64,000 nt of DNA from an uncultured delta proteobacterium (GTDB lineage: Bacteria; Desulfobacterota; Binatia; JACPRU01): assembly GCA_963745025.1 (NCBI GenBank), contig CAVUWD010000006.1, forward strand, positions 32,001 to 96,000, written 5' to 3'. This document shows, piece after piece, positions 1 to 64,000 of this stretch (the stretch's first letter is position 1; every line of letters begins with the position of its first letter). A program made the translations under genes and the position numbers. The notes beneath the pieces are model-generated. The model saw only the letters and a program-made list of their open reading frames with translations, was not told the DNA's origin and ran no database searches.

Positions 1-490
1 CGGCGACGAACGCCGGCCACTCCGGATTGCGCAGCCGCGCGACGTCGTTCACCGCGTGGTTGAAGTAGACGTCGACGTGGTCGGTCTGAAGCCGGCCCAG
101 GCTCCCTTCGAGCGCGCGCATCATCTCGTCGCGCGAGGTCGTGCCGGTGGTCTCGGTCTTCGAGGTCAGGTAGACCCGATCGCGCTTTCCCCTGAGCGCC
201 TTTCCGATCGTCGCCTCGGACACCCCGCCGGTATAGCTTTCGGCCGTGTCGAAGTAGTTGATGCCGCGGTCGAACGCGTGGCGGACGAGGCCCTCGTCGC
301 CGCGAAGACGGCTCCCGCCGAAGGACACGTCGGAGATTTTCATCCCGGTCCTGCCGAGCTCGCGAAAGCTCCGGGCGCGTGGCGTCTCCGGGTCTGGCAA
401 GGCAGCACGCGCGAGCGGAGCGAGACCGAGCCCAGCGAGCGATGCAGCAGCTCCGCAAGCGAGAAAATCGCGTCGGGTGAGGCTCGGCAT
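1..490 (-). CDS. Aldo/keto reductase with Tat-like signal, truncated by window edge
   Basis: Manual translation from ATG 490: MPSLTRRDFL...RELGRTGMKISDVSFGG...AFDRGINYFDTAEGY...SLGRLQTDHVDVYFNH. Absent from the ORF track because it runs off the edge. Confidence 0.85.
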   Translation of the reverse strand, partial: MPSLTRRDFLACGAAASLAGLGLAPLARAALPDPETPRARSFRELGRTGMKISDVSFGGSRLRGDEGLVRHAFDRGINYFDTAESYTGGVSEATIGKALRGKRDRVYLTSKTETTGTTSRDEMMRALEGSLGRLQTDHVDVYFNHAVNDVARLRNPEWPAFVA

Positions 491-683
491 CGGCGTCAGC
501 CTAACACGACTCACCGCCCCGGACGAGATGGGATCACGGCATGGAGCCTCCCGGACGCGTTCGGCGCGGTCGGGCAACCGGGCTCAGCTCGAAGCCCGCT
601 CTGCCCGCTCGCGTTTTCGAAGCCGCAGGCTGGGCAACGCATCGACGGTCCCGTGGACCGCCAGCACCCTAGAGATCCCCACG

Positions 684-1175
684 CTACGGATCAGCAAGCC
701 GCCGCTTGAGAAACTCAACAAGATCGGCCCCGGTCACCTCGGGTCGCTGCGATGCGCGCGCGAGAACCGTCGGTGTGGTCGCGCCTTCGCGAAAGGCACG
801 AATGGCCTCCGGCACCGCGAAGGCGCCGCCAAGCTCCCGAATCAACTCCACGAGGGCGAGGCTCTGCGCGTAGGCGAGACCCGCGTCGCTGTTCGCCTCG
901 AAGACCATCCACCACAATCTTGCTCGGGAAGAGCGATCCGGGCCGTCCACTCGCGGATCAAGTAGCCCGCCAGCGGGTGGAGTCAAGCGGCAGGCAACGG
1001 CACCGAGTGAATCTCGCCTTTGCCGAGGCCCCACGAAAGTCGAGGAACCCTTCCCCCGAGTAGTCGACGCGCAGCTCGAGCGCGACGACCTCACCGTAGA
1101 TCTGGATGGTGAAGGGCAGCCAGCTCTGCCAGGCGCACGGCCTTCCTCAAAAGTGCGATCGCTGGATATCACCAT
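684..1175 (-). CDS. Hypothetical protein, possibly frameshifted or decayed
   Basis: Co-oriented with both neighbours; only the C-terminal half (LAYAQSLALVELIRELGG...) looks protein-like. Confidence 0.3.
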   Translation of the reverse strand: MVISSDRTFEEGRAPGRAGCPSPSRSTVRSSRSSCASTTRGKGSSTFVGPRQRRDSLGAVACRLTPPAGGLLDPRVDGPDRSSRARLWWMVFEANSDAGLAYAQSLALVELIRELGGAFAVPEAIRAFREGATTPTVLARASQRPEVTGADLVEFLKRRLADP

Positions 1176-1238
1176 TGGTGGGTCAAGGACCTTCCGGAAG
1201 AGGACCTCCGCCCGACCATGGCCAGCGGTTCCTGAGCG

Positions 1239-2078
1239 TCAGCGCTGCCACGGGCTGCCGACGCAGATACACGGCGAGGCGGCGGTCGGATCATTGCGGC
1301 GGGTCGCCTCGCATTGAAGCTGGTCGTGAAAGACCTCGCCGCGGCCGTCGCTGACGAGCATGACGCGCCGGACACCGCGCTGATAGGACACATATCCCCA
1401 GTTGGTGCACTCGGGGATGCTTTCGATGCGCGCGCGGAGCAGCTGATTTTCCTCCAGCGCTCGGCGGTACTGGCGCTCCAGCTCGCTCCGCTGCGCTTCG
1501 ATCGCGTCGAGCCGCGCGTCCGTTTGCGTCTGCAGGTGCCGCAAGTCTTTGAGACTCGTGGCAAGGCCGTTGTTCTCTTCCCGCAGATTGGCGTTCTCTT
1601 CGTAGAGGGCGGCATTCTCCGCCTGTGTGATCTCGTGCTGGTGGCCCAACTGTTCCATGGCCGAGGTCAGATCCTCGATGTGTCCGTTCTCGTCGTCCAC
1701 TGCCTTCTCCCCTGCCGCCTGGCTGGGTGGCGTTGAGGCTGCACGCACCAGAAAGCGCCGCTCCGTGGCGCTCCATCGTCCCAAGACCGGCGAGCGTAGC
1801 TCGATCCGATACTGGCCGGGTCGCGGAAAATGCTCGGCGCTGATCTCGGTCGGATTTTGCCTGAGCCCGAGATCCTCGCGAAGGTCACCGCCGACCAACG
1901 TGACGTACAGGTCCCGCGGGCCCTCCCAGCGAATCGTCAGAGGCAAGGAGACGACCGCGCCATCGGCCGGAGTCTCCACCACCGGCCATAGAGCGCGCGA
2001 TAGACTGCTGCGGAACATCGCATCCGTAGCGACCGTGACCACGACGCAGAGGAGAGCCAGTGCCAACGCCTGGCGCAT
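1239..2078 (-). CDS. Secreted or membrane-anchored hypothetical protein with coiled coil and Cys-containing C-terminus
   Basis: Hydrophobic N-terminus, heptad-rich segment (ENAALYEENANLREENNGL), terminal CICVG. Confidence 0.7.
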   Translation of the reverse strand: MRQALALALLCVVVTVATDAMFRSSLSRALWPVVETPADGAVVSLPLTIRWEGPRDLYVTLVGGDLREDLGLRQNPTEISAEHFPRPGQYRIELRSPVLGRWSATERRFLVRAASTPPSQAAGEKAVDDENGHIEDLTSAMEQLGHQHEITQAENAALYEENANLREENNGLATSLKDLRHLQTQTDARLDAIEAQRSELERQYRRALEENQLLRARIESIPECTNWGYVSYQRGVRRVMLVSDGRGEVFHDQLQCEATRRNDPTAASPCICVGSPWQR

Positions 2079-2467
2079 AACTGCCTCATTATACGCGGAT
2101 CGGCGGCGCGGCTATCAAGCTGATTCGGTTGGACCGTCAGCACGAGGTGCTTGTGGGCTCGCCGATCGGCGGGGTGCACAACCCGTCTCTCGCCGGCCGC
2201 TAGACGTTTCACACCGCGGAGGTAGCGCGACTGGCCTTCTAGTTCGCGGTCGCCACGCAGCGAGCTTGGGAAGGCGTTGAGCGCCGCAGTCCCTGAACCT
2301 CGCGCGAAGCGTGCCTCGGATGCAAACGCACGCGGACGGGGAAGACAGGCCCGAAGAGGGAAGAATTGTGGGGAGCTGTGCAGGATTTGACCATCCGGCC
2401 CGTCGAGCTCGCGAGCTGAGCGGGTCGTGAGCGTCGACCGGGACCTCTCGCCGCTGGCCCCGACGCG

Positions 2468-2574
2468 TTACCGTGGCCGGACGGCGACGCTCGACGAAAG
2501 TCGGTGGCCGAGTTGCTCGTCGAAGAAATCCTCTAGCTCCGCAGCCCGTCGCCGCAACCCTTCATCGCTCGTCA
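2468..2574 (-). pseudogene. Glutathione S-transferase gene fragment
   Basis: LRRRAAELEDFFDEQLG resembles DRDRAMALEEFFDEELG in the intact GST at 45210-45974. Confidence 0.5.
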
Positions 2575-3726
2575 GGCCGGAGCGAAGATGCTCTCGGCGC
2601 CAGCGCCGGAATCGGCGGGCGCGCCGGGGGACCTTTCCCCCGCCGGCTGCGCGAACGCGGGATCGCGCTGGAGGACGGGCATGACGCGCTCCGCGAAGAG
2701 TCGCATGTTGAGCTCGGCCTCCTCCTGCGGCATGCCACCGAACGCCAACTCGGTCACCAAATGGTCCAGCCCGGTCAAACGCTGTAGCTCGGCGAGTTGC
2801 TGCAAACAGTCGTCGGGCGTCCCGGAGACCTGGATCTTCACGTAGAACTCCGTCGCCTTCTGGCGGTACCCTTCTTCCTTCATCCTCGAGTAGGTCTTCG
2901 CCATCTTGCCGTAAAACTCGTAGCCCTTCACCGACGCGAGGTGGCCGTCCGAGAAGTGATAGTGACTGTCGATCGAATCCCACTTGCGGCCGAGGTACTT
3001 CACCGCCCGCTCGTGGGCATCGTTCCGGCTCTCGGCGACCGAGACGTTCATGAGGATGATCGGCGGGCGCGGCGTGTGCCCCACGCTCGAGGCGATCTGG
3101 CGATACCGATCGATGTCCTCGGCGGCCTTGGGCCACTCGTTCTGCATGACGACGAGCACACCGAAACCGAGCTTCGCCATGATCTCGGCGGACTCCGGAC
3201 TCACGGAGGAGGCGTAGAACCGCCGCTCCGGATGCGAGATCGGGCGCGGCCGGATCGAGGTCGTCGGGATCGTGTAGTACTCACCCTCCCAGTCGAAGAC
3301 CTCGTGCGTGAGCGCCTTGCTGACGATCTGGGCGGCCTCCACGAAGCGCGGCCGCGCCTCTTCCATCGACACGCGGAAGCCAGCGTACTCCACGCTCGCG
3401 GCGCCGCGGCCGAACCCGAACAGACAACGGCCACCAGTCAGGACGTCGAGTAGCGCGATCTCCTCGGCGACACGCACGGGATCGTGCCAGGGAAGCACGA
3501 TGACGGCGGTGCCGAGCGTGATCCGCCGGGTGCGCCCGGCAAAGTAGCTCAGCAGTTGGGTCGGCGACGGCGACATGGCGTAGCCGGTGAAGTGGTGCTC
3601 CAGCGCGAAGAGCGAATCGAAGCCGAGCGGCTCGGCCAGATCGCCCAGCGCCAGATGCTCCCCGAGCACGCTGGCATCGGACCGGCCTTCCTTCGTCAGC
3701 ATGTTGAGTGCGATGCCGACCTTCAC
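2572..3726 (-). CDS. LLM-class (luciferase-like) flavin-dependent oxidoreductase
   Basis: LGFDSLFALEHHF, LPWHDPVRVAEEIALLD and GFGRG motifs; GTG start at 3726 after AAGGAGG. Confidence 0.92.
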   Translation of the reverse strand: MKVGIALNMLTKEGRSDASVLGEHLALGDLAEPLGFDSLFALEHHFTGYAMSPSPTQLLSYFAGRTRRITLGTAVIVLPWHDPVRVAEEIALLDVLTGGRCLFGFGRGAASVEYAGFRVSMEEARPRFVEAAQIVSKALTHEVFDWEGEYYTIPTTSIRPRPISHPERRFYASSVSPESAEIMAKLGFGVLVVMQNEWPKAAEDIDRYRQIASSVGHTPRPPIILMNVSVAESRNDAHERAVKYLGRKWDSIDSHYHFSDGHLASVKGYEFYGKMAKTYSRMKEEGYRQKATEFYVKIQVSGTPDDCLQQLAELQRLTGLDHLVTELAFGGMPQEEAELNMRLFAERVMPVLQRDPAFAQPAGERSPGAPADSGAGAESIFAPA

Positions 3727-4161
3727 GATGGGCCCTCCTTGCCTGTCGACACGATCCACGCCGATCTGACCACTGTGGCTCGAGAGCGTCAAGCGGTGTT
3801 GGATTCATGGCCATCGTGGAGCATAGCCGTATACCTCCGCTACATCGCGGTGCTGCACGCGACATTGCCCCGCGCGCCGAAGCGGGCCAGCGCTCATGCA
3901 AGCTGCGAGCCGAGCCTAGGCACGCTCCGCCTGCGGGCGCTAATGCCGCTCTACTTCCTTGAGACGAGCATCTCCCCACCACTCGCGGCGTGGTTGGCAT
4001 CATACGGCGCGGGCCTCGGCGAGATGCAAAGCGCGCCGTTCAGCCTGCCGCAGGGCGACTGCAAATTGCTGTATGCAGTTGATTGCAAGATATGGATACG
4101 TGGAGATCTTCCAACACCTGCTAAGCACTCGAAATCGCGTCGAATGCAAAATCGCCGAAAC

Positions 4162-4177
4162 GGGCATGTTCCTTGTA
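4162..4177 (+). promoter_or_regulatory. Putative sigma54 -24/-12 promoter
   Basis: GGGCATGTTCCTTGTA compared with TGGCACG-N4-TTGCW; AT-rich TGCA-containing palindromes ~80-110 bp upstream. Confidence 0.45.
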
Positions 4178-4202
4178 TCGTCAAAAGGGCAAGGAGGTAG
4201 TC

Positions 4203-4463
4203 ATGGAAGCTACGGCGAGAGTGATCCCCCTAAGTGGCAAGCCCCAACCGGCAAAGCTTGCCTCCGCCGGCGCCGCATCGACGCCGACCGCCACCACGAA
4301 CGCGTCCGCGGAATTTCGTGCGCTCGAGGGCGTCCTCGTCATGATGCCCGACGAACAGCTGGATGCCCTGGGCGCGATCTTCTGCGCCAGTCCGCTCCGC
4401 AGGGTGATGACGTTCGAAGGATACCTGGTCGCCAGGGGCTTCGGTTACGGCACCGACGAGTAG
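4203..4463 (+). CDS. Small hypothetical protein (86 aa)
   Basis: Strong SD AAGGAGG before ATG 4203; protein-like C-terminal half. Confidence 0.65.
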   Translation: MEATARVIPLSGKPQPAKLASAGAASTPTATTNASAEFRALEGVLVMMPDEQLDALGAIFCASPLRRVMTFEGYLVARGFGYGTDE

Positions 4464-4687
4464 CTACTAGAAGTTCTGGCGTAGGGCGCTGCGCTCGGGC
4501 TATTCCGAGCTCGTCCGCCGCTGCGACGTTGGCCGCAACGGCGGGGATCGCGGCCATGAAGCCGCGCTGCAAGCGGCGGTCGAGGCCCATCAGCGGCTCA
4601 AGGGATCGGCGGCTTTCGCCTTGGGGGTCACCCGGCGAAAGCCGGGATCCATTCGCGCTTCGTTGCGGCAATGGATCCTGACTTTCG

Positions 4688-4846
4688 TCAGGATGACTGC
4701 GAGTTGCGCTCCGCCTCGGCCAATTCCGCCAGCGGCCCCGCGACCTGCCTCCAGCCCTGCTGGAAGCCCATCGCCTCACGCTGCTTCATCGTCGCCTCGT
4801 CCCAGTGCCGCGCGCCCGCGCGACAGCGCGTGCCGCTCTTCGGCCG
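4688..4846 (-). pseudogene. SRPBCC/AHSA1 C-terminal fragment
   Basis: GTRCRAGARHWDEATMKQREAMGFQQGWRQVAGPLAELAE resembles the AHSA1-type C-terminal helix; no N-terminal part present. Confidence 0.6.
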
Positions 4847-5063
4847 TCAGCCGAACGGAAAGCCGTACACGCTGCGCGGCTGCACGCTGTTCGAGACGAC
4901 CGGGGCCGGATCAAGACGCAGCGGGCGTACTGGGGATCGGGCGACCTGGCTCCACCAGCTCGGCATCCGGCTGTGAGTGCGCCGCCCGGCGGCGAGCCCC
5001 CCTCTTTGCGCCGCCACTCGGAGAGGATACAGGGTCGCGGGTGCAAAGGCTCGCCGTGGGCTC

Positions 5064-5609
5064 ATGATCCTCGTCGTCGTGGCACACCCCTATCCGGACC
5101 GTTCGTACGCCAACCGCGCTCTGCTTGCCTCGCTCGACGGCCTCGCCGGAGTCGAGGTGAGGTCGCTCTACGATCTGTACCCCGATTTCGCCATCGACGA
5201 GGCGGCGGAACGCGAAGCGCTGGCGGCTGCGTCGGTCGTCGTCTGGCAGCACCCGATCTACTGGTACAGCGTGCCGGCACTGCTCAAGCTCTGGTTCGAA
5301 AAGGTGCTCACGCCCGGCTGGGCTTGGGGGCCCGGCGGTGACGCCCTGCGCGGCAAGCGCTGCCAGTGGGTGGTGACCACCGGCGGCGGCGGCCTCGACT
5401 ATCTGCCCTCGGGCATTCACGGGCATCCCTTCGAGGCCTTCATCCCCGCCGTGCGCCAGACCGCCGAGTTCTGCGGCATGGAGTGGCTCGAGCCTCTCGT
5501 CGTCCACGAGGCGCGACATCTGGACGCCAGTGCCCTCGAGGCCTGGAGCGTCCTCTACCGCGCCCGTCTCGCGGCGCTCGGCGCCGGGGAGGGCATCGAC
5601 TATGAATGA
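5064..5609 (+). CDS. kefF: Glutathione-regulated K+ efflux ancillary flavoprotein
   Basis: MILVVVAHPYPDRSYANRAL and WQHPIYWYSVPALLKLWFEKV; overlaps kefC start. Confidence 0.9.
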   Translation: MILVVVAHPYPDRSYANRALLASLDGLAGVEVRSLYDLYPDFAIDEAAEREALAAASVVVWQHPIYWYSVPALLKLWFEKVLTPGWAWGPGGDALRGKRCQWVVTTGGGGLDYLPSGIHGHPFEAFIPAVRQTAEFCGMEWLEPLVVHEARHLDASALEAWSVLYRARLAALGAGEGIDYE

Positions 5610-7422
5610 ACACTCCTTCCTGCTCCATGCGGCGATCTACCTCCTGGCCGCCGTGATCTTCGTGCCGACGGCGAGTCGGCTGGGGCTCGGCTCGGTGATC
5701 GGCTACCTGATCGCGGGCAGCGTCATCGGTCCTTTCGGCCTCGGCCTGATCAGCGACGTCGATGCGATCTTCGGCTTCGCCGAGTTCGGCGTCGTGCTGA
5801 TGCTGTTCGTCATCGGCCTCGAGCTCGATCCGGCGCGCCTGTGGGACATGCGCCGCAGCGTCTTTCTCGGCGGCTCTCTGCAGATGGCCGGTTGCGGCGC
5901 CGTTCTCGCCCTCGCCGGGTTCGCCGTCGGCCTGCCGCCGGCGGCCGCAGGCGTCGCCGGCTTTGCGCTGGCGCTGTCGTCGACTGCGGTCGCCGTGCAG
6001 ACGATGAGCGAGCGCGGCGTGCTCGCCTCGCCGACGGGGCGAGTCGCCTTCGGCATCTTGCTGTTCCAGGACATCGCCGCGATCCCGCTCATCGCCGCGG
6101 TGCCGCTGCTGTCGACGACGGCGGTGGGCGCCGCCGACGCTTCCCTCTGGCTCGGCGCCGCCAAGGTCGCCAGCGCCGCGGTAGTCGTCGTCGGCGCCGG
6201 CCGCTACGCCGTGCGCCCGGCTCTGCGCGCCATCGCGCGGACGCATCTGCGCGACGTCTTCGCCGCCTTCGCGCTGCTAGTCGTCATCGCCACGGCGTTG
6301 CTGATGGATCTCGTCGGCGTGTCGATGGCGCTCGGCGCCTTTCTCGCCGGCGTTCTCCTCGCCAGCTCGGAGTATCGCCACGCGCTGGAGACCGACATCG
6401 AGCCGTTTCGCGGGCTGCTGATGGGGCTCTTCTTCGTCGCCGTCGGCATGTCGATCGACTTTGCCCTGCTCGCCAGTCACACCGCGCTCGTCGTCGCCCT
6501 GGTGCTCGGCTTCACCGGCCTCAAGAGCGCCGCGCTCTTCCTGCTGAGCTGGCCCGTCGGCGTGCCGCCGGGCCGCCGGCCGGCGTTCGCCGCGCTGCTG
6601 GCGCAGGGCAGCGAGTTCGCCTTCGTCGTCTTCGGCGTCGCCGGCGCCGCCGATGTCCTCCCCGGCGAATGGAACAAGCTCCTCACGTTGATGGTGGCCC
6701 TGTCGCTGGTGCTGACGCCGCTCCTCGCCGCCGCCGCCGAGTGGCTGCAGAGCCGTCTGAGCGCGACGACGCGCGAGGCCGATCGGGTCGAGGCGGAGGA
6801 GGGCGCGGTCCTCATCGTCGGCTTCGGACGCTTCGGGCAGATCGTCGGCCGCCTGCTCTTCGCCAGCGGCATCCGCGCCACCGTGCTCGATCACGACCCG
6901 GACAACATCGAGGTGTTGCGCCGGCTGGGTTTCCGCGTCTTCTACGGCGACGGCACCCGCCTCGATCTGCTCACCTCCGCCGACGCCGAGCGGGCGAGCG
7001 TGATCATCGACGCCATCGACGACATGGACGCCAACCTCAAGCTCGTCGACGTGGCGCGGCAGTACTTCCCGGGCGTGCGTCTGGTGGCGCGGGCGCGCGA
7101 CGTGACGCACTGGCGTGAGCTGCGCGAGCGCGGCGTGCGCACCATCGAGCGCGAGACCTTCGAGTCGGCGCTGTGCGTCGGCCGCCGCGCCCTCGAGGCG
7201 CTGGGCATCCGCCCCCACGAGGCGCGCGAGCGAGCCGATCGCTTCCGCCGGCACAACCTCCTGACGCTCGAATCCGTGCTCGAGGGCTGGGACGACGAGG
7301 ACCAGCGCTTCTCGCAGGCGCGCACGGCGCGCATCGAGTTCGAGCGCCAGTTCCAGAAGGACCAGGAGGAGCTGGAGGCGCAGATCGGCCACAGCTGGCG
7401 CCGTGAAGACGCGGACGGATGA
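5602..7422 (+). CDS. kefC: Glutathione-regulated K+ efflux protein (CPA2 + KTN)
   Basis: LGLGSVIGYLIAG, LLFQD, SEYRHALETDIEPF loop, KTN GFGRFG. Confidence 0.92.
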   Translation: MNEHSFLLHAAIYLLAAVIFVPTASRLGLGSVIGYLIAGSVIGPFGLGLISDVDAIFGFAEFGVVLMLFVIGLELDPARLWDMRRSVFLGGSLQMAGCGAVLALAGFAVGLPPAAAGVAGFALALSSTAVAVQTMSERGVLASPTGRVAFGILLFQDIAAIPLIAAVPLLSTTAVGAADASLWLGAAKVASAAVVVVGAGRYAVRPALRAIARTHLRDVFAAFALLVVIATALLMDLVGVSMALGAFLAGVLLASSEYRHALETDIEPFRGLLMGLFFVAVGMSIDFALLASHTALVVALVLGFTGLKSAALFLLSWPVGVPPGRRPAFAALLAQGSEFAFVVFGVAGAADVLPGEWNKLLTLMVALSLVLTPLLAAAAEWLQSRLSATTREADRVEAEEGAVLIVGFGRFGQIVGRLLFASGIRATVLDHDPDNIEVLRRLGFRVFYGDGTRLDLLTSADAERASVIIDAIDDMDANLKLVDVARQYFPGVRLVARARDVTHWRELRERGVRTIERETFESALCVGRRALEALGIRPHEARERADRFRRHNLLTLESVLEGWDDEDQRFSQARTARIEFERQFQKDQEELEAQIGHSWRREDADG

Positions 7423-7737
7423 GCATCGAGGTAGGGCGGGCCTTCCACGGCTCGCCTACCGGCGCAGAGCGCCGGACCGTCTCGAGCCGGAGCGGAGTGA
7501 ACACTGGGCCATGGTGGTCACTCTGCACACCGGATGAAGCCGAAGTGACCGGAGTCTGCGACGGCGACCAGCCGCGCATGGGGAAACCGCCGCAGAGTTC
7601 GAGCTCTGACCCGGGGTTTCTCCGGCCGAGCGACGGGTCTCGTCTCTTGCCGCAAGCCCGACGGCCGCGATAGAGCCCTAGTTGGTGCTCCGGCCTGCAC
7701 TGCGCCGACGCAGCAGCGCCCGTTCTCGGAGGACGCG

Positions 7738-8202
7738 ATGCCAACGAGGCTGCAACAGAGCAAGATCTTCGCAGGGCTGGATGCCCGGCGACTCGAGACG
7801 ATCTGGGGGAGCGGGCGAACCGCGGAATTCGGCCCCGGCGATCTGGTGATCGAGGAGGGTCAACCGAACGATCAGCTCTTCGTGGTTCTGCGCGGGGAGC
7901 TGGAGGTCTTCCTGCCGAAGACCCCCCAGCGCCTGACGAGAATAACCATTGCGTCGGTCGGGCCGGGCGACTGCCTCGGCGAGTACTCCTTCCTAGACGA
8001 TCGGCCGGCTTCTGCTTCCGTCGCCGCCAAGGGAGCGACCGAGGTGTTCAAGATCTCGCAGGCCGAGGTCGAGCAGGTGCTGAATTCCGACTCGACCGCC
8101 GGGCAGGTCGTCTACCGAAATCTGCTCCGCCTGCTGGTTGAGCGATTGCGTTCGCAGAACCAACTGCTCAATCTCTTGACCTCGGCGTCGGCGAAGAGGT
8201 GA
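7738..8202 (+). CDS. Stand-alone cyclic-nucleotide-binding domain protein
   Basis: EEGQPNDQLFVVLRGELEV...GPGDCLGEYSF...ASASVAA; no HTH. Confidence 0.88.
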   Translation: MPTRLQQSKIFAGLDARRLETIWGSGRTAEFGPGDLVIEEGQPNDQLFVVLRGELEVFLPKTPQRLTRITIASVGPGDCLGEYSFLDDRPASASVAAKGATEVFKISQAEVEQVLNSDSTAGQVVYRNLLRLLVERLRSQNQLLNLLTSASAKR

Positions 8203-8275
8203 AGTCGCCTGTGCAGCGGGTGGAGGGAGAACCGCGCTTCCCCTCAGGTGCGAAGCAGAGGCAAGGGCGCGCGGC

Positions 8276-8761
8276 TCAGGTATCCGACGGGAATGGAAGG
8301 GGTTGAAAGAGGTCGAGCTGCTGATTCTCTTTGCGCAGTCGAGCGACCAACAGGCGCAGCAGATTCCGGTGCACAGCCTGACCGAAGGCAGGATCGGCTT
8401 CCAGCTTCCGCTCGAACTCCACTTGCGGGATCCCGAAGACTTCCGTCTGGATCCTTGCCGCAACCGACGCCGACGCGGGGTTCTTGTCGACGAAGGAGTA
8501 TTCCCCGATGCAATCGCCTGGACCGACCCGCGCGATGCGGACCCGGCGCAGACGCGATTTCGTCTTGGGTAGAAACACCTCCAACTCGCCGCGGATGACC
8601 ACGAACAGGTCGGCGACTTGCTGGCCTTCTTCGATGATCGTCTCGCCCGCGCCCAGCCCCCGCGCGGAGCCGCTGGCCCTGAGCTCTTCGAGCGCGCCCC
8701 GGCCGAGGCCTTCGAACATCTTGGCTCGGCATAGGCTCGCGAGCAACCGATCCGACGACAT
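8276..8761 (-). CDS. Stand-alone cyclic-nucleotide-binding domain protein (paralog of 7738-8202)
   Basis: EEGQQVADLFVVIRGELEV...GPGDCIGEYSF...ASASVAA. Confidence 0.88.
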   Translation of the reverse strand: MSSDRLLASLCRAKMFEGLGRGALEELRASGSARGLGAGETIIEEGQQVADLFVVIRGELEVFLPKTKSRLRRVRIARVGPGDCIGEYSFVDKNPASASVAARIQTEVFGIPQVEFERKLEADPAFGQAVHRNLLRLLVARLRKENQQLDLFQPLPFPSDT

Positions 8762-8851
8762 GTCCTCTTTCCGGGCCGACCGACGCGGGGAACTTCACTG
8801 ATCTTCTAGCCACCCTTTTGGCCGCTCCGCAAGGAGAACGAGGCTGCGCGT

Positions 8852-8977
8852 GCCGCGACGTTCGAGCGATGGAACATCGTGAACCGGATCGTTCCCGACG
8901 AAGCCTTCGAGGCAGAGACTGGGGCATTCGTCGAGCGGCTGGCCAGCGGTGCAACCCTAGCGTCGCGGAGTCGGTGA
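8852..8977 (+). pseudogene. Enoyl-CoA hydratase/isomerase fragment
   Basis: AATFERWNIVNRIVPDEAFEAETGAFVERLASG resembles the crotonase C-terminal segment. Confidence 0.6.
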
Positions 8978-9093
8978 TCCGCCGCTGCTGCTGCAGTAGC
9001 GGCCTTCGAGCGCAAGCGCCTGTCGAAGCCTTGACCGGCGAACGGCAACAGCCCTACGTATCGTTGGAGACACGAACCGAAGGGAGGTCCACG

Positions 9094-9534
9094 ATGCTCA
9101 GCCCCGGCCAGCCCGCCCCCGACTTCAACGTCACCAGCCACGAAGGGAAGAAGATCTCGCTCGCCGCTCTGCGCGGCCAGAAGGTGCTGCTCTGGTTCTA
9201 CCCCAAGGCCGACACCCCCGGTTGAACCATCGAGGGCAAAGGGCTCCGTGACCGAGCCCAAGATTTCGCCGGCAAGAACATCGCGATCCTCGGCGCGAGC
9301 TTCGACACCGAGGCCGAGAACGCCGCCTTCGCCAAGAAGTTCAGCTTCGCCTTCCCGCTACTCTGCGACACCGACCGCAAGCTCGGCATGGCCTACGGCG
9401 CCTGCGACGATCCGAGCGCCGGCTACGCGAAGCGGATCTCGTACCTGATCGATGAGCAGGGGAAGATTCTGAAAGCGTACGCCAAGGTGCAGCCTGCCGA
9501 TCACCCTGATGAGGTGTTCAGAGACGCGGGCTGA
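9094..9534 (+). CDS. bcp: Selenocysteine-containing peroxiredoxin (Bcp/PrxQ type)
   Basis: SD AGGGAGG, ATG 9094; WFYPKADTPG-TGA(9223-9225)-TIEG, then the frame stays open through ILGASFD, FPLLCD and RISYLIDEQGKI to TGA 9534. Confidence 0.92.
9241..9259 (+). promoter_or_regulatory. Putative bacterial SECIS hairpin
   Basis: GGGCTC-CGTGACC-GAGCCC stem-loop beginning 16 nt after the in-frame TGA, with G in the loop. Confidence 0.7.
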
Positions 9535-9723
9535 GCGAGCGAAGCGGATCCTTCCCGTGAACCTCAACACGTTCGATTGAGCTCGCCCGCCTTCACACGG
9601 GCGTGCGGGATGTGCACGGTGTCGATGCCCTGAACGTTCCTTCGAGGGAGAATTTGCCTGCGGCCGAGCCTGTGACCTCGAGATTCGGACACGGCCCCAC
9701 GGCGATGGAGCGCGTTCACACCT

Positions 9724-11142
9724 CTATGATACCGCCTTTTTTTGATCGGGCTCGACCAGCGTCGTTCGCAGCGCCTCGCTTAGCAAAGCGCGGGCTTCGG
9801 GCTCGCGTAGCGCGGTCAGGTGGCTCGCGGCGCTCCAGGAGATCCGCGGGCGATCCCAGTGCACCCATAGGTCGCGCACCTGATCGGGGGTGACCAGCCG
9901 GTCGCCCGTCGCGGCCAGAATGAAGCGCCCCTCCTTCGGGACCTTCGGCTCCAACGCCAGAGGCGAGATCGGGCGTAACACCTCGCGAGCCATGTCGAGA
10001 TCCACACCGAGCCTCTGCATCCATAGCGCGTCCAGTCCGGTCATGACGCGTGTCGCACCGCGCAGGAAATCAGCGGCGGGGATGCCGGCGATCGCGCAGG
10101 CGAGATCCGCCTCGAGTGACGCGAAGAGCGCCGTGGTGTAGCCGCCGAGCGAGAGCCCATAGAGTCCGACGCGCGTTCCTCCCTGGGCACGGATCCACGC
10201 GAGGAGCCGCCGCAGATCCCACATCGATTGCGCCTCGGCGTGTACGGAGTTGAGGAGCGAAGCGCCGAAGAACTCCGCTCCGCTCCGGCGGCCGGGCGAG
10301 CGCGGGCCGTGCATCGGGAGTACCGGCAGCGCGACGTTGAGACCGAGGTGCAGGTGAAGCCACTCGACCTCGAAGGCCCAGAGGTCGAGCCCGCCCGTTC
10401 CCATACCGTACCCGTGGACGCAGACGATCCAGGGGCGCGGCTCGCCTCCGTGACGAAAGACCCAGGAGTGGACCGTGCGATTCGCCTCGAACGCGAGCCA
10501 GCGTTGCGTGCCGGGAACGGCTCCATCGGGTGCGTAACCGCTGTCGAAGCGGAGGTGCTCGTGGGCGATGCCACGCGCCGTGCGCGGCCCGATCTCGACC
10601 GATTCCGGCGGGGGCGGTGTGCAGTGGAACCTGATGGGATCGCCAAGCCATCCGCGCGACTCGAAGAGCGCGTGCGCTTCGATGAGCTCCGCCGCGGCGC
10701 GGCGCTGCTCGTCGCGACCCGGGCGCCTGCCGGTGTTCAACATCACGAAGATGAGCGCCTCGTCCGCCCCCGCCCTCGCGGCATAGCGGAGCGTCAGGGG
10801 ATACTTCGGAACCTCGTCGTAGTCCGGCTCGAGGGAGAGCGCGATCCAGCCCGCCGCCACGAAGCTCGCTGCCGAGAGCAGGCCGGCCCAGAGCGCCGGC
10901 CACACGCCGAAGAGCAGGAACGGTAGCGACAGAGCGATGCCCAGGAGCCCGCCGATCGCCGTGACGGACTGCAGGCGCACGTCTCCCGTGAGCACGTACG
11001 TGCCAAACCCCCCGGTCACGAGCAGCGTTCCCGGGACGACGGCGAAGAGGAATGCGACCCACCCGCGGTCACCGAGGTCGATGAACCAGACGAGTCCCGC
11101 GGCAACCACTATCCATGCAGCCGGGTGTCGAGGTGTATTCAC
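9724..11142 (-). CDS. Membrane-anchored alpha/beta hydrolase
   Basis: N-terminal TM helices, HGYG oxyanion motif, GLSLGG nucleophile; GTG start after GGAGG. Confidence 0.85.
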   Translation of the reverse strand: MNTPRHPAAWIVVAAGLVWFIDLGDRGWVAFLFAVVPGTLLVTGGFGTYVLTGDVRLQSVTAIGGLLGIALSLPFLLFGVWPALWAGLLSAASFVAAGWIALSLEPDYDEVPKYPLTLRYAARAGADEALIFVMLNTGRRPGRDEQRRAAAELIEAHALFESRGWLGDPIRFHCTPPPPESVEIGPRTARGIAHEHLRFDSGYAPDGAVPGTQRWLAFEANRTVHSWVFRHGGEPRPWIVCVHGYGMGTGGLDLWAFEVEWLHLHLGLNVALPVLPMHGPRSPGRRSGAEFFGASLLNSVHAEAQSMWDLRRLLAWIRAQGGTRVGLYGLSLGGYTTALFASLEADLACAIAGIPAADFLRGATRVMTGLDALWMQRLGVDLDMAREVLRPISPLALEPKVPKEGRFILAATGDRLVTPDQVRDLWVHWDRPRISWSAASHLTALREPEARALLSEALRTTLVEPDQKKAVS

Positions 11143-11551
11143 GAAGCCTCCAACGAGAGATCCGACGTTTTGCCGACCGTATAATTCCGATGCGCGGAGA
11201 GTGCCAACTACCTGAGACTCCCCGTCGTGGCTCAAGGCGGACGGGCGGAGTGCTCCCGACGTCACGGGTCTTCATGACCGAACTGCGTCCGAGCTCCGTT
11301 CGCTGGCGCTGTCCGCGAGCAGAAGCGGCCTTGGCTCGCCAAGTCGGAGGGCTTTTGTGCGGATTCCGGGCGGGGCGGGCCAAAGGACCCTTGCCAAAAC
11401 GCGCGCCGCAGGAATAGAGGTCACCCTGTTGACGGGCTTCGCCCGTTCATCTGGGAAATGTCGGTTCCAATTGAGTCCGGCTTCGCGTCCGCTTCTAATT
11501 CTAATCCCTCGTAGGCTTGAGACAGAATGCTCGCCACGCCGAAGTCTTGCA

Positions 11552-14500
11552 ATGTCCGTTGAAGCAGCTCAGCTGCCCGAGGGCACGGTGACCGTGCTTT
11601 CGACGGACCTCGTCGGCTCGACGTTGCTCAACCAGCGCTTGGGCGATGAGGCTGCCACGGCGGTGGAGCGCGAACTTGCGGCCTTGGCTCAAGAGCAGGT
11701 GGAGAAACAGCGCGGGGTGGTCGTCAAGGACACTGGCGACGGGCTCATGGTGGCCTTCCAGTCGGCGCGTCGTGCCGTCGTCTGCGCTCAAGAGATCCAA
11801 CGCGCCATCGCCCGCCGCAACCGCAGCCACCCTGACACCGTCGTGCAGCTGCGCGTCGGCCTGCACACCGGCGAGGTGCTGAACGAGGCTGGCGGTCTCC
11901 ATGGCGAGACGCTGATCATCGCCAAGCGCATCGAGACGGTGGCGCCCGCCGGCGGGATCTTGGCCTCGGACACGCTGCACGGCGTCCTCGGCACCGCGCG
12001 CGGCGAGCTGGTGGACCGCGGCGAGTTCACGCTCAAGGGCATCGATGCACCCTGGCGCCTCTGGGACGTGCCCTGGGCGGACGCCGAGGCCAGCGGCGTC
12101 CTCTCGGGAAGGGAGCGCACGCCATTCGTCGGCCGCACCCGCGAGCGTGCGCGGCTCCTCCAAGCGGTGGAGAGCGCGCACGCCGGCGCCGGTGCACTGG
12201 TGCTGATTGCCGGCGAGGCCGGAGTCGGCAAGTCGCGGCTCGTCGAGGAAGCGGCCGCCGAGGCGCGGCGGCTCGGTCTCCGCGTGCTCATCGGCCACTG
12301 CGTCGACCAGCAAGGGGCGCCGCCCTACCTCCCCACGATCGAGCACATCGAGGAGGCGGCGCGCCAGGTTTCGCCCGAGGCGCTCCGCCAGGCGCTCGGG
12401 GAGAACGCGCCCGAGATCGCCAAGCTCATGCCCGAGTTGCGGGTACGCTACCCGGACATTCCCGACCCGGTGACGCTGCCGCCCGAGCAGGAGCGCCACT
12501 ACCTGCTGCGTGCAGTGAGCGAGTTCGTCGAGCGTGCCGCGCGCGCGAAGCCGCTCGTTCTCGTGTTCGAAGACCTCCACTGGGCCGACGAATCGACGCT
12601 GCTGCTCGTGCAGCACGCGGCGCAGCGGCTGCCGGAGATCCCGGTGCTCATGGTGGGGACCTATCGCGACACCGAGCTCAAGCCCGGGCGCCCGCTCGGC
12701 GGCGTGCTGCCCGGCCTCTTGCGCCAGCGGCTGGCCGAGGAGATCATGCTGAGCCGCATGACCGAGGCGGGCGTCAGCGCCATCCTCCAAGGCCTTGCTG
12801 GAAGCAAGCCCCCTCCCGAGCTGGTCTCGCTCGTCTTCTCGGAAACCGAGGGAAACCCCTTCTTCGTCGAAGAGGTGTTCCGCCACCTCCACGAGGCTGG
12901 CAAGCTCTTCGATGCGGAGGGCCGCTGGCGCTCGGACTTGCAGATTGCCGACAATGACGTGCCGCGCAGCGTCGGCTTGGTGATCGGGCAGCGCCTCGAG
13001 CGCGTGAGCGACGACTGCCGCCGTGTCCTGACGATTGCGGCGCTCGCCGGCAAGACCTTTCGCTTCGATCTCCTCGCCGCGTTCCAGGGTGTCGACGAGG
13101 ACGACCTCCTCGACGCGCTCGAGGAAGCGGCGCGCGCCACGCTGATCGAGGACGCGTCCACCGGCCGTGAGGTGCGCTACGCCTTCGTGCACGAACTAAT
13201 CCGCCAGGCCCTGCTGGCGCTCCTCTCCGCCGCGCGCCGCCAGCGCCTCCACCTGCGCATGGCCGACGCGCTCGAAGCGCTCCACGGGCAAGAAGCGGAG
13301 CGCTTCGCCGCAGAGATCGCCCACCACCTCTACCAGGCGGGCGCCGCCGCGCCGGGCGAGCGCACGGCGCGCTGGCTGGTGCGCGCCGCCGAGCGGGCGC
13401 TCGACGCGCTCGCCTTCGAGGACGCGCTCCGCGATCTCGACTGCGCGCGCAACGTGCTCCCGGCCAACGACTCCGAGGGGACGGCACGCGTCTTGCGCCT
13501 CCGCGCCCGAGCGCTCCGCGGCCTGGCGCGCATCGACGAGGCGCTCGCCGCGTTTGCCGAGGCGCTCGAGATCGCGCCGCCCGGCGTGGAGCGCGACGCG
13601 GTGCTCGAAGCGCGTGCCCGTCTCGAGCTCGACCTCTTCCGCGGCCGCGAGGCGATCGAGGACCTCGAGCCCCTCCTCGCCCGGACGCGCGCGGCCGGCG
13701 ACCGCGCGCGCGAGGTCGAGCTCCTCCTCATGCGGAGCCGCGCGCATTACATCCTCTCCCTCGACGAGCCCGGCTACGCCGACAAGACCCGCGCCTCGGA
13801 CGCCGAGGCCTACGCGCTGGCAAAGGAGATCGGCGACAAGCGCGCCATGTGCCAGTTGCTCATCCAGACGAGCTGGTTCATCGACTACTGGCCAGAGTAC
13901 CGCGAGCAGGCGATCGCGAATAACAATGAAGCGCGCGCCCTCGCCGCGGAGCTCGGCGACGAGGAGCTGCAGATCGAGGCGGCGTCGTCACGGCTCCGGC
14001 TGATGCCGCTCGGGGAGGCCCACGAGGACGCGATGCGTATTCGCGAGCGCCTCGAGAAACGCCGCGACCCGCTGCGTCTCAAGGAGCACCTTTTCTGGCT
14101 CATGTGGCACTACTGGCTGCGCGCCGACTTCGAGCAGTGCGTGGCGACCTGCAACGAGGGCATCGCACTCTCCGCGCAGCTCGGCTCGCCCCCAGTCCAG
14201 TATGCGAGCATCAAAGGCCTCGCGCTCACCGACCTCGGACGTTTCGACGAGGCCTGGGCCTCGTTTCAGGAGGAGGTAGCCGACGATGCACACCCCTTCG
14301 GGCGCTGCATGCGAGAGCTCGGCACCGCCATGTGGCTCGAGACGCTTGGCGCCCTGGACCGTGCCGAGGCTACCGCCAAAGAGGTGCTCGAGGAGGCGGG
14401 GAGGCTGTCGCGCGTCTGGATGCAGAGGGCCATGGTGGACCTGCTGACGATCGTCGGCGCGCGGCGCGGGGTGCATTACCCGGAGGTTGCCGGGTGGGAC

Positions 14501-14959
14501 GAGAAGAAGGCGGGTCTGATCGACCTGCGGCTCGTGCCGCTGGCCGCCGCGGCAGCGGCGCTGGCGCGCCGTGACTTCGCACAGGCGCTCGTACTCGCCG
14601 ACCAGTCGGCCGAAGAGACCTCGCGGCTCGGCCTACGGCGCGCTCGCATCATCGCGCTCGAGCTGGCAACGCGCGCACTGGCGGGACTCGAGCGTTGGGA
14701 CGAGCTGCTGGCGCACGCGGATGCGGCGCTGGCCGAGAGCGAGGCCGCGGGCTTTCGCACGCGGACGTGGCGGATCCTGGCCGCGCGGGCGCGGGCGCGC
14801 GATGCCAGCGGCGACGCCGCGGGTGCACGCGACGACCGCCGCGCCGCGCTCGCGCTGCTGGACGATATGGCCGGGCGCATCGCCGACGCGGAGCTGCGGG
14901 CGGCGTTCGAGGCGGATTCGAAAAGGTTCATGAACCCACACTCCACCCAGGCAGGATGA
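11552..14959 (+). CDS. Class III nucleotide cyclase-like domain + STAND AAA ATPase + helical repeat protein
   Basis: STDLVGST, TGDG, RVGLHTGE; Walker A GEAGVGKS; FEDLHWAD; GNPFF. Confidence 0.9.
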   Translation: MSVEAAQLPEGTVTVLSTDLVGSTLLNQRLGDEAATAVERELAALAQEQVEKQRGVVVKDTGDGLMVAFQSARRAVVCAQEIQRAIARRNRSHPDTVVQLRVGLHTGEVLNEAGGLHGETLIIAKRIETVAPAGGILASDTLHGVLGTARGELVDRGEFTLKGIDAPWRLWDVPWADAEASGVLSGRERTPFVGRTRERARLLQAVESAHAGAGALVLIAGEAGVGKSRLVEEAAAEARRLGLRVLIGHCVDQQGAPPYLPTIEHIEEAARQVSPEALRQALGENAPEIAKLMPELRVRYPDIPDPVTLPPEQERHYLLRAVSEFVERAARAKPLVLVFEDLHWADESTLLLVQHAAQRLPEIPVLMVGTYRDTELKPGRPLGGVLPGLLRQRLAEEIMLSRMTEAGVSAILQGLAGSKPPPELVSLVFSETEGNPFFVEEVFRHLHEAGKLFDAEGRWRSDLQIADNDVPRSVGLVIGQRLERVSDDCRRVLTIAALAGKTFRFDLLAAFQGVDEDDLLDALEEAARATLIEDASTGREVRYAFVHELIRQALLALLSAARRQRLHLRMADALEALHGQEAERFAAEIAHHLYQAGAAAPGERTARWLVRAAERALDALAFEDALRDLDCARNVLPANDSEGTARVLRLRARALRGLARIDEALAAFAEALEIAPPGVERDAVLEARARLELDLFRGREAIEDLEPLLARTRAAGDRAREVELLLMRSRAHYILSLDEPGYADKTRASDAEAYALAKEIGDKRAMCQLLIQTSWFIDYWPEYREQAIANNNEARALAAELGDEELQIEAASSRLRLMPLGEAHEDAMRIRERLEKRRDPLRLKEHLFWLMWHYWLRADFEQCVATCNEGIALSAQLGSPPVQYASIKGLALTDLGRFDEAWASFQEEVADDAHPFGRCMRELGTAMWLETLGALDRAEATAKEVLEEAGRLSRVWMQRAMVDLLTIVGARRGVHYPEVAGWDEKKAGLIDLRLVPLAAAAAALARRDFAQALVLADQSAEETSRLGLRRARIIALELATRALAGLERWDELLAHADAALAESEAAGFRTRTWRILAARARARDASGDAAGARDDRRAALALLDDMAGRIADAELRAAFEADSKRFMNPHSTQAG

Positions 14960-15019
14960 GAACAGAGGCCAACGTCCGACCACCACTACTTTCGGAGCAG
15001 TCTAGGAGGTGAGGAACCC

Positions 15020-16234
15020 ATGAAGACGAAGCTGCGACCCGGTTCTCCCAAGGAGGTCGGCATGCTCCCAGAGCGGGTGGCCTACGCGCGCGACTTGTGC
15101 GCCCGATGGGTAAGGGAGGGCCACACCCCGGCGCTCTCGGTGTGCGTCGCGCGGCGGGGAAAGATCGTTCTCCACGACGCCTGGGGCGTGCTCGGCCCGG
15201 AGTCCGGCGCGCCGCCCCTCGGGCTCGACTCGATCTTCCCGATCATGTCGATCACCAAGCCGATCACGGCCACGCTCGTAATGCAGCTCGTCGAAGACGG
15301 CCTGCTCGGGCTCAACCGCCCCGTCGTCGACTACTTACCCGAGGTCACGGGCGAGGGTGTGGCGGACATCTTGGTCCATCATCTCCTCACTCATACGAGC
15401 GGATATAGCTGGACCTGGTATCTGGGTCCGATGATGCTCCACGCGGCAACGAAGTTGGAAGCCGGCTTCGAGCCGCCGCCCTGCCCTGCCTGGCGGCACC
15501 CGGAGAACCACCGGGAGCTCTCGATCCTCTGGGACGCGCCGCGTGAGGCGGCGGCCGGCGAGGTCATGATCTACTCCAACCACAACTACCTGCTGCTCGG
15601 GGAAATCGTCACCCGGCTCACCGAGCGTCCTCTCGAGGAGCTGGCACGAGAACGGATCTTCGCGCCGCTCGGCATGGATTCGAGCGATTACGTGGTGCCG
15701 GCGTCCACGGCCCACCGCGTCGTGCGGCGCCCATCGGGGTTTCCCATAGCCGATCCGTCACCCCTGGGGACGTTCTGGTACGGGATCGACTCGCCGGTCC
15801 ACCAAGCAACCCCGAACCCGGGCTGCGGCGTTTTTTCAACCGCCTACGACATGACCGTCTTTGGCCAGATGATCCTCAACCGCGGGCGCTACGGCGACGC
15901 CCGCATCCTCTCGCCTGCCGCGGTGGCGGCGATGACCCGTGACCAGATTCCGGGGATCAAGGCACGCTTCTGGGACAAGCTGGTCACGCACGGGTCCTGG
16001 GGGTACGGCTGGTCTGTCGAGTCACCGAGCAAGTGGCCCTACTTCCACGGCAGCCTGGCGCCGCTCGGCGCGCTCGGCCACCCGGGCGCGGGAGGCGCCA
16101 TGTTCTGGATCGACCCGGCGCACGAGCTGACTGGCGCCTACTTCGAGGTGACCGCGCACCTGACCGAGCGCTTCGAGCCCCTTTGGAACCTCGACCTCTT
16201 CGGGAACGTGATCGGCGCGGCGGTGGACGACTGA
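15020..16234 (+). CDS. Serine hydrolase, beta-lactamase family
   Basis: SITK (SxxK), LLTHTSG, YSN, GHPG. Confidence 0.9.
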   Translation: MKTKLRPGSPKEVGMLPERVAYARDLCARWVREGHTPALSVCVARRGKIVLHDAWGVLGPESGAPPLGLDSIFPIMSITKPITATLVMQLVEDGLLGLNRPVVDYLPEVTGEGVADILVHHLLTHTSGYSWTWYLGPMMLHAATKLEAGFEPPPCPAWRHPENHRELSILWDAPREAAAGEVMIYSNHNYLLLGEIVTRLTERPLEELARERIFAPLGMDSSDYVVPASTAHRVVRRPSGFPIADPSPLGTFWYGIDSPVHQATPNPGCGVFSTAYDMTVFGQMILNRGRYGDARILSPAAVAAMTRDQIPGIKARFWDKLVTHGSWGYGWSVESPSKWPYFHGSLAPLGALGHPGAGGAMFWIDPAHELTGAYFEVTAHLTERFEPLWNLDLFGNVIGAAVDD

Positions 16235-16676
16235 TGGCGGCGGATGCGCTCGCTGCAGAAAATAAAACGCGAACGTGAAGTTTCGCCCGTCGACTGCGCC
16301 GTCGTTGCGACGGCGGTGCGTGAGCGCCCGTCACAGCGAACTCGGCGCCAAAAAAAGGAGTCGAGGGGGTAGATTCCTTCTCCGTAGGTTCTTTGCGTTT
16401 TGCAAAGAAGTTTCCGGGAGCGAAAGTGACTCCGTCCTCGCCGGCTGCGCGCGGCAGAAGCATCTGCGAGCTTGGTTGCGGCCGAAGCGCCGCGTTAGTC
16501 GGTATCAGCGCCCGATGTAAGGTCGGACCTCGGACACCGGCGCTACCGCCACTCTACCGCTTTACGCCCGCTTTGACGGCCTCTGGCCGGCTGCGGTTGC
16601 GCCGTCGCGACCGTTGCGGCATCCACAGAGAGGCGGGTGGGCTGGCGTCGCGTACGCAGTCGGCCCGACAAGCGCC

Positions 16677-17999
16677 ATGGACACCCTGCTCGTACATCGA
16701 CTCCAATTCGCCTTCACGGTCATCTACCACTACCTATTCCCGCAGTTGACCATGGGCCTGGCGTTGCTCATCGTCGTGCTCAAGAGCCTGGCGCTGTGGC
16801 GGAACGACGCGGTGGCCGAGCGGGCGGCGCGGTTCTGGACGCGCCTGTTCGGGATCAGCTTCGTGATGGGTGTGGTGACCGGCATCCCACTCGAGTTTCA
16901 GTTCGGCACCAACTGGGCGCGCTTCTCGAAAGCCACCGGCTCGCTGATCGGGCAGACGCTGGCCATGGAAGGCGTGTTCGCGTTCTTTTTGGAGTCGTCG
17001 TTTCTGTACCTGCTGCTGTTCGGCGAGAAGCGTGTCAGCCGCCGCGCCCACTGGGGAGCCGCCGTACTCGTGTGGCTGGGTTCGTGGCTATCGGGCTACT
17101 TCATCATCTGCACCAACGCGTTCATGCAGCATCCTGTCGGCCACGTGTTGGGCACCGACGGCGCGATCCAGTTGCAGAGCCTGTGGACCTATCTCACCAA
17201 CCCGTGGGCGCTGGCGCAGTACTCGCACAACATGGTCGGGTCGGTGATCACCGGCAGCATTACGATGACCGCCCTGGGCGCCTTCTACGCACTGCAGGGC
17301 CTGCATCGCGCCGTCGCCGAACGCTGTCTGCAAGTGGGCGTGGTTGCCGGTCTGCTCGGTTGTTTGTTGGTCGCGTACCCGACCGGTGACAGTCAGGCGC
17401 GTCTGGTCGCCAATCATCAACCGGTCGGCTTTGCGGCGATGGAAGGGCACTTCGAATCGAGCGACGGCGCCGGCATGGTGATCATCGGCCAGCCGGACAT
17501 GGACCGCTTGGTGCTCGACAACCCGATCGTCGTGCCGCACGTGCTGTCGGTGCTGACGCACCAGCGTTGGAACGCCTTCATCCCCGGGCTCAAGTCGTTC
17601 GACCGTGATCTGTGGCCCGACACCGTGCCGCTTCTGTACTACGCTTACCACGTGATGGTGGGGTTGGGGACGATCTTCACCGCCTTGTTCGGCCTGGCGG
17701 CGCTGGTCCTGTGGCGTGGGCGGCTGGCGGATTCACCGTGGATGTTGTGGCCGCTGATGTTGGCTCTGCCGCTGCCGTTCATCGCCAACACCGCGGGCTG
17801 GATGACCGCCGAGCTGGGGCGTCAGCCGTGGATCGTCTACGGGCTGATGCGCACCGCCGTCGGCTACTCCGCCAACGTCTCCGGCGGCAACGTCTTGTTC
17901 ACGCTGCTCGGCTTCGCAGGCCTCTACGCAATGCTGTCGGTGCTGTTCCTGTTTCTGGCCGGCCGCATCGTGGCGCGTGGGCCGGTGGAGGAAGCATGA
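16677..17999 (+). CDS. cydA: Cytochrome bd quinol oxidase subunit I
   Basis: RLQFAFTVIYHYLF, FQFGTNW, EGVFAFFLES, GWMTAELGRQPW. Confidence 0.95.
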   Translation: MDTLLVHRLQFAFTVIYHYLFPQLTMGLALLIVVLKSLALWRNDAVAERAARFWTRLFGISFVMGVVTGIPLEFQFGTNWARFSKATGSLIGQTLAMEGVFAFFLESSFLYLLLFGEKRVSRRAHWGAAVLVWLGSWLSGYFIICTNAFMQHPVGHVLGTDGAIQLQSLWTYLTNPWALAQYSHNMVGSVITGSITMTALGAFYALQGLHRAVAERCLQVGVVAGLLGCLLVAYPTGDSQARLVANHQPVGFAAMEGHFESSDGAGMVIIGQPDMDRLVLDNPIVVPHVLSVLTHQRWNAFIPGLKSFDRDLWPDTVPLLYYAYHVMVGLGTIFTALFGLAALVLWRGRLADSPWMLWPLMLALPLPFIANTAGWMTAELGRQPWIVYGLMRTAVGYSANVSGGNVLFTLLGFAGLYAMLSVLFLFLAGRIVARGPVEEA

Positions 18000-19042
18000 G
18001 CCTGGTCGCGGTGTGGTACGTCATCGCCGGTGCCATGCTGGCGATGTACGTGGTGCTCGACGGGTTCGACTTCGGCGTCGGCATGCTGCACCTGTTCGTG
18101 GCGCGCAACGATGCCGAGCGGCGCGCCGTGCTGCGTTCGATCGGTCCGGTGTGGGACGGCAATGAGGTCTGGTTGCTAGCCGCCGGCGGATCGCTGTTGG
18201 TCGCCTTTCCGACTCTGTTGGCCACCAGCTTCAGCGGCTTCTACCTGCCGCTGATCATTGTCGTCTGGCTGCTTCTGTTTCGTGCCCTCGGCATCGAACT
18301 GCGCCACCAGGTCGATCACCCGCTGTGGCACCAGTTCTGGGACGTCACCTTCGCTGCCGCCAGTTTGTTGCTGGCCGTGTTCTTCGGAGCGGCGCTCGGC
18401 AACGTCATTCGCGGTGTTTCGCTCGATGCCCATCAGCAGTTCTTCGCGCCGCTGTGGACGAACTTCCTGATCGGCGCCGATACCGGCATCCTCGATTGGT
18501 ACACGCTGCTGGTGGCTCTGACGGTCACTCCGGCGCTGGCCCAGCACGGCGCTCTGTGGTTGGCGGCGCGCGTCGGCGAGCCGATCGGTGGCCGGGCTTT
18601 GGCGGTGGCGCAGCGGTTGTGGCCGATCGTGTTGATCGCGACCCTAGTGACCATGCTGGCGACCCTGTTCGTGCAAGAGCGGGTGATGGCCCAGGTGGCC
18701 GAGCGTCCGTGGGGAGTCGTCTTTCCTGCGGCCGCGGTTGCCTGCCTGATGGGCGTGCGCCACGCCGGTCGTCGCGACCAACGCGGGCGTGCCTTCCTGG
18801 CCTCGGCTGGGTACCTGGTGACAACTCTGGCGAGTGCCGCGTTCGGGATCTTTCCGGCTGTGTTGCCAGCGCGTGACGCGGCACTCAGCTTGACGATCGC
18901 CAATGCGGCGGCCGAACCGTACGGGCTGCGCGTCGCCCTGTACTGGTGGATCCCCGGCATCGGCCTGGCGCTGGCCTACACGGCGTTTGTATACGGCCGC
19001 ATCCTCACGCCGGTTGGCGTCGGAGACGCGAGCGAGCACTGA
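17996..19042 (+). CDS. cydB: Cytochrome bd quinol oxidase subunit II
   Basis: LDGFDFGVG, IGPVWDGNEVWL; ATGA overlap with cydA. Confidence 0.95.
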   Translation: MSLVAVWYVIAGAMLAMYVVLDGFDFGVGMLHLFVARNDAERRAVLRSIGPVWDGNEVWLLAAGGSLLVAFPTLLATSFSGFYLPLIIVVWLLLFRALGIELRHQVDHPLWHQFWDVTFAAASLLLAVFFGAALGNVIRGVSLDAHQQFFAPLWTNFLIGADTGILDWYTLLVALTVTPALAQHGALWLAARVGEPIGGRALAVAQRLWPIVLIATLVTMLATLFVQERVMAQVAERPWGVVFPAAAVACLMGVRHAGRRDQRGRAFLASAGYLVTTLASAAFGIFPAVLPARDAALSLTIANAAAEPYGLRVALYWWIPGIGLALAYTAFVYGRILTPVGVGDASEH

Positions 19043-19141
19043 GCTGCGGTCGTCGGCGACCCGCTACTCGGGCTGACGTTGGCGTCGGCTGGCCGCGGGC
19101 TCGCCGGGGAATGTCGGGCCCTTGTCCCAGTGCGGCGTAGC

Positions 19142-19198
19142 GCCGCAGCGCTTGGCGAAGTAGTCGACGAAGGCGCGGACCTTCGGTGTGACGTGAGC
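19142..19198 (-). pseudogene. LysR regulator C-terminal fragment
   Basis: HVTPKVRAFVDYF resembles the typical LysR terminal motif. Confidence 0.5.
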
Positions 19199-19256
19199 GA
19201 TCGCGCCGTCGGAGCGTGATCTCATGGGAGCTGCCGGCGCGGGCTGCTTCTCCAGT

Positions 19257-19439
19257 TCACGTTCTACGGCTAGTCCGTGCAGTCAGGCTAACCGCCGGCG
19301 CGATCTCGCCGACGCGGAGCCCATAGGCGTACGCGAGACCGAAGAGCGTTCGATCCCGTAGATCCGAGATCGCCGCAAAGAGCGCCCGGATGTCGGCTTG
19401 CGTGAGATATGTCGGGAGCTTCGAAGACCGCCGGATCAT
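19257..19439 (-). pseudogene. Truncated tyrosine recombinase (box I only)
   Basis: LPTYLTQADIRALF...RDRTLFGLAYAYGLRVGEI, then breaks off. Confidence 0.8.
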
Positions 19440-19549
19440 GGCCCACCCCCTTCCCGGTCAGAAGGCGGCGAGTCTGCCGCGCAGAACTCAGCGCCCGACC
19501 AAAGCGGGCGAAGCCGCCTGCGGCGACACCACGACTGAAGTAGACCGCG

Positions 19550-20689
19550 TCACACGTCGAGCTGAAAGCGCTCGAACCGATGCAGCTCGTCTTCGATTCG
19601 TCGTTTGTTTGCGGCCGACTTGCCGCGTTTCACCCACGTCCACTGTTGCACGAGTAGCCGGCGTTGTTCGCGGTCGGTCTTGAGATCGACGAGCGCGACG
19701 ACGTCGTCATCCACCAAGACGGGCAGCGCGAAGTAACCAAAGACGCGCTGCTCTTTCGGCAGATAGGCTTCGAAGCGATGCTCGTATTCGAACAACAGCT
19801 GCACTCGCTTGCGCATGATGACCAACGGGTCGAACGGCGAGAGCAGATGAGTTACGTCGTGTTCTTGGCGCGGTGCCGAAGCGAGCAGCTCGGGCTGCCC
19901 CCAATGCTGCACGTTCTCCGCTCCGCGGATCGTGACGGCGACGAGCTCCTTCTTGCGCATCTTGCTCTCGATGAGCTTCTTGATGCCCGCTTTTCTCTTG
20001 GCGTCGAGGTGGCAAATCGAGTCGACGCTGACCACGGCCTGCGCACGCAGGGCGCGCTCGAGAAGATACGCAAGCACTTCAGGCTCTGACGCCGGCTTCG
20101 GTCGCTTGTCCCATTCGAAGTGCCGATCGGTGAGGTCGTAGGTCTTGAGCATTCCCTGGCGCTCGCTCACCATCAACAAGCCGTTGAAGAACGCCAACTG
20201 CAGCGCGCGCTTCGACGGCTTGCGACTGGCCCATGGATGGTCCTTCTCGACGAGGACGTCGTCGCCGATGTCGCGAATCGACAGCGCGCCTTGCCGTTTG
20301 ACCAGTCTCAGGACCTTGCGCAGGTCGGCAGGCTTCACCGTCTTGAACCACGACATCGGCGTCGTTTGTGAGCGTTTCATCGCGGGGGCGAAGAAGCGAA
20401 AGTCGCGGGTTGGCACGTACGAGAGCGCGTGCGTCCAGTATTCGAAGACGGTCTTGTCCCTGGATTGCGCCTGCTGCAGGTCGGCTCGCTTGTAGCGCGG
20501 GATGCGCGTGAAGAGGATGTGGTGGTGCGAGCGCTCGATCACATGAATCGTGTCGATCTGCACGTAGCCCAGGTGTTGCACTGCGGCGGTCGTCGCAGCG
20601 GGGCCTGCGCCGAAAGGATCGCGTCGATCGAGCCGCTGAGCGCGCAGCCACAGTCGCTTCGCCTGAGCTCGTGTGAACAGTTCCGACAA
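19550..20689 (-). CDS. YcaQ/AlkZ-family winged-helix DNA glycosylase
   Basis: LGYVQIDTI, FEYWTHA, LLSPFDPL, RVFGYFALPVL. Confidence 0.88.
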   Translation of the reverse strand: MSELFTRAQAKRLWLRAQRLDRRDPFGAGPAATTAAVQHLGYVQIDTIHVIERSHHHILFTRIPRYKRADLQQAQSRDKTVFEYWTHALSYVPTRDFRFFAPAMKRSQTTPMSWFKTVKPADLRKVLRLVKRQGALSIRDIGDDVLVEKDHPWASRKPSKRALQLAFFNGLLMVSERQGMLKTYDLTDRHFEWDKRPKPASEPEVLAYLLERALRAQAVVSVDSICHLDAKRKAGIKKLIESKMRKKELVAVTIRGAENVQHWGQPELLASAPRQEHDVTHLLSPFDPLVIMRKRVQLLFEYEHRFEAYLPKEQRVFGYFALPVLVDDDVVALVDLKTDREQRRLLVQQWTWVKRGKSAANKRRIEDELHRFERFQLDV

Positions 20690-20739
20690 GACGCCGACCC
20701 CTCGCGGCCGCGTGATGTAACGCGGCCGTGGCAGGCAGT

Positions 20740-20870
20740 CTAGGCGATGTGCCTTCCGATCGCCGTCGCCGTGTCCTTCCGGAAGCGGATGCCGTCGAAC
20801 CGGTAGTACGCCCGGACGAGCGGGAGGAGGTCGGTGAGGTCAGCCGGTCGAGCGACGATGATCGAGGGAC
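20740..20870 (-). pseudogene. GNAT N-terminal fragment
   Basis: IIVARPADLTDLLPLVRAYYRFDG followed by an early stop. Confidence 0.5.
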
Positions 20871-20946
20871 GCTGTCGTAGCTCGCTCGTTCTCGAGGGTG
20901 AGCGCTCGCAGGCTTCTTTCCTTGCGTGCGGCATGATGGCGGCGGC

Positions 20947-21348
20947 TTACGCTGTCTCGGGGCTCTCGGGTGCATGGCACACGGCCTCGATGCGGTGCCC
21001 GTCGGGATCCCGGATGAAGGCGGCGTAGTAGTCGGGATGATATGCGGGGCGCAACCCGGGGCTCCCGTCGTCGCGGCCGCCGGCGCGCAGGGCGGCGGCA
21101 TGAAAGGCCCGGACCGCCTCTCGATCGACAGCGCGGAAGCAGACGTGCATACCCGGAGCCGGGGAGCCCGCGCCCGGCTCGGCGGTGATCGTGAACTCCA
21201 CGCCGAGCTGCCCGGCCATCGCACCGTAGTCCGAGCCGCGCCCCTCGAAATCGAGGATCCGGACGAGACCGAGGGGCCGCAGCGCGGCGTCGTAGAGTCG
21301 GCGGCTGCGTTCGAGGTCTGTCACACCGAGAGAAACATGGTCGAGCAT
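20947..21348 (-). CDS. VOC/glyoxalase family protein
   Basis: MLDHVSLGVTDLERS...HVCF...YYAAFIRDPDGHRIEAVCH. Confidence 0.9.
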   Translation of the reverse strand: MLDHVSLGVTDLERSRRLYDAALRPLGLVRILDFEGRGSDYGAMAGQLGVEFTITAEPGAGSPAPGMHVCFRAVDREAVRAFHAAALRAGGRDDGSPGLRPAYHPDYYAAFIRDPDGHRIEAVCHAPESPETA

Positions 21349-21858
21349 TGTTGGCTTCCGCGATCTACCTTTCCGAGGGACGTCACTTCTCGGAACTCGA
21401 TCTCTACGGCGATGGTTCCCAGTCATATCGAACGGGTGAATCGGAGGCATGGTCAAAGTCGGCGATCGCCGGCCGCGCGTTACCTCCATAGAAGACGTCG
21501 ACGCCATCGATCGTCGAACAAGACAGAACGACGGTCGGGCGGGAAACGGTTCTGCTACCGCCTCTCTGCTACCAAACCACCACGAATCAGGCCGAACCAG
21601 GAGCACCTGGCATCATCCGAAATCCTCGGCCGTACGCCGAGTTGGTTGCTCCTGGTTGCTCTCGGTCGGGCCCTGTAGAGAATTCGTAATTAGCAGGTCG
21701 CGCCAACCCGAAGGAAACTCCAGGTCGAGTTTGGACGCCGGCGTCCAAAGGTGATGAAACTCGGTGAATCAGGCGGTAACTATCGCATGTAACTCGCTGA
21801 TTTCACGTGATCGTGACGGGTTCAAATCCCGTCGCATTCTTGGAGACGTTTTTGAGCG

Positions 21859-22761
21859 TCAGCGGCCGCAGGCTTGCACGACGAGTTGCGCGAAACGCGG
21901 CGCGTCGTCTTCCTGGAGGAAGTGCCCGCCGCGCAAGGTGGTGTGCGGCTGGCCCTTGGTGCCGGGCACGCGCTGCAGGAACTCGCGGTCGAGCCCGCGC
22001 GTGATCGGGTCGCCGTCGCTGAAGCAGCAGATGAAGGGTTTGGTCCACTGCTCGAACACGGCCCACGCGCGGTGGTTGTCGGCGCTGCCCACGGGGCTGT
22101 AGTTCGACACCGGCACGAGCGATGGGTAGGCACGAGCCGCCGCCTTGTACTCGGCGGAGGGAAACGGCGCGTCGTAGGCTGCACGCTCGGCGCGGCTGAG
22201 CCAATGCCTGGTGCCCCCTTGCACGATCCAGCCGATCGGAAACACCGGGCTATGGCGCGAGAACGCGCGCCAGATCTTGAAGGCCGAATTAATGCGCGTC
22301 TGCTCGGTGGGCAGGCCGCCGTTGGCCAGAAGAATGCGCGCGAACCGCTCGGGCATCTCGGCGGCCAGGCGCAGGCCGATCAGCGAGCCCCAGTCCTGGC
22401 ACACGAGCGTGATCTCGCGCAGGCCCAGCGCCTCGACCCAGTGCCGGATCCACGCCACCTGGCCGGCGTAGCTATAGTCGCTGCGCTCGCTCGGCTTGTC
22501 GGACTTGCCGAAGCCGATCAGGTCGGGCGCGAGCACGCGCAACCCAGCGGCCGCGACCGGCAGGATCATGTTCCGGTACAGGTACGACCAGGTCGGCTCG
22601 CCGTGCAGCATCAGCACCGGCGGCGCGTCGCTCGGGCCTTCGTCAACGTAGTGCAGGCGCAGCTCAGGCGCGCCCTGCTGCGGGATCTGGTGGTAGTGCG
22701 GCGCGAACGGGTAGTCGGCCAGGTTCGCGAAACGCGAGTCGGGGGTACGCAGGACTTTCAT
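21859..22761 (-). CDS. Haloalkane dehalogenase
   Basis: LRTPDSRF, HGEPTWSYLYR, CQDWG nucleophile, GHFLQED. Confidence 0.9.
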   Translation of the reverse strand: MKVLRTPDSRFANLADYPFAPHYHQIPQQGAPELRLHYVDEGPSDAPPVLMLHGEPTWSYLYRNMILPVAAAGLRVLAPDLIGFGKSDKPSERSDYSYAGQVAWIRHWVEALGLREITLVCQDWGSLIGLRLAAEMPERFARILLANGGLPTEQTRINSAFKIWRAFSRHSPVFPIGWIVQGGTRHWLSRAERAAYDAPFPSAEYKAAARAYPSLVPVSNYSPVGSADNHRAWAVFEQWTKPFICCFSDGDPITRGLDREFLQRVPGTKGQPHTTLRGGHFLQEDDAPRFAQLVVQACGR

Positions 22762-22801
22762 CGCGACAGTGCCCTCGGGACTTGGTCGGGGCTGTAGCAG
22801 T

Positions 22802-23100
22802 GGACAGCCGGTTCAAGAGCCGGAAAGCTATATAACGGTCGATCTCGGACGCAAGCACTCCACATACCACGCCCCCCTTCGACGGGCGCACAAGCGGATG
22901 ACTTGAGTCGGGGGCGGCGGGCCCGAGGCCGCAGGATCCTCCGCACGATCACAGGTTCCTCGATCCCCGCAGTAGGCGCAGCCGGCCGCCGCCACCCCGG
23001 CCGTACACGTAGCGGGGTGCGAGGCTGCGACGGCGCGGCAGGGAAGGACCTCGACAGCAGGGAGCAAAGACCGGCGCGAAGGTCGGCGCCGCGGCCCAAC
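22802..23100 (-). mobile_element. Decayed IS91/ISCR-family end: transposase C-terminal remnant plus oriIS-like repeat (copy 1)
   Basis: Across frameshifts: RWAA...VFA..VEVLPCR...GGRLRLL..IEEPVIVRRIL..ASGPP, followed ~60 bp later by the dispersed repeat ending CTTGAACCGGCTGTCC. Confidence 0.65.
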
Positions 23101-23339
23101 GGCGGTCCAAAATGTAGTCAGTCCGCCGCCGTGGATTCGGCGTTCCGTTCGTGCATGACGGGGCGTGGCTATACGGTGAAGTGAGCGCAGGCTAGTATAC
23201 GGCCGTCCGTCTCTACGGTCCGCTCGAGCCGTGGTTCGGCAAGACGTGGAGCCCGGTAGAACAAGAGAGCCAAGAAAGGCCCGAGGATGAAAATGTCCGT
23301 GAGGACACTGAGTCACGCTGCAGTCATGGTTATGGGGTC

Positions 23340-23402
23340 TTCTCGATCTGGCTCGGCCCCAAGCCGCCTTCGGAGGACCTGAAGAAGGGGATGCTCGGCT
23401 GA
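23340..23402 (+). pseudogene. Chalcone-isomerase-like protein C-terminal fragment
   Basis: FSIWLGPKPPSEDLKKGMLG-stop. Confidence 0.55.
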
Positions 23403-23634
23403 TTCGCCAGGAATGTTGCGGGGGTCCCTGTTGCTCAGCGGCAGCGCCGTAGCCCTGATTTTGACATGGGGCTAGGCGGAGCTGGCGGGAGAGCGAAATG
23501 AGCCACTCGCAGGCGAGAGGGTGAAAACAAGTCGTAAACCGCCGGTCACAAGCGCTGGCAAGACAAGAGCCGAGCAGGTTAAAAAGTCGACATCAGGACC
23601 GTAAATTATAATAGGCCGGAGGAGGAGGCGAGAA

Positions 23635-26375
23635 ATGGCCGATACGAGTGTCGATGTCACTGAGCAAAAACGGTTGAACGAGGCGCGCGAGGCGCAAATC
23701 CCCTGGAAGAAATGGGGACCCTACTTGAGCGAGCGGCAGTGGGGTACGGTCCGCGAGGACTACAGCGATGACGGCAACGCCTGGGACTATTTCACCCATG
23801 ACCAGGCTCGTTCACGAGCCTACCGGTGGGGCGAGGACGGGCTCGGGGGAATCTGCGATGAGAAGCAACGGCTGTGTTTTGCGCTGGCCTTGTGGAACGA
23901 GCGCGACCCGATCCTGAAGGAGCGGATGTTCGGGCTCACCAACAGCGAGGCGAACCACGGCGAGGATGTCAAGGATTACTACTTCTACCTCGACAGCACG
24001 CCGACGCACTCCTACATGAAGTACCTCTACAAGTACCCGCAGCGTGAGTATCCCTACCGCGACCTTATCGAGACCAACCGGAGGCGATCTCGGGAAGAGT
24101 GGGAGTACGAGCTGCTCGACACCGGCATATTTGACGACGATCGCTACTTTGACGTTTTTGTCGAGTACGCGAAGGAGAGCCCGGAAGACATCCTCGTCCG
24201 CATCACCGTCCACAATCGCGGACCTGAAGCGGCTCGGGTGCGTGTCCTGCCGACATTTTGGTTCCGCAATACTTGGTCCTGGGGAGATGACGATCGAAAG
24301 CCTTCGCTGCGCGAGGCGGGGCCGGGCGTCATTCAAGCCGCACACAGTGAGCTCGGCGAGTACTGGATGCATTGCGATGGCAGCCCCGGAGTTGCTCTTC
24401 ACCGAGAACGAGAGCAACGCGCAGCGTCTGTGGGGCCAGCCCAATGCTTCTCCCTACGTCAAGGACGCGTTCCACCAGTACATCATCTCGGGACGCAGCG
24501 AAGCGGTGAATCCCGCCAAGGCGGGGACCAAGGCCGCGGCCCACTATGTCCTCGAGGTGCCCGGCGGCGGCAGCAAGACCATCCGTCTCCGACTGGCGGC
24601 CGCCAAGATAAAAGATGCCTTTGGCGGTTTCGAAGAGATATTCAAAAGCCGGATCGCCGACGCAGACGAATTCTACGATCGGATTACGCCGAATTCGCTG
24701 AACGAAGATCAGCGCCGAGTGCACCGGCAGGCGCTGGCGGGAATGCTGTGGGGCAAGCAGTACTACTACTTCGACCTGGAGCAGTGGCTGCGCGAGCACA
24801 AGAGCCATCCGCTGCTCGAATCCGTCCGCCATGACGTGCGCAACACGGAATGGTTCCACATGCTCAACAGCGACGTGATCTCCATGCCGGACAAGTGGGA
24901 GTACCCGTGGTATGCGGCCTGGGACCTGGCTTTTCATACGATTTCCCTGTCGCTGGTGGATTTCGATTTTGCCAAGGAGCAGCTGCTGCTGATGCTGCGA
25001 AGCCTCTACTTCCACCCGAGCGGGCAGATCCCGGCCTACGAGTGGAACTTCAGCGACGTCAATCCGCCGGTGCACGCCTTGGCCACGCTCTACCTGTACA
25101 GGTACGAGCGGTCGCTCGGCCGGGCGGACCTGCGTTTCCTGGAGCGCTCGTTTCAAGGATTGATGCTGAACTTCAACTGGTGGGTCAATCGCAAGGATCC
25201 GGCCGGGCGCAACGTCTTCGCCGGCGGCTTTCTGGGCCTCGACAACATTGGCGTCTTCGACCGCAGCGCGCAGCTGCCGACGGGCGGCTCGCTGGAACAG
25301 GCGGACGGCACCGCCTGGATGGCGTTCTACTGCCAGAACATGTTGGAGATGGCCCTGATACTTTGCGAATACGACCCGATGTACGAGGAGATCGCCTTCA
25401 AGTTCGTGCAGCATTTCATGTGGATCGCCTATGCCATGGATCGCCGCGGCGAGCATCACGATGAGATGTGGGATGAGCAGGACGGATTCTTTTACGATCT
25501 ACTGCGGCTCCCCGACGGCCAGGCGATGCGTCTAAAGGTGAGATCGCTGGTCGGGCTGTTGCCGTTGTGCGCGTCCACGGTGTTCGAGCCGGATTTTGTC
25601 GGGCGCTTTCCGCGGCTGATGGAAATGATCGGCCTGTTTCGCAAGCGCCATCCCGAGTTGATTTCCCACGTCGCCCCGACCGACGCCGGTTTCACTCGGT
25701 TATAAAGAACGGCGGCTGTTGTCGATCCTCAACAAGAATAAGCTCGAGCGCGTGCTCGCCTACATGCTCGACGAGAACGAGTTTCTCGGGCCGCACGGCA
25801 TTCGCTCTCTCTCGCGCTATCACCTGGAGCATCCGTTCGTGTTTCACGTCGGTGGTCAGGAATACAGAGTCCAGTACCTGCCGGCGGAATCGAATACCGG
25901 GATGTTCGGCGGCAACTCCAACTGGCGGGGGCCGGTGTGGATGCCGGTCAATACGCTGATCGTGCGGGCGCTCTTGAACCTGTACAGCTTCTACGGCGAT
26001 GAATTCAAGGTACAGTGTCCGACTGGTTCGGGGCGGTACATGACACTGTTCGAAGTGGCGGAGGAGATTGTCCGCCGGCTGGCGGGCACGTTCCTACGTG
26101 ATGCCGATGGGCGACGGCCGGTCTACGGCGGTACAGCCAAGTTCCAGGAAGATCCGCACTGGCGCGATCTGATTCTATTTTACGAGTATTTCCACGGTGA
26201 CAACGGCGCGGGGCTCGGGGCCAGCCACCAGACGGGCTGGACCGCTCTGGTGGCTCCCCTCCTGGACATCTTCGGGCGTGTCGATGCCAAACGCGCGCTC
26301 GAGAGCGAGCGCGGGGCCGTGGTCAGCCGGCTTATGAGGGAGCAAGTGGGCGGGGAAAAGGCGGGCGGGAAATAG
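23635..26375 (+). pseudogene. MGH1-like/GH63 glucosidase split by two +1 frameshifts (pseudogene or sequence error)
   Basis: [19 protein letters not shown]...SMPDKWEYPWYAAWD...[11 protein letters not shown] across three ORFs; extra bases near 24382 and 25695. Confidence 0.85.
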
Positions 26376-26388
26376 GAGTCGAATATTT

Positions 26389-26412
26389 GGGGGGATAGCC
26401 GCTGCAAGGGCC
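26389..26412 (-). repeat. Truncated copy of the oriIS-like dispersed repeat (copy 2)
   Basis: Plus strand GGGGGGATAGCCGCTGCAAGGGCC versus GGGGGATAGCGGCTACAAGGGCC in copy 3 (reverse complement). Confidence 0.6.
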
Positions 26413-26607
26413 AGCTCCTCGCAATGACAGGATCATTCATCTCCCTACGAAGTGGGGAAGTTATGAAATGCCTAATCCAAGACACGGAGCTGCCGAAGTG
26501 GGAGGTATGACCGAAAGTTGTGGATCGTGGAATCATCTACAGCAACGGTTAAGTAATGACGGCGACAATCTGAGGGAATTGGAGCGCGCGACCGGGGTCG
26601 AACTGGC

Positions 26608-28836
26608 TCACGCGACGGGGATGTTCGCACGCTCCTGCGCTCGCTCGAAGTATTCGGCTGCGGCGCGAAAGGCCCCCGCCGCGCGCTCGAAAGTGTCAAA
26701 CGTCGCGAGCCCCCGCGCGCGCGCAAGCGCGCTCGCCTCGGTCACGATCGCGGACCGGATGTCGGGCGGCACGTGCTGGGATTCGACCGCGATCGCAAAC
26801 GGCTTGCGCGCGCGCTGCGCAAAGCGCGCGAGCCCATCCAACAGCGGAATGTTCTCCCGCACATCGATCGGCCGTCTGACACCTCCGAATCCCGGTCCCG
26901 GTCGGAACTCCATCACGATCGCATCGACGACGGGATCACGGTCCAGAATGTCGAGTACGCGATCGACGTTGCCTTGGCCGCCGCCCGCACTTCCGAGCGT
27001 CCACGCCGCGTCAAACGGATTGCGGTAACTGCCGCCGATCACCTGGAAAAAGCTCTTGAGCTCGGCGTACGAAGATTCCGACAGGTCCGGAACTTTGAGC
27101 CCGTGGGTGGCGAAAGTGTCGCTGATCACAACCGACTGTCCACCGGTCATCGCGACCAGCGCCATCCCGCGCCCCTTCACCGGCCGCGCTCGGGTCAACA
27201 GCTCGATCGCGTCTAGCATCGGCTCAAGCCCGGCCACTTCAACCGCGCCGCTCTGGCGCATCACCGCACGCCACACGGCCGCCGGCGTCGCAAGCGATCC
27301 GGTATGCGAGAACGTCGCGCCGGCGCCCGAATCCGTGACGCCACCCTTCCACACGAGCACCGGCACCCGCACCGTGGCGCGCCTTACACTCTCGAAGAAG
27401 CGCCGCCCGTCGCGCACTCCCTCCAGATAGATGCCGACCGCGCGGGTCGCCGGGTCCGACGCCATCACGTCGAGGTAGTCCGGGGCCTCCAGCACGAGCG
27501 CATTGCCTATCGACGCCGACATGCCAACCTTGATTGCGCGCCCCGGCGCCTGCATGCAGAAACTAATCGCGTGCGTGCCGCTTTGCGAGATGAAGCATAC
27601 GTCGCCCGGTTCGCCGGAAGGCAGGTTCGCGGAGTTCAGCAGTCCCAATCCCGGATTGCACAGGCCCATGCAGTTGGGACCGATCAGCGCGATATCCGAG
27701 CGCGAGGCAATCTCCTTGAGTTCCGCTTCGAGTTCTATGCCGATCTGTTCCCCGGTTTCAGAGAACCCGGCGGTAAAGAATCCAATACCCGCGACCCCGG
27801 CCGCGGCGGATTCGGCGAGCGTCTGCGGTGCAACCTTTCGAGGGACGGCCACGATCGCGTAGTCGATCGGTTCGCCGATCTCCGAGACGGAGCGAAAATT
27901 CTTCACGCCAAGCGCCTCGATCTCCGCGGCGTCCTTCGCGTCGGGCTGTACGGAAAGGCGCTTGCCTTTGAAGCTGTCGAGCGCGTGCAGCCACATGAAG
28001 TCGCGCGTGGCGCGATCGCCAATCACGACCGCGGTGCGAGGCTTGAGGGCGCGCCGCAGATTCTCGCGCCGACGCGCTTGAAGCGCGGCCTCGGCGTCCG
28101 GCGATCCTCCACGCTCATCACCTTCGGCCCTTTGCTCTAGCAGGATGCGCGCGTCGAGCACGCTCAGGCCCGACGGGTAAACGGCGACCGGATTCAGGTC
28201 CATCTCCTTGATCTCGGGCCGGTCCACGGCGAAGCGGGAAATCCTCGCCAGCAGCGACGCCATCGCCCCGCGATCGACCCCCGCTCTCCCGCGCACACCA
28301 TCAAGCAGAGCCGAGCCTCGCAATTCCGCGAGCATCGCCACAGCCTCGCGCTCGTCGATGGGCGCGATCCTGACGGCCGTGTCCCTCAACACTTCAACGA
28401 ACACTCCGCCAATCCCGACCATCACCATCGGGCCGAACTGCGAATCGCGCGTGATGCCCGCCAGCAGTTCGAGTCCCCCCGCCGCCGCCATGGCCTGCAC
28501 GGCGACTCCTTCGAAACGCGCCTCGGGAGCTCGCTGCGAAAGACTTGCGCGAATCCGGTGGAAGGCGTCGCTGACCTCTACCTCGGAACCGAGGCCCAGC
28601 GCGACGCCGCCGACGTCGCTCTTGTGAGTGATATCGGGTGACACCACCTTGAGCGCGACCGGAAAGCCGCACCGCGCGGCCAGCCTCGCGGCCTCCTGTG
28701 CGCCGTGGGCCAACTCAGCCATCTGAGTCCTGATGCCCATCGCTTCAAGGATGCCCTTGGATTCGATTTCGGAAAGCGCGCTGCGGCGCTCGGCCGCGGC
28801 GCGAGCGATGGTTTCATCCATGGTGTTCGAGCTCAC
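26608..28836 (-). CDS. ADP-forming acyl-CoA synthetase family (ATP-grasp N-terminal, CoA-binding C-terminal)
   Basis: GFPVALKVVSPDITHKSDVGGV, EMDLNP, GPNCMG, SQSG, SHTGSLA. Confidence 0.9.
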   Translation of the reverse strand: MSSNTMDETIARAAAERRSALSEIESKGILEAMGIRTQMAELAHGAQEAARLAARCGFPVALKVVSPDITHKSDVGGVALGLGSEVEVSDAFHRIRASLSQRAPEARFEGVAVQAMAAAGGLELLAGITRDSQFGPMVMVGIGGVFVEVLRDTAVRIAPIDEREAVAMLAELRGSALLDGVRGRAGVDRGAMASLLARISRFAVDRPEIKEMDLNPVAVYPSGLSVLDARILLEQRAEGDERGGSPDAEAALQARRRENLRRALKPRTAVVIGDRATRDFMWLHALDSFKGKRLSVQPDAKDAAEIEALGVKNFRSVSEIGEPIDYAIVAVPRKVAPQTLAESAAAGVAGIGFFTAGFSETGEQIGIELEAELKEIASRSDIALIGPNCMGLCNPGLGLLNSANLPSGEPGDVCFISQSGTHAISFCMQAPGRAIKVGMSASIGNALVLEAPDYLDVMASDPATRAVGIYLEGVRDGRRFFESVRRATVRVPVLVWKGGVTDSGAGATFSHTGSLATPAAVWRAVMRQSGAVEVAGLEPMLDAIELLTRARPVKGRGMALVAMTGGQSVVISDTFATHGLKVPDLSESSYAELKSFFQVIGGSYRNPFDAAWTLGSAGGGQGNVDRVLDILDRDPVVDAIVMEFRPGPGFGGVRRPIDVRENIPLLDGLARFAQRARKPFAIAVESQHVPPDIRSAIVTEASALARARGLATFDTFERAAGAFRAAAEYFERAQERANIPVA

Positions 28837-29153
28837 GACTCTCGACTTATAGGCGAGCGCTCAACTTGACAAGAATCCGGCGGCCGTTCAGTCGGCGCCA
28901 CGACTACGGTAGCGCACCCGCTCAGAAGCTGCCCTTCTCCAGTCCGCTCCCAAGTCCCCTCCTACCGCGCCTGAGCGAGTATGCAGAGGGGTCAGCTGCA
29001 GGTGAGGGTGTGCGGTCGTGGGTTCGGATCGGGTGTCCGATCGGTTCAACCGTACCGATGGCAAAACCGCGTTGGTGATCTGCCGGCCGGTTGGTCCGCC
29101 GAGGGCGGGCCGTGGTAGCTTTCCCCGGATCGAAGCGAAGGGGGAGAGCGAGC

Positions 29154-29816
29154 ATGAGCGAAACGAACGTAGGGCGGACGCTGGGGGCGGTCTTCTACGA
29201 GGGCTTCGAGCTGCTCGACGTCTACGGGCCGCTCGAGATGTTCGGAAGTGTCGGCGCCCAGCTGCGCATCGTCACCGTCGCCGAACGAACCGGGCCGGTG
29301 GCGTCGTTCCAGGGCCCGCGGACGGTGGCGGAGTTCGATTTCGCGAGCGCTCCGAAGCTCGATCTGATCCTGCTGCCGGGTGGGTTCGGCACGATGCGCG
29401 AGCTAGAGAACCCGGCGATGATCGACTTCCTGCGGCGGCGGTCGGCTTCGGCCGAGGTCACGATGTCGGTCTGCACGGGCTCGGCGATCCTCGCCCGGGC
29501 GGGGTTGCTCGACGGGCGGCGTGCGACGTCAAACAAGCAGTTCTTCGACCTGGCGCGGAGCCAAGGGCCGGCGGTCAACTGGGTGGAAGAGGCGCGCTGG
29601 GTTGAGGACGGGCCGTTCGCCACCTCTTCGGGGGTCTCGGCCGGGACGGACATGGCGCTCGCGGTGATCGCCCGGCTCTATGGCAGGTCGGCGGCGCAGC
29701 AGATCGCCGACTGGACCGAGTACGAGTGGCAGTCCGATCCGAGCAGAGACGCATTCGTGCGGTTCCTCAACCAGGGGAACGCCGAAGAGATCCTGCGGCG
29801 AATGGGGCGGGGATAG
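29154..29816 (+). CDS. DJ-1/PfpI family protein (isonitrile hydratase-like)
   Basis: GFELLDVYGPLEMF, PGGFG, SVCTG, TSSGVSAGTD. Confidence 0.9.
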   Translation: MSETNVGRTLGAVFYEGFELLDVYGPLEMFGSVGAQLRIVTVAERTGPVASFQGPRTVAEFDFASAPKLDLILLPGGFGTMRELENPAMIDFLRRRSASAEVTMSVCTGSAILARAGLLDGRRATSNKQFFDLARSQGPAVNWVEEARWVEDGPFATSSGVSAGTDMALAVIARLYGRSAAQQIADWTEYEWQSDPSRDAFVRFLNQGNAEEILRRMGRG

Positions 29817-29955
29817 AGCGGAGAGACATGGCGAGCGTGGCGAGAATTCTCGTGGCCAGGGGCCCTTGCGGCTCGAGCGGCGGCTGCACGGGCTCTGCCA
29901 AAGGCACCGCCACATGCTCGCATTCGGACTCGCGACGAGAGTAGTGTCCGTGCGC

Positions 29956-31116
29956 GTGTCGGAGACGCGCGCATATAGGAAATCCCTCGGTCTCGTCGAG
30001 CTCGTGTGCCTCGGGGTGGGCGGCACGATCGGCTCCGGGATCTTCGTCGTGCCCGGTATCGCAGCCGGTATCGCCGGCACCTCCTCGCTCCTCGCCTGGC
30101 TGCTCGTCGCAGTCTCGGCCTGTTCGGTCGCGTTCGCGCTCGGTTCGATACAGGCGCGATCGCCCGGGGGCACGACGTTCACGGCGCTGTTCGCAACGGT
30201 GTTCGGTCGCCCGCTGGCCGCGCTGCTGGTCACGACCTATGCGGTCTCGTCGGCGTTCGGCATCGCGACGATCGCCGCAGGACTCGGGCAGTACTTCGCG
30301 TTCTTCGGCCTCGGCCATCTGCTGGGCCTGGAGATCCTCATCATCGCCGTGTTCCTGGTCCTGAACCTGGTCGGCATCGCGCTCTCGGGCGCCACGGAGA
30401 CCGTGCTGTCGCTGATCAAGCTCGTCGGCATCGTCGCCATCATCGTCGCGCTCGTTCCGTTCTTTCATGAGCGGGAGCTGCTGCCCGCGCGGATCGCGCC
30501 CCTGCCGGCGCTGCTCAAGGTCGTGATCATCGTCTACTGGCCATTCACCGGCTTCGAGATCAGCGCCATTCCGGTGGCCGAGACGAAGGATCCGGCCCGG
30601 ATCGCCCGCGCGCTCATGCTCGTGATGGCGCTGGTCTGCGTGATCTATCTCGCGCTCAACGTCGCGCTCATCGGCGCGATCGGCACGGCGGAGCTCGCGG
30701 CTTCGGAGGCACCCGTCGCGTACGCGGTCGGCCGGATCTTTCCCGGCGCGGGTCCGCTGGTCGCCGTGCTCGGCATCGTCACGATGCTGTCTGCGCTCAA
30801 CGCTTACATCGTCGGTGCTTCGCGCGTGGTGCAGAACGGCTGCGAGACGTTTCACCTCGGACGGCTCGCCGCCCTGTCTAGCCGGGGCGTGCCCGCCATC
30901 GCGCTGTACGTCACGTGTGCCTCGGCAGCGGCTCTCCTGCTCTTTTCCAATCACTTCGACGTGCTGGCGGCCGCGGCGGTGCTGATGACGCTCGTGCCCT
31001 ACATCGCCATCTGCTGGGCGGCGTTCGTCGGTGCGACGAGTCGGACCATCCGCCTGGTGTCGTTGTCTGGCGCGATTCTGACGTCCGCGATCCTCGTGCT
31101 GTATTTCGCGCTGTAG
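29956..31116 (+). CDS. APC-family amino acid permease
   Basis: GGTIGSGIF, FTGFE, ETKDP, multiple TM helices; start approximate. Confidence 0.85.
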   Translation: MSETRAYRKSLGLVELVCLGVGGTIGSGIFVVPGIAAGIAGTSSLLAWLLVAVSACSVAFALGSIQARSPGGTTFTALFATVFGRPLAALLVTTYAVSSAFGIATIAAGLGQYFAFFGLGHLLGLEILIIAVFLVLNLVGIALSGATETVLSLIKLVGIVAIIVALVPFFHERELLPARIAPLPALLKVVIIVYWPFTGFEISAIPVAETKDPARIARALMLVMALVCVIYLALNVALIGAIGTAELAASEAPVAYAVGRIFPGAGPLVAVLGIVTMLSALNAYIVGASRVVQNGCETFHLGRLAALSSRGVPAIALYVTCASAAALLLFSNHFDVLAAAAVLMTLVPYIAICWAAFVGATSRTIRLVSLSGAILTSAILVLYFAL

Positions 31117-31231
31117 CGCGAGCGCATCGGCCACGGGGGAAAGCGCCTCGTAAACCGCCACAGGCTGACGTTTTTCAAGCCCGACCGTCTCTCTGCAAGG
31201 TATCACCCGCTGGGGAGGAGACGCTCGCCAT

Positions 31232-31351
31232 GTTCTGGGTTACGCCTGGTCCGAGAGAGATCTTCTTAGTGTTGACCGCGCACAACGCCAGCGCGGCGTA
31301 CACGTCGCTCGCGAACATCTGCGAGTCGTACAGCCAGGCATGTGTGAATCC
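31232..31351 (-). pseudogene. LLM-class oxidoreductase N-terminal fragment
   Basis: GFTHAWLYDSQMFASDVYAALALCAVNTKKISLGPGVT. Confidence 0.65.
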
Positions 31352-31428
31352 ACGCCAAATCCCTCGCTCCAGCGTTCGAGTACGTTGAATGTTACAGATG
31401 TAGCCCGTGACGTGCTACGTTTTCGCGA

Positions 31429-33615
31429 GTGAAACACATCGCGCTCGGCGCAGACGTCGGAAATCCGAGTCACGGCCAGAGGCCGGCTGAGGAGCGTTAC
31501 TTCATGGCCCTGGACGCCGGCGGCACGATGACGGACTGCGTGATCATCGACGACGCCGGGCGCGTGAGCCTCGGCAAGGCGCTCACCGATTGCGCCGACG
31601 AATCGACGAGCTTCCTCGACTCCGCGCGTGATGCCGCTGCCTACGGAAGCCTCGATCTCCGCGGGGTGTTCTCTCAGGCGAGCTCGATCATCTACGCGGG
31701 CACGATCATGCTGAACACGATCCTCTCTTACTCGGGCCAGCGCGTCGGCCTCCTCGTCACGCAGGGGATGGAGGACTATCTCACCCAGCAGCGCGCGGAA
31801 GGGTCGTGGCTCGGCCTCAGCTACGCGGACCGACTGCACTCGGTGACGCACTACAACAAGCCGCCGTACGTGCCGAGACGAAGGATCCGCGGGGTACGCG
31901 AGCGCACCGACATGACCGGCCGAGCGGTGATCCCGCTTCGCGACGAAGAGGTCAGCCGCCACGTCGCCGAGCTGCTCGGCGAGGGGATCCAAGCGCTCGG
32001 CATCGTCTTCGTCTTTGCATCGCTGAACCCTGCGCATGAAAAGCGGGCGAAATCGATCGCCGAAGCGATGGTTCGGGAGCGTGGCCTCGACGTCGCGGTC
32101 GTCACCTCCTCGGAGCTCGTACCGACGTTGAAGGAGTACACCCGTCTGACGAGCGTCGTTCTGCAGACCTACGCGGCGGAGCCGTCGCGCAAACAGTTCC
32201 AGCGCGTAGATGCGCGCGCCAAGGAGCAGGGCTTTCGCGGCGAGGTGCAGACCCTGCTCGCGCACGGAGGGGTCGCCGACATCAGTCACCCGCGTCTCTA
32301 CGAAGCCTTCGTCGCCGGTCCCATCGGCGGAATCCTCGGGGCGAAGTACGTCGGTGACGTGCTCGGCCTCGAGAACATCGTGGCCACCGACGTCGGCGGC
32401 ACGAGCTTCGACGTCGGCATCATCCGCCAGGGCGCGATCCCGGTGGAGCGCGAGCCAGTGCTGCTCCACAACCGGGTCAGCCTGCCGATGATTCACACGG
32501 TCTCGATCGGCGCCGGCACGGGGAGCGAGCTAGCGGTGAACCCGATCACCCACCGTCTCGAGATCGGCCCGAAGTCGGCGGGGCCCGACACCGGCCGCTG
32601 CTATCGGCATCCGCGGCCGACGATCAGCGACTGCAACGTCGCGCTCGGCTATTTAAATCCGGACTTCTTTCTCGGCGGCACCGTGAAGCTCGATCGCAGC
32701 CGGGCCATCGATGCGGTCTCCGCGCTCGCTGCCGAGTTCGGCAAGGACCCTTACGAGTTTGCCGCGGGTATCCTCGATGTTCTCCACGAGACCATGCGCC
32801 AGCACGTGACCAGTATGATTCTCGGCCGGGGATACGACGTCCGCGAGTATTCACTCTTCGCATACGGCGGCGGCGGGCCGATGCACCTTTGGGGCTACCA
32901 GCGCGGCATGGAGTTTCGAAGCGTCGTGACGTTCCCCTTCGCGGCCGTCTTCTCGGCCTTCGGGGTCCTCACCACCGACAGGATCTACCGCTATCACAAG
33001 GGAGTGATGGCGGCGTGTCCGCCGGGGGACGACGCCGTGTCGCGCGGCATCAAGGAGACGGCGGTCGATTCTCTGAACGCGGCCTGGGAAGATCTTCGCA
33101 GCCGGGCGCTCACCGATCTCGCGAAGAAGGGGCTCGACGAGCGCGACGTCGCGTTCCAACACTACGCCTACGTGCGCTACGGAACGCAGATCAACGATTT
33201 CGAGGTGCCGTTGCCGTTCGGACGGATCGACTCCGTCGCCGACCTTTCGCGCGTCGTCGAAGCCTTCGAGCGCGTCTACACCTCCCTCTACCCGAAAGCG
33301 GGGTGCTATCCCGAGGCGGGATACCTCATCATGGAGGTTGCGCTGAGCGCAGCCGTGCCGACGCCGCGCCCGCACCTGCCGCGGCTCGAGCTACGCGGCG
33401 AGCGGCCCTCGGAGGCCGCGCGCAAGGGACAGCGGCGCGTGTGGTGGTCGGGGGAATGGTTGCCCTTCCAGATACTCGACATGGAGCGCGTCGAGGCAGG
33501 GAACGTCGTGCCCGGACCAGCGATCTTCGAGGATCCGGCGACGACGCTCGTCGTTCCGCCGGGCCGGCGGGCGCGCTTCGACGACCGGCGGTTCATCTGG
33601 TTCGAAGCGTGCTGA
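31429..33615 (+). CDS. acxA: Acetone carboxylase-like beta subunit (hydantoinase A/oxoprolinase family)
   Basis: DAGGTMTD, YSGQRVGLLVT, DRLHSVTH, TDVGGTSFD, GGGGPMH. Confidence 0.85.
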   Translation: MKHIALGADVGNPSHGQRPAEERYFMALDAGGTMTDCVIIDDAGRVSLGKALTDCADESTSFLDSARDAAAYGSLDLRGVFSQASSIIYAGTIMLNTILSYSGQRVGLLVTQGMEDYLTQQRAEGSWLGLSYADRLHSVTHYNKPPYVPRRRIRGVRERTDMTGRAVIPLRDEEVSRHVAELLGEGIQALGIVFVFASLNPAHEKRAKSIAEAMVRERGLDVAVVTSSELVPTLKEYTRLTSVVLQTYAAEPSRKQFQRVDARAKEQGFRGEVQTLLAHGGVADISHPRLYEAFVAGPIGGILGAKYVGDVLGLENIVATDVGGTSFDVGIIRQGAIPVEREPVLLHNRVSLPMIHTVSIGAGTGSELAVNPITHRLEIGPKSAGPDTGRCYRHPRPTISDCNVALGYLNPDFFLGGTVKLDRSRAIDAVSALAAEFGKDPYEFAAGILDVLHETMRQHVTSMILGRGYDVREYSLFAYGGGGPMHLWGYQRGMEFRSVVTFPFAAVFSAFGVLTTDRIYRYHKGVMAACPPGDDAVSRGIKETAVDSLNAAWEDLRSRALTDLAKKGLDERDVAFQHYAYVRYGTQINDFEVPLPFGRIDSVADLSRVVEAFERVYTSLYPKAGCYPEAGYLIMEVALSAAVPTPRPHLPRLELRGERPSEAARKGQRRVWWSGEWLPFQILDMERVEAGNVVPGPAIFEDPATTLVVPPGRRARFDDRRFIWFEAC

Positions 33616-33637
33616 GGCAGAAAAGGAGTTCGCCACC

Positions 33638-35806
33638 GTGACAGCTTCGCACCATTCTCTACGCGATCTTCTCGAGGAGAGCGAGCGGCTGTATCGCGAA
33701 ACGGGATGCTACCGGGGCATCCGCGAGCTCGAGATCGCGCGCGGGGCGCCGCTCGAGTACGAGCGGCTGCACTCGCGGCTCCTCTCGACGGTGATCTCGA
33801 CGCGCGAGACCGTCAAGCACATCGCCGCCTCCCCCGGGACTCGCGAGGTCGGCGAGTTCGTGATCGCGCTTTACACGCCCGAGGGGGACGCCATCGCGCT
33901 GTCGACCGGGATTATGGTCCACGTGCATACGCTCTCGGAGTTCATCAAGTTCGTAATTCGCGAGGGCTACGAGGACGACCCGCGAATCCGCCCCGGCGAC
34001 ATCTTCGAGAACAACGAGTCGTGGGCCGGCGGCGTGCACACCCCCGACGTGCAAACCATCACGCCGATTTTCCACGTAGGCGAGCTGGTCGGCTGGGTCG
34101 GCAGCGTCACACACGAGCTCGAAACCGGCACCGTAGAGGGTGCGGGAGTGGTTCTCATGCAGGCGGAGCGCTTTGGCGAGGGGCTGCACGTGAGCGCCGA
34201 GAAGGTCGGCGAGAACGACGACTACCGCCGAGATTACCTGGTGCGCCTGCGAATGAACCTGCGCCACCCCGACTGGTGGATCCTCGACGGCAAGTCCAAG
34301 CTCGCCGGCATGATCATGGTGCGCGAGGCGGTGCTCAAGGTGATCGAGGAGTTCGGCCTCGACTTCTACCGCCGGGCGACACGCGAGCTGATCGAGGAGG
34401 GGCGGCGGAGCTTCCTCCGCCGCGTGCGCCGGACCTGCATTCCCGGTCGCTACCGCGCCACGCACCACCAGGTCTTCCGCTTCGCGAACGCACCGTATGT
34501 TCACCCCTTCGCCCGCAAGAACATGGGCCAGCTCGTGCCGATCGCCATCGATGTCGGGCGTGACGGGTCGCTCAGCATGGATTTTGAGGGGGCAAGCCGG
34601 TGGGACTTCCACCCGTACAACTGCACGCCGTCCGCGATGAACGGCGGCCTGTGGATCGCGCTCGTCCAGGTACTTGCCTACGACGGCCGCGTGAACGACG
34701 GTGCTTACCATGCCGTCCGCCAGAATCTTCCGAAAGGCTCGGTCGTGAACACGGACTATCCGGCCGCGGGCACCTCGATGAGCTGGTGGACGCTGATCCC
34801 GCTGTACAGCAACTGGGTGCGCCTCATGTCGATTGGCTTCTTCGCGCGCGGCTTCGTCGAGGAGGTCTTTCAAGGCACGCCGACGGAGGTCTTCAACAGC
34901 GCCGGCTTCGACCGGCTCGGGCGACCGACCGGAGTGTCGAACTTCGAGGCCGCGGCAGGGAGCTCGGGCGCACGTGCTGTGTGGGACGGGATCGACCACA
35001 GCCACCAACTCTGGAACCCCGAAGCCGTCGCCTCCGACATCGAAGTGTGGGAGATGGTGATCCCGAAAATCTACCTGGGCCGCGGCCTCTCGCGCGACCG
35101 TCACGGCATGGGCCGGTTCCGTGGCGGGACGAGCTGGGAGTCGGTTTACGCAATCCACGACACGTCGATGATGACTGTGATCATGGGAGGCGTGGACCAA
35201 GGCGGGATCGTCTTCCAGAAAGGGCTTTTCGGCGGCTACCCGAGCCCCGGACCCAGGTTTTTCTATGCCAAGGACACCAACCTCGCGGACCTCGTCGAGG
35301 CGGGAAGTGATTTGCCCCGTTCGATCGTCGAGTGCGAGCGCTGGCTCGCCGATGGAACACTCCGGGCGAAGCAGTTCGAGTTTTCCACTGGCCCCGTGTG
35401 GTCGCCCGCGCTGAAGGACGGCGATCTCGCCGGTCTCTACTATACGGGCGGAGCGGGCTACGGCGATCCGCTCGAGCGCGACCCCAGCCGGGTTCTCGAC
35501 GACCTTGAGATGGGCATCGTGTCCGCGGAGTTCGCGCGCAAGGCTTATGGTGTCGTACTGGGCATGGAGGGAGGCAGACACGTCGTGGACGCCGAGGCGA
35601 CCGAGACGCTGCGCGAGGAGCGCCACCGCGACCGGCTCGCGAGGGCCGTCCCGGTCGAGCAATGGTGGCACGAGGCGCGCGAGGCTGCGCGCCGACCCGA
35701 GGTCGAGGACGTGATCGTCGACATGTACCGAAAGTCGGCCGAGCTCTCCGCGAAGGTGCCCAAGGAATATCGAGAGTTCTGGCAGATCGAAGAGTGGCCC
35801 TACTGA
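33638..35806 (+). CDS. acxB: Acetone carboxylase-like alpha subunit (hydantoinase B family)
   Basis: IAASP, STGIMVHV, VHTPD and VTHE metal-ligand motifs, GGAGYGDPLERD. Confidence 0.85.
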   Translation: MTASHHSLRDLLEESERLYRETGCYRGIRELEIARGAPLEYERLHSRLLSTVISTRETVKHIAASPGTREVGEFVIALYTPEGDAIALSTGIMVHVHTLSEFIKFVIREGYEDDPRIRPGDIFENNESWAGGVHTPDVQTITPIFHVGELVGWVGSVTHELETGTVEGAGVVLMQAERFGEGLHVSAEKVGENDDYRRDYLVRLRMNLRHPDWWILDGKSKLAGMIMVREAVLKVIEEFGLDFYRRATRELIEEGRRSFLRRVRRTCIPGRYRATHHQVFRFANAPYVHPFARKNMGQLVPIAIDVGRDGSLSMDFEGASRWDFHPYNCTPSAMNGGLWIALVQVLAYDGRVNDGAYHAVRQNLPKGSVVNTDYPAAGTSMSWWTLIPLYSNWVRLMSIGFFARGFVEEVFQGTPTEVFNSAGFDRLGRPTGVSNFEAAAGSSGARAVWDGIDHSHQLWNPEAVASDIEVWEMVIPKIYLGRGLSRDRHGMGRFRGGTSWESVYAIHDTSMMTVIMGGVDQGGIVFQKGLFGGYPSPGPRFFYAKDTNLADLVEAGSDLPRSIVECERWLADGTLRAKQFEFSTGPVWSPALKDGDLAGLYYTGGAGYGDPLERDPSRVLDDLEMGIVSAEFARKAYGVVLGMEGGRHVVDAEATETLREERHRDRLARAVPVEQWWHEAREAARRPEVEDVIVDMYRKSAELSAKVPKEYREFWQIEEWPY

Positions 35807-35816
35807 GGAAGCCTCC

Positions 35817-36455
35817 ATGCAGAAGCGCAAGGAAGACGCTTACGAGCAGCATCACCCGCGGGAACTGATTCGCGACCTCGTCGCGCGCAAGCTCGACTGG
35901 CGGCAAATCAAGGAGATCCAGAGCGCCGAGAAGGACCCCGATCGCTTTGACAAGTACCTCTCCCTTCTGCAGGAACGCATGCCCTGGCCGGACACGATCC
36001 TGCTGCCGATTCACGACCATCTCTTCATCGTCGCCAACGACCGCGGGGTGCTGACCAAGACTCTGTGCGGGCAAGAGCTCGGCGACTGGCGCGAAAACTG
36101 GAAGCTTCGTGTGCTGATCCACGTGCGAAGGACCCGCCAGGAGCTGCTCGAGGTCTACGCCGAGAATGTGACGCTCGACCCGACGGTCGTCGAGCTGCGC
36201 GAGTTCATCTGCCCCGGCTGCGGGACGCTTCTCGACGTCGACGCGGTGCCGCCGCATTATCCGGTCGAGCGGGACTTCTTCCCCGATCTGCGGACCTTCT
36301 ACGAAGATTGGCTCGGGCGGGAGCTTCCCGTCGACGTCGGCGACTACGAGGAGCGCTCCGCAGAAGTCCTACGCACGTGGGCGCGCGGGAGTCGCGATGC
36401 TTCTCGGGTGCGGCCAGCCGGGTCAGCGCCTCACAGCCCGCGCGGCTCTTCGTAA
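35817..36455 (+). CDS. acxC: Acetone carboxylase gamma subunit
   Basis: KDPDRFDKYL, NWKL, REFICPGCGTLL, DFFPDL. Confidence 0.88.
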   Translation: MQKRKEDAYEQHHPRELIRDLVARKLDWRQIKEIQSAEKDPDRFDKYLSLLQERMPWPDTILLPIHDHLFIVANDRGVLTKTLCGQELGDWRENWKLRVLIHVRRTRQELLEVYAENVTLDPTVVELREFICPGCGTLLDVDAVPPHYPVERDFFPDLRTFYEDWLGRELPVDVGDYEERSAEVLRTWARGSRDASRVRPAGSAPHSPRGSS

Positions 36456-36847
36456 CCTTTTCTGCATCTCGCCGTTCGCGGGCGGCACCATCTGGGGGAA
36501 AAAAAAGAAAGGGTGGGCGACCGAGAGAACGATGAAGTCCTCTCGGTCGTGTTCTCGGTAGGCGGAATTGCCGGAACGAGATTCCGAGCGAACGCTCGCG
36601 ACTGCGAATCGCGCGAGGCTGGCGGGCCTCGGAGAGATACTCGCGTAGGTCGATATCAAATGGACCCGTCCCGCACGAAGTAGCTGCCACACGCGAAGTA
36701 CGCCGCCTTAAGTCTCGTTTCTGCATCTGGTCCTTTGCAGGCACATGATCGCGGCGCGGAATCGCGGCCGGTCCGTCGGTTACGCGATGGTGGCGCGCGG
36801 TGGTTACGCGGCTTCTCCCCTCTGCGGCCGCGTGTTACCTTCATGGA

Positions 36848-38187
36848 ATGCGAACCCGCATCCTGCGGATCGTCGCTCTCTCCGTGATCGCGCTCGCCGT
36901 TCCGCCCCGCGCCTTGGCCGAGCTCCCGCCCGTCGGAACAGTCGTCAACAAGGACAACGCCGAGAAGTACGGCGAGGTGCTGAACCCGACACAGCAGTAC
37001 ATGCTGAAGCACGGCGCCACGATGCCGGTCACCGAGTACCGCAAGTACGAGTGGCCGCCGGAGTACCAGGAAGCGACGGAGAAGTACTCGAGCCAGGTCC
37101 GCCTGAGCCCGGACGGCCGCGACATCGTCAACTACGTGGTCGGCGCGCCGTTCCCGCTCGTCGACGAGAACGACCCGCAGGCGGGCGCGAAATGGATGTG
37201 GAACCACGAGCAGGGGCCGAAGTACACCGACAACGTCGGCATCGGCTGGAACGTGGAGCTCGTCAACGACCGCGGCGAGCGCGAGCGCTTCTTCGGCTCG
37301 AACTTCTGGCGGCGCATGATGTGGCGCGGCCGGATCGTGCTCGATCCGAAGCCCGTCGTGCCGCACGATCCCGCAATCGGCTACTACCGAGCAGTGGGGG
37401 CCGCTGCACGACCCGAACGACCTGAAGGGCGCGGGCGCGCTCAACTTCCGCTACGTCTCGCCCGACGTGCCCGACGATACCTACTTCTATGTCCCGGAGC
37501 TGCGGAAGGTGCGCCGGATGTCGGTGGCGAACCGCTCCGACGCGTTCTGGGGGACCGACATCGACATCGACTCGATCTGGACGTGGAACTCGAAGCTCTC
37601 GTTCTGGACCTTCAAGTACCTCGGCACGCACAAGCAGCTCACGCGCGTTCCACTCGGGCGGCTACGGGCAGCGCGACGCGCTCTGCGCCCAGCCGGACGG
37701 CGCGTCGGGGATCAAGCCTTCTTCTGCTGCTTGAACCACGAGCTGCGCGACATCGTGATCGTCGAGGGCACGCCGACCGGCTTCAGCCAGTACGCGTTCA
37801 GCAAGCGCATCGTATACATCGACAAGGAGTCGCTGATGGCCCAGTTCAACGAGGGCTACGACCAGGGCGGCCAGCTGTGGAAGACGCTGGTACATGTACA
37901 GCGACGCGGGGAAGTCGCCGCACGACATCGAGCGCCAGCCCGACGGTTCGATCAAGGTCGTCCCGACCAAGACGGTGAATCCGCCGTCGCACGCGCACGA
38001 GCGCGTCGGCGCCTACCACGGCGGCGTGGTGGACATGCAGCTGAATCACGCCTCGAAGTGGGACGCGCCGGACGCCTACCTCTATCCCAATCCCGGCGTG
38101 GGGCACGGTTACGTGGACGAGCCGCGCGACTGGAACACCCCCGACACCTTCACGATCAACTACTTGATCAAGAGCGCGGGCTTCTAG
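36848..38187 (+). pseudogene. DUF1329-like periplasmic protein with about four single-base indels
   Basis: Signal peptide, GAPFP, YVPELRKVRR, YDQGGQLWK; frame changes near 37386, 37644, 37716 and 37887. Confidence 0.75.
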
Positions 38188-38383
38188 CGGAGCGGCGGCG
38201 TCCTTCTACGGCCCGTGCTCGGCGAAGGCGCTGAACTTGCCGTCTCGCGCGACGGCGAAGGCCTAGAGGTGACCGAGTCCTCGCGGCGGCGGGAACACCA
38301 TCACCACCATCACCCCAAGCCAGTTGACGAGTGCCTTGCACGCCCCATAGAAACGGGCGTTCCGAACGAGAGGGGCGTCCCGG

Positions 38384-38439
38384 GCGTCTGAGATGGACCC
38401 CTCTATGTAGCTTTCCGGCCCTTGTAGCCGCTATCCCCC
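38384..38439 (+). repeat. oriIS-like dispersed repeat (copy 3)
   Basis: GCGTCTGAGATGGACCCCTCTATGTAGCTTTCCGGCCCTTGTAGCCGCTATCCCCC. Confidence 0.8.
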
Positions 38440-38668
38440 AGCGTCGGAGAAACCGGACGATCTTGATGTGCTAGAAATCCCTCGCCCCGACGCGAGTGGA
38501 TAGGGCGTATGAACGTTCGAAGAAATTTGCCGGTTTCGAGCTTTTGGATCTAGTCAGAAGGCGGCTCTGTAGATAAAGACCTTCGGTGCGCCGGGGGCTC
38601 GGCCCCAGAACTGTCGTAGAGCACTCGAGTCCCCGTCATCGTTTGGTATCGTTCGCGTGCGCTGACCG

Positions 38669-39996
38669 ATGGCCTTCGTGATCCAGAAACTCGTCCTTCC
38701 CGTCCTCTGCTTCGCTCTAGCATTCCATCTCATCAGCACGTACGAGCGTCGCCGCGGTTCGGCTTCGGACTCCGATGCGACGATCGGTCAGGCTTTCGCG
38801 CTCACTGCACTGATCATCTTCGCGCTCTATGGAGCAGTCCCTCAGCTGTGGCCCTCCGCGGCGCAGCTTCTCACGCTCTTCGTTCTCCTGCTCGGCGCAT
38901 CGCAGCTCTACTTCTCGCTCCGGCGGGGTATCGGTTCGGCCCATTGAGTGCGGGAACGTCCAACGGCCGGAGCGTTCTCGTTATCGGAAGGAGCGCTGTG
39001 GTGCTGGCGGCGGCACGTGAAATCGAGCGCAGCGGCTACACCGTTGTTCGCTACTCGGGGCGCAACGGGGATGGAAGCTCGGGACAGTCGCTCCGTACGC
39101 TCGCGAGAGCCTCCGAGGTAGTCGCGGAAACGAAGATCGTGCGGATCATCGTGGGCCTGCGCTCCTCCGCCGAGGAGCTCCCGCTGCGCCAGCTACTCGA
39201 GCAACGGCTCGGTGGCGTCCCGGTGGAGACAGGCCACGAAGCGTATGAACGCCTGACTGGCAAGATCTTCCTCGATGAGAGAACGCCGCTGCATCTGCTG
39301 GTCTCGCACGCGTGTCTGAGCAGCCGTCTCTACGGCAGGATGAAGCGATGCGTGAGCGCGATCGTGGCCGCCGTGGCGTTGGTGCCGGCTCTCCCGGTGA
39401 TGGCGCTCATCGCTCTGTCCATCCATTTGGCCGACAAAGGGCCCGTACTCTTCGTCCAGGAGCGCGTAGGGCTGCATGGTCGGCCCTTTCGCCTGCTGAA
39501 GTTCCGCACCATGGGCGACAAGAAGGACACCTCCTCGGAATGGGAGCGGGACAACGAAAATCGCATCACCCCACCCGGCCGATGGCTGCGAAAGCTCCAC
39601 CTCGATGAGTTGCCCCAGCTCTGGAACATCTTGCGCGGGGACATGGAACTCGTCGGTCCCCGCCCGCATCCGGTCTCGAACTACGAGCTGTTCGCTCGCT
39701 CGATTCCGTACTACTCCCTCCGTTCCCTCGTCCGGCCCGGACTCACCGGGTGGGCCCAGGTGCGACAAGGCTACGCCCACGACCTCACGGGCGAGATCGA
39801 GAAGATGCGCTACGACCTCTGTGCGATCGCCCGACCGTCGCTTCGGCGCGACCTGTGGGTGCTTCTCGCGACCACGAAGATTCTTCTGCTGGGTCATCCG
39901 CTCGGAGGCGAGGCGGCGCGGACTGCCGAGAAGGCGGAGCGCGACGACAGCGTCGCCATTCCATTAATGATCCCCCGGCAAAGCCGGGGGAATTGA
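38669..39996 (+). CDS. Priming sugar transferase (polyprenyl glycosylphosphotransferase), probable frameshift near 38930
   Basis: TM N-terminal ORF 38669-38947, then FVQERVG, KFRTM, LDELPQLWNILRGDMELVGPRP, RPGLTGWAQV. Confidence 0.8.
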
Positions 39997-40240
39997 AGAT
40001 GTGAGCCGCTCAAAGCGGCTGGTCTGGGGGCCGCTCACGAGCGGCCGGTCATGCGCCGCCTGATGGCGGCGGGCGGCTACAGCAAGTTCAACTGGTCGAG
40101 GCGCTTGTCCTCTCGTCCATGGATAGGAACTCCCTTTCGTGTGCTTTGACCGGCTCACGGAGGGGAGTTCCATTCTCATGCTTCCGGAATTGTCAAACTT
40201 CGGCGGCCTCCCCGGCACAGTCGGGGGGACTCTCCTGATG
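39966..40240 (-). mobile_element. Internally deleted IS200-family miniature element
   Basis: Sub-terminal hairpins TCCCCCGGC-AAA-GCCGGGGGA and CTCCCCGGC-ACA-GTCGGGGGG; tnpA reduced to MDE joined out of frame to EDKRLDQLNLL-stop. Boundaries approximate. Confidence 0.75.
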
Positions 40241-40353
40241 TACTAGGCCGACGTGCTCAATTCCCACTTAACCGCGCGCGCCCTCAGTGCGCCAAACGCC
40301 AGAACGAAGCATGGTGTTCGTCCTGGCGCGCAAAGCGGAGGTGAGGCTCGTGC

Positions 40354-41115
40354 TTATAGAAGGTCTTTCAGGATGCGACCGTGTCCGAGCACGGCGTCGA
40401 ATGTCCCTGAGTAGCAGCCCAGCACTTCCAGCACCGGCAGCTTGTACCAGGGATCGACCGCCGACGGCGCGTCGTGGTGCAGCGAACCCGGGCCCGTCCA
40501 GATGTCGGGCAGACCGTTCGAACCCATGTGCGGTACGAGGTCCAGAGAACTGCCGATGAGCTGCGCCAGCGCCGGGCGTTTCGCCTCGGTGGCGCAGGGG
40601 ATGACCTTGAGCGAGATGCTCGGCGTGAGCTGGAAATCCTCGGTGCGGACCGGTGTGACATTGCGCATCACGGCCGTCATCAGCCGATTGCCGGTCGGGC
40701 GTTCGACCAGACCCATCATCACTTCGCTTTCGTGGCGTACTTGGATGTGCGCGAGCTTCTTGGCGAAGCCCCAGATTTCGCGGCCGCCGATCAAGGGTGC
40801 TTCGTTGTCGGTGAAGAGCGCCGGGTAGTAGCTGTACACCTGCCCCTCGAAGCGCGCTCGAATCGAGATCATGGCTTCGTGATAGGGGCCGAAGGTCGAG
40901 GCGCCGTAATGGGCCAGAATCACCGTGGCGGTCGCGGGACCGTCCAGCTCCAGATCTTCCGGCAGCCAGGCCGCCGCCGCATCGTCGTCGGTGCGGTAGG
41001 TGATGAACATCATCTCCATGTGGCGGTAGTAGAATGGCGGCTTCTGCACCGCTTCGCCGGTGACCGGCATGGTGGCGCCGTAGTGATCGAGCTTCAGTTG
41101 TCCTTTGCGTGCCAT
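40354..41115 (-). CDS. Acetoacetate decarboxylase family protein
   Basis: YRTD, GPYHEA, GGREIWGFAKKLA Schiff-base Lys motif. Confidence 0.88.
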   Translation of the reverse strand: MARKGQLKLDHYGATMPVTGEAVQKPPFYYRHMEMMFITYRTDDDAAAAWLPEDLELDGPATATVILAHYGASTFGPYHEAMISIRARFEGQVYSYYPALFTDNEAPLIGGREIWGFAKKLAHIQVRHESEVMMGLVERPTGNRLMTAVMRNVTPVRTEDFQLTPSISLKVIPCATEAKRPALAQLIGSSLDLVPHMGSNGLPDIWTGPGSLHHDAPSAVDPWYKLPVLEVLGCYSGTFDAVLGHGRILKDLL

Positions 41116-41135
41116 GGTGACTCCCTTTTGAAAGA

Positions 41136-41168
41136 GGATATCGCCTAAGAGGGCCGGAAAGCTACATA
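41136..41168 (-). repeat. oriIS-like dispersed repeat (copy 4)
   Basis: Plus strand GGATATCGCCTAAGAGGGCCGGAAAGCTACATA, 20 nt upstream of the decarboxylase ATG. Confidence 0.7.
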
Positions 41169-41438
41169 TGTTGACGGCGTTCTGTGATGCGGGCGGTGGG
41201 ACCTCGCTGCTGGACGATCAGCCGGATGCTCGGCCCTCCGCGCAGACCAGGCGAGCTCGATCGTCCCGGCGGCCGGAATCACGAAGCCTGCTCGACGGTA
41301 GCGCCTTGCTCGAAAAGCGGCCATCAAGCCTTCTGATAGGCCGAATTTCGCGGAACTAGTGCGCCGGTTCGGCGGACGGAGAGAAGCCCCGCTTGCATGG
41401 TGCGGGTCCCTCCGTTATCTCGCCAGCGGAGGTACGTG

Positions 41439-42320
41439 ATGGGGAGCACACAATCGAACGGCCTGGAGATCGCGTACGAGGAGATCGGTCCTCGCGCCGG
41501 ACGGCCGCTGGTTCTGGTGATGGGCCTCGGCGTCTCGCTCGTCTTCTGGGAAGACGAGTTCTGCGCGATGCTAGCCGAGCGCGGGCACCGGGTGATCCGC
41601 TTCGACAACCGCGACGTCGGCCGCTCGACCAAGCTCGACGCGCTCGGCATCCCGAACGTGATGGAGGCGATGACGGCGCTCGCGACCGGCAAATCGATCG
41701 CTGGGCCATATCTCCTGAGCGACATGGCGCGCGACACCATCGGTCTCATGGACGCCCTGGGGATCGAGCGCGCTCACGTCGTCGGCGCTTCGATGGGAGG
41801 CATGATCGGTCAGACGATGGCGATCGAACACCCACAGCGGCTGCGCTCGATGACGTCGATCATGTCGTCGACGGGGAGCCCGAGCGTTCCGCCGGGCAAG
41901 CCCGAGGCGATGGCGCTGCTGGTCCGGCCACCCGCGTCCGACCGTGCCGCGTACGTCGATCAGGCGGTGGAGGTTTGGCGGGTGATCGGCAGCCCGGGCT
42001 TCCCCTTCGACGAACAGCGCGTACGGGTGCGGGCCGCAGCGCACTTCGATCGTGGATACCACCCGCCGGGCGTCGCCCGCCAGCTCGTCGGTGTCGTCGC
42101 GTCGGGAGATCGGACGGCGGCACTGCGCAAGGTCTCGACACCATCGCTCGTGATCCACGGCGTGGACGACCCGCTCGTGCCAGTCGAGGGCGGGAAGGCG
42201 ACCGCGGCGGCCATCCCGGGCGCGCGCCTGCTCCTGATCGAAGGCATGGGACACGACATGCCGCGCGAGGCCTGGCCGCGGATCGTCGACGCGATCAGCG
42301 AGCTGACCGCCACGCACTAG
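41439..42320 (+). CDS. Alpha/beta hydrolase
   Basis: FDNRDVG, GASMGG, HGVDDPL, GMGHD. Confidence 0.9.
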   Translation: MGSTQSNGLEIAYEEIGPRAGRPLVLVMGLGVSLVFWEDEFCAMLAERGHRVIRFDNRDVGRSTKLDALGIPNVMEAMTALATGKSIAGPYLLSDMARDTIGLMDALGIERAHVVGASMGGMIGQTMAIEHPQRLRSMTSIMSSTGSPSVPPGKPEAMALLVRPPASDRAAYVDQAVEVWRVIGSPGFPFDEQRVRVRAAAHFDRGYHPPGVARQLVGVVASGDRTAALRKVSTPSLVIHGVDDPLVPVEGGKATAAAIPGARLLLIEGMGHDMPREAWPRIVDAISELTATH

Positions 42321-42721
42321 AGCACGAGCTTCCAGATCCAGATCACGACGATCGCGAGTTGGACGACGAAGAGCGTCGCGCGCACGAGCACCGCGGGCGG
42401 TGCAGTCGAGGCGATGTGCACCGCGGACTGCCCGAGCCGCGCGTAGAGCAGCGGCATGGCGAGACCGTCGGTGACGTCGCCCCGGCCCGCGACCGCGGCC
42501 GACAAGATCACCGCGCCGACCACGGGCAGCAACTCTACGCAGTTCAGATGCGCGCGCGTCAGCCGCTGGCCCAGCGGGTCGACGTCGGTGCCGGCGGGCG
42601 AGAAGGTGTTGACCGCCTTTCCGGTGCGCCGCGAGTAGATGACGCGGTAGTTCGCGAGCGAGAAGACGAGCAGGATTGTCCAGCCGGCGAACAAACAGAG
42701 CGCAACGAGCGATGGTGTCAT
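42317..42721 (-). CDS. MAPEG family membrane protein
   Basis: RLTRAHLNCVE, ARLGQSAVH, TM helices. Confidence 0.85.
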   Translation of the reverse strand: MTPSLVALCLFAGWTILLVFSLANYRVIYSRRTGKAVNTFSPAGTDVDPLGQRLTRAHLNCVELLPVVGAVILSAAVAGRGDVTDGLAMPLLYARLGQSAVHIASTAPPAVLVRATLFVVQLAIVVIWIWKLVL

Positions 42722-42911
42722 GTCTGCGAACCCCTCCTGGGAGACTCGGGTCAGCATGACACGGCACAATCGGATTCAAAAGAGTATTCGCGACTCGGGC
42801 GCTCCGCCGATCGCTCAGGACAGTTCTTGACGGATGTCCTCGGCACTTCCCCGGCAGCAGCGGGGGTAAACCCACCGCATCGGGTGCGCCGGTTTGGAAG
42901 GAAAGCGTCGC

Positions 42912-43045
42912 ATGGCTCGCGTGCCGTATCTCGAGAAGCCGGACCTGTCGGAGGTCGATCAGGACCTGCTGAAGCGTCCGATCTGGCTGTTCAAGGCCCT
43001 GGTGAACTCGCCCAATGCGGCACGAGCGTTCCATGGCCTAGGCAA
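42912..43045 (+). pseudogene. Carboxymuconolactone decarboxylase/AhpD-like N-terminal fragment
   Basis: MARVPYLEKPDL...LFKALVNSPNAARAF, then switches to unrelated sequence. Confidence 0.6.
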
Positions 43046-43139
43046 CATCGTGGTCCCCTCGCCCAAGGCCTACGTCAGCGCGGTCAACAAGCTCGGCAGC
43101 AAGATGGAGACGGTCAGCCCGCAGCATCAGCTCTCAGGT

Positions 43140-44870
43140 TCATTCCGGCAGGCCGGCCTTCAGCAGGGACTCGCAATGGTGTGCGAGGTCTGAATCGTGC
43201 CGGTAGCGCAGCAGCGGCACGCAGTGCTCGCGCACGGTGAAGCCCGGAATCCGCTTGAGTACTTCCGCGGCGTGGGCCGTCGCGCTCGGAACATTCCCCA
43301 GCTGGGCATGACAGGCGGCGAGCAGGGCGTGATGCAGGCTGTCCGGCGTGCTGATGTGCTGAAGAGATTCGATCGTCTCAGCGTAGCGCTTGGCGACGAA
43401 GTAGGCGCGCGCCAGATGGAACCAGAAGCGCTCCGGGTGATACGGGTTGAGGCGCATCGCCTTGCGGATCCAATCGATCCCTTCTTCCCCCTGACCCAGC
43501 CAGGTGAGGATTTCCCCCTGCTGCACCACGATCAGGTCGTCGTTCGGGTTGAGGGCGAGCGCGCGCTGCTGGTGGAAAACCGCCTTGTCGAGGTCGTTGC
43601 GCACCACGGCCAAGGCCGCGAGGATGCGGTGCACGTCGCTGTCGTTGTCGTCCAGTCCGAGCGCGACCTCGAGCTCGCGCTCGATCACGGTTTCGGTCGC
43701 GGCGCGATCCTGGCACCAACCGTGACCCCATTGCTGGCCGAGGATGCACGCGTACCAGGCATGCGCGTGCGCGTACTGGGGGTCCAGCTCGATGGCGCGC
43801 CGGATCAGGCCGACCGCCCTGACATTGTCGTCGCGATTGGACCGGTGGTGCAGGACCTTGGCCTCCAGCACGCACTCGTAAGCGGCCATGTTGCCGGTCG
43901 GCTTGCGCTCGGCGCGGCCGCGCGCCGCGGCCTCGACGCGCCCGGGTAGCGTCGCCACGATGGCGGACGTGATCTCGTCCTGGATCGCGAAGATGTCCTC
44001 GAGATCCCGGTCGTAGCGCTCGGCCCAGACCTGGTGGTCGGACTCGGCGTCGATCAGCTGCACGGTGACCCGCACCCGGTTGGCCGCGCGGCGCACGCTG
44101 CCCTCGATGACGTACTGGATGCCGAGTTCGCGCGCGATCTTCTTCACCTCCACCGCCTGGCCCTTGTACTTGAACGAGGTATTGCGCGAAATCACGAACA
44201 GGTCCCGGAAGCGCGACAGGTCGGTCAGGATGTCCTCGGTCAGCCCGTCGGCGAAGAATTCCTGTTCGGCCGCGCCGCTCATGTTGGCGAACGGGAGCAC
44301 GATGATCGACGGCTTCGTGTGGGACGCCGTCGCCACGACCCCGGCGCGGGCCGGAGGGGCATCCGCGACGATGCGGTAGACGCGCACGCCGCCGGCGATG
44401 TTCTTCAGTTCATGCTCGCCGAGGTCCTCGAACGTGAGTTCGAGCTTGCGATGCACCTCGTCGTGGATCTTGGCCGAGACGCAGATTCCACCTGGATGGG
44501 CGAGCGCTTCGACGCGCGCCGCGATGTTGACGCCATCGCCGTAGATCCGGTCCCCCTCGACGACGAGGTCGCCGAGGTTGACGCCGACCCGGAACGCCAT
44601 GCGCCGCGCCTCGGACAGCTTCGCATTGCGTGCCCCGAGTTCCGCCTGCAGCGCAAGCGCCGCATTGACTGCGTCCACGGCGCTGCCGAATTCCGCGAGG
44701 ATGTTGTCCCCCGGCATGTCCACCACGCGCCCGTGCTGGGACGCGACAATCCCCGCAATGACACCCCGGTATTCCGACAGGGTGCGCACGGTGGCAAGCT
44801 CGTCGGCGCCCATCAGGCGGCTGTAGCCCGCGACATCGGCACTCAGTATGGCTGCAAGGCGGCGCTGCAA
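43140..44870 (-). CDS. Adenylate/guanylate cyclase + TolB-N-like + TPR protein
   Basis: RRLAAILSADVAGYSRLM, GDGVNIAAR, PSIIVLPFAN, TPR repeats. Confidence 0.92.
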   Translation of the reverse strand: MQRRLAAILSADVAGYSRLMGADELATVRTLSEYRGVIAGIVASQHGRVVDMPGDNILAEFGSAVDAVNAALALQAELGARNAKLSEARRMAFRVGVNLGDLVVEGDRIYGDGVNIAARVEALAHPGGICVSAKIHDEVHRKLELTFEDLGEHELKNIAGGVRVYRIVADAPPARAGVVATASHTKPSIIVLPFANMSGAAEQEFFADGLTEDILTDLSRFRDLFVISRNTSFKYKGQAVEVKKIARELGIQYVIEGSVRRAANRVRVTVQLIDAESDHQVWAERYDRDLEDIFAIQDEITSAIVATLPGRVEAAARGRAERKPTGNMAAYECVLEAKVLHHRSNRDDNVRAVGLIRRAIELDPQYAHAHAWYACILGQQWGHGWCQDRAATETVIERELEVALGLDDNDSDVHRILAALAVVRNDLDKAVFHQQRALALNPNDDLIVVQQGEILTWLGQGEEGIDWIRKAMRLNPYHPERFWFHLARAYFVAKRYAETIESLQHISTPDSLHHALLAACHAQLGNVPSATAHAAEVLKRIPGFTVREHCVPLLRYRHDSDLAHHCESLLKAGLPE

Positions 44871-44940
44871 TGCGTTCCCTCGATCCTAGGACCCGGCCGA
44901 TATTATGTCGGATGCGGGTATCCGGGACTTACGCCGCGGA

Positions 44941-44994
44941 GGATAGCGGCTACAAGCGCCGGCGGAAAGCTACATACCGGTCGATCTCAGACGC
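44941..44994 (-). repeat. oriIS-like dispersed repeat (copy 5)
   Basis: Plus strand GGATAGCGGCTACAAGCGCCGGCGGAAAGCTACATACCGGTCGATCTCAGACGC. Confidence 0.8.
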
Positions 44995-45209
44995 TCGAGG
45001 AGCTGGGCCAGGCGATCCGCGACACCGCCCGCATCCTCTGGCCGGACGAGCAGGCACTCATCGGCACTTGAAGGACAAACACCCGCCAGTCTGGAATTGA
45101 AAGGACATCTACGTGGGAGGAACGACTTGGTTTCGTGGAGGGTTTCGGTGCCAACACTCGCGACTGATCGGCCTGCAGCCTCCCAGTGCGACGGGGCAGT
45201 GTGCGGAGG

Positions 45210-45974
45210 TTACGCATCACGCTCCATCGACTGGCCGCGGTGCCGGCGATAGATGTCCGCAGCCCATTGGAAGGCAGGATGTCCTTCCAGCGTCGCCCGG
45301 TACTTGGCAGCCGATGCCGGCAGCGGTGTCACCAGCGGATATGGAAACTCGGCGGGCATCACCACTGGCGAGAGCAGCGCCGCCGCAGTCAGGTCGGCAA
45401 CGCTGAAGGCGTTGCCGACGAGATACCCGCTGGGTTGGAGCTCGGCCGCAATGCGATCGAGCGACGCCTTGATCTTCGCGCGTCCTACCTCCGCCCCCTC
45501 GGCGTTGATGCGCATATCCATCCGCATGATGGTACTGACTACCGGATAGAGGGCTCGGTATATCCGCTGGGTGCCTGCACTGCATCCGACCGCGATCTGC
45601 GCCACGGTAAAGTCAGCGTCGGGCATCACCTCGTAGAACCACGTCCGACGCACGTGCGGCCCCAGCTCCTCATCGAAGAATTCCTCGAGCGCCATCGCGC
45701 GGTCCCGGTCGCTCGGCTCGGCTGGATGGAGCGGCGGATTCGGCCGCCAGCGCTCGAGCGCGTCGATGATACGCGTCGAGTCGGCGATGGCCTTGCCGTC
45801 AAGCACCAGCACGGGCACCGCCTTCTGCCCGGTCATCCAGAACACCCGCGGCACGTGCGCCCCGGGCAGCAACGAGCGGCGCACATGCGGTATGCGTTTG
45901 AAGTCCAACGCCCAACGCGCCTTCTCGTTGTAGTGCGAGTACTTGAATTGCCAGAGCACCGGGTCGGTCATCAC
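45210..45974 (-). CDS. Glutathione S-transferase family protein
   Basis: SHYNEKARWAL, VPVL, DSTRII, FSVADLTAA. Confidence 0.9.
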   Translation of the reverse strand: MMTDPVLWQFKYSHYNEKARWALDFKRIPHVRRSLLPGAHVPRVFWMTGQKAVPVLVLDGKAIADSTRIIDALERWRPNPPLHPAEPSDRDRAMALEEFFDEELGPHVRRTWFYEVMPDADFTVAQIAVGCSAGTQRIYRALYPVVSTIMRMDMRINAEGAEVGRAKIKASLDRIAAELQPSGYLVGNAFSVADLTAAALLSPVVMPAEFPYPLVTPLPASAAKYRATLEGHPAFQWAADIYRRHRGQSMERDA

Positions 45975-46040
45975 ACCTTCCTGCTATAATCCGTGCCTTA
46001 CCCAGTTCGCCTGGGAGCTCGACATTGGTTCCCGGTGGCG

Positions 46041-46511
46041 TCAGACCGCGACGCCATGCGGAAACCCGAGCGGCGGAAATTGCTCGATGGCTTTACTTGG
46101 GGTTGGCATCATCTCGACTTCGATCTGGCGCGTGGCGAACAGCCAGTGGCCATCCTTCAGCGTGAACTCGTCGTAATAGGTCCCCGTCGCGATGAAGCCT
46201 TCACCGGTCTGCTTGCTGACTGCACTCGCGAGCAGATAGCTGACGCCCGTCGCGCGCGTGCCCTGCACGTCGATCAGCGGCGACATGATCATGTGTTTGA
46301 GATGACGTACGCCCGCTTTGAAATGGGCTTCGTAGTAGGCATACCAGCCTTGGATGGCCTCGCGGCCGCGCACCTCGTAGCGGCCGTCGTAGAACGGCCT
46401 CAGCACGGCGTCCTCGGCGAACAGCGCGGCGACCTCGGCCGGCGTGCCGCGATCGACGCGGTGGCAGTAGGCGGCCAGTACCTGTTTGATGGCGGTGATG
46501 TCGTTGGACAT
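46041..46511 (-). CDS. SnoaL-like/NTF2 family protein
   Basis: YCHRVD, LFAEDA, GREAI, GTYYDEF, W.F..R. Confidence 0.85.
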   Translation of the reverse strand: MSNDITAIKQVLAAYCHRVDRGTPAEVAALFAEDAVLRPFYDGRYEVRGREAIQGWYAYYEAHFKAGVRHLKHMIMSPLIDVQGTRATGVSYLLASAVSKQTGEGFIATGTYYDEFTLKDGHWLFATRQIEVEMMPTPSKAIEQFPPLGFPHGVAV

Positions 46512-46792
46512 GGGCCGCTCCTTCCTCTCGGTTCAAGGCACTCGGTCGAGCACGGGCGGTGCGCTGGTCCTGCGCCGCACACAGCCGCTGCACCGAGTAT
46601 AGGCTGTCCACGCGTTGGGCGCCATGATCCCGTTCACCATCACGCCCGTGGAGTCGCGGTTCACTCGAACCGGGGCGCGGGCCGATCGATCGCGATCTGC
46701 CCTGGCGGCCAGTACGCCGACTCGGCGATCGTCGCATCCGCGAGGTTGTCGCGGATCACCTTCAGGACTTGGGTCAACGACTCGGGCTGCCG

Positions 46793-47551
46793 TCACGGTC
46801 GTGGCGTAGCGACGCCGGGACGATCCAAATGGCCGGCGGGGCGCAGGCAGTCGAGCCGCGCCCGCAGCGCTTCGAACCAGCGGCGGGCGATCTTCTTCTC
46901 GCCCGACTCGTTGGGATGCACGCCGTCGTAGGTATCGGCCCGCGGGTCGAAGCCCGTGTATTGGTCGACGACGATCAGGCGGGATTCCGGACGGTCTCGG
47001 TCGGCCGCCAGGCGCGCGATCGCGTCGTTCGTTCGCCTCATGATCTCATCGGGAACTCCGGCTGCAGGAATCAGCCCCGCGAGGTAGATCTCGACCATCG
47101 GGTTCGCTCGCCGAAGCGAAGCGACGATGGCGCCGAGGTTTGCGGCGATCCCCTGCGGATCGCTCCCGAGGTCGTTCGTGCCGAGGTGGAGAAGAACGAT
47201 CTCAGCCTTCGCATCCTGGGCCCAGCGATCGATCTGTGCCTTCACCTGCGCGGTGGTCCAGCCCCAGTGCCCTTCGTGGTCGGGGTCGAAGTCGGAGAAG
47301 CGCGGCTTTCCGCGGAACACGCCGCGACGGCTGCCGACGTAGTCGACGACGCATCCGTTGGCCTCGATGCTTTTCTGCAGCCAGTAGCGCCACGTGGCGT
47401 CGCCGGACGTTCCCTCGGTGATCGAGTCTCCGAGGGGCATGATGCGGACGGGGCGCCGCGGTCCGCCTTCAACGGCGTGGACAGAAAGCGGCGGGGCAGC
47501 CAGCACGAGCACAACCAGCGAGAGAAGCGTCCTGGCGCAGACTGCAGTCAT
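46793..47551 (-). CDS. Secreted SGNH/GDSL hydrolase
   Basis: IMPLGDSIT, HEGHWG, LGTND, DGVHP. Confidence 0.9.
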   Translation of the reverse strand: MTAVCARTLLSLVVLVLAAPPLSVHAVEGGPRRPVRIMPLGDSITEGTSGDATWRYWLQKSIEANGCVVDYVGSRRGVFRGKPRFSDFDPDHEGHWGWTTAQVKAQIDRWAQDAKAEIVLLHLGTNDLGSDPQGIAANLGAIVASLRRANPMVEIYLAGLIPAAGVPDEIMRRTNDAIARLAADRDRPESRLIVVDQYTGFDPRADTYDGVHPNESGEKKIARRWFEALRARLDCLRPAGHLDRPGVATPRP

Positions 47552-47611
47552 CCGCCTGACGATGGCACGTTCCCTTTCGGGGAGCGCGATCCCGGCGCGG
47601 ACTCGTTTCCT

Positions 47612-47765
47612 CCCCGCCCTAGCGCCAACACCTGCTGCTTCTTCTCTTCGGTCAAGACGTTGCCCATCCGACCGCCGGGCTCATCTCCCGCCGGCCTTCG
47701 TCAACGTCCCGAGCCGCTACTCCCGTTGGCCGCTTTTCAGCTGTCGATCATCGGCCGACTCTCAC
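47612..47765 (-). mobile_element. istA: IS21-family left end with truncated istA
   Basis: Reiterated TGA(G/A)A(G/A)..CGGCC end motifs, then MGNVLTEEKKQQVLALGR from ATG 47667 before similarity is lost. Confidence 0.65.
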
Positions 47766-47788
47766 GTAGGAGCGTTCCACGATTGCGG

Positions 47789-48091
47789 CTACGCGGCGCT
47801 CGCCGTGTTGATCGTCTTCTTCAACACCTGGCTCGGCTTGAACGACAGCACGCGCCGCCCGGAGATGACGATCTCCTCGCCGGTCTGCGGGTTTCGCCCC
47901 TTGCGTGGGCGCTTGGTGTGCACCACGAAGTTTCCGAACCCCGAGATCTTCACTTTCTCTCCCCGCTCCAGGCGCCGCTTGATCACCTCGAAGATCGCCT
48001 CGACGACTTCGGCGGCCTCCTTCTTCGAGAAACCGTCCTTCTCGACCTTCTCGTAAATACGTTCGACGATCTCCGCCTTGGTCATCGCCAT
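47789..48091 (-). CDS. ihfA: Integration host factor subunit alpha
   Basis: MTKAEI, VKISGFGNF, GRNPQTGE; follows pheT. Confidence 0.93.
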   Translation of the reverse strand: MAMTKAEIVERIYEKVEKDGFSKKEAAEVVEAIFEVIKRRLERGEKVKISGFGNFVVHTKRPRKGRNPQTGEEIVISGRRVLSFKPSQVLKKTINTASAA

Positions 48092-48117
48092 GGCATCACC
48101 TGTGAGCCGGCCGGCCG

Positions 48118-50514
48118 CTACCCACGGAGCTTCACGCCGAGCTCGCGGGTGATGCGCTCGATCAGGCTCTGATGGAATCGATTCACTTCGTCGTCGGTCA
48201 ACGTACGGTCAGGGGCACGATACGCGATGGAGTACGCGAGACTCTTCTTGCCGGCGGGCAACGGATCGCCGCGGTACAGATCGAACAAGTGAGCACTTTC
48301 GACGGGAAGGTCGGAGCATAGCGCAATGGTGTCGAGCACCGACTGGGCCTCGAGTCCTTCGTTCGCCACAATCGCCAGATCGCGGACGACGGTGGGGTAC
48401 TTCGGAAGTGGCTGGAACGTGATGCGGGCGGAAGCATAGGATTCGAGTTTTTCGAAGTCAAGTTCGAACGCCCATGGGGCGGGCTCGAGGTCCAAGGCCT
48501 TCGCGGCCTCGGGATGGAGGCCGCCGACGTAGCCGAACGCCTCCCCCTGCACACGTGCCAGCGCCGCCTTCCCGGGATGGAGGAAGGATGACAAGTCCCG
48601 GCTCGTCCACTCGACCCCGCCGATGCGGAATTCGCTGAGCAGCGCCTCGACCACGCCCTTAGCGTCGTAGAACGACTCGACACGGTCCTCGTGAAGGAGC
48701 CCCCGTTGGGGCAGCGCGCCGGTGAGCACGCCGCCGACGACGCGTCGCTCGCGAATTTTCCCGTCGCTCCAGAAGACGTTGCCGATCTCGAAGGCGCGGA
48801 TCCACTCCTCTCCTTGGCGGCGATTTCGCGCGGTCGCCATCAGCAGGTTCGGCAACAGGCTCCTGCGCATCTCCGAGGCCTCGCTGCTCATCGGGTTCCG
48901 CAGCGGCACCGGGGCGCTTCCCGCCGGGGTAAGGCCGGCGATCCGCCGGTTCCAATCCGCCCCGACGAAGCGGTGACAGATCATCTCATTCATCCCCTGC
49001 GCGACGAGCAGCTCGCGGACCCGAGCGGTGAGGCGGCGGTTCGCACCATCCAGGGCCGCCGCCACCGCCGCTTGCGGCAGGGTGGCAGGGATTCGGTCGT
49101 ACCCAGCGAGCCGGGCGATCTCCTCGATGAAGTCCACCTCGCGGGTGAGGTCTGAACGGTAGGACGGGGGCCGGCAGAGATACCCCCCCCTACCCGCGGC
49201 CTTGACGCCCGCCGAGACGCGCCGCAGGCTCTGACCGATCTCGGCGACCGGCAGCGCGGTGCCGAGCAAGCGGTTGGCACGGTCGGTCCGCACCAGCACC
49301 TCGGCCGCGGGCCGCGGATTCGGGTAAACGTCGACCCGGCCGGCAGCGACGTGACCATGCGCCAGCTTGGCGAGCAGTTCGGCGGCTCGATCCGCCGCTT
49401 GCGGGACGCCCTCGATGTCGACGCCGCGCTCGAAGCGGAGCGACGCTTCGCTCCTGAGCCCCAGCCGGCGCGAGGTCCGCCGCACCGTGCTCGGGGCGAA
49501 ATGCGCGGCCTCGAGCAGAACGTCGCTCGTGGCGGCGGTCACGGCGCTGTCGAACCCGCCCATCACGCCCGCCAGGGCCACCGCTCCGTCGCGATCGGCA
49601 ATGACGAGGTCGTCGGCTTCGAGCTCCCGATCGATCTCGTCGAGGGTGCGGACGACGATTCTTCCTCCGGCGCGCCGGACGATGATTTGCGCGCCGCGCA
49701 GGCGTGCGAGGTCGAACGCGTGGAGCGGCTGTCCGCGCTCGAGCATCACGTAGTTCGTCACGTCGACGACGTTGTTGATGGCGCGAACGCCGAGCATCTC
49801 GAGCCGACTCCGCATCCAAAGCGGTGAAGGACCGATCTTCACACCGCTCACCACCCGTGCCACGTAACGGCCGCAGAGGTCAGCGTCTTGGATCTCGACG
49901 CGGATCCTCTCCGCGCTCGCCGCCGGCTTCTCCGCCAGGCGCAGCGGGGAAATGCGCAGCCGCGCTCCGGTCAGCGCGGCGATCTCGCGGGCGACGCCGA
50001 GAATCGAGAGGCAGTCGCCGCGATTCGGCGTGATCGCCACGTCGAGTACCGTGTCCGCCGTCCCGAGGATTGCCGCCAGGGGGGCCCCGGGCGCGGCATC
50101 CGCGCCGAGAGGCATCACACCGCTGTGATCATCGGAGATACCGATCTCGCGTTCCGAGAGCAGTACCGCGGCGGACGGCACCCCGCGAATTTCCACTGCT
50201 TCGACGACGCGGCCGTCGGCCAGCGCGGCTCCGGGGAGCGCCACGGCGACTCGCAAGCCCGCCTCCACGTTGGGCGCACCCGACACCACCCGGAGGGTTC
50301 CGGCCGAGCCGAGATCGACCGTGCAGATCGAGAGGTTGTCCGCACGCGGGTGCGGCTCGAGCCCGACGATCCGCGCGGCGATCATGTGCTCGAAGGTGCC
50401 GTGCAGGTTCATCCCCTCGACTTCGAGTCCGGCCATGGTCAGCCGTTCCGCGATCCCCGCCGCCGAGAGCTCGACGGCGACGAACTCGCGAAGCCAGGCG
50501 AGCGAGACCTTCAA
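48118..50514 (-). CDS. pheT: Phenylalanine-tRNA ligase beta subunit
   Basis: TTG start overlapping pheS stop; ITPNRGDCLS, GQPLHAFD, RFERG, FDX-ACB end. Confidence 0.96.
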   Translation of the reverse strand: MKVSLAWLREFVAVELSAAGIAERLTMAGLEVEGMNLHGTFEHMIAARIVGLEPHPRADNLSICTVDLGSAGTLRVVSGAPNVEAGLRVAVALPGAALADGRVVEAVEIRGVPSAAVLLSEREIGISDDHSGVMPLGADAAPGAPLAAILGTADTVLDVAITPNRGDCLSILGVAREIAALTGARLRISPLRLAEKPAASAERIRVEIQDADLCGRYVARVVSGVKIGPSPLWMRSRLEMLGVRAINNVVDVTNYVMLERGQPLHAFDLARLRGAQIIVRRAGGRIVVRTLDEIDRELEADDLVIADRDGAVALAGVMGGFDSAVTAATSDVLLEAAHFAPSTVRRTSRRLGLRSEASLRFERGVDIEGVPQAADRAAELLAKLAHGHVAAGRVDVYPNPRPAAEVLVRTDRANRLLGTALPVAEIGQSLRRVSAGVKAAGRGGYLCRPPSYRSDLTREVDFIEEIARLAGYDRIPATLPQAAVAAALDGANRRLTARVRELLVAQGMNEMICHRFVGADWNRRIAGLTPAGSAPVPLRNPMSSEASEMRRSLLPNLLMATARNRRQGEEWIRAFEIGNVFWSDGKIRERRVVGGVLTGALPQRGLLHEDRVESFYDAKGVVEALLSEFRIGGVEWTSRDLSSFLHPGKAALARVQGEAFGYVGGLHPEAAKALDLEPAPWAFELDFEKLESYASARITFQPLPKYPTVVRDLAIVANEGLEAQSVLDTIALCSDLPVESAHLFDLYRGDPLPAGKKSLAYSIAYRAPDRTLTDDEVNRFHQSLIERITRELGVKLRG

Positions 50515-51551
50515 AACTGCCTCAAGAAGCGGAGGTCGTTCTCGTAGAAGAGCCGGATGTCGTCGATGCCGTGCTTGAGCATCGCCAGCCGCTCCACGCC
50601 CAGGCCGAAGGCGAATCCGGAAAACAGCTCGGGATCGTAGCCGACGAAGTGAAATACATTCGGGTCGATCAGGCCCGATCCGAGGATCTCGAGCCATCCG
50701 GAGCGCTTGCAGATCCGGCACGCGGCACCATCGGCTTGCTTGCCCGATGCGGCACACATCACACAGCCGATGTCGACCTCGGCGGAAGGCTCGGTGAAGG
50801 GGAAGAAGCTCGGCCGGAAGCGCACACGGGTTTCGGGCCCGAAGAAGCGGCGCAGGAACTCGGACAGCACGCCTTTCAGGTCACCGAAAGTGATCGCCCT
50901 GTCGACCAGAAACCCCTCTACCTGGTGGAACGTCGGCGAGTGGGTGGCGTCGTCGTCGCCCTGGCGAAACACGGCCCCCGGCGCAATCACTCGAAGCGGC
51001 GGTTGCCGCGTCTCCATCACGCGAATCTGTACCGGCGAGGTATGCGTACGCAGGACCCGGTCGTCCGTCACGAAGAACGTGTCGTGCATGTCTCGCGCCG
51101 GATGATCGCGCGGAATGTTGAGCGCCTCGAAGTTGTGGTAGTCGTCCTCGATCTCGGGTCCCTCTTCCACTCCGAATCCCATCTCGACGAAGATGCCGAC
51201 GACCTCGTCGAGCACCTGCGCGAGCGGATGCAGGTGTCCGAGCGGAACGCGAATGCCCGGCAAGGTGACGTCGAGACGCTCCTCGGCAAGACTCTTCGCG
51301 AGGCGCACATCCTCCAGGCGGCGGCGGATCGCGTCGATCCGTTCCTCGACTTCGGCCTTGATGGTATTGACGAGCTCGCCGATCGCCGGTCGCTCCGCCT
51401 CGGGAACCTCACGCATGCCGCGGAGCACTGCGGTAAGCTCGCCCTTGCGTCCGAGGTAGCGGACACGGACCTCTTCGAGGGCGGCTCCCTCCTCGCAGCG
51501 CTCCAGGTCCGCGAGGGCGGCCTGGCGTATGCGTTCGAGGTCGGAGCGCAT
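50511..51551 (-). CDS. pheS: Phenylalanine-tRNA ligase alpha subunit
   Basis: HPARDMHDTF, LRTHTSPVQ, FPFTEPS, GFAFGLG. Confidence 0.97.
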   Translation of the reverse strand: MRSDLERIRQAALADLERCEEGAALEEVRVRYLGRKGELTAVLRGMREVPEAERPAIGELVNTIKAEVEERIDAIRRRLEDVRLAKSLAEERLDVTLPGIRVPLGHLHPLAQVLDEVVGIFVEMGFGVEEGPEIEDDYHNFEALNIPRDHPARDMHDTFFVTDDRVLRTHTSPVQIRVMETRQPPLRVIAPGAVFRQGDDDATHSPTFHQVEGFLVDRAITFGDLKGVLSEFLRRFFGPETRVRFRPSFFPFTEPSAEVDIGCVMCAASGKQADGAACRICKRSGWLEILGSGLIDPNVFHFVGYDPELFSGFAFGLGVERLAMLKHGIDDIRLFYENDLRFLRQF

Positions 51552-51561
51552 GAATGGCTGT

Positions 51562-51645
51562 CGGCTACCGGCTTCCGACTACCGACTGCCCGCAAAGACC
51601 TCGCGTAGCCTCTGGGGTAGCCGGTAGTCGGTAGCCGGTAGCCTC
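51562..51645 (+). repeat. Inverted array of 7-bp tandem repeats (CGGCTAC family)
   Basis: CGGCTAC CGGCTTC CGACTAC CGACTGC ... GTAGCCG GTAGTCG GTAGCCG. Confidence 0.8.
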
Positions 51646-51646
51646 T

Positions 51647-52003
51647 TCACGCCGCGACCTTCGACTTGGCGAGCGCGGCGATGTCGGAGAACGCGGCCGG
51701 ATCCTTCACCGCGAGATCGGCGAGCACCTTGCGGTCGACTTCGACTCCCGCCTTCTTCAGCCCAGACATCAGGCTCCGGTAGGTGATGCCGTTCAGCCGC
51801 GCGGCGGCGTTGATGCGCACGATCCAGAGGCTACGAAAGTCCCGCTTGCGCACCCGCCGATCGCGATACGCGTAAACCAGCGCCTTTTCGACCGTGGAAC
51901 GGGCCTGGCGGTAATTCTTGCGGCCGCCGATCACTCCTTTGGCAAGCTTCAGGAGCTTCTTGTGGCGGCGCTTGAGCTTGGTTCCTCGCTTGGCTCTCGG
52001 CAT
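51647..52003 (-). CDS. rplT: 50S ribosomal protein L20
   Basis: [25 protein letters not shown]. Confidence 0.97.
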
Positions 52004-52016
52004 GGGGGTCCTTTCA

Positions 52017-52096
52017 GAGGCTACCGACTACCGGCTACCGCAAAATGATTTCTCAACGTCTTTCGCGGAAGCCGGTAGCCGGAAGCCGGTAGTCGT
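52017..52096 (+). repeat. Inverted array of 7-bp tandem repeats (CGGCTAC family)
   Basis: GGCTAC CGACTAC CGGCTAC ... GAAGCCG GTAGCCG GAAGCCG GTAGTCG. Confidence 0.8.
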
Positions 52097-52100
52097 CCTT

Positions 52101-52298
52101 TCACAAGTACGGCAACAGACTCTTCACCGCCCTCTCGTTCGCCGCCGCGACCATGCCGGCGTGGCGCAGATGACGCTTTCGCTTTCGCGATTTGGTGGTG
52201 AGGATGTGGCGGCGGTAGGCGCGGCTCCGCTTCACCTTGCCGCTACCGGTGACCTTGAACCGTTTGGCGGCCCCCCGCTTGGTCTTCATCTTTGGCAT
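52101..52298 (-). CDS. rpmI: 50S ribosomal protein L35
   Basis: [21 protein letters not shown]. Confidence 0.97.
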
Positions 52299-52406
52299 CT
52301 CGTGCTCCTCACGATCCAGACGGTATTGAGTGAGCGGCCGGCATAAACTGGGGACACATAGCACAGCCGCGGCCACCGGTCAGCTCCATGCTATGCCGCC
52401 CGCCGG

Positions 52407-52925
52407 TCACTTTGGTACCACCATCATCGACATGTTGCGCCCCTCGAGACGCGGCCGCACCTCCTGCGTGGCGACGTCTTCGATCTTCGACATCACTAGA
52501 TCGAGCATCTCCTTCCCCTTCTCGGGATGGGTGATCGCGCGGCCGCGGAAGAAGACCGAGACCTTGACCCGCATGCCGTCGTCGAGAAAACGGCGAATGT
52601 GGTTCACCTTAAACGCCACATCGTGATCGTCGGTTTGCGACCCGAGCTTCACTTCCTTCACCACCACCCGGGTCGCCTTTTTCCTCGACTCCGCCGCCTT
52701 CTTCCGCTGCATGTAGCGGTACTTGCCGTAATCCATGATCCGGCAGACCGGCGGCACGGCGGTCGCCGCGACCTCGACGAGGTCGAGGCTTCGCTGGTTG
52801 GCGATCTCCAGCGCCCGGGCGATCGGCACGACGTTCTGCGTGCCGTCGACGTCGATCAGCCGAACTTCTCGGGCTCGGATCTGCTGGTTGATTCGTACGC
52901 TTGGCGTGGGCATTGGTCTCGAGAT
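52407..52925 (-). CDS. infC: Translation initiation factor IF-3 (probable ATC start; alternative ATG at 52913)
   Basis: RINQQIRAREVRLID, PPVCRIMDYGK; GGAGG lies 6 nt before an in-frame ATC. Confidence 0.93.
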   Translation of the reverse strand: MSRPMPTPSVRINQQIRAREVRLIDVDGTQNVVPIARALEIANQRSLDLVEVAATAVPPVCRIMDYGKYRYMQRKKAAESRKKATRVVVKEVKLGSQTDDHDVAFKVNHIRRFLDDGMRVKVSVFFRGRAITHPEKGKEMLDLVMSKIEDVATQEVRPRLEGRNMSMMVVPK

Positions 52926-52942
52926 GGGGCACCTCCTGCGGT

Positions 52943-54835
52943 TTACGACACGGGTGGCCTGGCTTCAGCGAAAACGCTCGCCGCGAACTCTTCGATCGAC
53001 ATCGCGGCGAGCTGCTCGCCGCTGCGAGCCCGCGGGGCGACCTTGCGCTCGGCCGCTTCGCGATCGCCGAGGATGAGCATGTAGGGGATCTTTTCGAGCT
53101 GCGCCTGACGGATCTTGTAGCCGAGCTTTTCGTTGCGGATGTCGAGCTCACCGCGCAGCCCCTTTCCACGCAGCTCGGCGAGGATCTCGGCGCCGTACTC
53201 CTCCTGTCGCTCGGTGAGGGTCAGCACCTTCACTTGCACCGGTGCGAGCCAGAGCGGGAACGCGCCGGCTGTGTGCTCGATCAGGATGGCGAGAAAGCGC
53301 TCGATCGAGCCGAGGAGAGCGCGGTGGATCATCACCGGCCGCTCCTCCTTCCCCTCCGGCGACACGTACGTGAGGTCGAACCGCTCAGGCAGCGCGTAAT
53401 CGAGCTGAATCGTCGTCAGCTGCCATTCGCGCCGCAGCGCATCGCGGAAGAGGAAGTCTATTTTCGGACCGTAGAACGCGCCGTCGCCGGGGTTGATTTC
53501 GAAGCGGAGGTCGTTCGCCTCGAGCGCCGCGCGGAGTGCCCCCTCGGCGTGGTCCCACATCGCGTCGCTCCCCATGCGCTGCGCCGGACGAGTCGAGAGA
53601 AAGACCCGGATGTCGTCGAACCCGAATGCGCGGTGAACAGCACCCGCCATCTCGATCACCTGCGTGATCTCCTCCTGCACTTGTGCGGGCGTGCAAAAGA
53701 TGTGCGCATCGTCCTGCGAGAACGTGCGCACGCGCGTGAGACCGTGCAGCACGCCCGACTTCTCGTACCGGTGGAGCTTCGAGAAGTCGGCGTAGCGCAG
53801 CGGCAGCTCGCGGTACGACCGTTTGGCGGTTCCGTAAACGAACGTGTGGCCGGGGCAATTCATCGGCTTCACGCCGAACTCGCGCTCGTCGATCTCGCAG
53901 AAGAACATGTTCTCGCGGAAGTTCTCGTAGTGGCCGGAGCGCTTCCAGAGTTCCACGTCGGCGATCTGCGGAGTGATCACCTCGCCGTAGCCGTAGCGTT
54001 CGTAGAGGCGGCGGATGAAGCCGATCAGCGCGTTGTAGACGGACGCTCCCTTCGGGTGGAAGAACGGGCTCCCCGGAGCGATCGCGTGAAAGCTCCAGAG
54101 GTCGAGTTCCTTGCCGAGCTTTCGATGATCCCGCCGCTTGGCTTCCTCGAGGAGCTCGAGGTGACGCTTGAGATCGGCGGCGTTCGCCCAAGCCGTGCCG
54201 TAGATCCGCTGCAGCATGGCGTTTCGCTCGTCGCCCCGCCAGTACGCCCCGGCGACGCTCGTCAGCTTGAACGCCCCGAGCTTCGACGTCGAAGGGACGT
54301 GCGGACCGCGGCAGAGATCTTTCCACTCTCCCTGCTGGTAAACCGAGACCGGGTCGTCGGGAATGCCCTCGAGGATCTCGACCTTGTAGGTCTCGCCCAT
54401 GGCGACGAAGAGCTTGATGGCGTCGGCCTTGCGCATCTCGTGGCGCGTCACCGTCAGGTTTCGCGACACGATCTCCTTCATCTTCTTCTCGATCTTCGTG
54501 AGGTCCTCTGGGGTGAAGGGCTCGGCGCGGACGAAGTCATAGTAGAAGCCGTCTTCGATCACCGGGCCGATCGTCACCTGCGTTCCCGGGAAAAGCTCCT
54601 GCACGGCCTGCGCCATCAGGTGTGCGGTGGAGTGGCGAATCACCTCGAGGCCTTCGGGGGAGTCGGGCAGGACGGGCTCGACCGGCGCATCTGCGGCGAT
54701 TGGCGTCGACAAGTCGATCAGCCTGCCGTCGAGGCGGGCCGCCACCGCCTTCTCTGCCGCCTTGCGGTCGCGCCGAGCGATCACCTCGCGTGCGGACGAG
54801 CCGGCCTCGGCAGGTGCCGTGACTCCGACCCTCAT
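52943..54835 (-). CDS. thrS: Threonine-tRNA ligase
   Basis: RHSTAHLMA, DLCRGPH, KPMNCP, MIHRA. Confidence 0.97.
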   Translation of the reverse strand: MRVGVTAPAEAGSSAREVIARRDRKAAEKAVAARLDGRLIDLSTPIAADAPVEPVLPDSPEGLEVIRHSTAHLMAQAVQELFPGTQVTIGPVIEDGFYYDFVRAEPFTPEDLTKIEKKMKEIVSRNLTVTRHEMRKADAIKLFVAMGETYKVEILEGIPDDPVSVYQQGEWKDLCRGPHVPSTSKLGAFKLTSVAGAYWRGDERNAMLQRIYGTAWANAADLKRHLELLEEAKRRDHRKLGKELDLWSFHAIAPGSPFFHPKGASVYNALIGFIRRLYERYGYGEVITPQIADVELWKRSGHYENFRENMFFCEIDEREFGVKPMNCPGHTFVYGTAKRSYRELPLRYADFSKLHRYEKSGVLHGLTRVRTFSQDDAHIFCTPAQVQEEITQVIEMAGAVHRAFGFDDIRVFLSTRPAQRMGSDAMWDHAEGALRAALEANDLRFEINPGDGAFYGPKIDFLFRDALRREWQLTTIQLDYALPERFDLTYVSPEGKEERPVMIHRALLGSIERFLAILIEHTAGAFPLWLAPVQVKVLTLTERQEEYGAEILAELRGKGLRGELDIRNEKLGYKIRQAQLEKIPYMLILGDREAAERKVAPRARSGEQLAAMSIEEFAASVFAEARPPVS

Positions 54836-54889
54836 GCGCGAAAACGAGCGGTCGACATCAGAAAGAAAACCAGGTCGGCACCGGGATCA

Positions 54890-54964
54890 TGGTAGGCACG
54901 GGCGGGATTGAACCGCCGACCTCTTCCGTGTCAGGGAAGCGCTCTCCCACTGAGCTACGTGCCT
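54890..54964 (-). tRNA. tRNA-Val(GAC)
   Basis: AGGCACGTAGCTCAGTGGGAGAGCGCTTCCCT-GAC-ACGGAAGAGGTCGGCGGTTCAATCCCGCCCGTGCCTACCA; cloverleaf with encoded CCA. Confidence 0.97.
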
Positions 54965-55024
54965 TCGTCGGGACTCGCGTGCGGTGCATCCGGTTCGCGC
55001 GGGATTGGTCCAAGTCAACGAATT

Positions 55025-55053
55025 TGCCTAGCAACGGCGCCCCATTGTGTCAA
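55025..55053 (-). promoter_or_regulatory. Putative sigma70 promoter for tRNA-Val/thrS operon
   Basis: TTGACA-N17-TAGGCA with a TGn extension. Confidence 0.5.
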
Positions 55054-55715
55054 GGCGAGTCTGCCCCCGTCCTGGAGATCTGCCGCGAGCGGTGCGGGCG
55101 CTTAGTCTGAGCGTACCCCAATCCGGTCGAGCCGCTTGCGCATGTAGATCTTCTCGTGGCCCGCTGGGAGTCGGCAACGCCCCAGCCGACTCGAATCCGA
55201 ATCGTTCGCAGAACCGCGGGCCTGGAAGCTGTGCGTGTCGAGCACGATCTGCGGGCCGCTAAAAGATCTGCCCAAACGTCACATTCAAAGCGGTTTCTGA
55301 GCGTTTCAGAGCGGCTCAGCTCTCCGCGCCTTATCGCCGGAACCCTTTGAAAAACGCGCAGGCGGCTTCGATGACGGGCGACGTGCGTCGCGGGCATCGC
55401 GCACGCGGTCGGCGTGGAGCGGCGGTCGCGCGGGTTTCGGGTTCAGGAGGTCGACGGGCGCGCTGGTAGGGCTCGGTCGCGTCGATCGCGAAGAGCGTCT
55501 AGCCGAGCGGGAGCGCCGCGAGGCCGAAGAGTTCAGCGACCAGAGCGACCGGAGTTGGCCGCGATGGCGCGCGCGTTCCCGGCGTGGGTTCGACGTCTGC
55601 GCTGAGAGAGACAATGATCCGAGGCCCGGCGTCGGATCACAACCCCTAGCGGTGCATCGAATGCCTGACCACTGTATCTTGCGCTTTTACGGCGCCCTGT
55701 CGTATCCTCGGGATC

Positions 55716-55895
55716 ATGCGCGCGAGCGAATTTTGGAAACTTCGGGCCGAGGCGGGATGGAGGCAGCAAGAGACAGCCGACAAGTTGGGGTCGATCTCAG
55801 AACGATCCGGCGCTGGGAATCTGACGCCGACCCGACGCCGTCCCTCCGATTGCCGAGCGCCTGTTCAAAGTGCTCACCGACCGGCGCCTGATGGC
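55716..55895 (+). pseudogene. XRE-family HTH regulator with frameshifts
   Basis: MRASEFWKLRAEAGWRQQETADKLG / VDLRTIRRWES / AVPPIAERLFKVL in successive frames. Confidence 0.65.
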
Positions 55896-56182
55896 CGCCG
55901 CGTTCGGCGCTCACGACCCCACCCGCTGGCGGAAAATCCGGGGCTAGGTCCGCCGAAGCCCGCTTACCCGCGAGCGCCCGAGCGCCCCTTGCGCACCGCC
56001 GCCGAGCTGAACGATCCCTGCGACCCCGCCAGTTACGACGCGAGGGTGCGCGCCGTGAGGCGGCGCGGGTCGCCTCAGCCGAAGGTCGCGGCGCGGCGAG
56101 AGGTAGACCCGCTGGACCCGATCGACCCCGATTCATACGGCGCCCGCGTGAAGGCGCTGCGTGCGTGTAGGGAGGGTGACGA

Positions 56183-56527
56183 ATGAAGTTCGACGATCAG
56201 CCGCTCACGTACTCCGCCGAAGAGATGCGACAGCTCGCCGACTCCGAACTGGCGAAGGCGTGGCGGCTCGAGCAGGTCGAGCGCTCAGCAGCGCGGCGTG
56301 CGCTTGCGGAACGTGCCGAGCATCTGCGCGTCCAGCGGCACCGGATCGAAAGCGAACGGCAAGAGGCTCGTCTTCGAGCTGCTCGGCTCGAAGAGGACTT
56401 CGACCGACAGTTCGCTGAGCTTGCCGCCGCCGAGAAGCAGCTCGCCGACGACCGATCGAGCTTCGAGCGCGAGCGCGTGGAGCCGGTCGGCGCAGCAGAG
56501 CCGCCGCGAGCCGAAGTGGAGCCGTGA
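56183..56527 (+). CDS. Hypothetical coiled-coil protein
   Basis: SD GGAGG before ATG; helical E/R-rich sequence. Confidence 0.55.
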   Translation: MKFDDQPLTYSAEEMRQLADSELAKAWRLEQVERSAARRALAERAEHLRVQRHRIESERQEARLRAARLEEDFDRQFAELAAAEKQLADDRSSFERERVEPVGAAEPPRAEVEP

Positions 56528-56989
56528 ATTGAAGATCGACGATCCGCACGGGCGTTTCACCGCCCACTCCCGGTCGATTGCCGAGCGGCGGCGGTGCGGT
56601 CTGCCGCTCGGATTCTTCCCCGATGAGGGGTCGGATCTCCCGGTGCGCCAGGGCCTCACGCGTCGCCCGAGGGGCCGGGATCTGCGCAAGCGGTGGCGGA
56701 CTGAGGCGTGACCGTCACCGGCCTCTTGCTTCGCCGCGCGACGCGGGGCGTGGCCGATGCTTCCACGAGCCCGCGTTGTGCTCTTGTGCGGTCGACGGCG
56801 TGCGGTCGGGGCATTGGGCTCCGATCGTGCGCCTTCGACGATGAGGTTGGGATGAGACGGGACCGTCCCCGTCTTTTCCCCGCCTCGTCTTTGACGATGA
56901 GGTGATCGCTGAAGCGCGACGGCCAAGCGACGCGGCGGCGTGAGCAGGAGCGGCGCGACGTGCCGCCGCGAAACGAGCCGCAAAAGTCC

Positions 56990-57412
56990 TTACTGGACCC
57001 GGCAAGGCCCCCTGGACGTGACTTGGCCATCTGGTCCAAGCCGTATGCCGCAGACGTAAACGAACGTCGCGCCATTCCCCCGACAAGTGAATTCCACGTG
57101 CTCAATGGTGTTCAGCGGCCCGTCCACGCTCCCCGCGAAGTGGTCTGTGCTGCGACCACGACCGAGCACCTTTCCGGTCGCGTCGAGCTTGTCGATGCTC
57201 GAAAGTGTCAACCGATACTCAATATGACCATCGGGCCATGTCTTCGAAATGAAGTCCTCCGTCAGGTACATGGTCGCTGGAGCGGGCGAGCACACGCCGG
57301 TCGCGTCCAATGTGAAGTCGAGGGTTCCAGAGACTTCACTCACGGGTGAGGCCTTCGCTGGCATCGATGCAAACAGGGCGAGTAATGAGAATGAAAGAAC
57401 AAACTTATTCAT
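56990..57412 (-). CDS. Hypothetical secreted protein, lower GC than flanks
   Basis: MNKFVLSFSLLALFASMPAKA signal peptide; beta-rich body with four Cys. Confidence 0.65.
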   Translation of the reverse strand: MNKFVLSFSLLALFASMPAKASPVSEVSGTLDFTLDATGVCSPAPATMYLTEDFISKTWPDGHIEYRLTLSSIDKLDATGKVLGRGRSTDHFAGSVDGPLNTIEHVEFTCRGNGATFVYVCGIRLGPDGQVTSRGPCRVQ

Positions 57413-57584
57413 GTGAGGTTTCTTAGTCCCAATACTGGACCCTGTCACTCGGACAATAGCCCGTACAGTAAGGGGAAACACCCACGCGCGCCGCAAAGCC
57501 CAGCTTCCCACGCGCGCGAGGAGATCTCCGCGATCGAAGCGCCGAGATCGCGCCATCAGAAGAGAAGCAGAGCGTCAGCGCGAC

Positions 57585-58073
57585 GTGAGGCGCGAGCTGC
57601 GCCGCGGTCACTTCGCTTCGAACGCCGCCCCCGTGACGCTCGGCGAGAACGGCGGCGAGCACGGTGAGCACCGCGAGCGCTACTGGGAGCGGCGGTCAAG
57701 CCTGCCGCCCGCGCCGTCGACCCTCTTCACGCCGCTCGCGGTCGTGCCGCCTGCTCCGCGTGGCGCGCCTCGAACGGGGGCGCGCGCTCTACTCGTGGCG
57801 ATCGTGCAGGACGCCGTCGACCTAGTCACGCATCGCGTCGTCGCCCCGCCCGCCGAGATCCGAGCGGCGCGCGGCTGGATCGCAGCGGGCGACGTGGGGG
57901 TCGTGAGCTTCGACGGCTGTTGCTTCGCGCTCGAATGGGAAAGGCGCCATAGTCGTCGTCAATCTCACCGTGGTAGCGGTGACCTTCACCGTCCTAGAGG
58001 TCAGCATCGGTGGGAGCCTGTTCGGTTGGGCTCGAATCGCTCTCCCCGTCCTCATCGGCGAGGAGAGGGGTAG
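57585..58073 (+). CDS. Hypothetical protein or fragment
   Basis: Only the core RALLVAIVQDAV...AARGWIA...SFDGCCFAL looks protein-like; boundaries uncertain. Confidence 0.35.
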   Translation: MRRELRRGHFASNAAPVTLGENGGEHGEHRERYWERRSSLPPAPSTLFTPLAVVPPAPRGAPRTGARALLVAIVQDAVDLVTHRVVAPPAEIRAARGWIAAGDVGVVSFDGCCFALEWERRHSRRQSHRGSGDLHRPRGQHRWEPVRLGSNRSPRPHRRGEG

Positions 58074-58231
58074 CGATGAACGCGAACCAACCAAGCAAGG
58101 CAAGCGCGGCGGCGCAGCGGAAGGTCATGTCTCTTCAGCCGCGAGCATAGCACTGCATGCCGATGCGCTGGAGCTTCTTGAGCGGCTCGCGCGCGTGGGC
58201 TGGGGTGGCGGGCGATCCTCTCGCCCCGTCT

Positions 58232-58552
58232 CTAGCGGTCATCCCCCCGACATCGCACTGCGCCACGCGCCGTCGCCTCGCTCTCCGCGCGCTCGAGTAG
58301 GCGTGTGCCGAGGCGCTTGCCGCGCCAGGCTTCGTGCACCCACAGGAGCTTGATCTCGCAGCATCCGCCCCACGTCCAGCCATAAAGACCGCCGATCGTC
58401 TGACCGCCCGCGTCACGGGCGAAGATCCCGAGGAGTCGCCCGTCGTCGATGCCAGTGCGCCTCGCATTGAACTCGTAGAGACAATCGTCGAGGAGCTGAA
58501 CGTCGTCCCTGCTCGGCGCGTCGGTAACCGAGAGATCGACCAGCTCGCTCAT
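58232..58552 (-). pseudogene. 3'-truncated GNAT acetyltransferase
   Basis: IGGLYGWTWGG, LWVHEAWRGKRLGTRLL...ATARG, then no final strands. Confidence 0.7.
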
Positions 58553-58673
58553 GGCCCGCGTCTAGTCGATAGGGCCCTTCCCATCAAGAGACGCGACGAG
58601 GTTCTTCCCCGCTCCGAGTGCCGGCCGAAGCCGAGCGGCACGTAAAGGAGATGTGCCGCGAACGCGAGCGCCG

Positions 58674-59909
58674 CTAAAAGATGTGCCCAAACGTCAGGTA
58701 GACGAGCCCCGTCTCCTCATTGCTGAAGCCGACGTCGATACGGGCCAGGATGGCCTCACCGAGCGCGATTCGAACCCCGCCTCCGTAGCTGTAACGGAAC
58801 TGCTCGAACACGCTTGGCAGAAGGTCGCTGTTCACTTCGAACTGGCGGCTCAGATCCGATTCGTTGAGGAAGACGCGCCCCATGTCGCCGAACGCCACGC
58901 CGTCGATGCGCACGCGCCAGATGTCGTAGAAGTCGAAATCGAGGAGCTTCAGGCGGTACTCGCCGTTGATCATCACCCGGCTTTGGCCGAGGAAGCGATC
59001 CTCCCAAAAGCCGCGGAGATTCTGTGCCCCGCCGAGCGAGGCATCTTCGTAGAAGGGAACCTCGCGGGACCCGGCATCGATGTACTCGCCGCCGACGCGC
59101 AGGCCGAGCACCTGGCGGCGCGTCAGCAGTGGGTAGAGATAGCTCGCATCCAGAATGTAGCGCGTGTACTGGAATTCGCTGCCGAGAGCGTGCCCAACGT
59201 GTTGGACCTTGAGGATCAGGTTCCAGCCGCGCGTCGGGCGCGTGATCTCCTCGCGGTTGTTGTAGACGACCGAGAACGCGATCGGGTTGGTGTAGCCGCC
59301 GTGGATGCCGACGAGGTCCGGAAAGGCGGACGCGGTCGAAGGCGTCGAATCCTCGAGGCGGCCAGTGGTGATCTGAACGTTGGTGACGCCCGCGGTCAGC
59401 GCCAATGTGAGCCGCGGCAGCGGCCGCACCGCGAGCGTAGCGAGCCCGGAGAAGAGGCGATATCCGTTGGTCGACGCGGGATCCGGACCGACGTCGTTGT
59501 TGCCGAGCCCGAAGAACTCCTTCGTCGGGTCGTAGAGGTATTCGCCCTCGAGGGCGGCGATCACCGTGTCGTCGAAGAAGTGGGGCGCAACCACCGCCAC
59601 TCGCACATTTTGCTGGAGCTCCACGGCGTAGTTGCCCTCCACGTCCAGCGTCAGGCGCTCGGACGTGGCATTTCGGTCGGTAAACTTGACGCCTGCGTTG
59701 ATCCCCTTGGAGGGACTGTAACCGATCTGCGGCAGGATCGCCCAAGTCTGGCTTCGTGGGATCTCGCCCTGCGCCTTCATCGCCGATTGCTGGATCACGT
59801 TCGTGAGAAGGCTCTCCGTGTCCAGGTTTTCTCTTGCGCGCGCAGGCCACGGCGAGACGAGAACTCCGGCAACGAGAAGTGCTCGCAGGATCGACCATCG
59901 GGAGATCAC
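58674..59909 (-). CDS. BamA/TamA-family outer-membrane beta-barrel protein
   Basis: Signal peptide, LGGAQNLRGF loop motif, YGGGVR, terminal FGHIF; GTGA overlap with the MFS gene. Confidence 0.85.
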   Translation of the reverse strand: MISRWSILRALLVAGVLVSPWPARARENLDTESLLTNVIQQSAMKAQGEIPRSQTWAILPQIGYSPSKGINAGVKFTDRNATSERLTLDVEGNYAVELQQNVRVAVVAPHFFDDTVIAALEGEYLYDPTKEFFGLGNNDVGPDPASTNGYRLFSGLATLAVRPLPRLTLALTAGVTNVQITTGRLEDSTPSTASAFPDLVGIHGGYTNPIAFSVVYNNREEITRPTRGWNLILKVQHVGHALGSEFQYTRYILDASYLYPLLTRRQVLGLRVGGEYIDAGSREVPFYEDASLGGAQNLRGFWEDRFLGQSRVMINGEYRLKLLDFDFYDIWRVRIDGVAFGDMGRVFLNESDLSRQFEVNSDLLPSVFEQFRYSYGGGVRIALGEAILARIDVGFSNEETGLVYLTFGHIF

Positions 59910-61167
59910 CTCGCCTCCCTTGCGAGGCGGGCAGGGGAACCGCGGATACCCGAGATGCATGCCGCCGCGATGACCGTCGTCAGCAGCACGAGACCGAAGG
60001 CCGTCTGGTAGCCTCCGGTCCGATCGTGAATCCAGCCCACGAATGGGACGCCGAGCGCCTGGAGCGTGACGATCACCGGCGTCATGCGACCGGCGATCGC
60101 GCCGTAGTGCACACGGCCGAAGGACTCGCCGATCACGGTGGCTTGCAGCGTGGCGTTGCCGCCCATCGCATAGCCGTAGAGCACGACGTAGAGGACGAGC
60201 ATGGCAGGGGAAGTGGCGAAGAAGAGCAAGCTCACGCCGAGCGCCTGGAGGCTGAAGCAGAAGAGGATCACCCGCCGCTGATCGAGCCGGTCGATCAAGG
60301 TTCCGAAGCCGAGCTTGCCGATCACCCCGACCGCGGCCGTGCCGCCGAGCACCCACGAGGCCAGCGCGGGCGACGCGCCCTGGTCGAGGAGATAGGGAAT
60401 CTGATGGATGAGGATCGCCGAGAGGCCGCTCACGGTGAGCCCGAAGGCGATGGCGATCAGCCAGAAGTCACGGCTGCGGACCGCCTGGCTCGGCGAGATC
60501 GATCGCTCGAGTTCGCGCTCGACGAGGCCGATGTTCCGCTCGCTGACCCGGAACGGCTCTCCGTCCGGGCGCAGACCCATCGACTCGGGAGAGCGGCGCA
60601 TCCAGAGCGCTACCGGCGGCATGCCGCAGCCCACCACTATCGCCGCGAGCCCGAGAAACGCGCCCCGCCAGCCGAACCGATCGATGAGCAGCTGGGTCAG
60701 CGGTACGAAGATCACGCCGCCCATCGAGATGCCGGCGGTCGAGATGCCGAGGGCCGTACCGCGCCTTGCCAGAAACCAGCGGGCGACGGCCGTGTTGCTC
60801 GACACCGGCCCGAGCGCCGCCGAGCCGAGGGCCACGAGCAGTCCCATCGTCAGGTAGTACTGCGCGAGCGAGCGCGTGGCGGCGAGAACCACGTAGCCGA
60901 CACCGAGCACCGCCGCGCCGAACAACTGTACGGGCCGCGGTCCGTAGCGATCGACGAACCGCCCGAGCACGATCGCATAGAAGGCGCCGAGCACCGTCGC
61001 GAGCGAGAAGCCCCATGACGTCTGTGCGCGCGTCCAGCCGAAGTAGAGCGAAAGCGGACGGAAGAAGACGGCGAAGCCGTAGAAGACCGTGCCGACGTTC
61101 AAACAGTGAGTGATGAAGCAAATCGCAACGATCCTCCACCCGTAGAAGATGCGTGGGGACGTTTCAC
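59906..61167 (-). CDS. MFS transporter (probable indel just after GTG start)
   Basis: RIFYGWRIV, GRFVDRYGPR, WFLARRGTALG; no ATG/GTG/TTG in frame above FYGW, and GTG 61167 is out of frame. Confidence 0.82.
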
Positions 61168-61286
61168 GCTTCCTTCGCTCTTCCAGGGCCCTGGACCTTG
61201 CTCAGCCTCGACCGGCCGAGGAGAAGCGCGACGGATGCTCCCCCATCGTCGACTCGGGGTTACGGCTACGGACGCAGCGTCGGCAC

Positions 61287-61520
61287 ATGCAGCAGGCGGA
61301 TTATCCGATTCTGGTGGGCTTTGGCCAGATCACACAGAACAGCGACGATCCGCTGAAGGCTCTCGAGCCGATCGCGCTCGCCGCGTCGGGCGGAAGCGGA
61401 TGCGGGCAAGGCGCTTCTCGCGCACGTCGACTCGGTGCGGGACCTCGCCACGACCGGGTCACCGATGTGCTTCGGTGATCCCGGGAGCAATCATCCGCTG
61501 CCCGAGATGATCGGCGCTCC
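61287..61520 (+). pseudogene. Decayed acetyl-CoA acetyltransferase-like N-terminus
   Basis: YPILVGFGQITQNSDDPLKALEPI ... ALLAHVDSVR. Confidence 0.55.
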
Positions 61521-61599
61521 GGGCCGTGTCGAGAGCGGGAGCGGTGATGCCGCGACGAATCTCTGGCAGCCCGCCGGAGGAGTCGACTATAGTCCGCGG

Positions 61600-63015
61600 A
61601 TGACTTCTCCAAACGAAGCGCTCACCGATCTGACGATCCGCGCCGCCGCGGCGCAAATTCGCGAGCGGAGGCTCTCGCCTCTCGAGCTCACCAACGCTTA
61701 CCTCGAGCGCATCGAGCGGGTGAATCCGAGGATCAACGCCTACGTGACGGTCACCGCCGAGCGCGCGCTCGCCGATGCACGGCGCGCGACCGAAGAGATC
61801 TCGAAGGGCGGACCCCGCACCCCCTTGCATGGGATTCCGATCGCGCTCAAGGACCTCTTCGAGACCGCGGGCATCCGCACGACCGCCGGCGCCAAGTTCT
61901 TCGCCGATTACGTCCCGAAGACGGACTGCACGGCAGCCCGTCGCCTGCGCGAGGCGGGCTCCGTGCTGCTCGGCAAGCTCAATACCCACGAGTTCGCCTA
62001 CGGCGTCACGACCGACAATCCTCACTTCGGAACGACCCGCAATCCGTGGGATCCGAGTCGGATTCCCGGCGGCTCGAGCGGAGGTTCCGGCGCTGCGATT
62101 GCCGCCTCGCTCGCCGTCGCGACGCTCGGCACCGACACGGGCGGGAGCATTCGCATCCCGTCCTCGCTCTGCGGCGCGGTCGGACTGAAGCCGACCTACG
62201 GGCGAGTCAGCAAGGCCGGCGTTTTCCCGCTCTCCTACATCTTCGACCACCCCGGCCCGATCGCCCGCAGCGTCGACGACGCGGCGCTCGTGCTCGAAAC
62301 GATCGCCGGCTACGACCCGGCCGATCCGACCAGCGTGCGCGTACCGGTCGAGCCCTATGCGCGTGATCTCGGGCGTGGCGTCAAAGGCCTGCGCATCGGT
62401 GTCCCGCGTCGCTACTTCTACGAGCGGCTCGACGCGGACGTCGGCACCGCGGTCGAGGCGGCGCTCGGCGTGCTGCGCGGCCTCGGCGCCGTGGTATGTG
62501 ACGTCGACCTGATGAGCAGCGAGGCGGGGATCCTATCGCTCTTCGCGATCGTGCTCGCCGAAGCACGACAGATTCACGCCGAGCGTCTCGCCTCCCGGCC
62601 GGAGGACTTCGGCCGCGACGTCATGGCGATCTTCTCGCAAGACCCGCCGAAGTCGGCCGCAGTCGTCGCCGCGCTCGAGGAGACCTACAAGCTCTCCACG
62701 GCGATGCGCGAGGCGCTCGAGTCGGCGGACGTGCTGGTCACGCCGACGACGCCCGTTCCCGCCGTGAAGATCGGCCAGGAGACTGTCCGCTGCGGCGGTA
62801 CCGAGGAGTCGACGATCTTGACGATGATCCGCTGCACGGCGCCCTTTAACGCCACGCATCTTCCCGCGCTTTCCCTTCCCTGCGGCTTCAATCGCCAAGG
62901 CCTACCGATCGGTCTGCAGATCGCCGGGCGTCCGTTCGACGAGTCGACCGTGCTCGCGGTCGGCCACGCGTACGAACAAGCCACCGAATGGCATCAGCGG
63001 AGACCGGAGCTGTGA
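61600..63015 (+). CDS. Amidase-signature family enzyme
   Basis: LHGIPIALKD, PGGSSGGS, GTDTGGSIRIP. Confidence 0.93.
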   Translation: MTSPNEALTDLTIRAAAAQIRERRLSPLELTNAYLERIERVNPRINAYVTVTAERALADARRATEEISKGGPRTPLHGIPIALKDLFETAGIRTTAGAKFFADYVPKTDCTAARRLREAGSVLLGKLNTHEFAYGVTTDNPHFGTTRNPWDPSRIPGGSSGGSGAAIAASLAVATLGTDTGGSIRIPSSLCGAVGLKPTYGRVSKAGVFPLSYIFDHPGPIARSVDDAALVLETIAGYDPADPTSVRVPVEPYARDLGRGVKGLRIGVPRRYFYERLDADVGTAVEAALGVLRGLGAVVCDVDLMSSEAGILSLFAIVLAEARQIHAERLASRPEDFGRDVMAIFSQDPPKSAAVVAALEETYKLSTAMREALESADVLVTPTTPVPAVKIGQETVRCGGTEESTILTMIRCTAPFNATHLPALSLPCGFNRQGLPIGLQIAGRPFDESTVLAVGHAYEQATEWHQRRPEL

Positions 63016-63021
63016 GATGCG

Positions 63022-63093
63022 ATCACCGGCATCCGGCTACGGCTGCCGGATGCCGGAAAAGATTCCGCGATGTCTGCGGTAGCCGGTAACCGT
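63022..63093 (+). repeat. Degenerate CGGCTAC-family inverted repeat array
   Basis: CCGGCATCCGGCTACGGCTGCCGGATGCCGG ... GGTAGCCGGTAACCG between convergent genes. Confidence 0.55.
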
Positions 63094-64000
63094 CAGCGCT
63101 TCTCGATTCCCCGCAGCTCGAGCCGGTAACGCCGAAGCTCCGGAAACACGAAGCCGACGATCGCGACCACGACGAGGCTCGCCACGCCTCCGCTCACCAC
63201 CGAAAACGTCGGGCTGGTGAGCGCGGCGACGAATCCCGACTCGGCGGCGCCGAGCTGGTTCGACGCGCCGATGAAGACGAGGTTGACGGAGCTCACCCGC
63301 CCGCGCAGCTCGTCCGGCGTCGTCAGCTGAATGGTCGTGCTGCGCAGCACCACGCTCACTTGATCCGCCATTCCCACCGCCGTGTACGCGGCGACGGAGA
63401 GCGGAAACGATCGGGAGAGCCCGAACACGATCGTCGCAACCCCGTAGAGACCGACGCTCGCAAGCAGCGCCGGTCCGGCGCGGGTGATCGGCGGGAGCAG
63501 GGTGAGCACGAGCGAGCACACGATCGCGCCTACGTCGAGCGACGAGGCGAGAACTCCGTAGCCACGCGCCCCAACATGCAGGATGTCGGTGGCATAGATC
63601 GGCAGCAGCGCCGCCGCCCCCCCGAAGATGACCGCGAGCATGTCGAGCGTCATACAGCCGAGCACGACGGGGTGGCTGCGGACGAACGACACTCCTTCGC
63701 GGATCCCCCGCCAATCGACTCGCCGCACCGATTCCTGCGCAGGCGCGCGCAGACGGGCGAGCGCCACGAGAGAGACGAGGACCAGCGTTGCCGACGCCGC
63801 GTACACCGCGCCCACGCCTGCCTCGGCGATCACGAAGCCGGCCGCCGCGGGCCCCGTTGCGAAGGCCAGCGACCGGGTGGTCGATGCAGTCGCGACGGCG
63901 TGCGGGAACCGATCGCGCGCGACCAGCCCCGGCAGCATCGCGGCGCCGGCGGGGTTGTCGAAGGTCGCCGCAACGGAGATCACCAAGATCACGGTGTAGA
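63093..64000 (-). CDS. MFS transporter (EntS/MFS_3-like), 5' truncated by window edge
   Basis: LDMLAVIFGGA, TPDELRGRVSSVN, SNQLGAAESG. Confidence 0.88.
   Translation of the reverse strand, partial: YTVILVISVAATFDNPAGAAMLPGLVARDRFPHAVATASTTRSLAFATGPAAAGFVIAEAGVGAVYAASATLVLVSLVALARLRAPAQESVRRVDWRGIREGVSFVRSHPVVLGCMTLDMLAVIFGGAAALLPIYATDILHVGARGYGVLASSLDVGAIVCSLVLTLLPPITRAGPALLASVGLYGVATIVFGLSRSFPLSVAAYTAVGMADQVSVVLRSTTIQLTTPDELRGRVSSVNLVFIGASNQLGAAESGFVAALTSPTFSVVSGGVASLVVVAIVGFVFPELRRYRLELRGIEKR

Follow-up and report, generated by a model that had tools for sequence, protein, structure and literature searches.

Five copies of a short repeat lie within 22 kb of the window, the whole 64-kb stretch of DNA analysed here, which comes from an uncultured delta proteobacterium. 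Their arrangement raises the questions of what kind of element the repeat is and whether it acts on the genes beside it. The original prediction saw in it the ends of IS91/ISCR rolling-circle elements, kept as portable promoters or used as a gene-shuffling device. From comparison of the copies we conclude that a stretch of about 100 bases has been duplicated to sites before several unrelated genes, in this bacterium and in one relative, probably as a portable promoter, and we find nothing that ties it to the IS91 family.

Results

A repeat family with a sharp 3′ boundary

All five sites were located in the window, no more than a few bases from the positions first given for them, and motif counts against shuffled sequences show that the family did not arise by chance. 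Read from 5′ to 3′, the unit consists of CTTG, a GC-rich hairpin that starts directly after it (CGCCC, loop GTCGAAA, GGGCG), a spacer that varies between 15 and 35 nt, block A (GCGTCYGAGATCGACC), a 2-6-nt linker and a 33-nt core made of blocks B and C (TATGTAGCTTTCCGG-CNCTTGTAGCCGCTATCC), after which all similarity ends. The length originally given was too short: the full unit spans 95-120 nt and carries about 45-70 nt more on its 5′ side, including the GC hairpin, a part that is seen in c1 and c3 and is degenerate in c5. The copies, together with one site that resembles part of the core, are as follows.

22802-22894, minus strand: c1, full length, with CTTG and GC hairpin at about 22894-22869, block A at 22837-22852 and the 33-nt core at 22802-22834; nhmmer E 2.9e-22 (c1 was used in building the profile)
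26393-26414, minus strand: c2, the 3′ part of the core only (CTGGCCCTTGCAGCGGCTATCC); the 22-mer with 3 mismatches, 0 expected in 100 shuffles
29115-29124, plus strand: core-motif-like site GTAGCTTTCC, lacking block C, from a motif search
38335-38436, plus strand: c3, full length, with CTTG and hairpin at 38335-38362, block A at 38384-38399 and the 33-nt core at 38404-38436; nhmmer E 7.1e-22 (c3 was used in building the profile)
41136-41168, minus strand: c4, the 33-nt core only (blocks B and C), 29/33 identical to c3
44941-44994, probably reaching to about 45056, minus strand: c5, with block A at 44979-44994, the core at 44941-44976 with a 3-nt insertion, and a degenerate hairpin-like CGTCCG...CGGGCG to about 45056; nhmmer match at 45056-44937, E 1.1e-19 (c5 was used in building the profile)

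The 33-mer first quoted for the core occurs exactly at 38404-38436 only, which is also the single match in the window at up to three mismatches. Against it the c4 core is 88% complementary and the diverged c1 core 82% complementary (27/33 to c3), and c3 and c5 agree at 15/20 plus 32/36 positions. The likeness of c3 to c5, and to one copy in a second genome (L8c, below), continues on the 5′ side for roughly another 12 nt and reaches GTTGACG at 38323. Allowing up to one mismatch, TAGCTTTCCGG occurs four times in the window versus 0.65 expected (four or more in 0/100 shuffles), and the 22-mer CCGGCCCTTGTAGCCGCTATCC occurs three times at up to three mismatches versus 0.00 expected, the partial copy c2 being among these; in the profile search c2 reached an E value of 0.34 only. 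Block A (GCGTCTGAGATCGACC) by itself is not significant, with 4 matches versus 2.08 expected and four or more in 13/100 shuffles; three of its four matches stand in register within c1, c3 and c5. Just as predicted, similarity stops at the CTATCC end in every copy, with only a C two bases past TATCC recurring further on.

The site at 29115-29124 is co-oriented with a DJ-1/PfpI gene (PF01965) and lies 30 nt upstream of its likely start codon, ATG 29155. It is the sole one of the nine occurrences of TAGCTTTCC in the window and the loci of the second genome to fall outside recognised copies, and possibly represents a relic or an independent use of the core motif. An apparent second repeat at 23650-23758 turned out to be the coding start of a GH63-like gene with fragments in the second genome, and was discarded.

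A second genome carries the repeat

A scan of 185,579 species genomes with an exact pattern, which records copies that agree at every specified position, found the repeat outside its source in one genome, a 'delta proteobacterium' MAG (CAVQIG01) with six copies. Exact-pattern sites in the whole MAG number only four, indicating a low copy number. Together with the five window copies (c1-c5) these six (L8a, L8b, L8c, L7a, L7b and L2, in loci L008, L007 and L002) make a set of 11. Two MAG copies outside the profile-building set were recovered by nhmmer with E values of 2.1e-10 and 3.3e-7. Across about 100 nt, the 11 copies from the two genomes show one set of blocks in one order, which argues for homology over convergence; the copies are homologous units with a sharp 3′ boundary. 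They are clustered: five in 22 kb of the window, and three in 13 kb plus two in 10 kb of the MAG. Outside these genomes, a blastn search of a plasmid collection with c3 returned just two 25-nt Rhodococcus matches (E 0.3), and a literature search with the motif strings returned only primer matches, unrelated as judged by their titles.

Conservation along the unit is uneven, the alignments showing more change in the middle than at either terminus. Between c3 and L8a/L8b, the core is identical at 32/33 positions and block A with the linker at 11-12/20, and the spacer cannot be aligned, so that between genomes the core is kept far better than the rest of the element. L8a and L8b, which precede a DUF2092 gene and an ABC transporter gene, are identical at 33/33 core positions and at 17/18 positions of block A, and resemble each other all the way from the hairpin to TATCC. 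The 3′ end is fixed even where the 5′ part is missing (c4 consists of the core only, and L2 and L7a lack the hairpin), and c2, L8c and L7b are degenerate or partial.

The one orthologous pair gives a different picture. In a filtered tblastx comparison of the window with the MAG loci, the dehalogenase region was the only one shared (unfiltered matches were compositional noise), and here c1 has its orthologue in L7b (L007:816-921). The core of this pair is 76% identical, against 70% in the upstream intergenic DNA, 79% between the end of the element and the ATG, and 95% in the coding sequence. The core is no better kept than adjacent non-coding DNA, so at least the c1 copy is without visible purifying selection. 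Non-orthologous copies are, moreover, closer between genomes (32/33) than this pair (25/33). Core decay in the sole orthologous pair argues for caution.

These figures are also what might be expected of a selfish, MITE-like miniature repeat, mobilised by some enzyme, that plays no part in expression. The preference for gene starts described below would then arise from where insertions are made or tolerated, for example through insertion into melted promoter DNA or the loss by selection of insertions elsewhere. The near-identity of non-orthologous copies fits recent copying from conserved sources, and the clustering in window and MAG and the presence of degenerate and partial members point the same way. 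However, the alignments show on inspection no terminal inverted repeats, the ends not being inverted copies of each other (the 5′ CTTGTGCGCC resembles CTTGTAGCCGC near the 3′ end, but in direct orientation), and no target-site duplications at the flanks, where the 5′ boundary is fuzzy; these features speak against a MITE of a DDE IS family. Copy number is, in addition, very low for a MITE, and the orientation and spacing of the copies relative to genes are hard to obtain from tolerance alone. We regard a purely selfish repeat as unlikely.

Most copies face the starts of unrelated genes

Counting c1 and L7b once gives ten independent loci, and in nine of these the TATCC end faces a co-oriented start codon (P ~0.011 against a 50% null, binomial). 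In eight of the ten the distance is 7-70 nt:

c1: 40 nt
c4: 20 nt
c5: 70 nt
L8a: 18 nt
L8b: 48 nt
L8c: 45 nt
L7a: 38 nt
L2: 7 nt

The repeat had been predicted to point into gene starts, at about 40, 20 and 70 nt in the window, and these distances proved accurate. Copy c1 precedes the ATG (22761) of a haloalkane dehalogenase gene (NF002043, 435 bits); c4 precedes the ATG (41115) of an acetoacetate decarboxylase gene (PF06314, ADC), which has GGGAG in front of it; and c5 precedes a TTG start (44870) of a cyclase-TPR gene. The exceptions are c3, whose nearest plausible co-oriented start (ATG 38669, of a frameshifted sugar transferase gene with a Bac_transf domain) is 232 nt off, and c2, which is upstream of no start codon and faces the 3′ end of a convergent GH63-like gene (stop codon 26375). 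Where a copy separates tandem genes, as four do, it always points to the start of the downstream one, and within intergenic regions of 190-870 nt the unit is found at the edge nearest the gene. The copies are strongly biased in where they lie and which way they point relative to start codons, and at these ten loci the orientation, for which a check had been proposed, departs from random.

The downstream genes are unrelated to one another. Besides those already named, they include genes for an NRPS and a luciferase-like enzyme (a label that rests on reading the translated start of the gene and not on a family search), and an unknown ORF of 170 aa with an OmpA-family gene behind it. The bias towards their starts fits the 'portable promoter' half of the original idea. 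For its other half, gene shuffling, we found no evidence.

A candidate promoter in the core

The 33-nt core would carry the promoter of the downstream gene. Its likeliest −10 element would be TAGCTT, the −10-like box already pointed out in the original prediction, which is unchanged in 8 of the 11 copies and also occurs, co-oriented, 30 nt before a sixth gene start (29155). TAGCTT keeps its second base, A, and its sixth, T; the alternative hexamer, TATCCN, is variable in its final base. PMC7703639 reports −7T for 90-99% of promoters outside the alpha-proteobacteria. Transcription would start about 7 nt after TAGCTT, in CCGGC, and block C would then form the shared first ~25 nt of each mRNA, with a small CGGC/GCCG hairpin, in leaders of about 30-95 nt. 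Alternatively, transcription might start just past TATCC.

Several features sit less easily with a standard promoter. A simple sigma-70 consensus scan around c1, c3, c4 and c5 returned 0 promoter-like sites, and a canonical sigma-70 promoter was rejected at these four copies. The arrangement TTGCGT-N18-TAGCTT noted earlier in c1 is present there; it matches the consensus at 6/12 positions, and TTG is found in only three copies. Indels between blocks (+2 to +6 between A and B, +3 between B and C in c5) would disturb strict promoter spacing. The 33 nt are kept contiguously, the would-be spacer included, which is more than a sigma factor needs. The promoter reading also has against it that c2 lacks a gene start, that c3 lies 232 nt from one, and that the c1/L7b core has decayed.

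Other sigma factors were considered and set aside. For sigma-54, the GG-to-TTG spacing in the core is 3 nt versus the ~8 nt needed for the −24/−12 motif. An ECF-type promoter, looked for on either strand, could be read on the reverse strand as GGAAAG-N16-TC(A/G)(G/A)A, and would fire away from the adjacent gene; at c3 and c5 this ECF-like arrangement is antisense to the upstream genes. GCCGCTAT and GGCGATAT resemble a sigma-28/sigma-D-like −10 element (GCCGATAA/T); the −35 is a misfit, the spacing is upset in c5 by its 3-nt insertion, and none of the genes is a motility gene.

Lying upstream of start codons would also suit a structured cis-regulatory RNA (a 5′ leader, a riboswitch-like element) or a gene for a small RNA, and 8 of the 10 copies in the alignment are predicted to form a small CGGC/GCCG stem. 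Against this, RNAalifold gives only this 4-bp stem, with 0 covarying pairs and a consensus energy of −2.36 kcal/mol, and single-sequence folds of both strands are at the level of shuffles (z −0.01 to 0.60). Rfam at gathering thresholds found only a tRNA in the window, and in E-value mode the best E values were 2.1 at c3 and 4.5 at L8a. On these grounds a structured RNA was rejected, and we consider it highly improbable. Further candidates were dismissed as short resemblances whose spacing, structure or context does not fit: a DnaA-box-like end (CTATCCNC versus TTATCCACA), the 5′ part of a tRNA, REP/RAYT GTAG motifs, Tn3- and Tn7-type ends, integron attC/attI, shufflon sites, T7-like promoters and TnpB omega-RNA scaffolds.

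Comparison with IS91/ISCR ends

Membership of the IS91/ISCR family, as originally claimed, is not supported: no transposase, no TTCCTAT and no constant flanking tetranucleotide was found. No IS91-type transposase or remnant was detected near the 11 copies in ~119 kb (the 64-kb window plus 55 kb of the MAG). In tblastn searches of the window and L002, L007 and L008 with six IS91-family transposases (ISCR1, ISCR2, IS91, IS1294, one Paraburkholderia member and one ISCR3-like member) the best E value was 0.21, and Pfam scans of 80 ORFs gave no Y2_Tnp. The only transposase found is of the DDE type (L007:1634-3031).

At the level of the end itself, the pattern TTG.A....CTAT.C given for such elements in the original prediction is not that of the four real ends examined (IS91, IS1294, ISCR1 and ISCR2), none of which has G at the third position. 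All four share TTCCTAT, where the repeat has CCGCTAT. The repeat matches 7 of the 11 columns invariant among them, and the CTAT anchor accounts for four of these seven. Anchored identity between the repeat and real oriIS ends is 11-19/38, against 15-25/38 among bona fide members. The best case is the IS91 end, with 19/38 for c1, L8a and L8b (shuffle P 0.014 before correction for four comparisons), while ISCR1, ISCR2 and IS1294 are no closer to the repeat than shuffled sequences are (P 0.26-0.61), and the overall likeness to oriIS is marginal. The ori end of IS91/ISCR elements is directly flanked by a specific tetranucleotide of the CTTG, GTTC or GTCC type, according to two reports (PMC13181058, PMC5737581). 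No constant tetranucleotide follows TATCC in the repeat, where we find ACTG, CCCA, TCCG, TCTT, GCAA, TGCG, TCAG, TCCG and ACCG.

The repeat could still comprise non-autonomous or miniature ends of an IS91/ISCR-type or other HUH rolling-circle transposon, with a Y2 transposase from elsewhere in the genome acting in trans, the TATCC end serving as oriIS, the 5′ CTTG and hairpin as terIS, and any promoter as a by-product. The layout of the unit recalls this arrangement. PMC13181058 describes for IS91 a terIS with a subterminal palindrome beside the tetranucleotide, an oriIS with one or two subterminal palindromes, sufficiency of ~82 bp of the ori end, and no target duplication; in the repeat the GC hairpin lies 70-95 nt from the 3′ end in 6-7 copies, and the core holds a 4-bp stem. 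Neither subterminal palindromes nor a lack of duplication would single out IS91. Asymmetric ends, the 5′ hairpin by CTTG, the apparent lack of inverted repeats and the 5′-shortened copies (c4, L2, L7a) with their fixed 3′ end would fit a rolling-circle origin. Also in keeping with it are the better-kept termini, the IS91-end match, the decay of the old orthologous copy, as a selfish element should show, and the outward promoters that ISCR1 carries in its oriIS region, adjoining variable genes, according to PMC6218425. On the other side stand the lack of an IS91-family transposase in the ~119 kb around the copies, CCGCTAT in place of the invariant TTCCTAT, shuffle-level similarity to three of the four known ends, the lack of a constant tetranucleotide such as CTTG or GTTC past the end, the four exact-pattern sites in the whole MAG, and an orientation that follows the neighbouring gene (c3 is on the plus strand, as is its gene), which plain transposition would not predict. 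Taken together, we hold a rolling-circle transposon end to be quite unlikely.

Discussion

We return to the portable promoter. The repeat would be a set of low-copy, homologous intergenic modules of 95-120 nt, copied without their neighbours upstream of unrelated genes, of the kind called putative mobile promoters; we put this at about an even chance. From their sequences and placement we infer that the copies may drive or tune transcription.

Putative mobile promoters (PMPs; Matus-Garcia, Nijveen and van Passel 2012) are stretches that lie before genes that are not paralogues and agree at 80% or more of positions over 50 nt or more; some families are common to related taxa, they have no Rfam match, and their means of movement is unknown (PMC3575422, a commentary). 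The pair L8a/L8b reaches this identity within one genome. The repeat resembles PMPs in consisting of highly similar non-coding stretches before non-paralogous genes of one genome, in being shared with a related taxon and in having no Rfam match. PMPs differ in being defined operationally on −150 to −50 and in being mostly pairs (PMC3575422), whereas each of the two genomes carries at least 5-6 copies of the repeat, which is built of defined blocks, stops abruptly 7-70 nt before the start codon and includes 5′-shortened members. With the oriIS of IS91 and ISCR1 (PMC6218425, PMC13181058), the repeat shares an asymmetric end, a sharp boundary at CTAT plus 2-4 nt with co-oriented variable genes beyond it, subterminal palindrome(s), the lack, on inspection, of target duplication and a length near the 80-100 nt that suffice. 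It differs from oriIS in having no attached Y2 transposase, no TTCCTAT and no fixed flanking tetranucleotide, and in its marginal overall similarity. Correia elements, ERIC and REPIN are short intergenic repeats able to supply promoters or alter adjacent expression; they are present in many copies and carry either inverted repeats at their termini or strong palindromes. The repeat, unlike these, has no inverted repeats or strong palindrome by inspection and a low count in the genome scan. All three are named among promoter-bearing miniature repeats (PMC3575422).

A combined reading would make the repeat a miniature, transposase-less HUH/IS91-like element, copied in trans and retained before start codons as a domesticated device for delivering promoter and leader; we think this very doubtful. 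To our knowledge, miniature IS91-type elements acting as promoter carriers have not been described, and searches of the literature on oriIS, terIS and IS91 and on the motif itself found none; for this reason a proven rolling-circle link would be the more interesting outcome. Since promoter mobility has been catalogued since 2012, the value of the repeat lies in being a clean, well-bounded example and not a new principle.

If the combined reading were true, a miniature HUH promoter-delivery device would have been domesticated in an uncultured high-GC 'delta proteobacterium' lineage. If the repeat is a working promoter, then transcription in this lineage would have been rewired by copying a ready-made promoter and leader before unrelated genes, which span catabolism, signalling and secondary metabolism, and a defined 33-nt sequence would become a candidate portable expression signal for high-GC bacteria.

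Repeat copies in the window and in a related genome

Pattern counts in the window, compared with those in shuffled sequence, show that the repeat claimed in the original prediction is real. With up to one mismatch, TAGCTTTCCGG occurs at 4 sites (0.65 expected; 4 were reached in 0 of 100 shuffles), and the 22-mer CCGGCCCTTGTAGCCGCTATCC, with up to three mismatches, at 3 sites against 0 expected. The partial copy c2 (minus strand), which has E 0.34 in a profile search, is therefore genuine. The exact 33-mer that forms the core of the repeat is found at one site only (38404-38436); diverged copies of it lie at 41136-41168 (88%) and 22802-22834 (82%), and the one at 44941-44976 is interrupted by 3 inserted nt. 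The block preceding the core, block A, is not significant by itself (4 sites versus 2.08 expected; 13 of 100 shuffles get to 4), and is in register in copies c1, c3 and c5. A profile built from eight copies yielded no additional copy in the window.

Copies of the repeat in the window (c1-c5) and in the related MAG (L2-L8c), with their extent, the gene faced by the 3′ end and the distance to its start codon
c1: 22802-22894, minus strand; full unit; haloalkane dehalogenase (NF002043), 40 nt
c2: 26393-26414, minus strand; last 22 nt only; 3′ end of a convergent gene
c3: 38335-38436, plus strand; full unit; frameshifted sugar transferase, 232 nt
c4: 41136-41168, minus strand; core only; acetoacetate decarboxylase, 20 nt
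c5: 44941-45056 (5′ limit approximate), minus strand; full unit, degenerate; cyclase-TPR, 70 nt
L8a: full unit; DUF2092, 18 nt
L8b: full unit; ABC transporter, 48 nt
L8c: full unit; luciferase-like oxidoreductase (named from reading the translated start), 45 nt
L7a: block A onward; 170-aa ORF, then an OmpA-family gene, 38 nt
L7b: L007:816-921; full unit; orthologue of c1
L2: block A onward; 2110-aa NRPS with a GTG start, 7 nt

We scanned a species-genome collection, from which the window's own genome is absent, with TAGCTTTCCGN{3,6}CTNNNANNNGNTRTCC, an exact pattern that misses orthologues with a single change at a specified position. Ten of the 14 loci returned are single matches in unrelated taxa; their flanks show no similarity and the profile does not match them significantly (best E 0.34, 154 kb), and they were ruled out as true relatives and taken as chance matches. 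The other four, the only exact-pattern sites in the whole MAG, belong to 'uncultured delta proteobacterium MFD10007.bin.2.30' (fetched loci L002, L003, L007 and L008, of which L003 overlaps L008). The eight-copy profile revealed two more, diverged copies there, at L008:209-313 (E 2.1e-10) and L007:816-921 (E 3.3e-7). The latter is the orthologue of c1, because L007:1-1071 matches window 21986-23049 (90.6% identity); counting this pair once leaves 10 independent loci. After filtering, the fetched MAG loci had no other sequence in common with the window, and blastn of a plasmid collection with c3 gave no relevant match. Copy number is low and the copies are clustered: those of the window, five in number, fall within 22 kb, and the MAG has a group of three within 13 kb and a group of two within 10 kb.

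Some 250 nt upstream of the orthologue of c1, the MAG ceases to be syntenic with the window. Genes for a DUF6788 protein and a DDE_5 transposase are located at this break (L007:1206-3031), suggesting that an IS inserted there or that the locus was rearranged.

Anatomy and conservation of the unit

Alignment of the copies with their flanks gave the unit a greater length than originally predicted. It begins with CTTG, followed directly by a GC-rich hairpin (CGCCC, a loop around GTCGAAA, GGGCG), a spacer of 15-35 nt that is not alignable among copies, block A (GCGTCYGAGATCGACC), a linker of 2-6 nt and the 33-nt core (TATGTAGCTTTCCGG followed by CNCTTGTAGCCGCTATCC, blocks B and C). TATCC is the limit of similarity in all copies, beyond which only a C two bases on recurs; the copies form a series with a common 3′ end. 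By inspection, c3, c5 and L8c have about 12 extra bases in common on the 5′ side. No terminal inverted repeats were found in the unit, and no target duplications are visible at it. Since the homology is extended, the unit has been copied between places without its neighbours.

The core is nearly identical in non-orthologous copies of the two genomes (32/33 for c3 versus L8a or L8b; 33/33 for L8a versus L8b), while block A with the linker matches at 11-12/20 between c3 and L8a or L8b and the spacer is unalignable, so that constraint within the family falls on the core. In c1 and L7b, the sole orthologous pair, the core (25/33, 76%) is no better kept than the non-coding DNA around it (70% upstream, 79% from unit to ATG; coding sequence 95%). 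Decay of this one old copy is under way in both lineages; the well-kept copies may be either young or under selection.

Position relative to genes

The window is chromosomal, with thrS-infC-rpmI-rplT-pheST and a tRNA gene present. At 9 of the 10 independent loci the TATCC end faces a co-oriented start codon (binomial P ~0.011 against a 50% null); the distances originally predicted for c1, c4 and c5 were correct. The four copies located between tandem genes all point to the downstream start, and in divergent intergenic regions the unit lies at the edge nearest the faced gene (5/5). Orientation follows the gene and no common strand, c3 and its gene both being on the plus strand.

Comparison with IS91 and ISCR ends

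The copies had been read as IS91/ISCR oriIS-like ends acting as portable promoters or as a gene-shuffling device. We compared them with four known ends: ISCR1 (sequence from pCTX-M3, end placed by the 232-bp oriIS region in PMC6218425), IS91 (end placed by the coordinates given in PMC13181058, supplement file 5), ISCR2/ISVsa3 and IS1294. All four have TTCCTAT, then A or C, whereas the repeat has CCGCTAT; the G of the originally proposed pattern TTG.A....CTAT.C is present in none of the four. Over 38 columns anchored at CTAT, the copies match known ends at 11-19 positions; the corresponding range among the known ends themselves is 15-25. IS91 comes closest (19/38; shuffle P 0.014 before correction for four comparisons), with ISCR1, ISCR2 and IS1294 at shuffle level; a null taken from 98 CTAT sites of the window led to much the same result. 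The IS91 family, according to PMC13181058 and PMC5737581, requires a constant tetranucleotide at the end, and none follows TATCC among the copies. In tblastn, six IS91-family transposases gave at best E 0.21 against the window and three MAG loci, Pfam detected no Y2 transposase among 80 ORFs, and the sole transposase found is the DDE type by the synteny break in L007. The end sequences, flanks and both protein searches therefore do not support IS91/ISCR membership: TTCCTAT and the flanking tetranucleotide are absent from the copies, no IS91-type transposase was found in the window or the MAG loci, and overall similarity is marginal. The general architecture is compatible with HUH-type mobilisation of some kind, the unit being asymmetric, with 5′-shortened copies, one end at which a palindrome adjoins a tetranucleotide, and an opposite end that is sharp.

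A possible role in transcription

The promoter half of the original prediction is plausible from gene-start position and orientation bias, and on this basis we argue that the unit supplies or modulates transcription of the faced gene. The best putative -10 element would be TAGCTT, intact in 8 of 11 copies and, as predicted, part of TTGCGT-N18-TAGCTT in c1. It keeps the A and the last T of a -10 hexamer; outside alpha-proteobacteria, 90-99% of promoters have this T according to PMC7703639, and the last base of the alternative hexamer, TATCCN, is variable. Transcription would start about 7 nt past TAGCTT, block C would provide the common first ~25 nt of every mRNA, and leaders would be ~30-95 nt long.

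A structured RNA was ruled out: RNAalifold on the copies gave only a 4-bp stem without a covarying pair, single folds of both strands were no more stable than shuffles (z -0.01 to 0.60), and Rfam had no match for the repeat at gathering or relaxed thresholds. A consensus sigma-70 promoter was also rejected, a simple scan giving 0 sites at four copies.

Other features of the window

29115-29124, plus strand: GTAGCTTTCC, the core's beginning, once outside recognised copies; includes TAGCTT, directly follows a small GC hairpin and is co-oriented with a DJ-1/PfpI gene, 30 nt 5′ of its likely ATG (29155); either a much-decayed copy or independent use of the -10-like motif
55024-55052, minus strand: TTGACA-N17-TAGGCA, ~55-90 nt upstream of a tRNA gene (54893-54964); likely a housekeeping promoter, whose predicted -10 starts with TAG, as does TAGCTT
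23635-26375, 36745-38234 and 38669-39996: genes for a GH63/MGH1-like glycoside hydrolase, for a DUF1329 protein and for a Bac_transf sugar transferase, respectively, with the coding sequence of each distributed over two or three frames; the cause is either gene decay (pseudogenes) or homopolymer errors in the sequence of a long-read assembly
23200-26600: segment of lower GC (58-61% versus 66% for the window) carrying the glycoside hydrolase gene, flanked by c1 and the partial c2 in the same orientation; start fragments of this gene also lie between two MAG copies (L008:12043-12150 and 12400-12466)
51562-51643 and 52058-52095: inverted and repeated runs of CCGGTAG-type heptamers (for example, GGCTACCGGCTTCCGACTACCGACTGCCC) in short intergenic regions either side of the L20 gene, within the infC-rpmI-rplT operon
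31429-36455: acetone carboxylase-like cluster (hydantoinase A, hydantoinase B, gamma subunit), with an ADP-forming acyl-CoA synthetase and a permease nearby and the acetoacetate decarboxylase gene (40354-41115) 4 kb away, suggesting a ketone-metabolism neighbourhood

Relation to putative mobile promoters

Putative mobile promoters, catalogued in 2012 with more than 4000 families reported, are by definition stretches upstream of non-paralogous genes that share 80% identity or more over 50 nt or more, and their means of movement is given as unknown (PMC3575422). The L8a/L8b pair has the identity that this definition asks for. Our verdict draws on ~119 kb of two genomes and a single orthologous comparison: among putative mobile promoters, the repeat is a lineage-restricted, well-bounded family with a strong gene-start bias.
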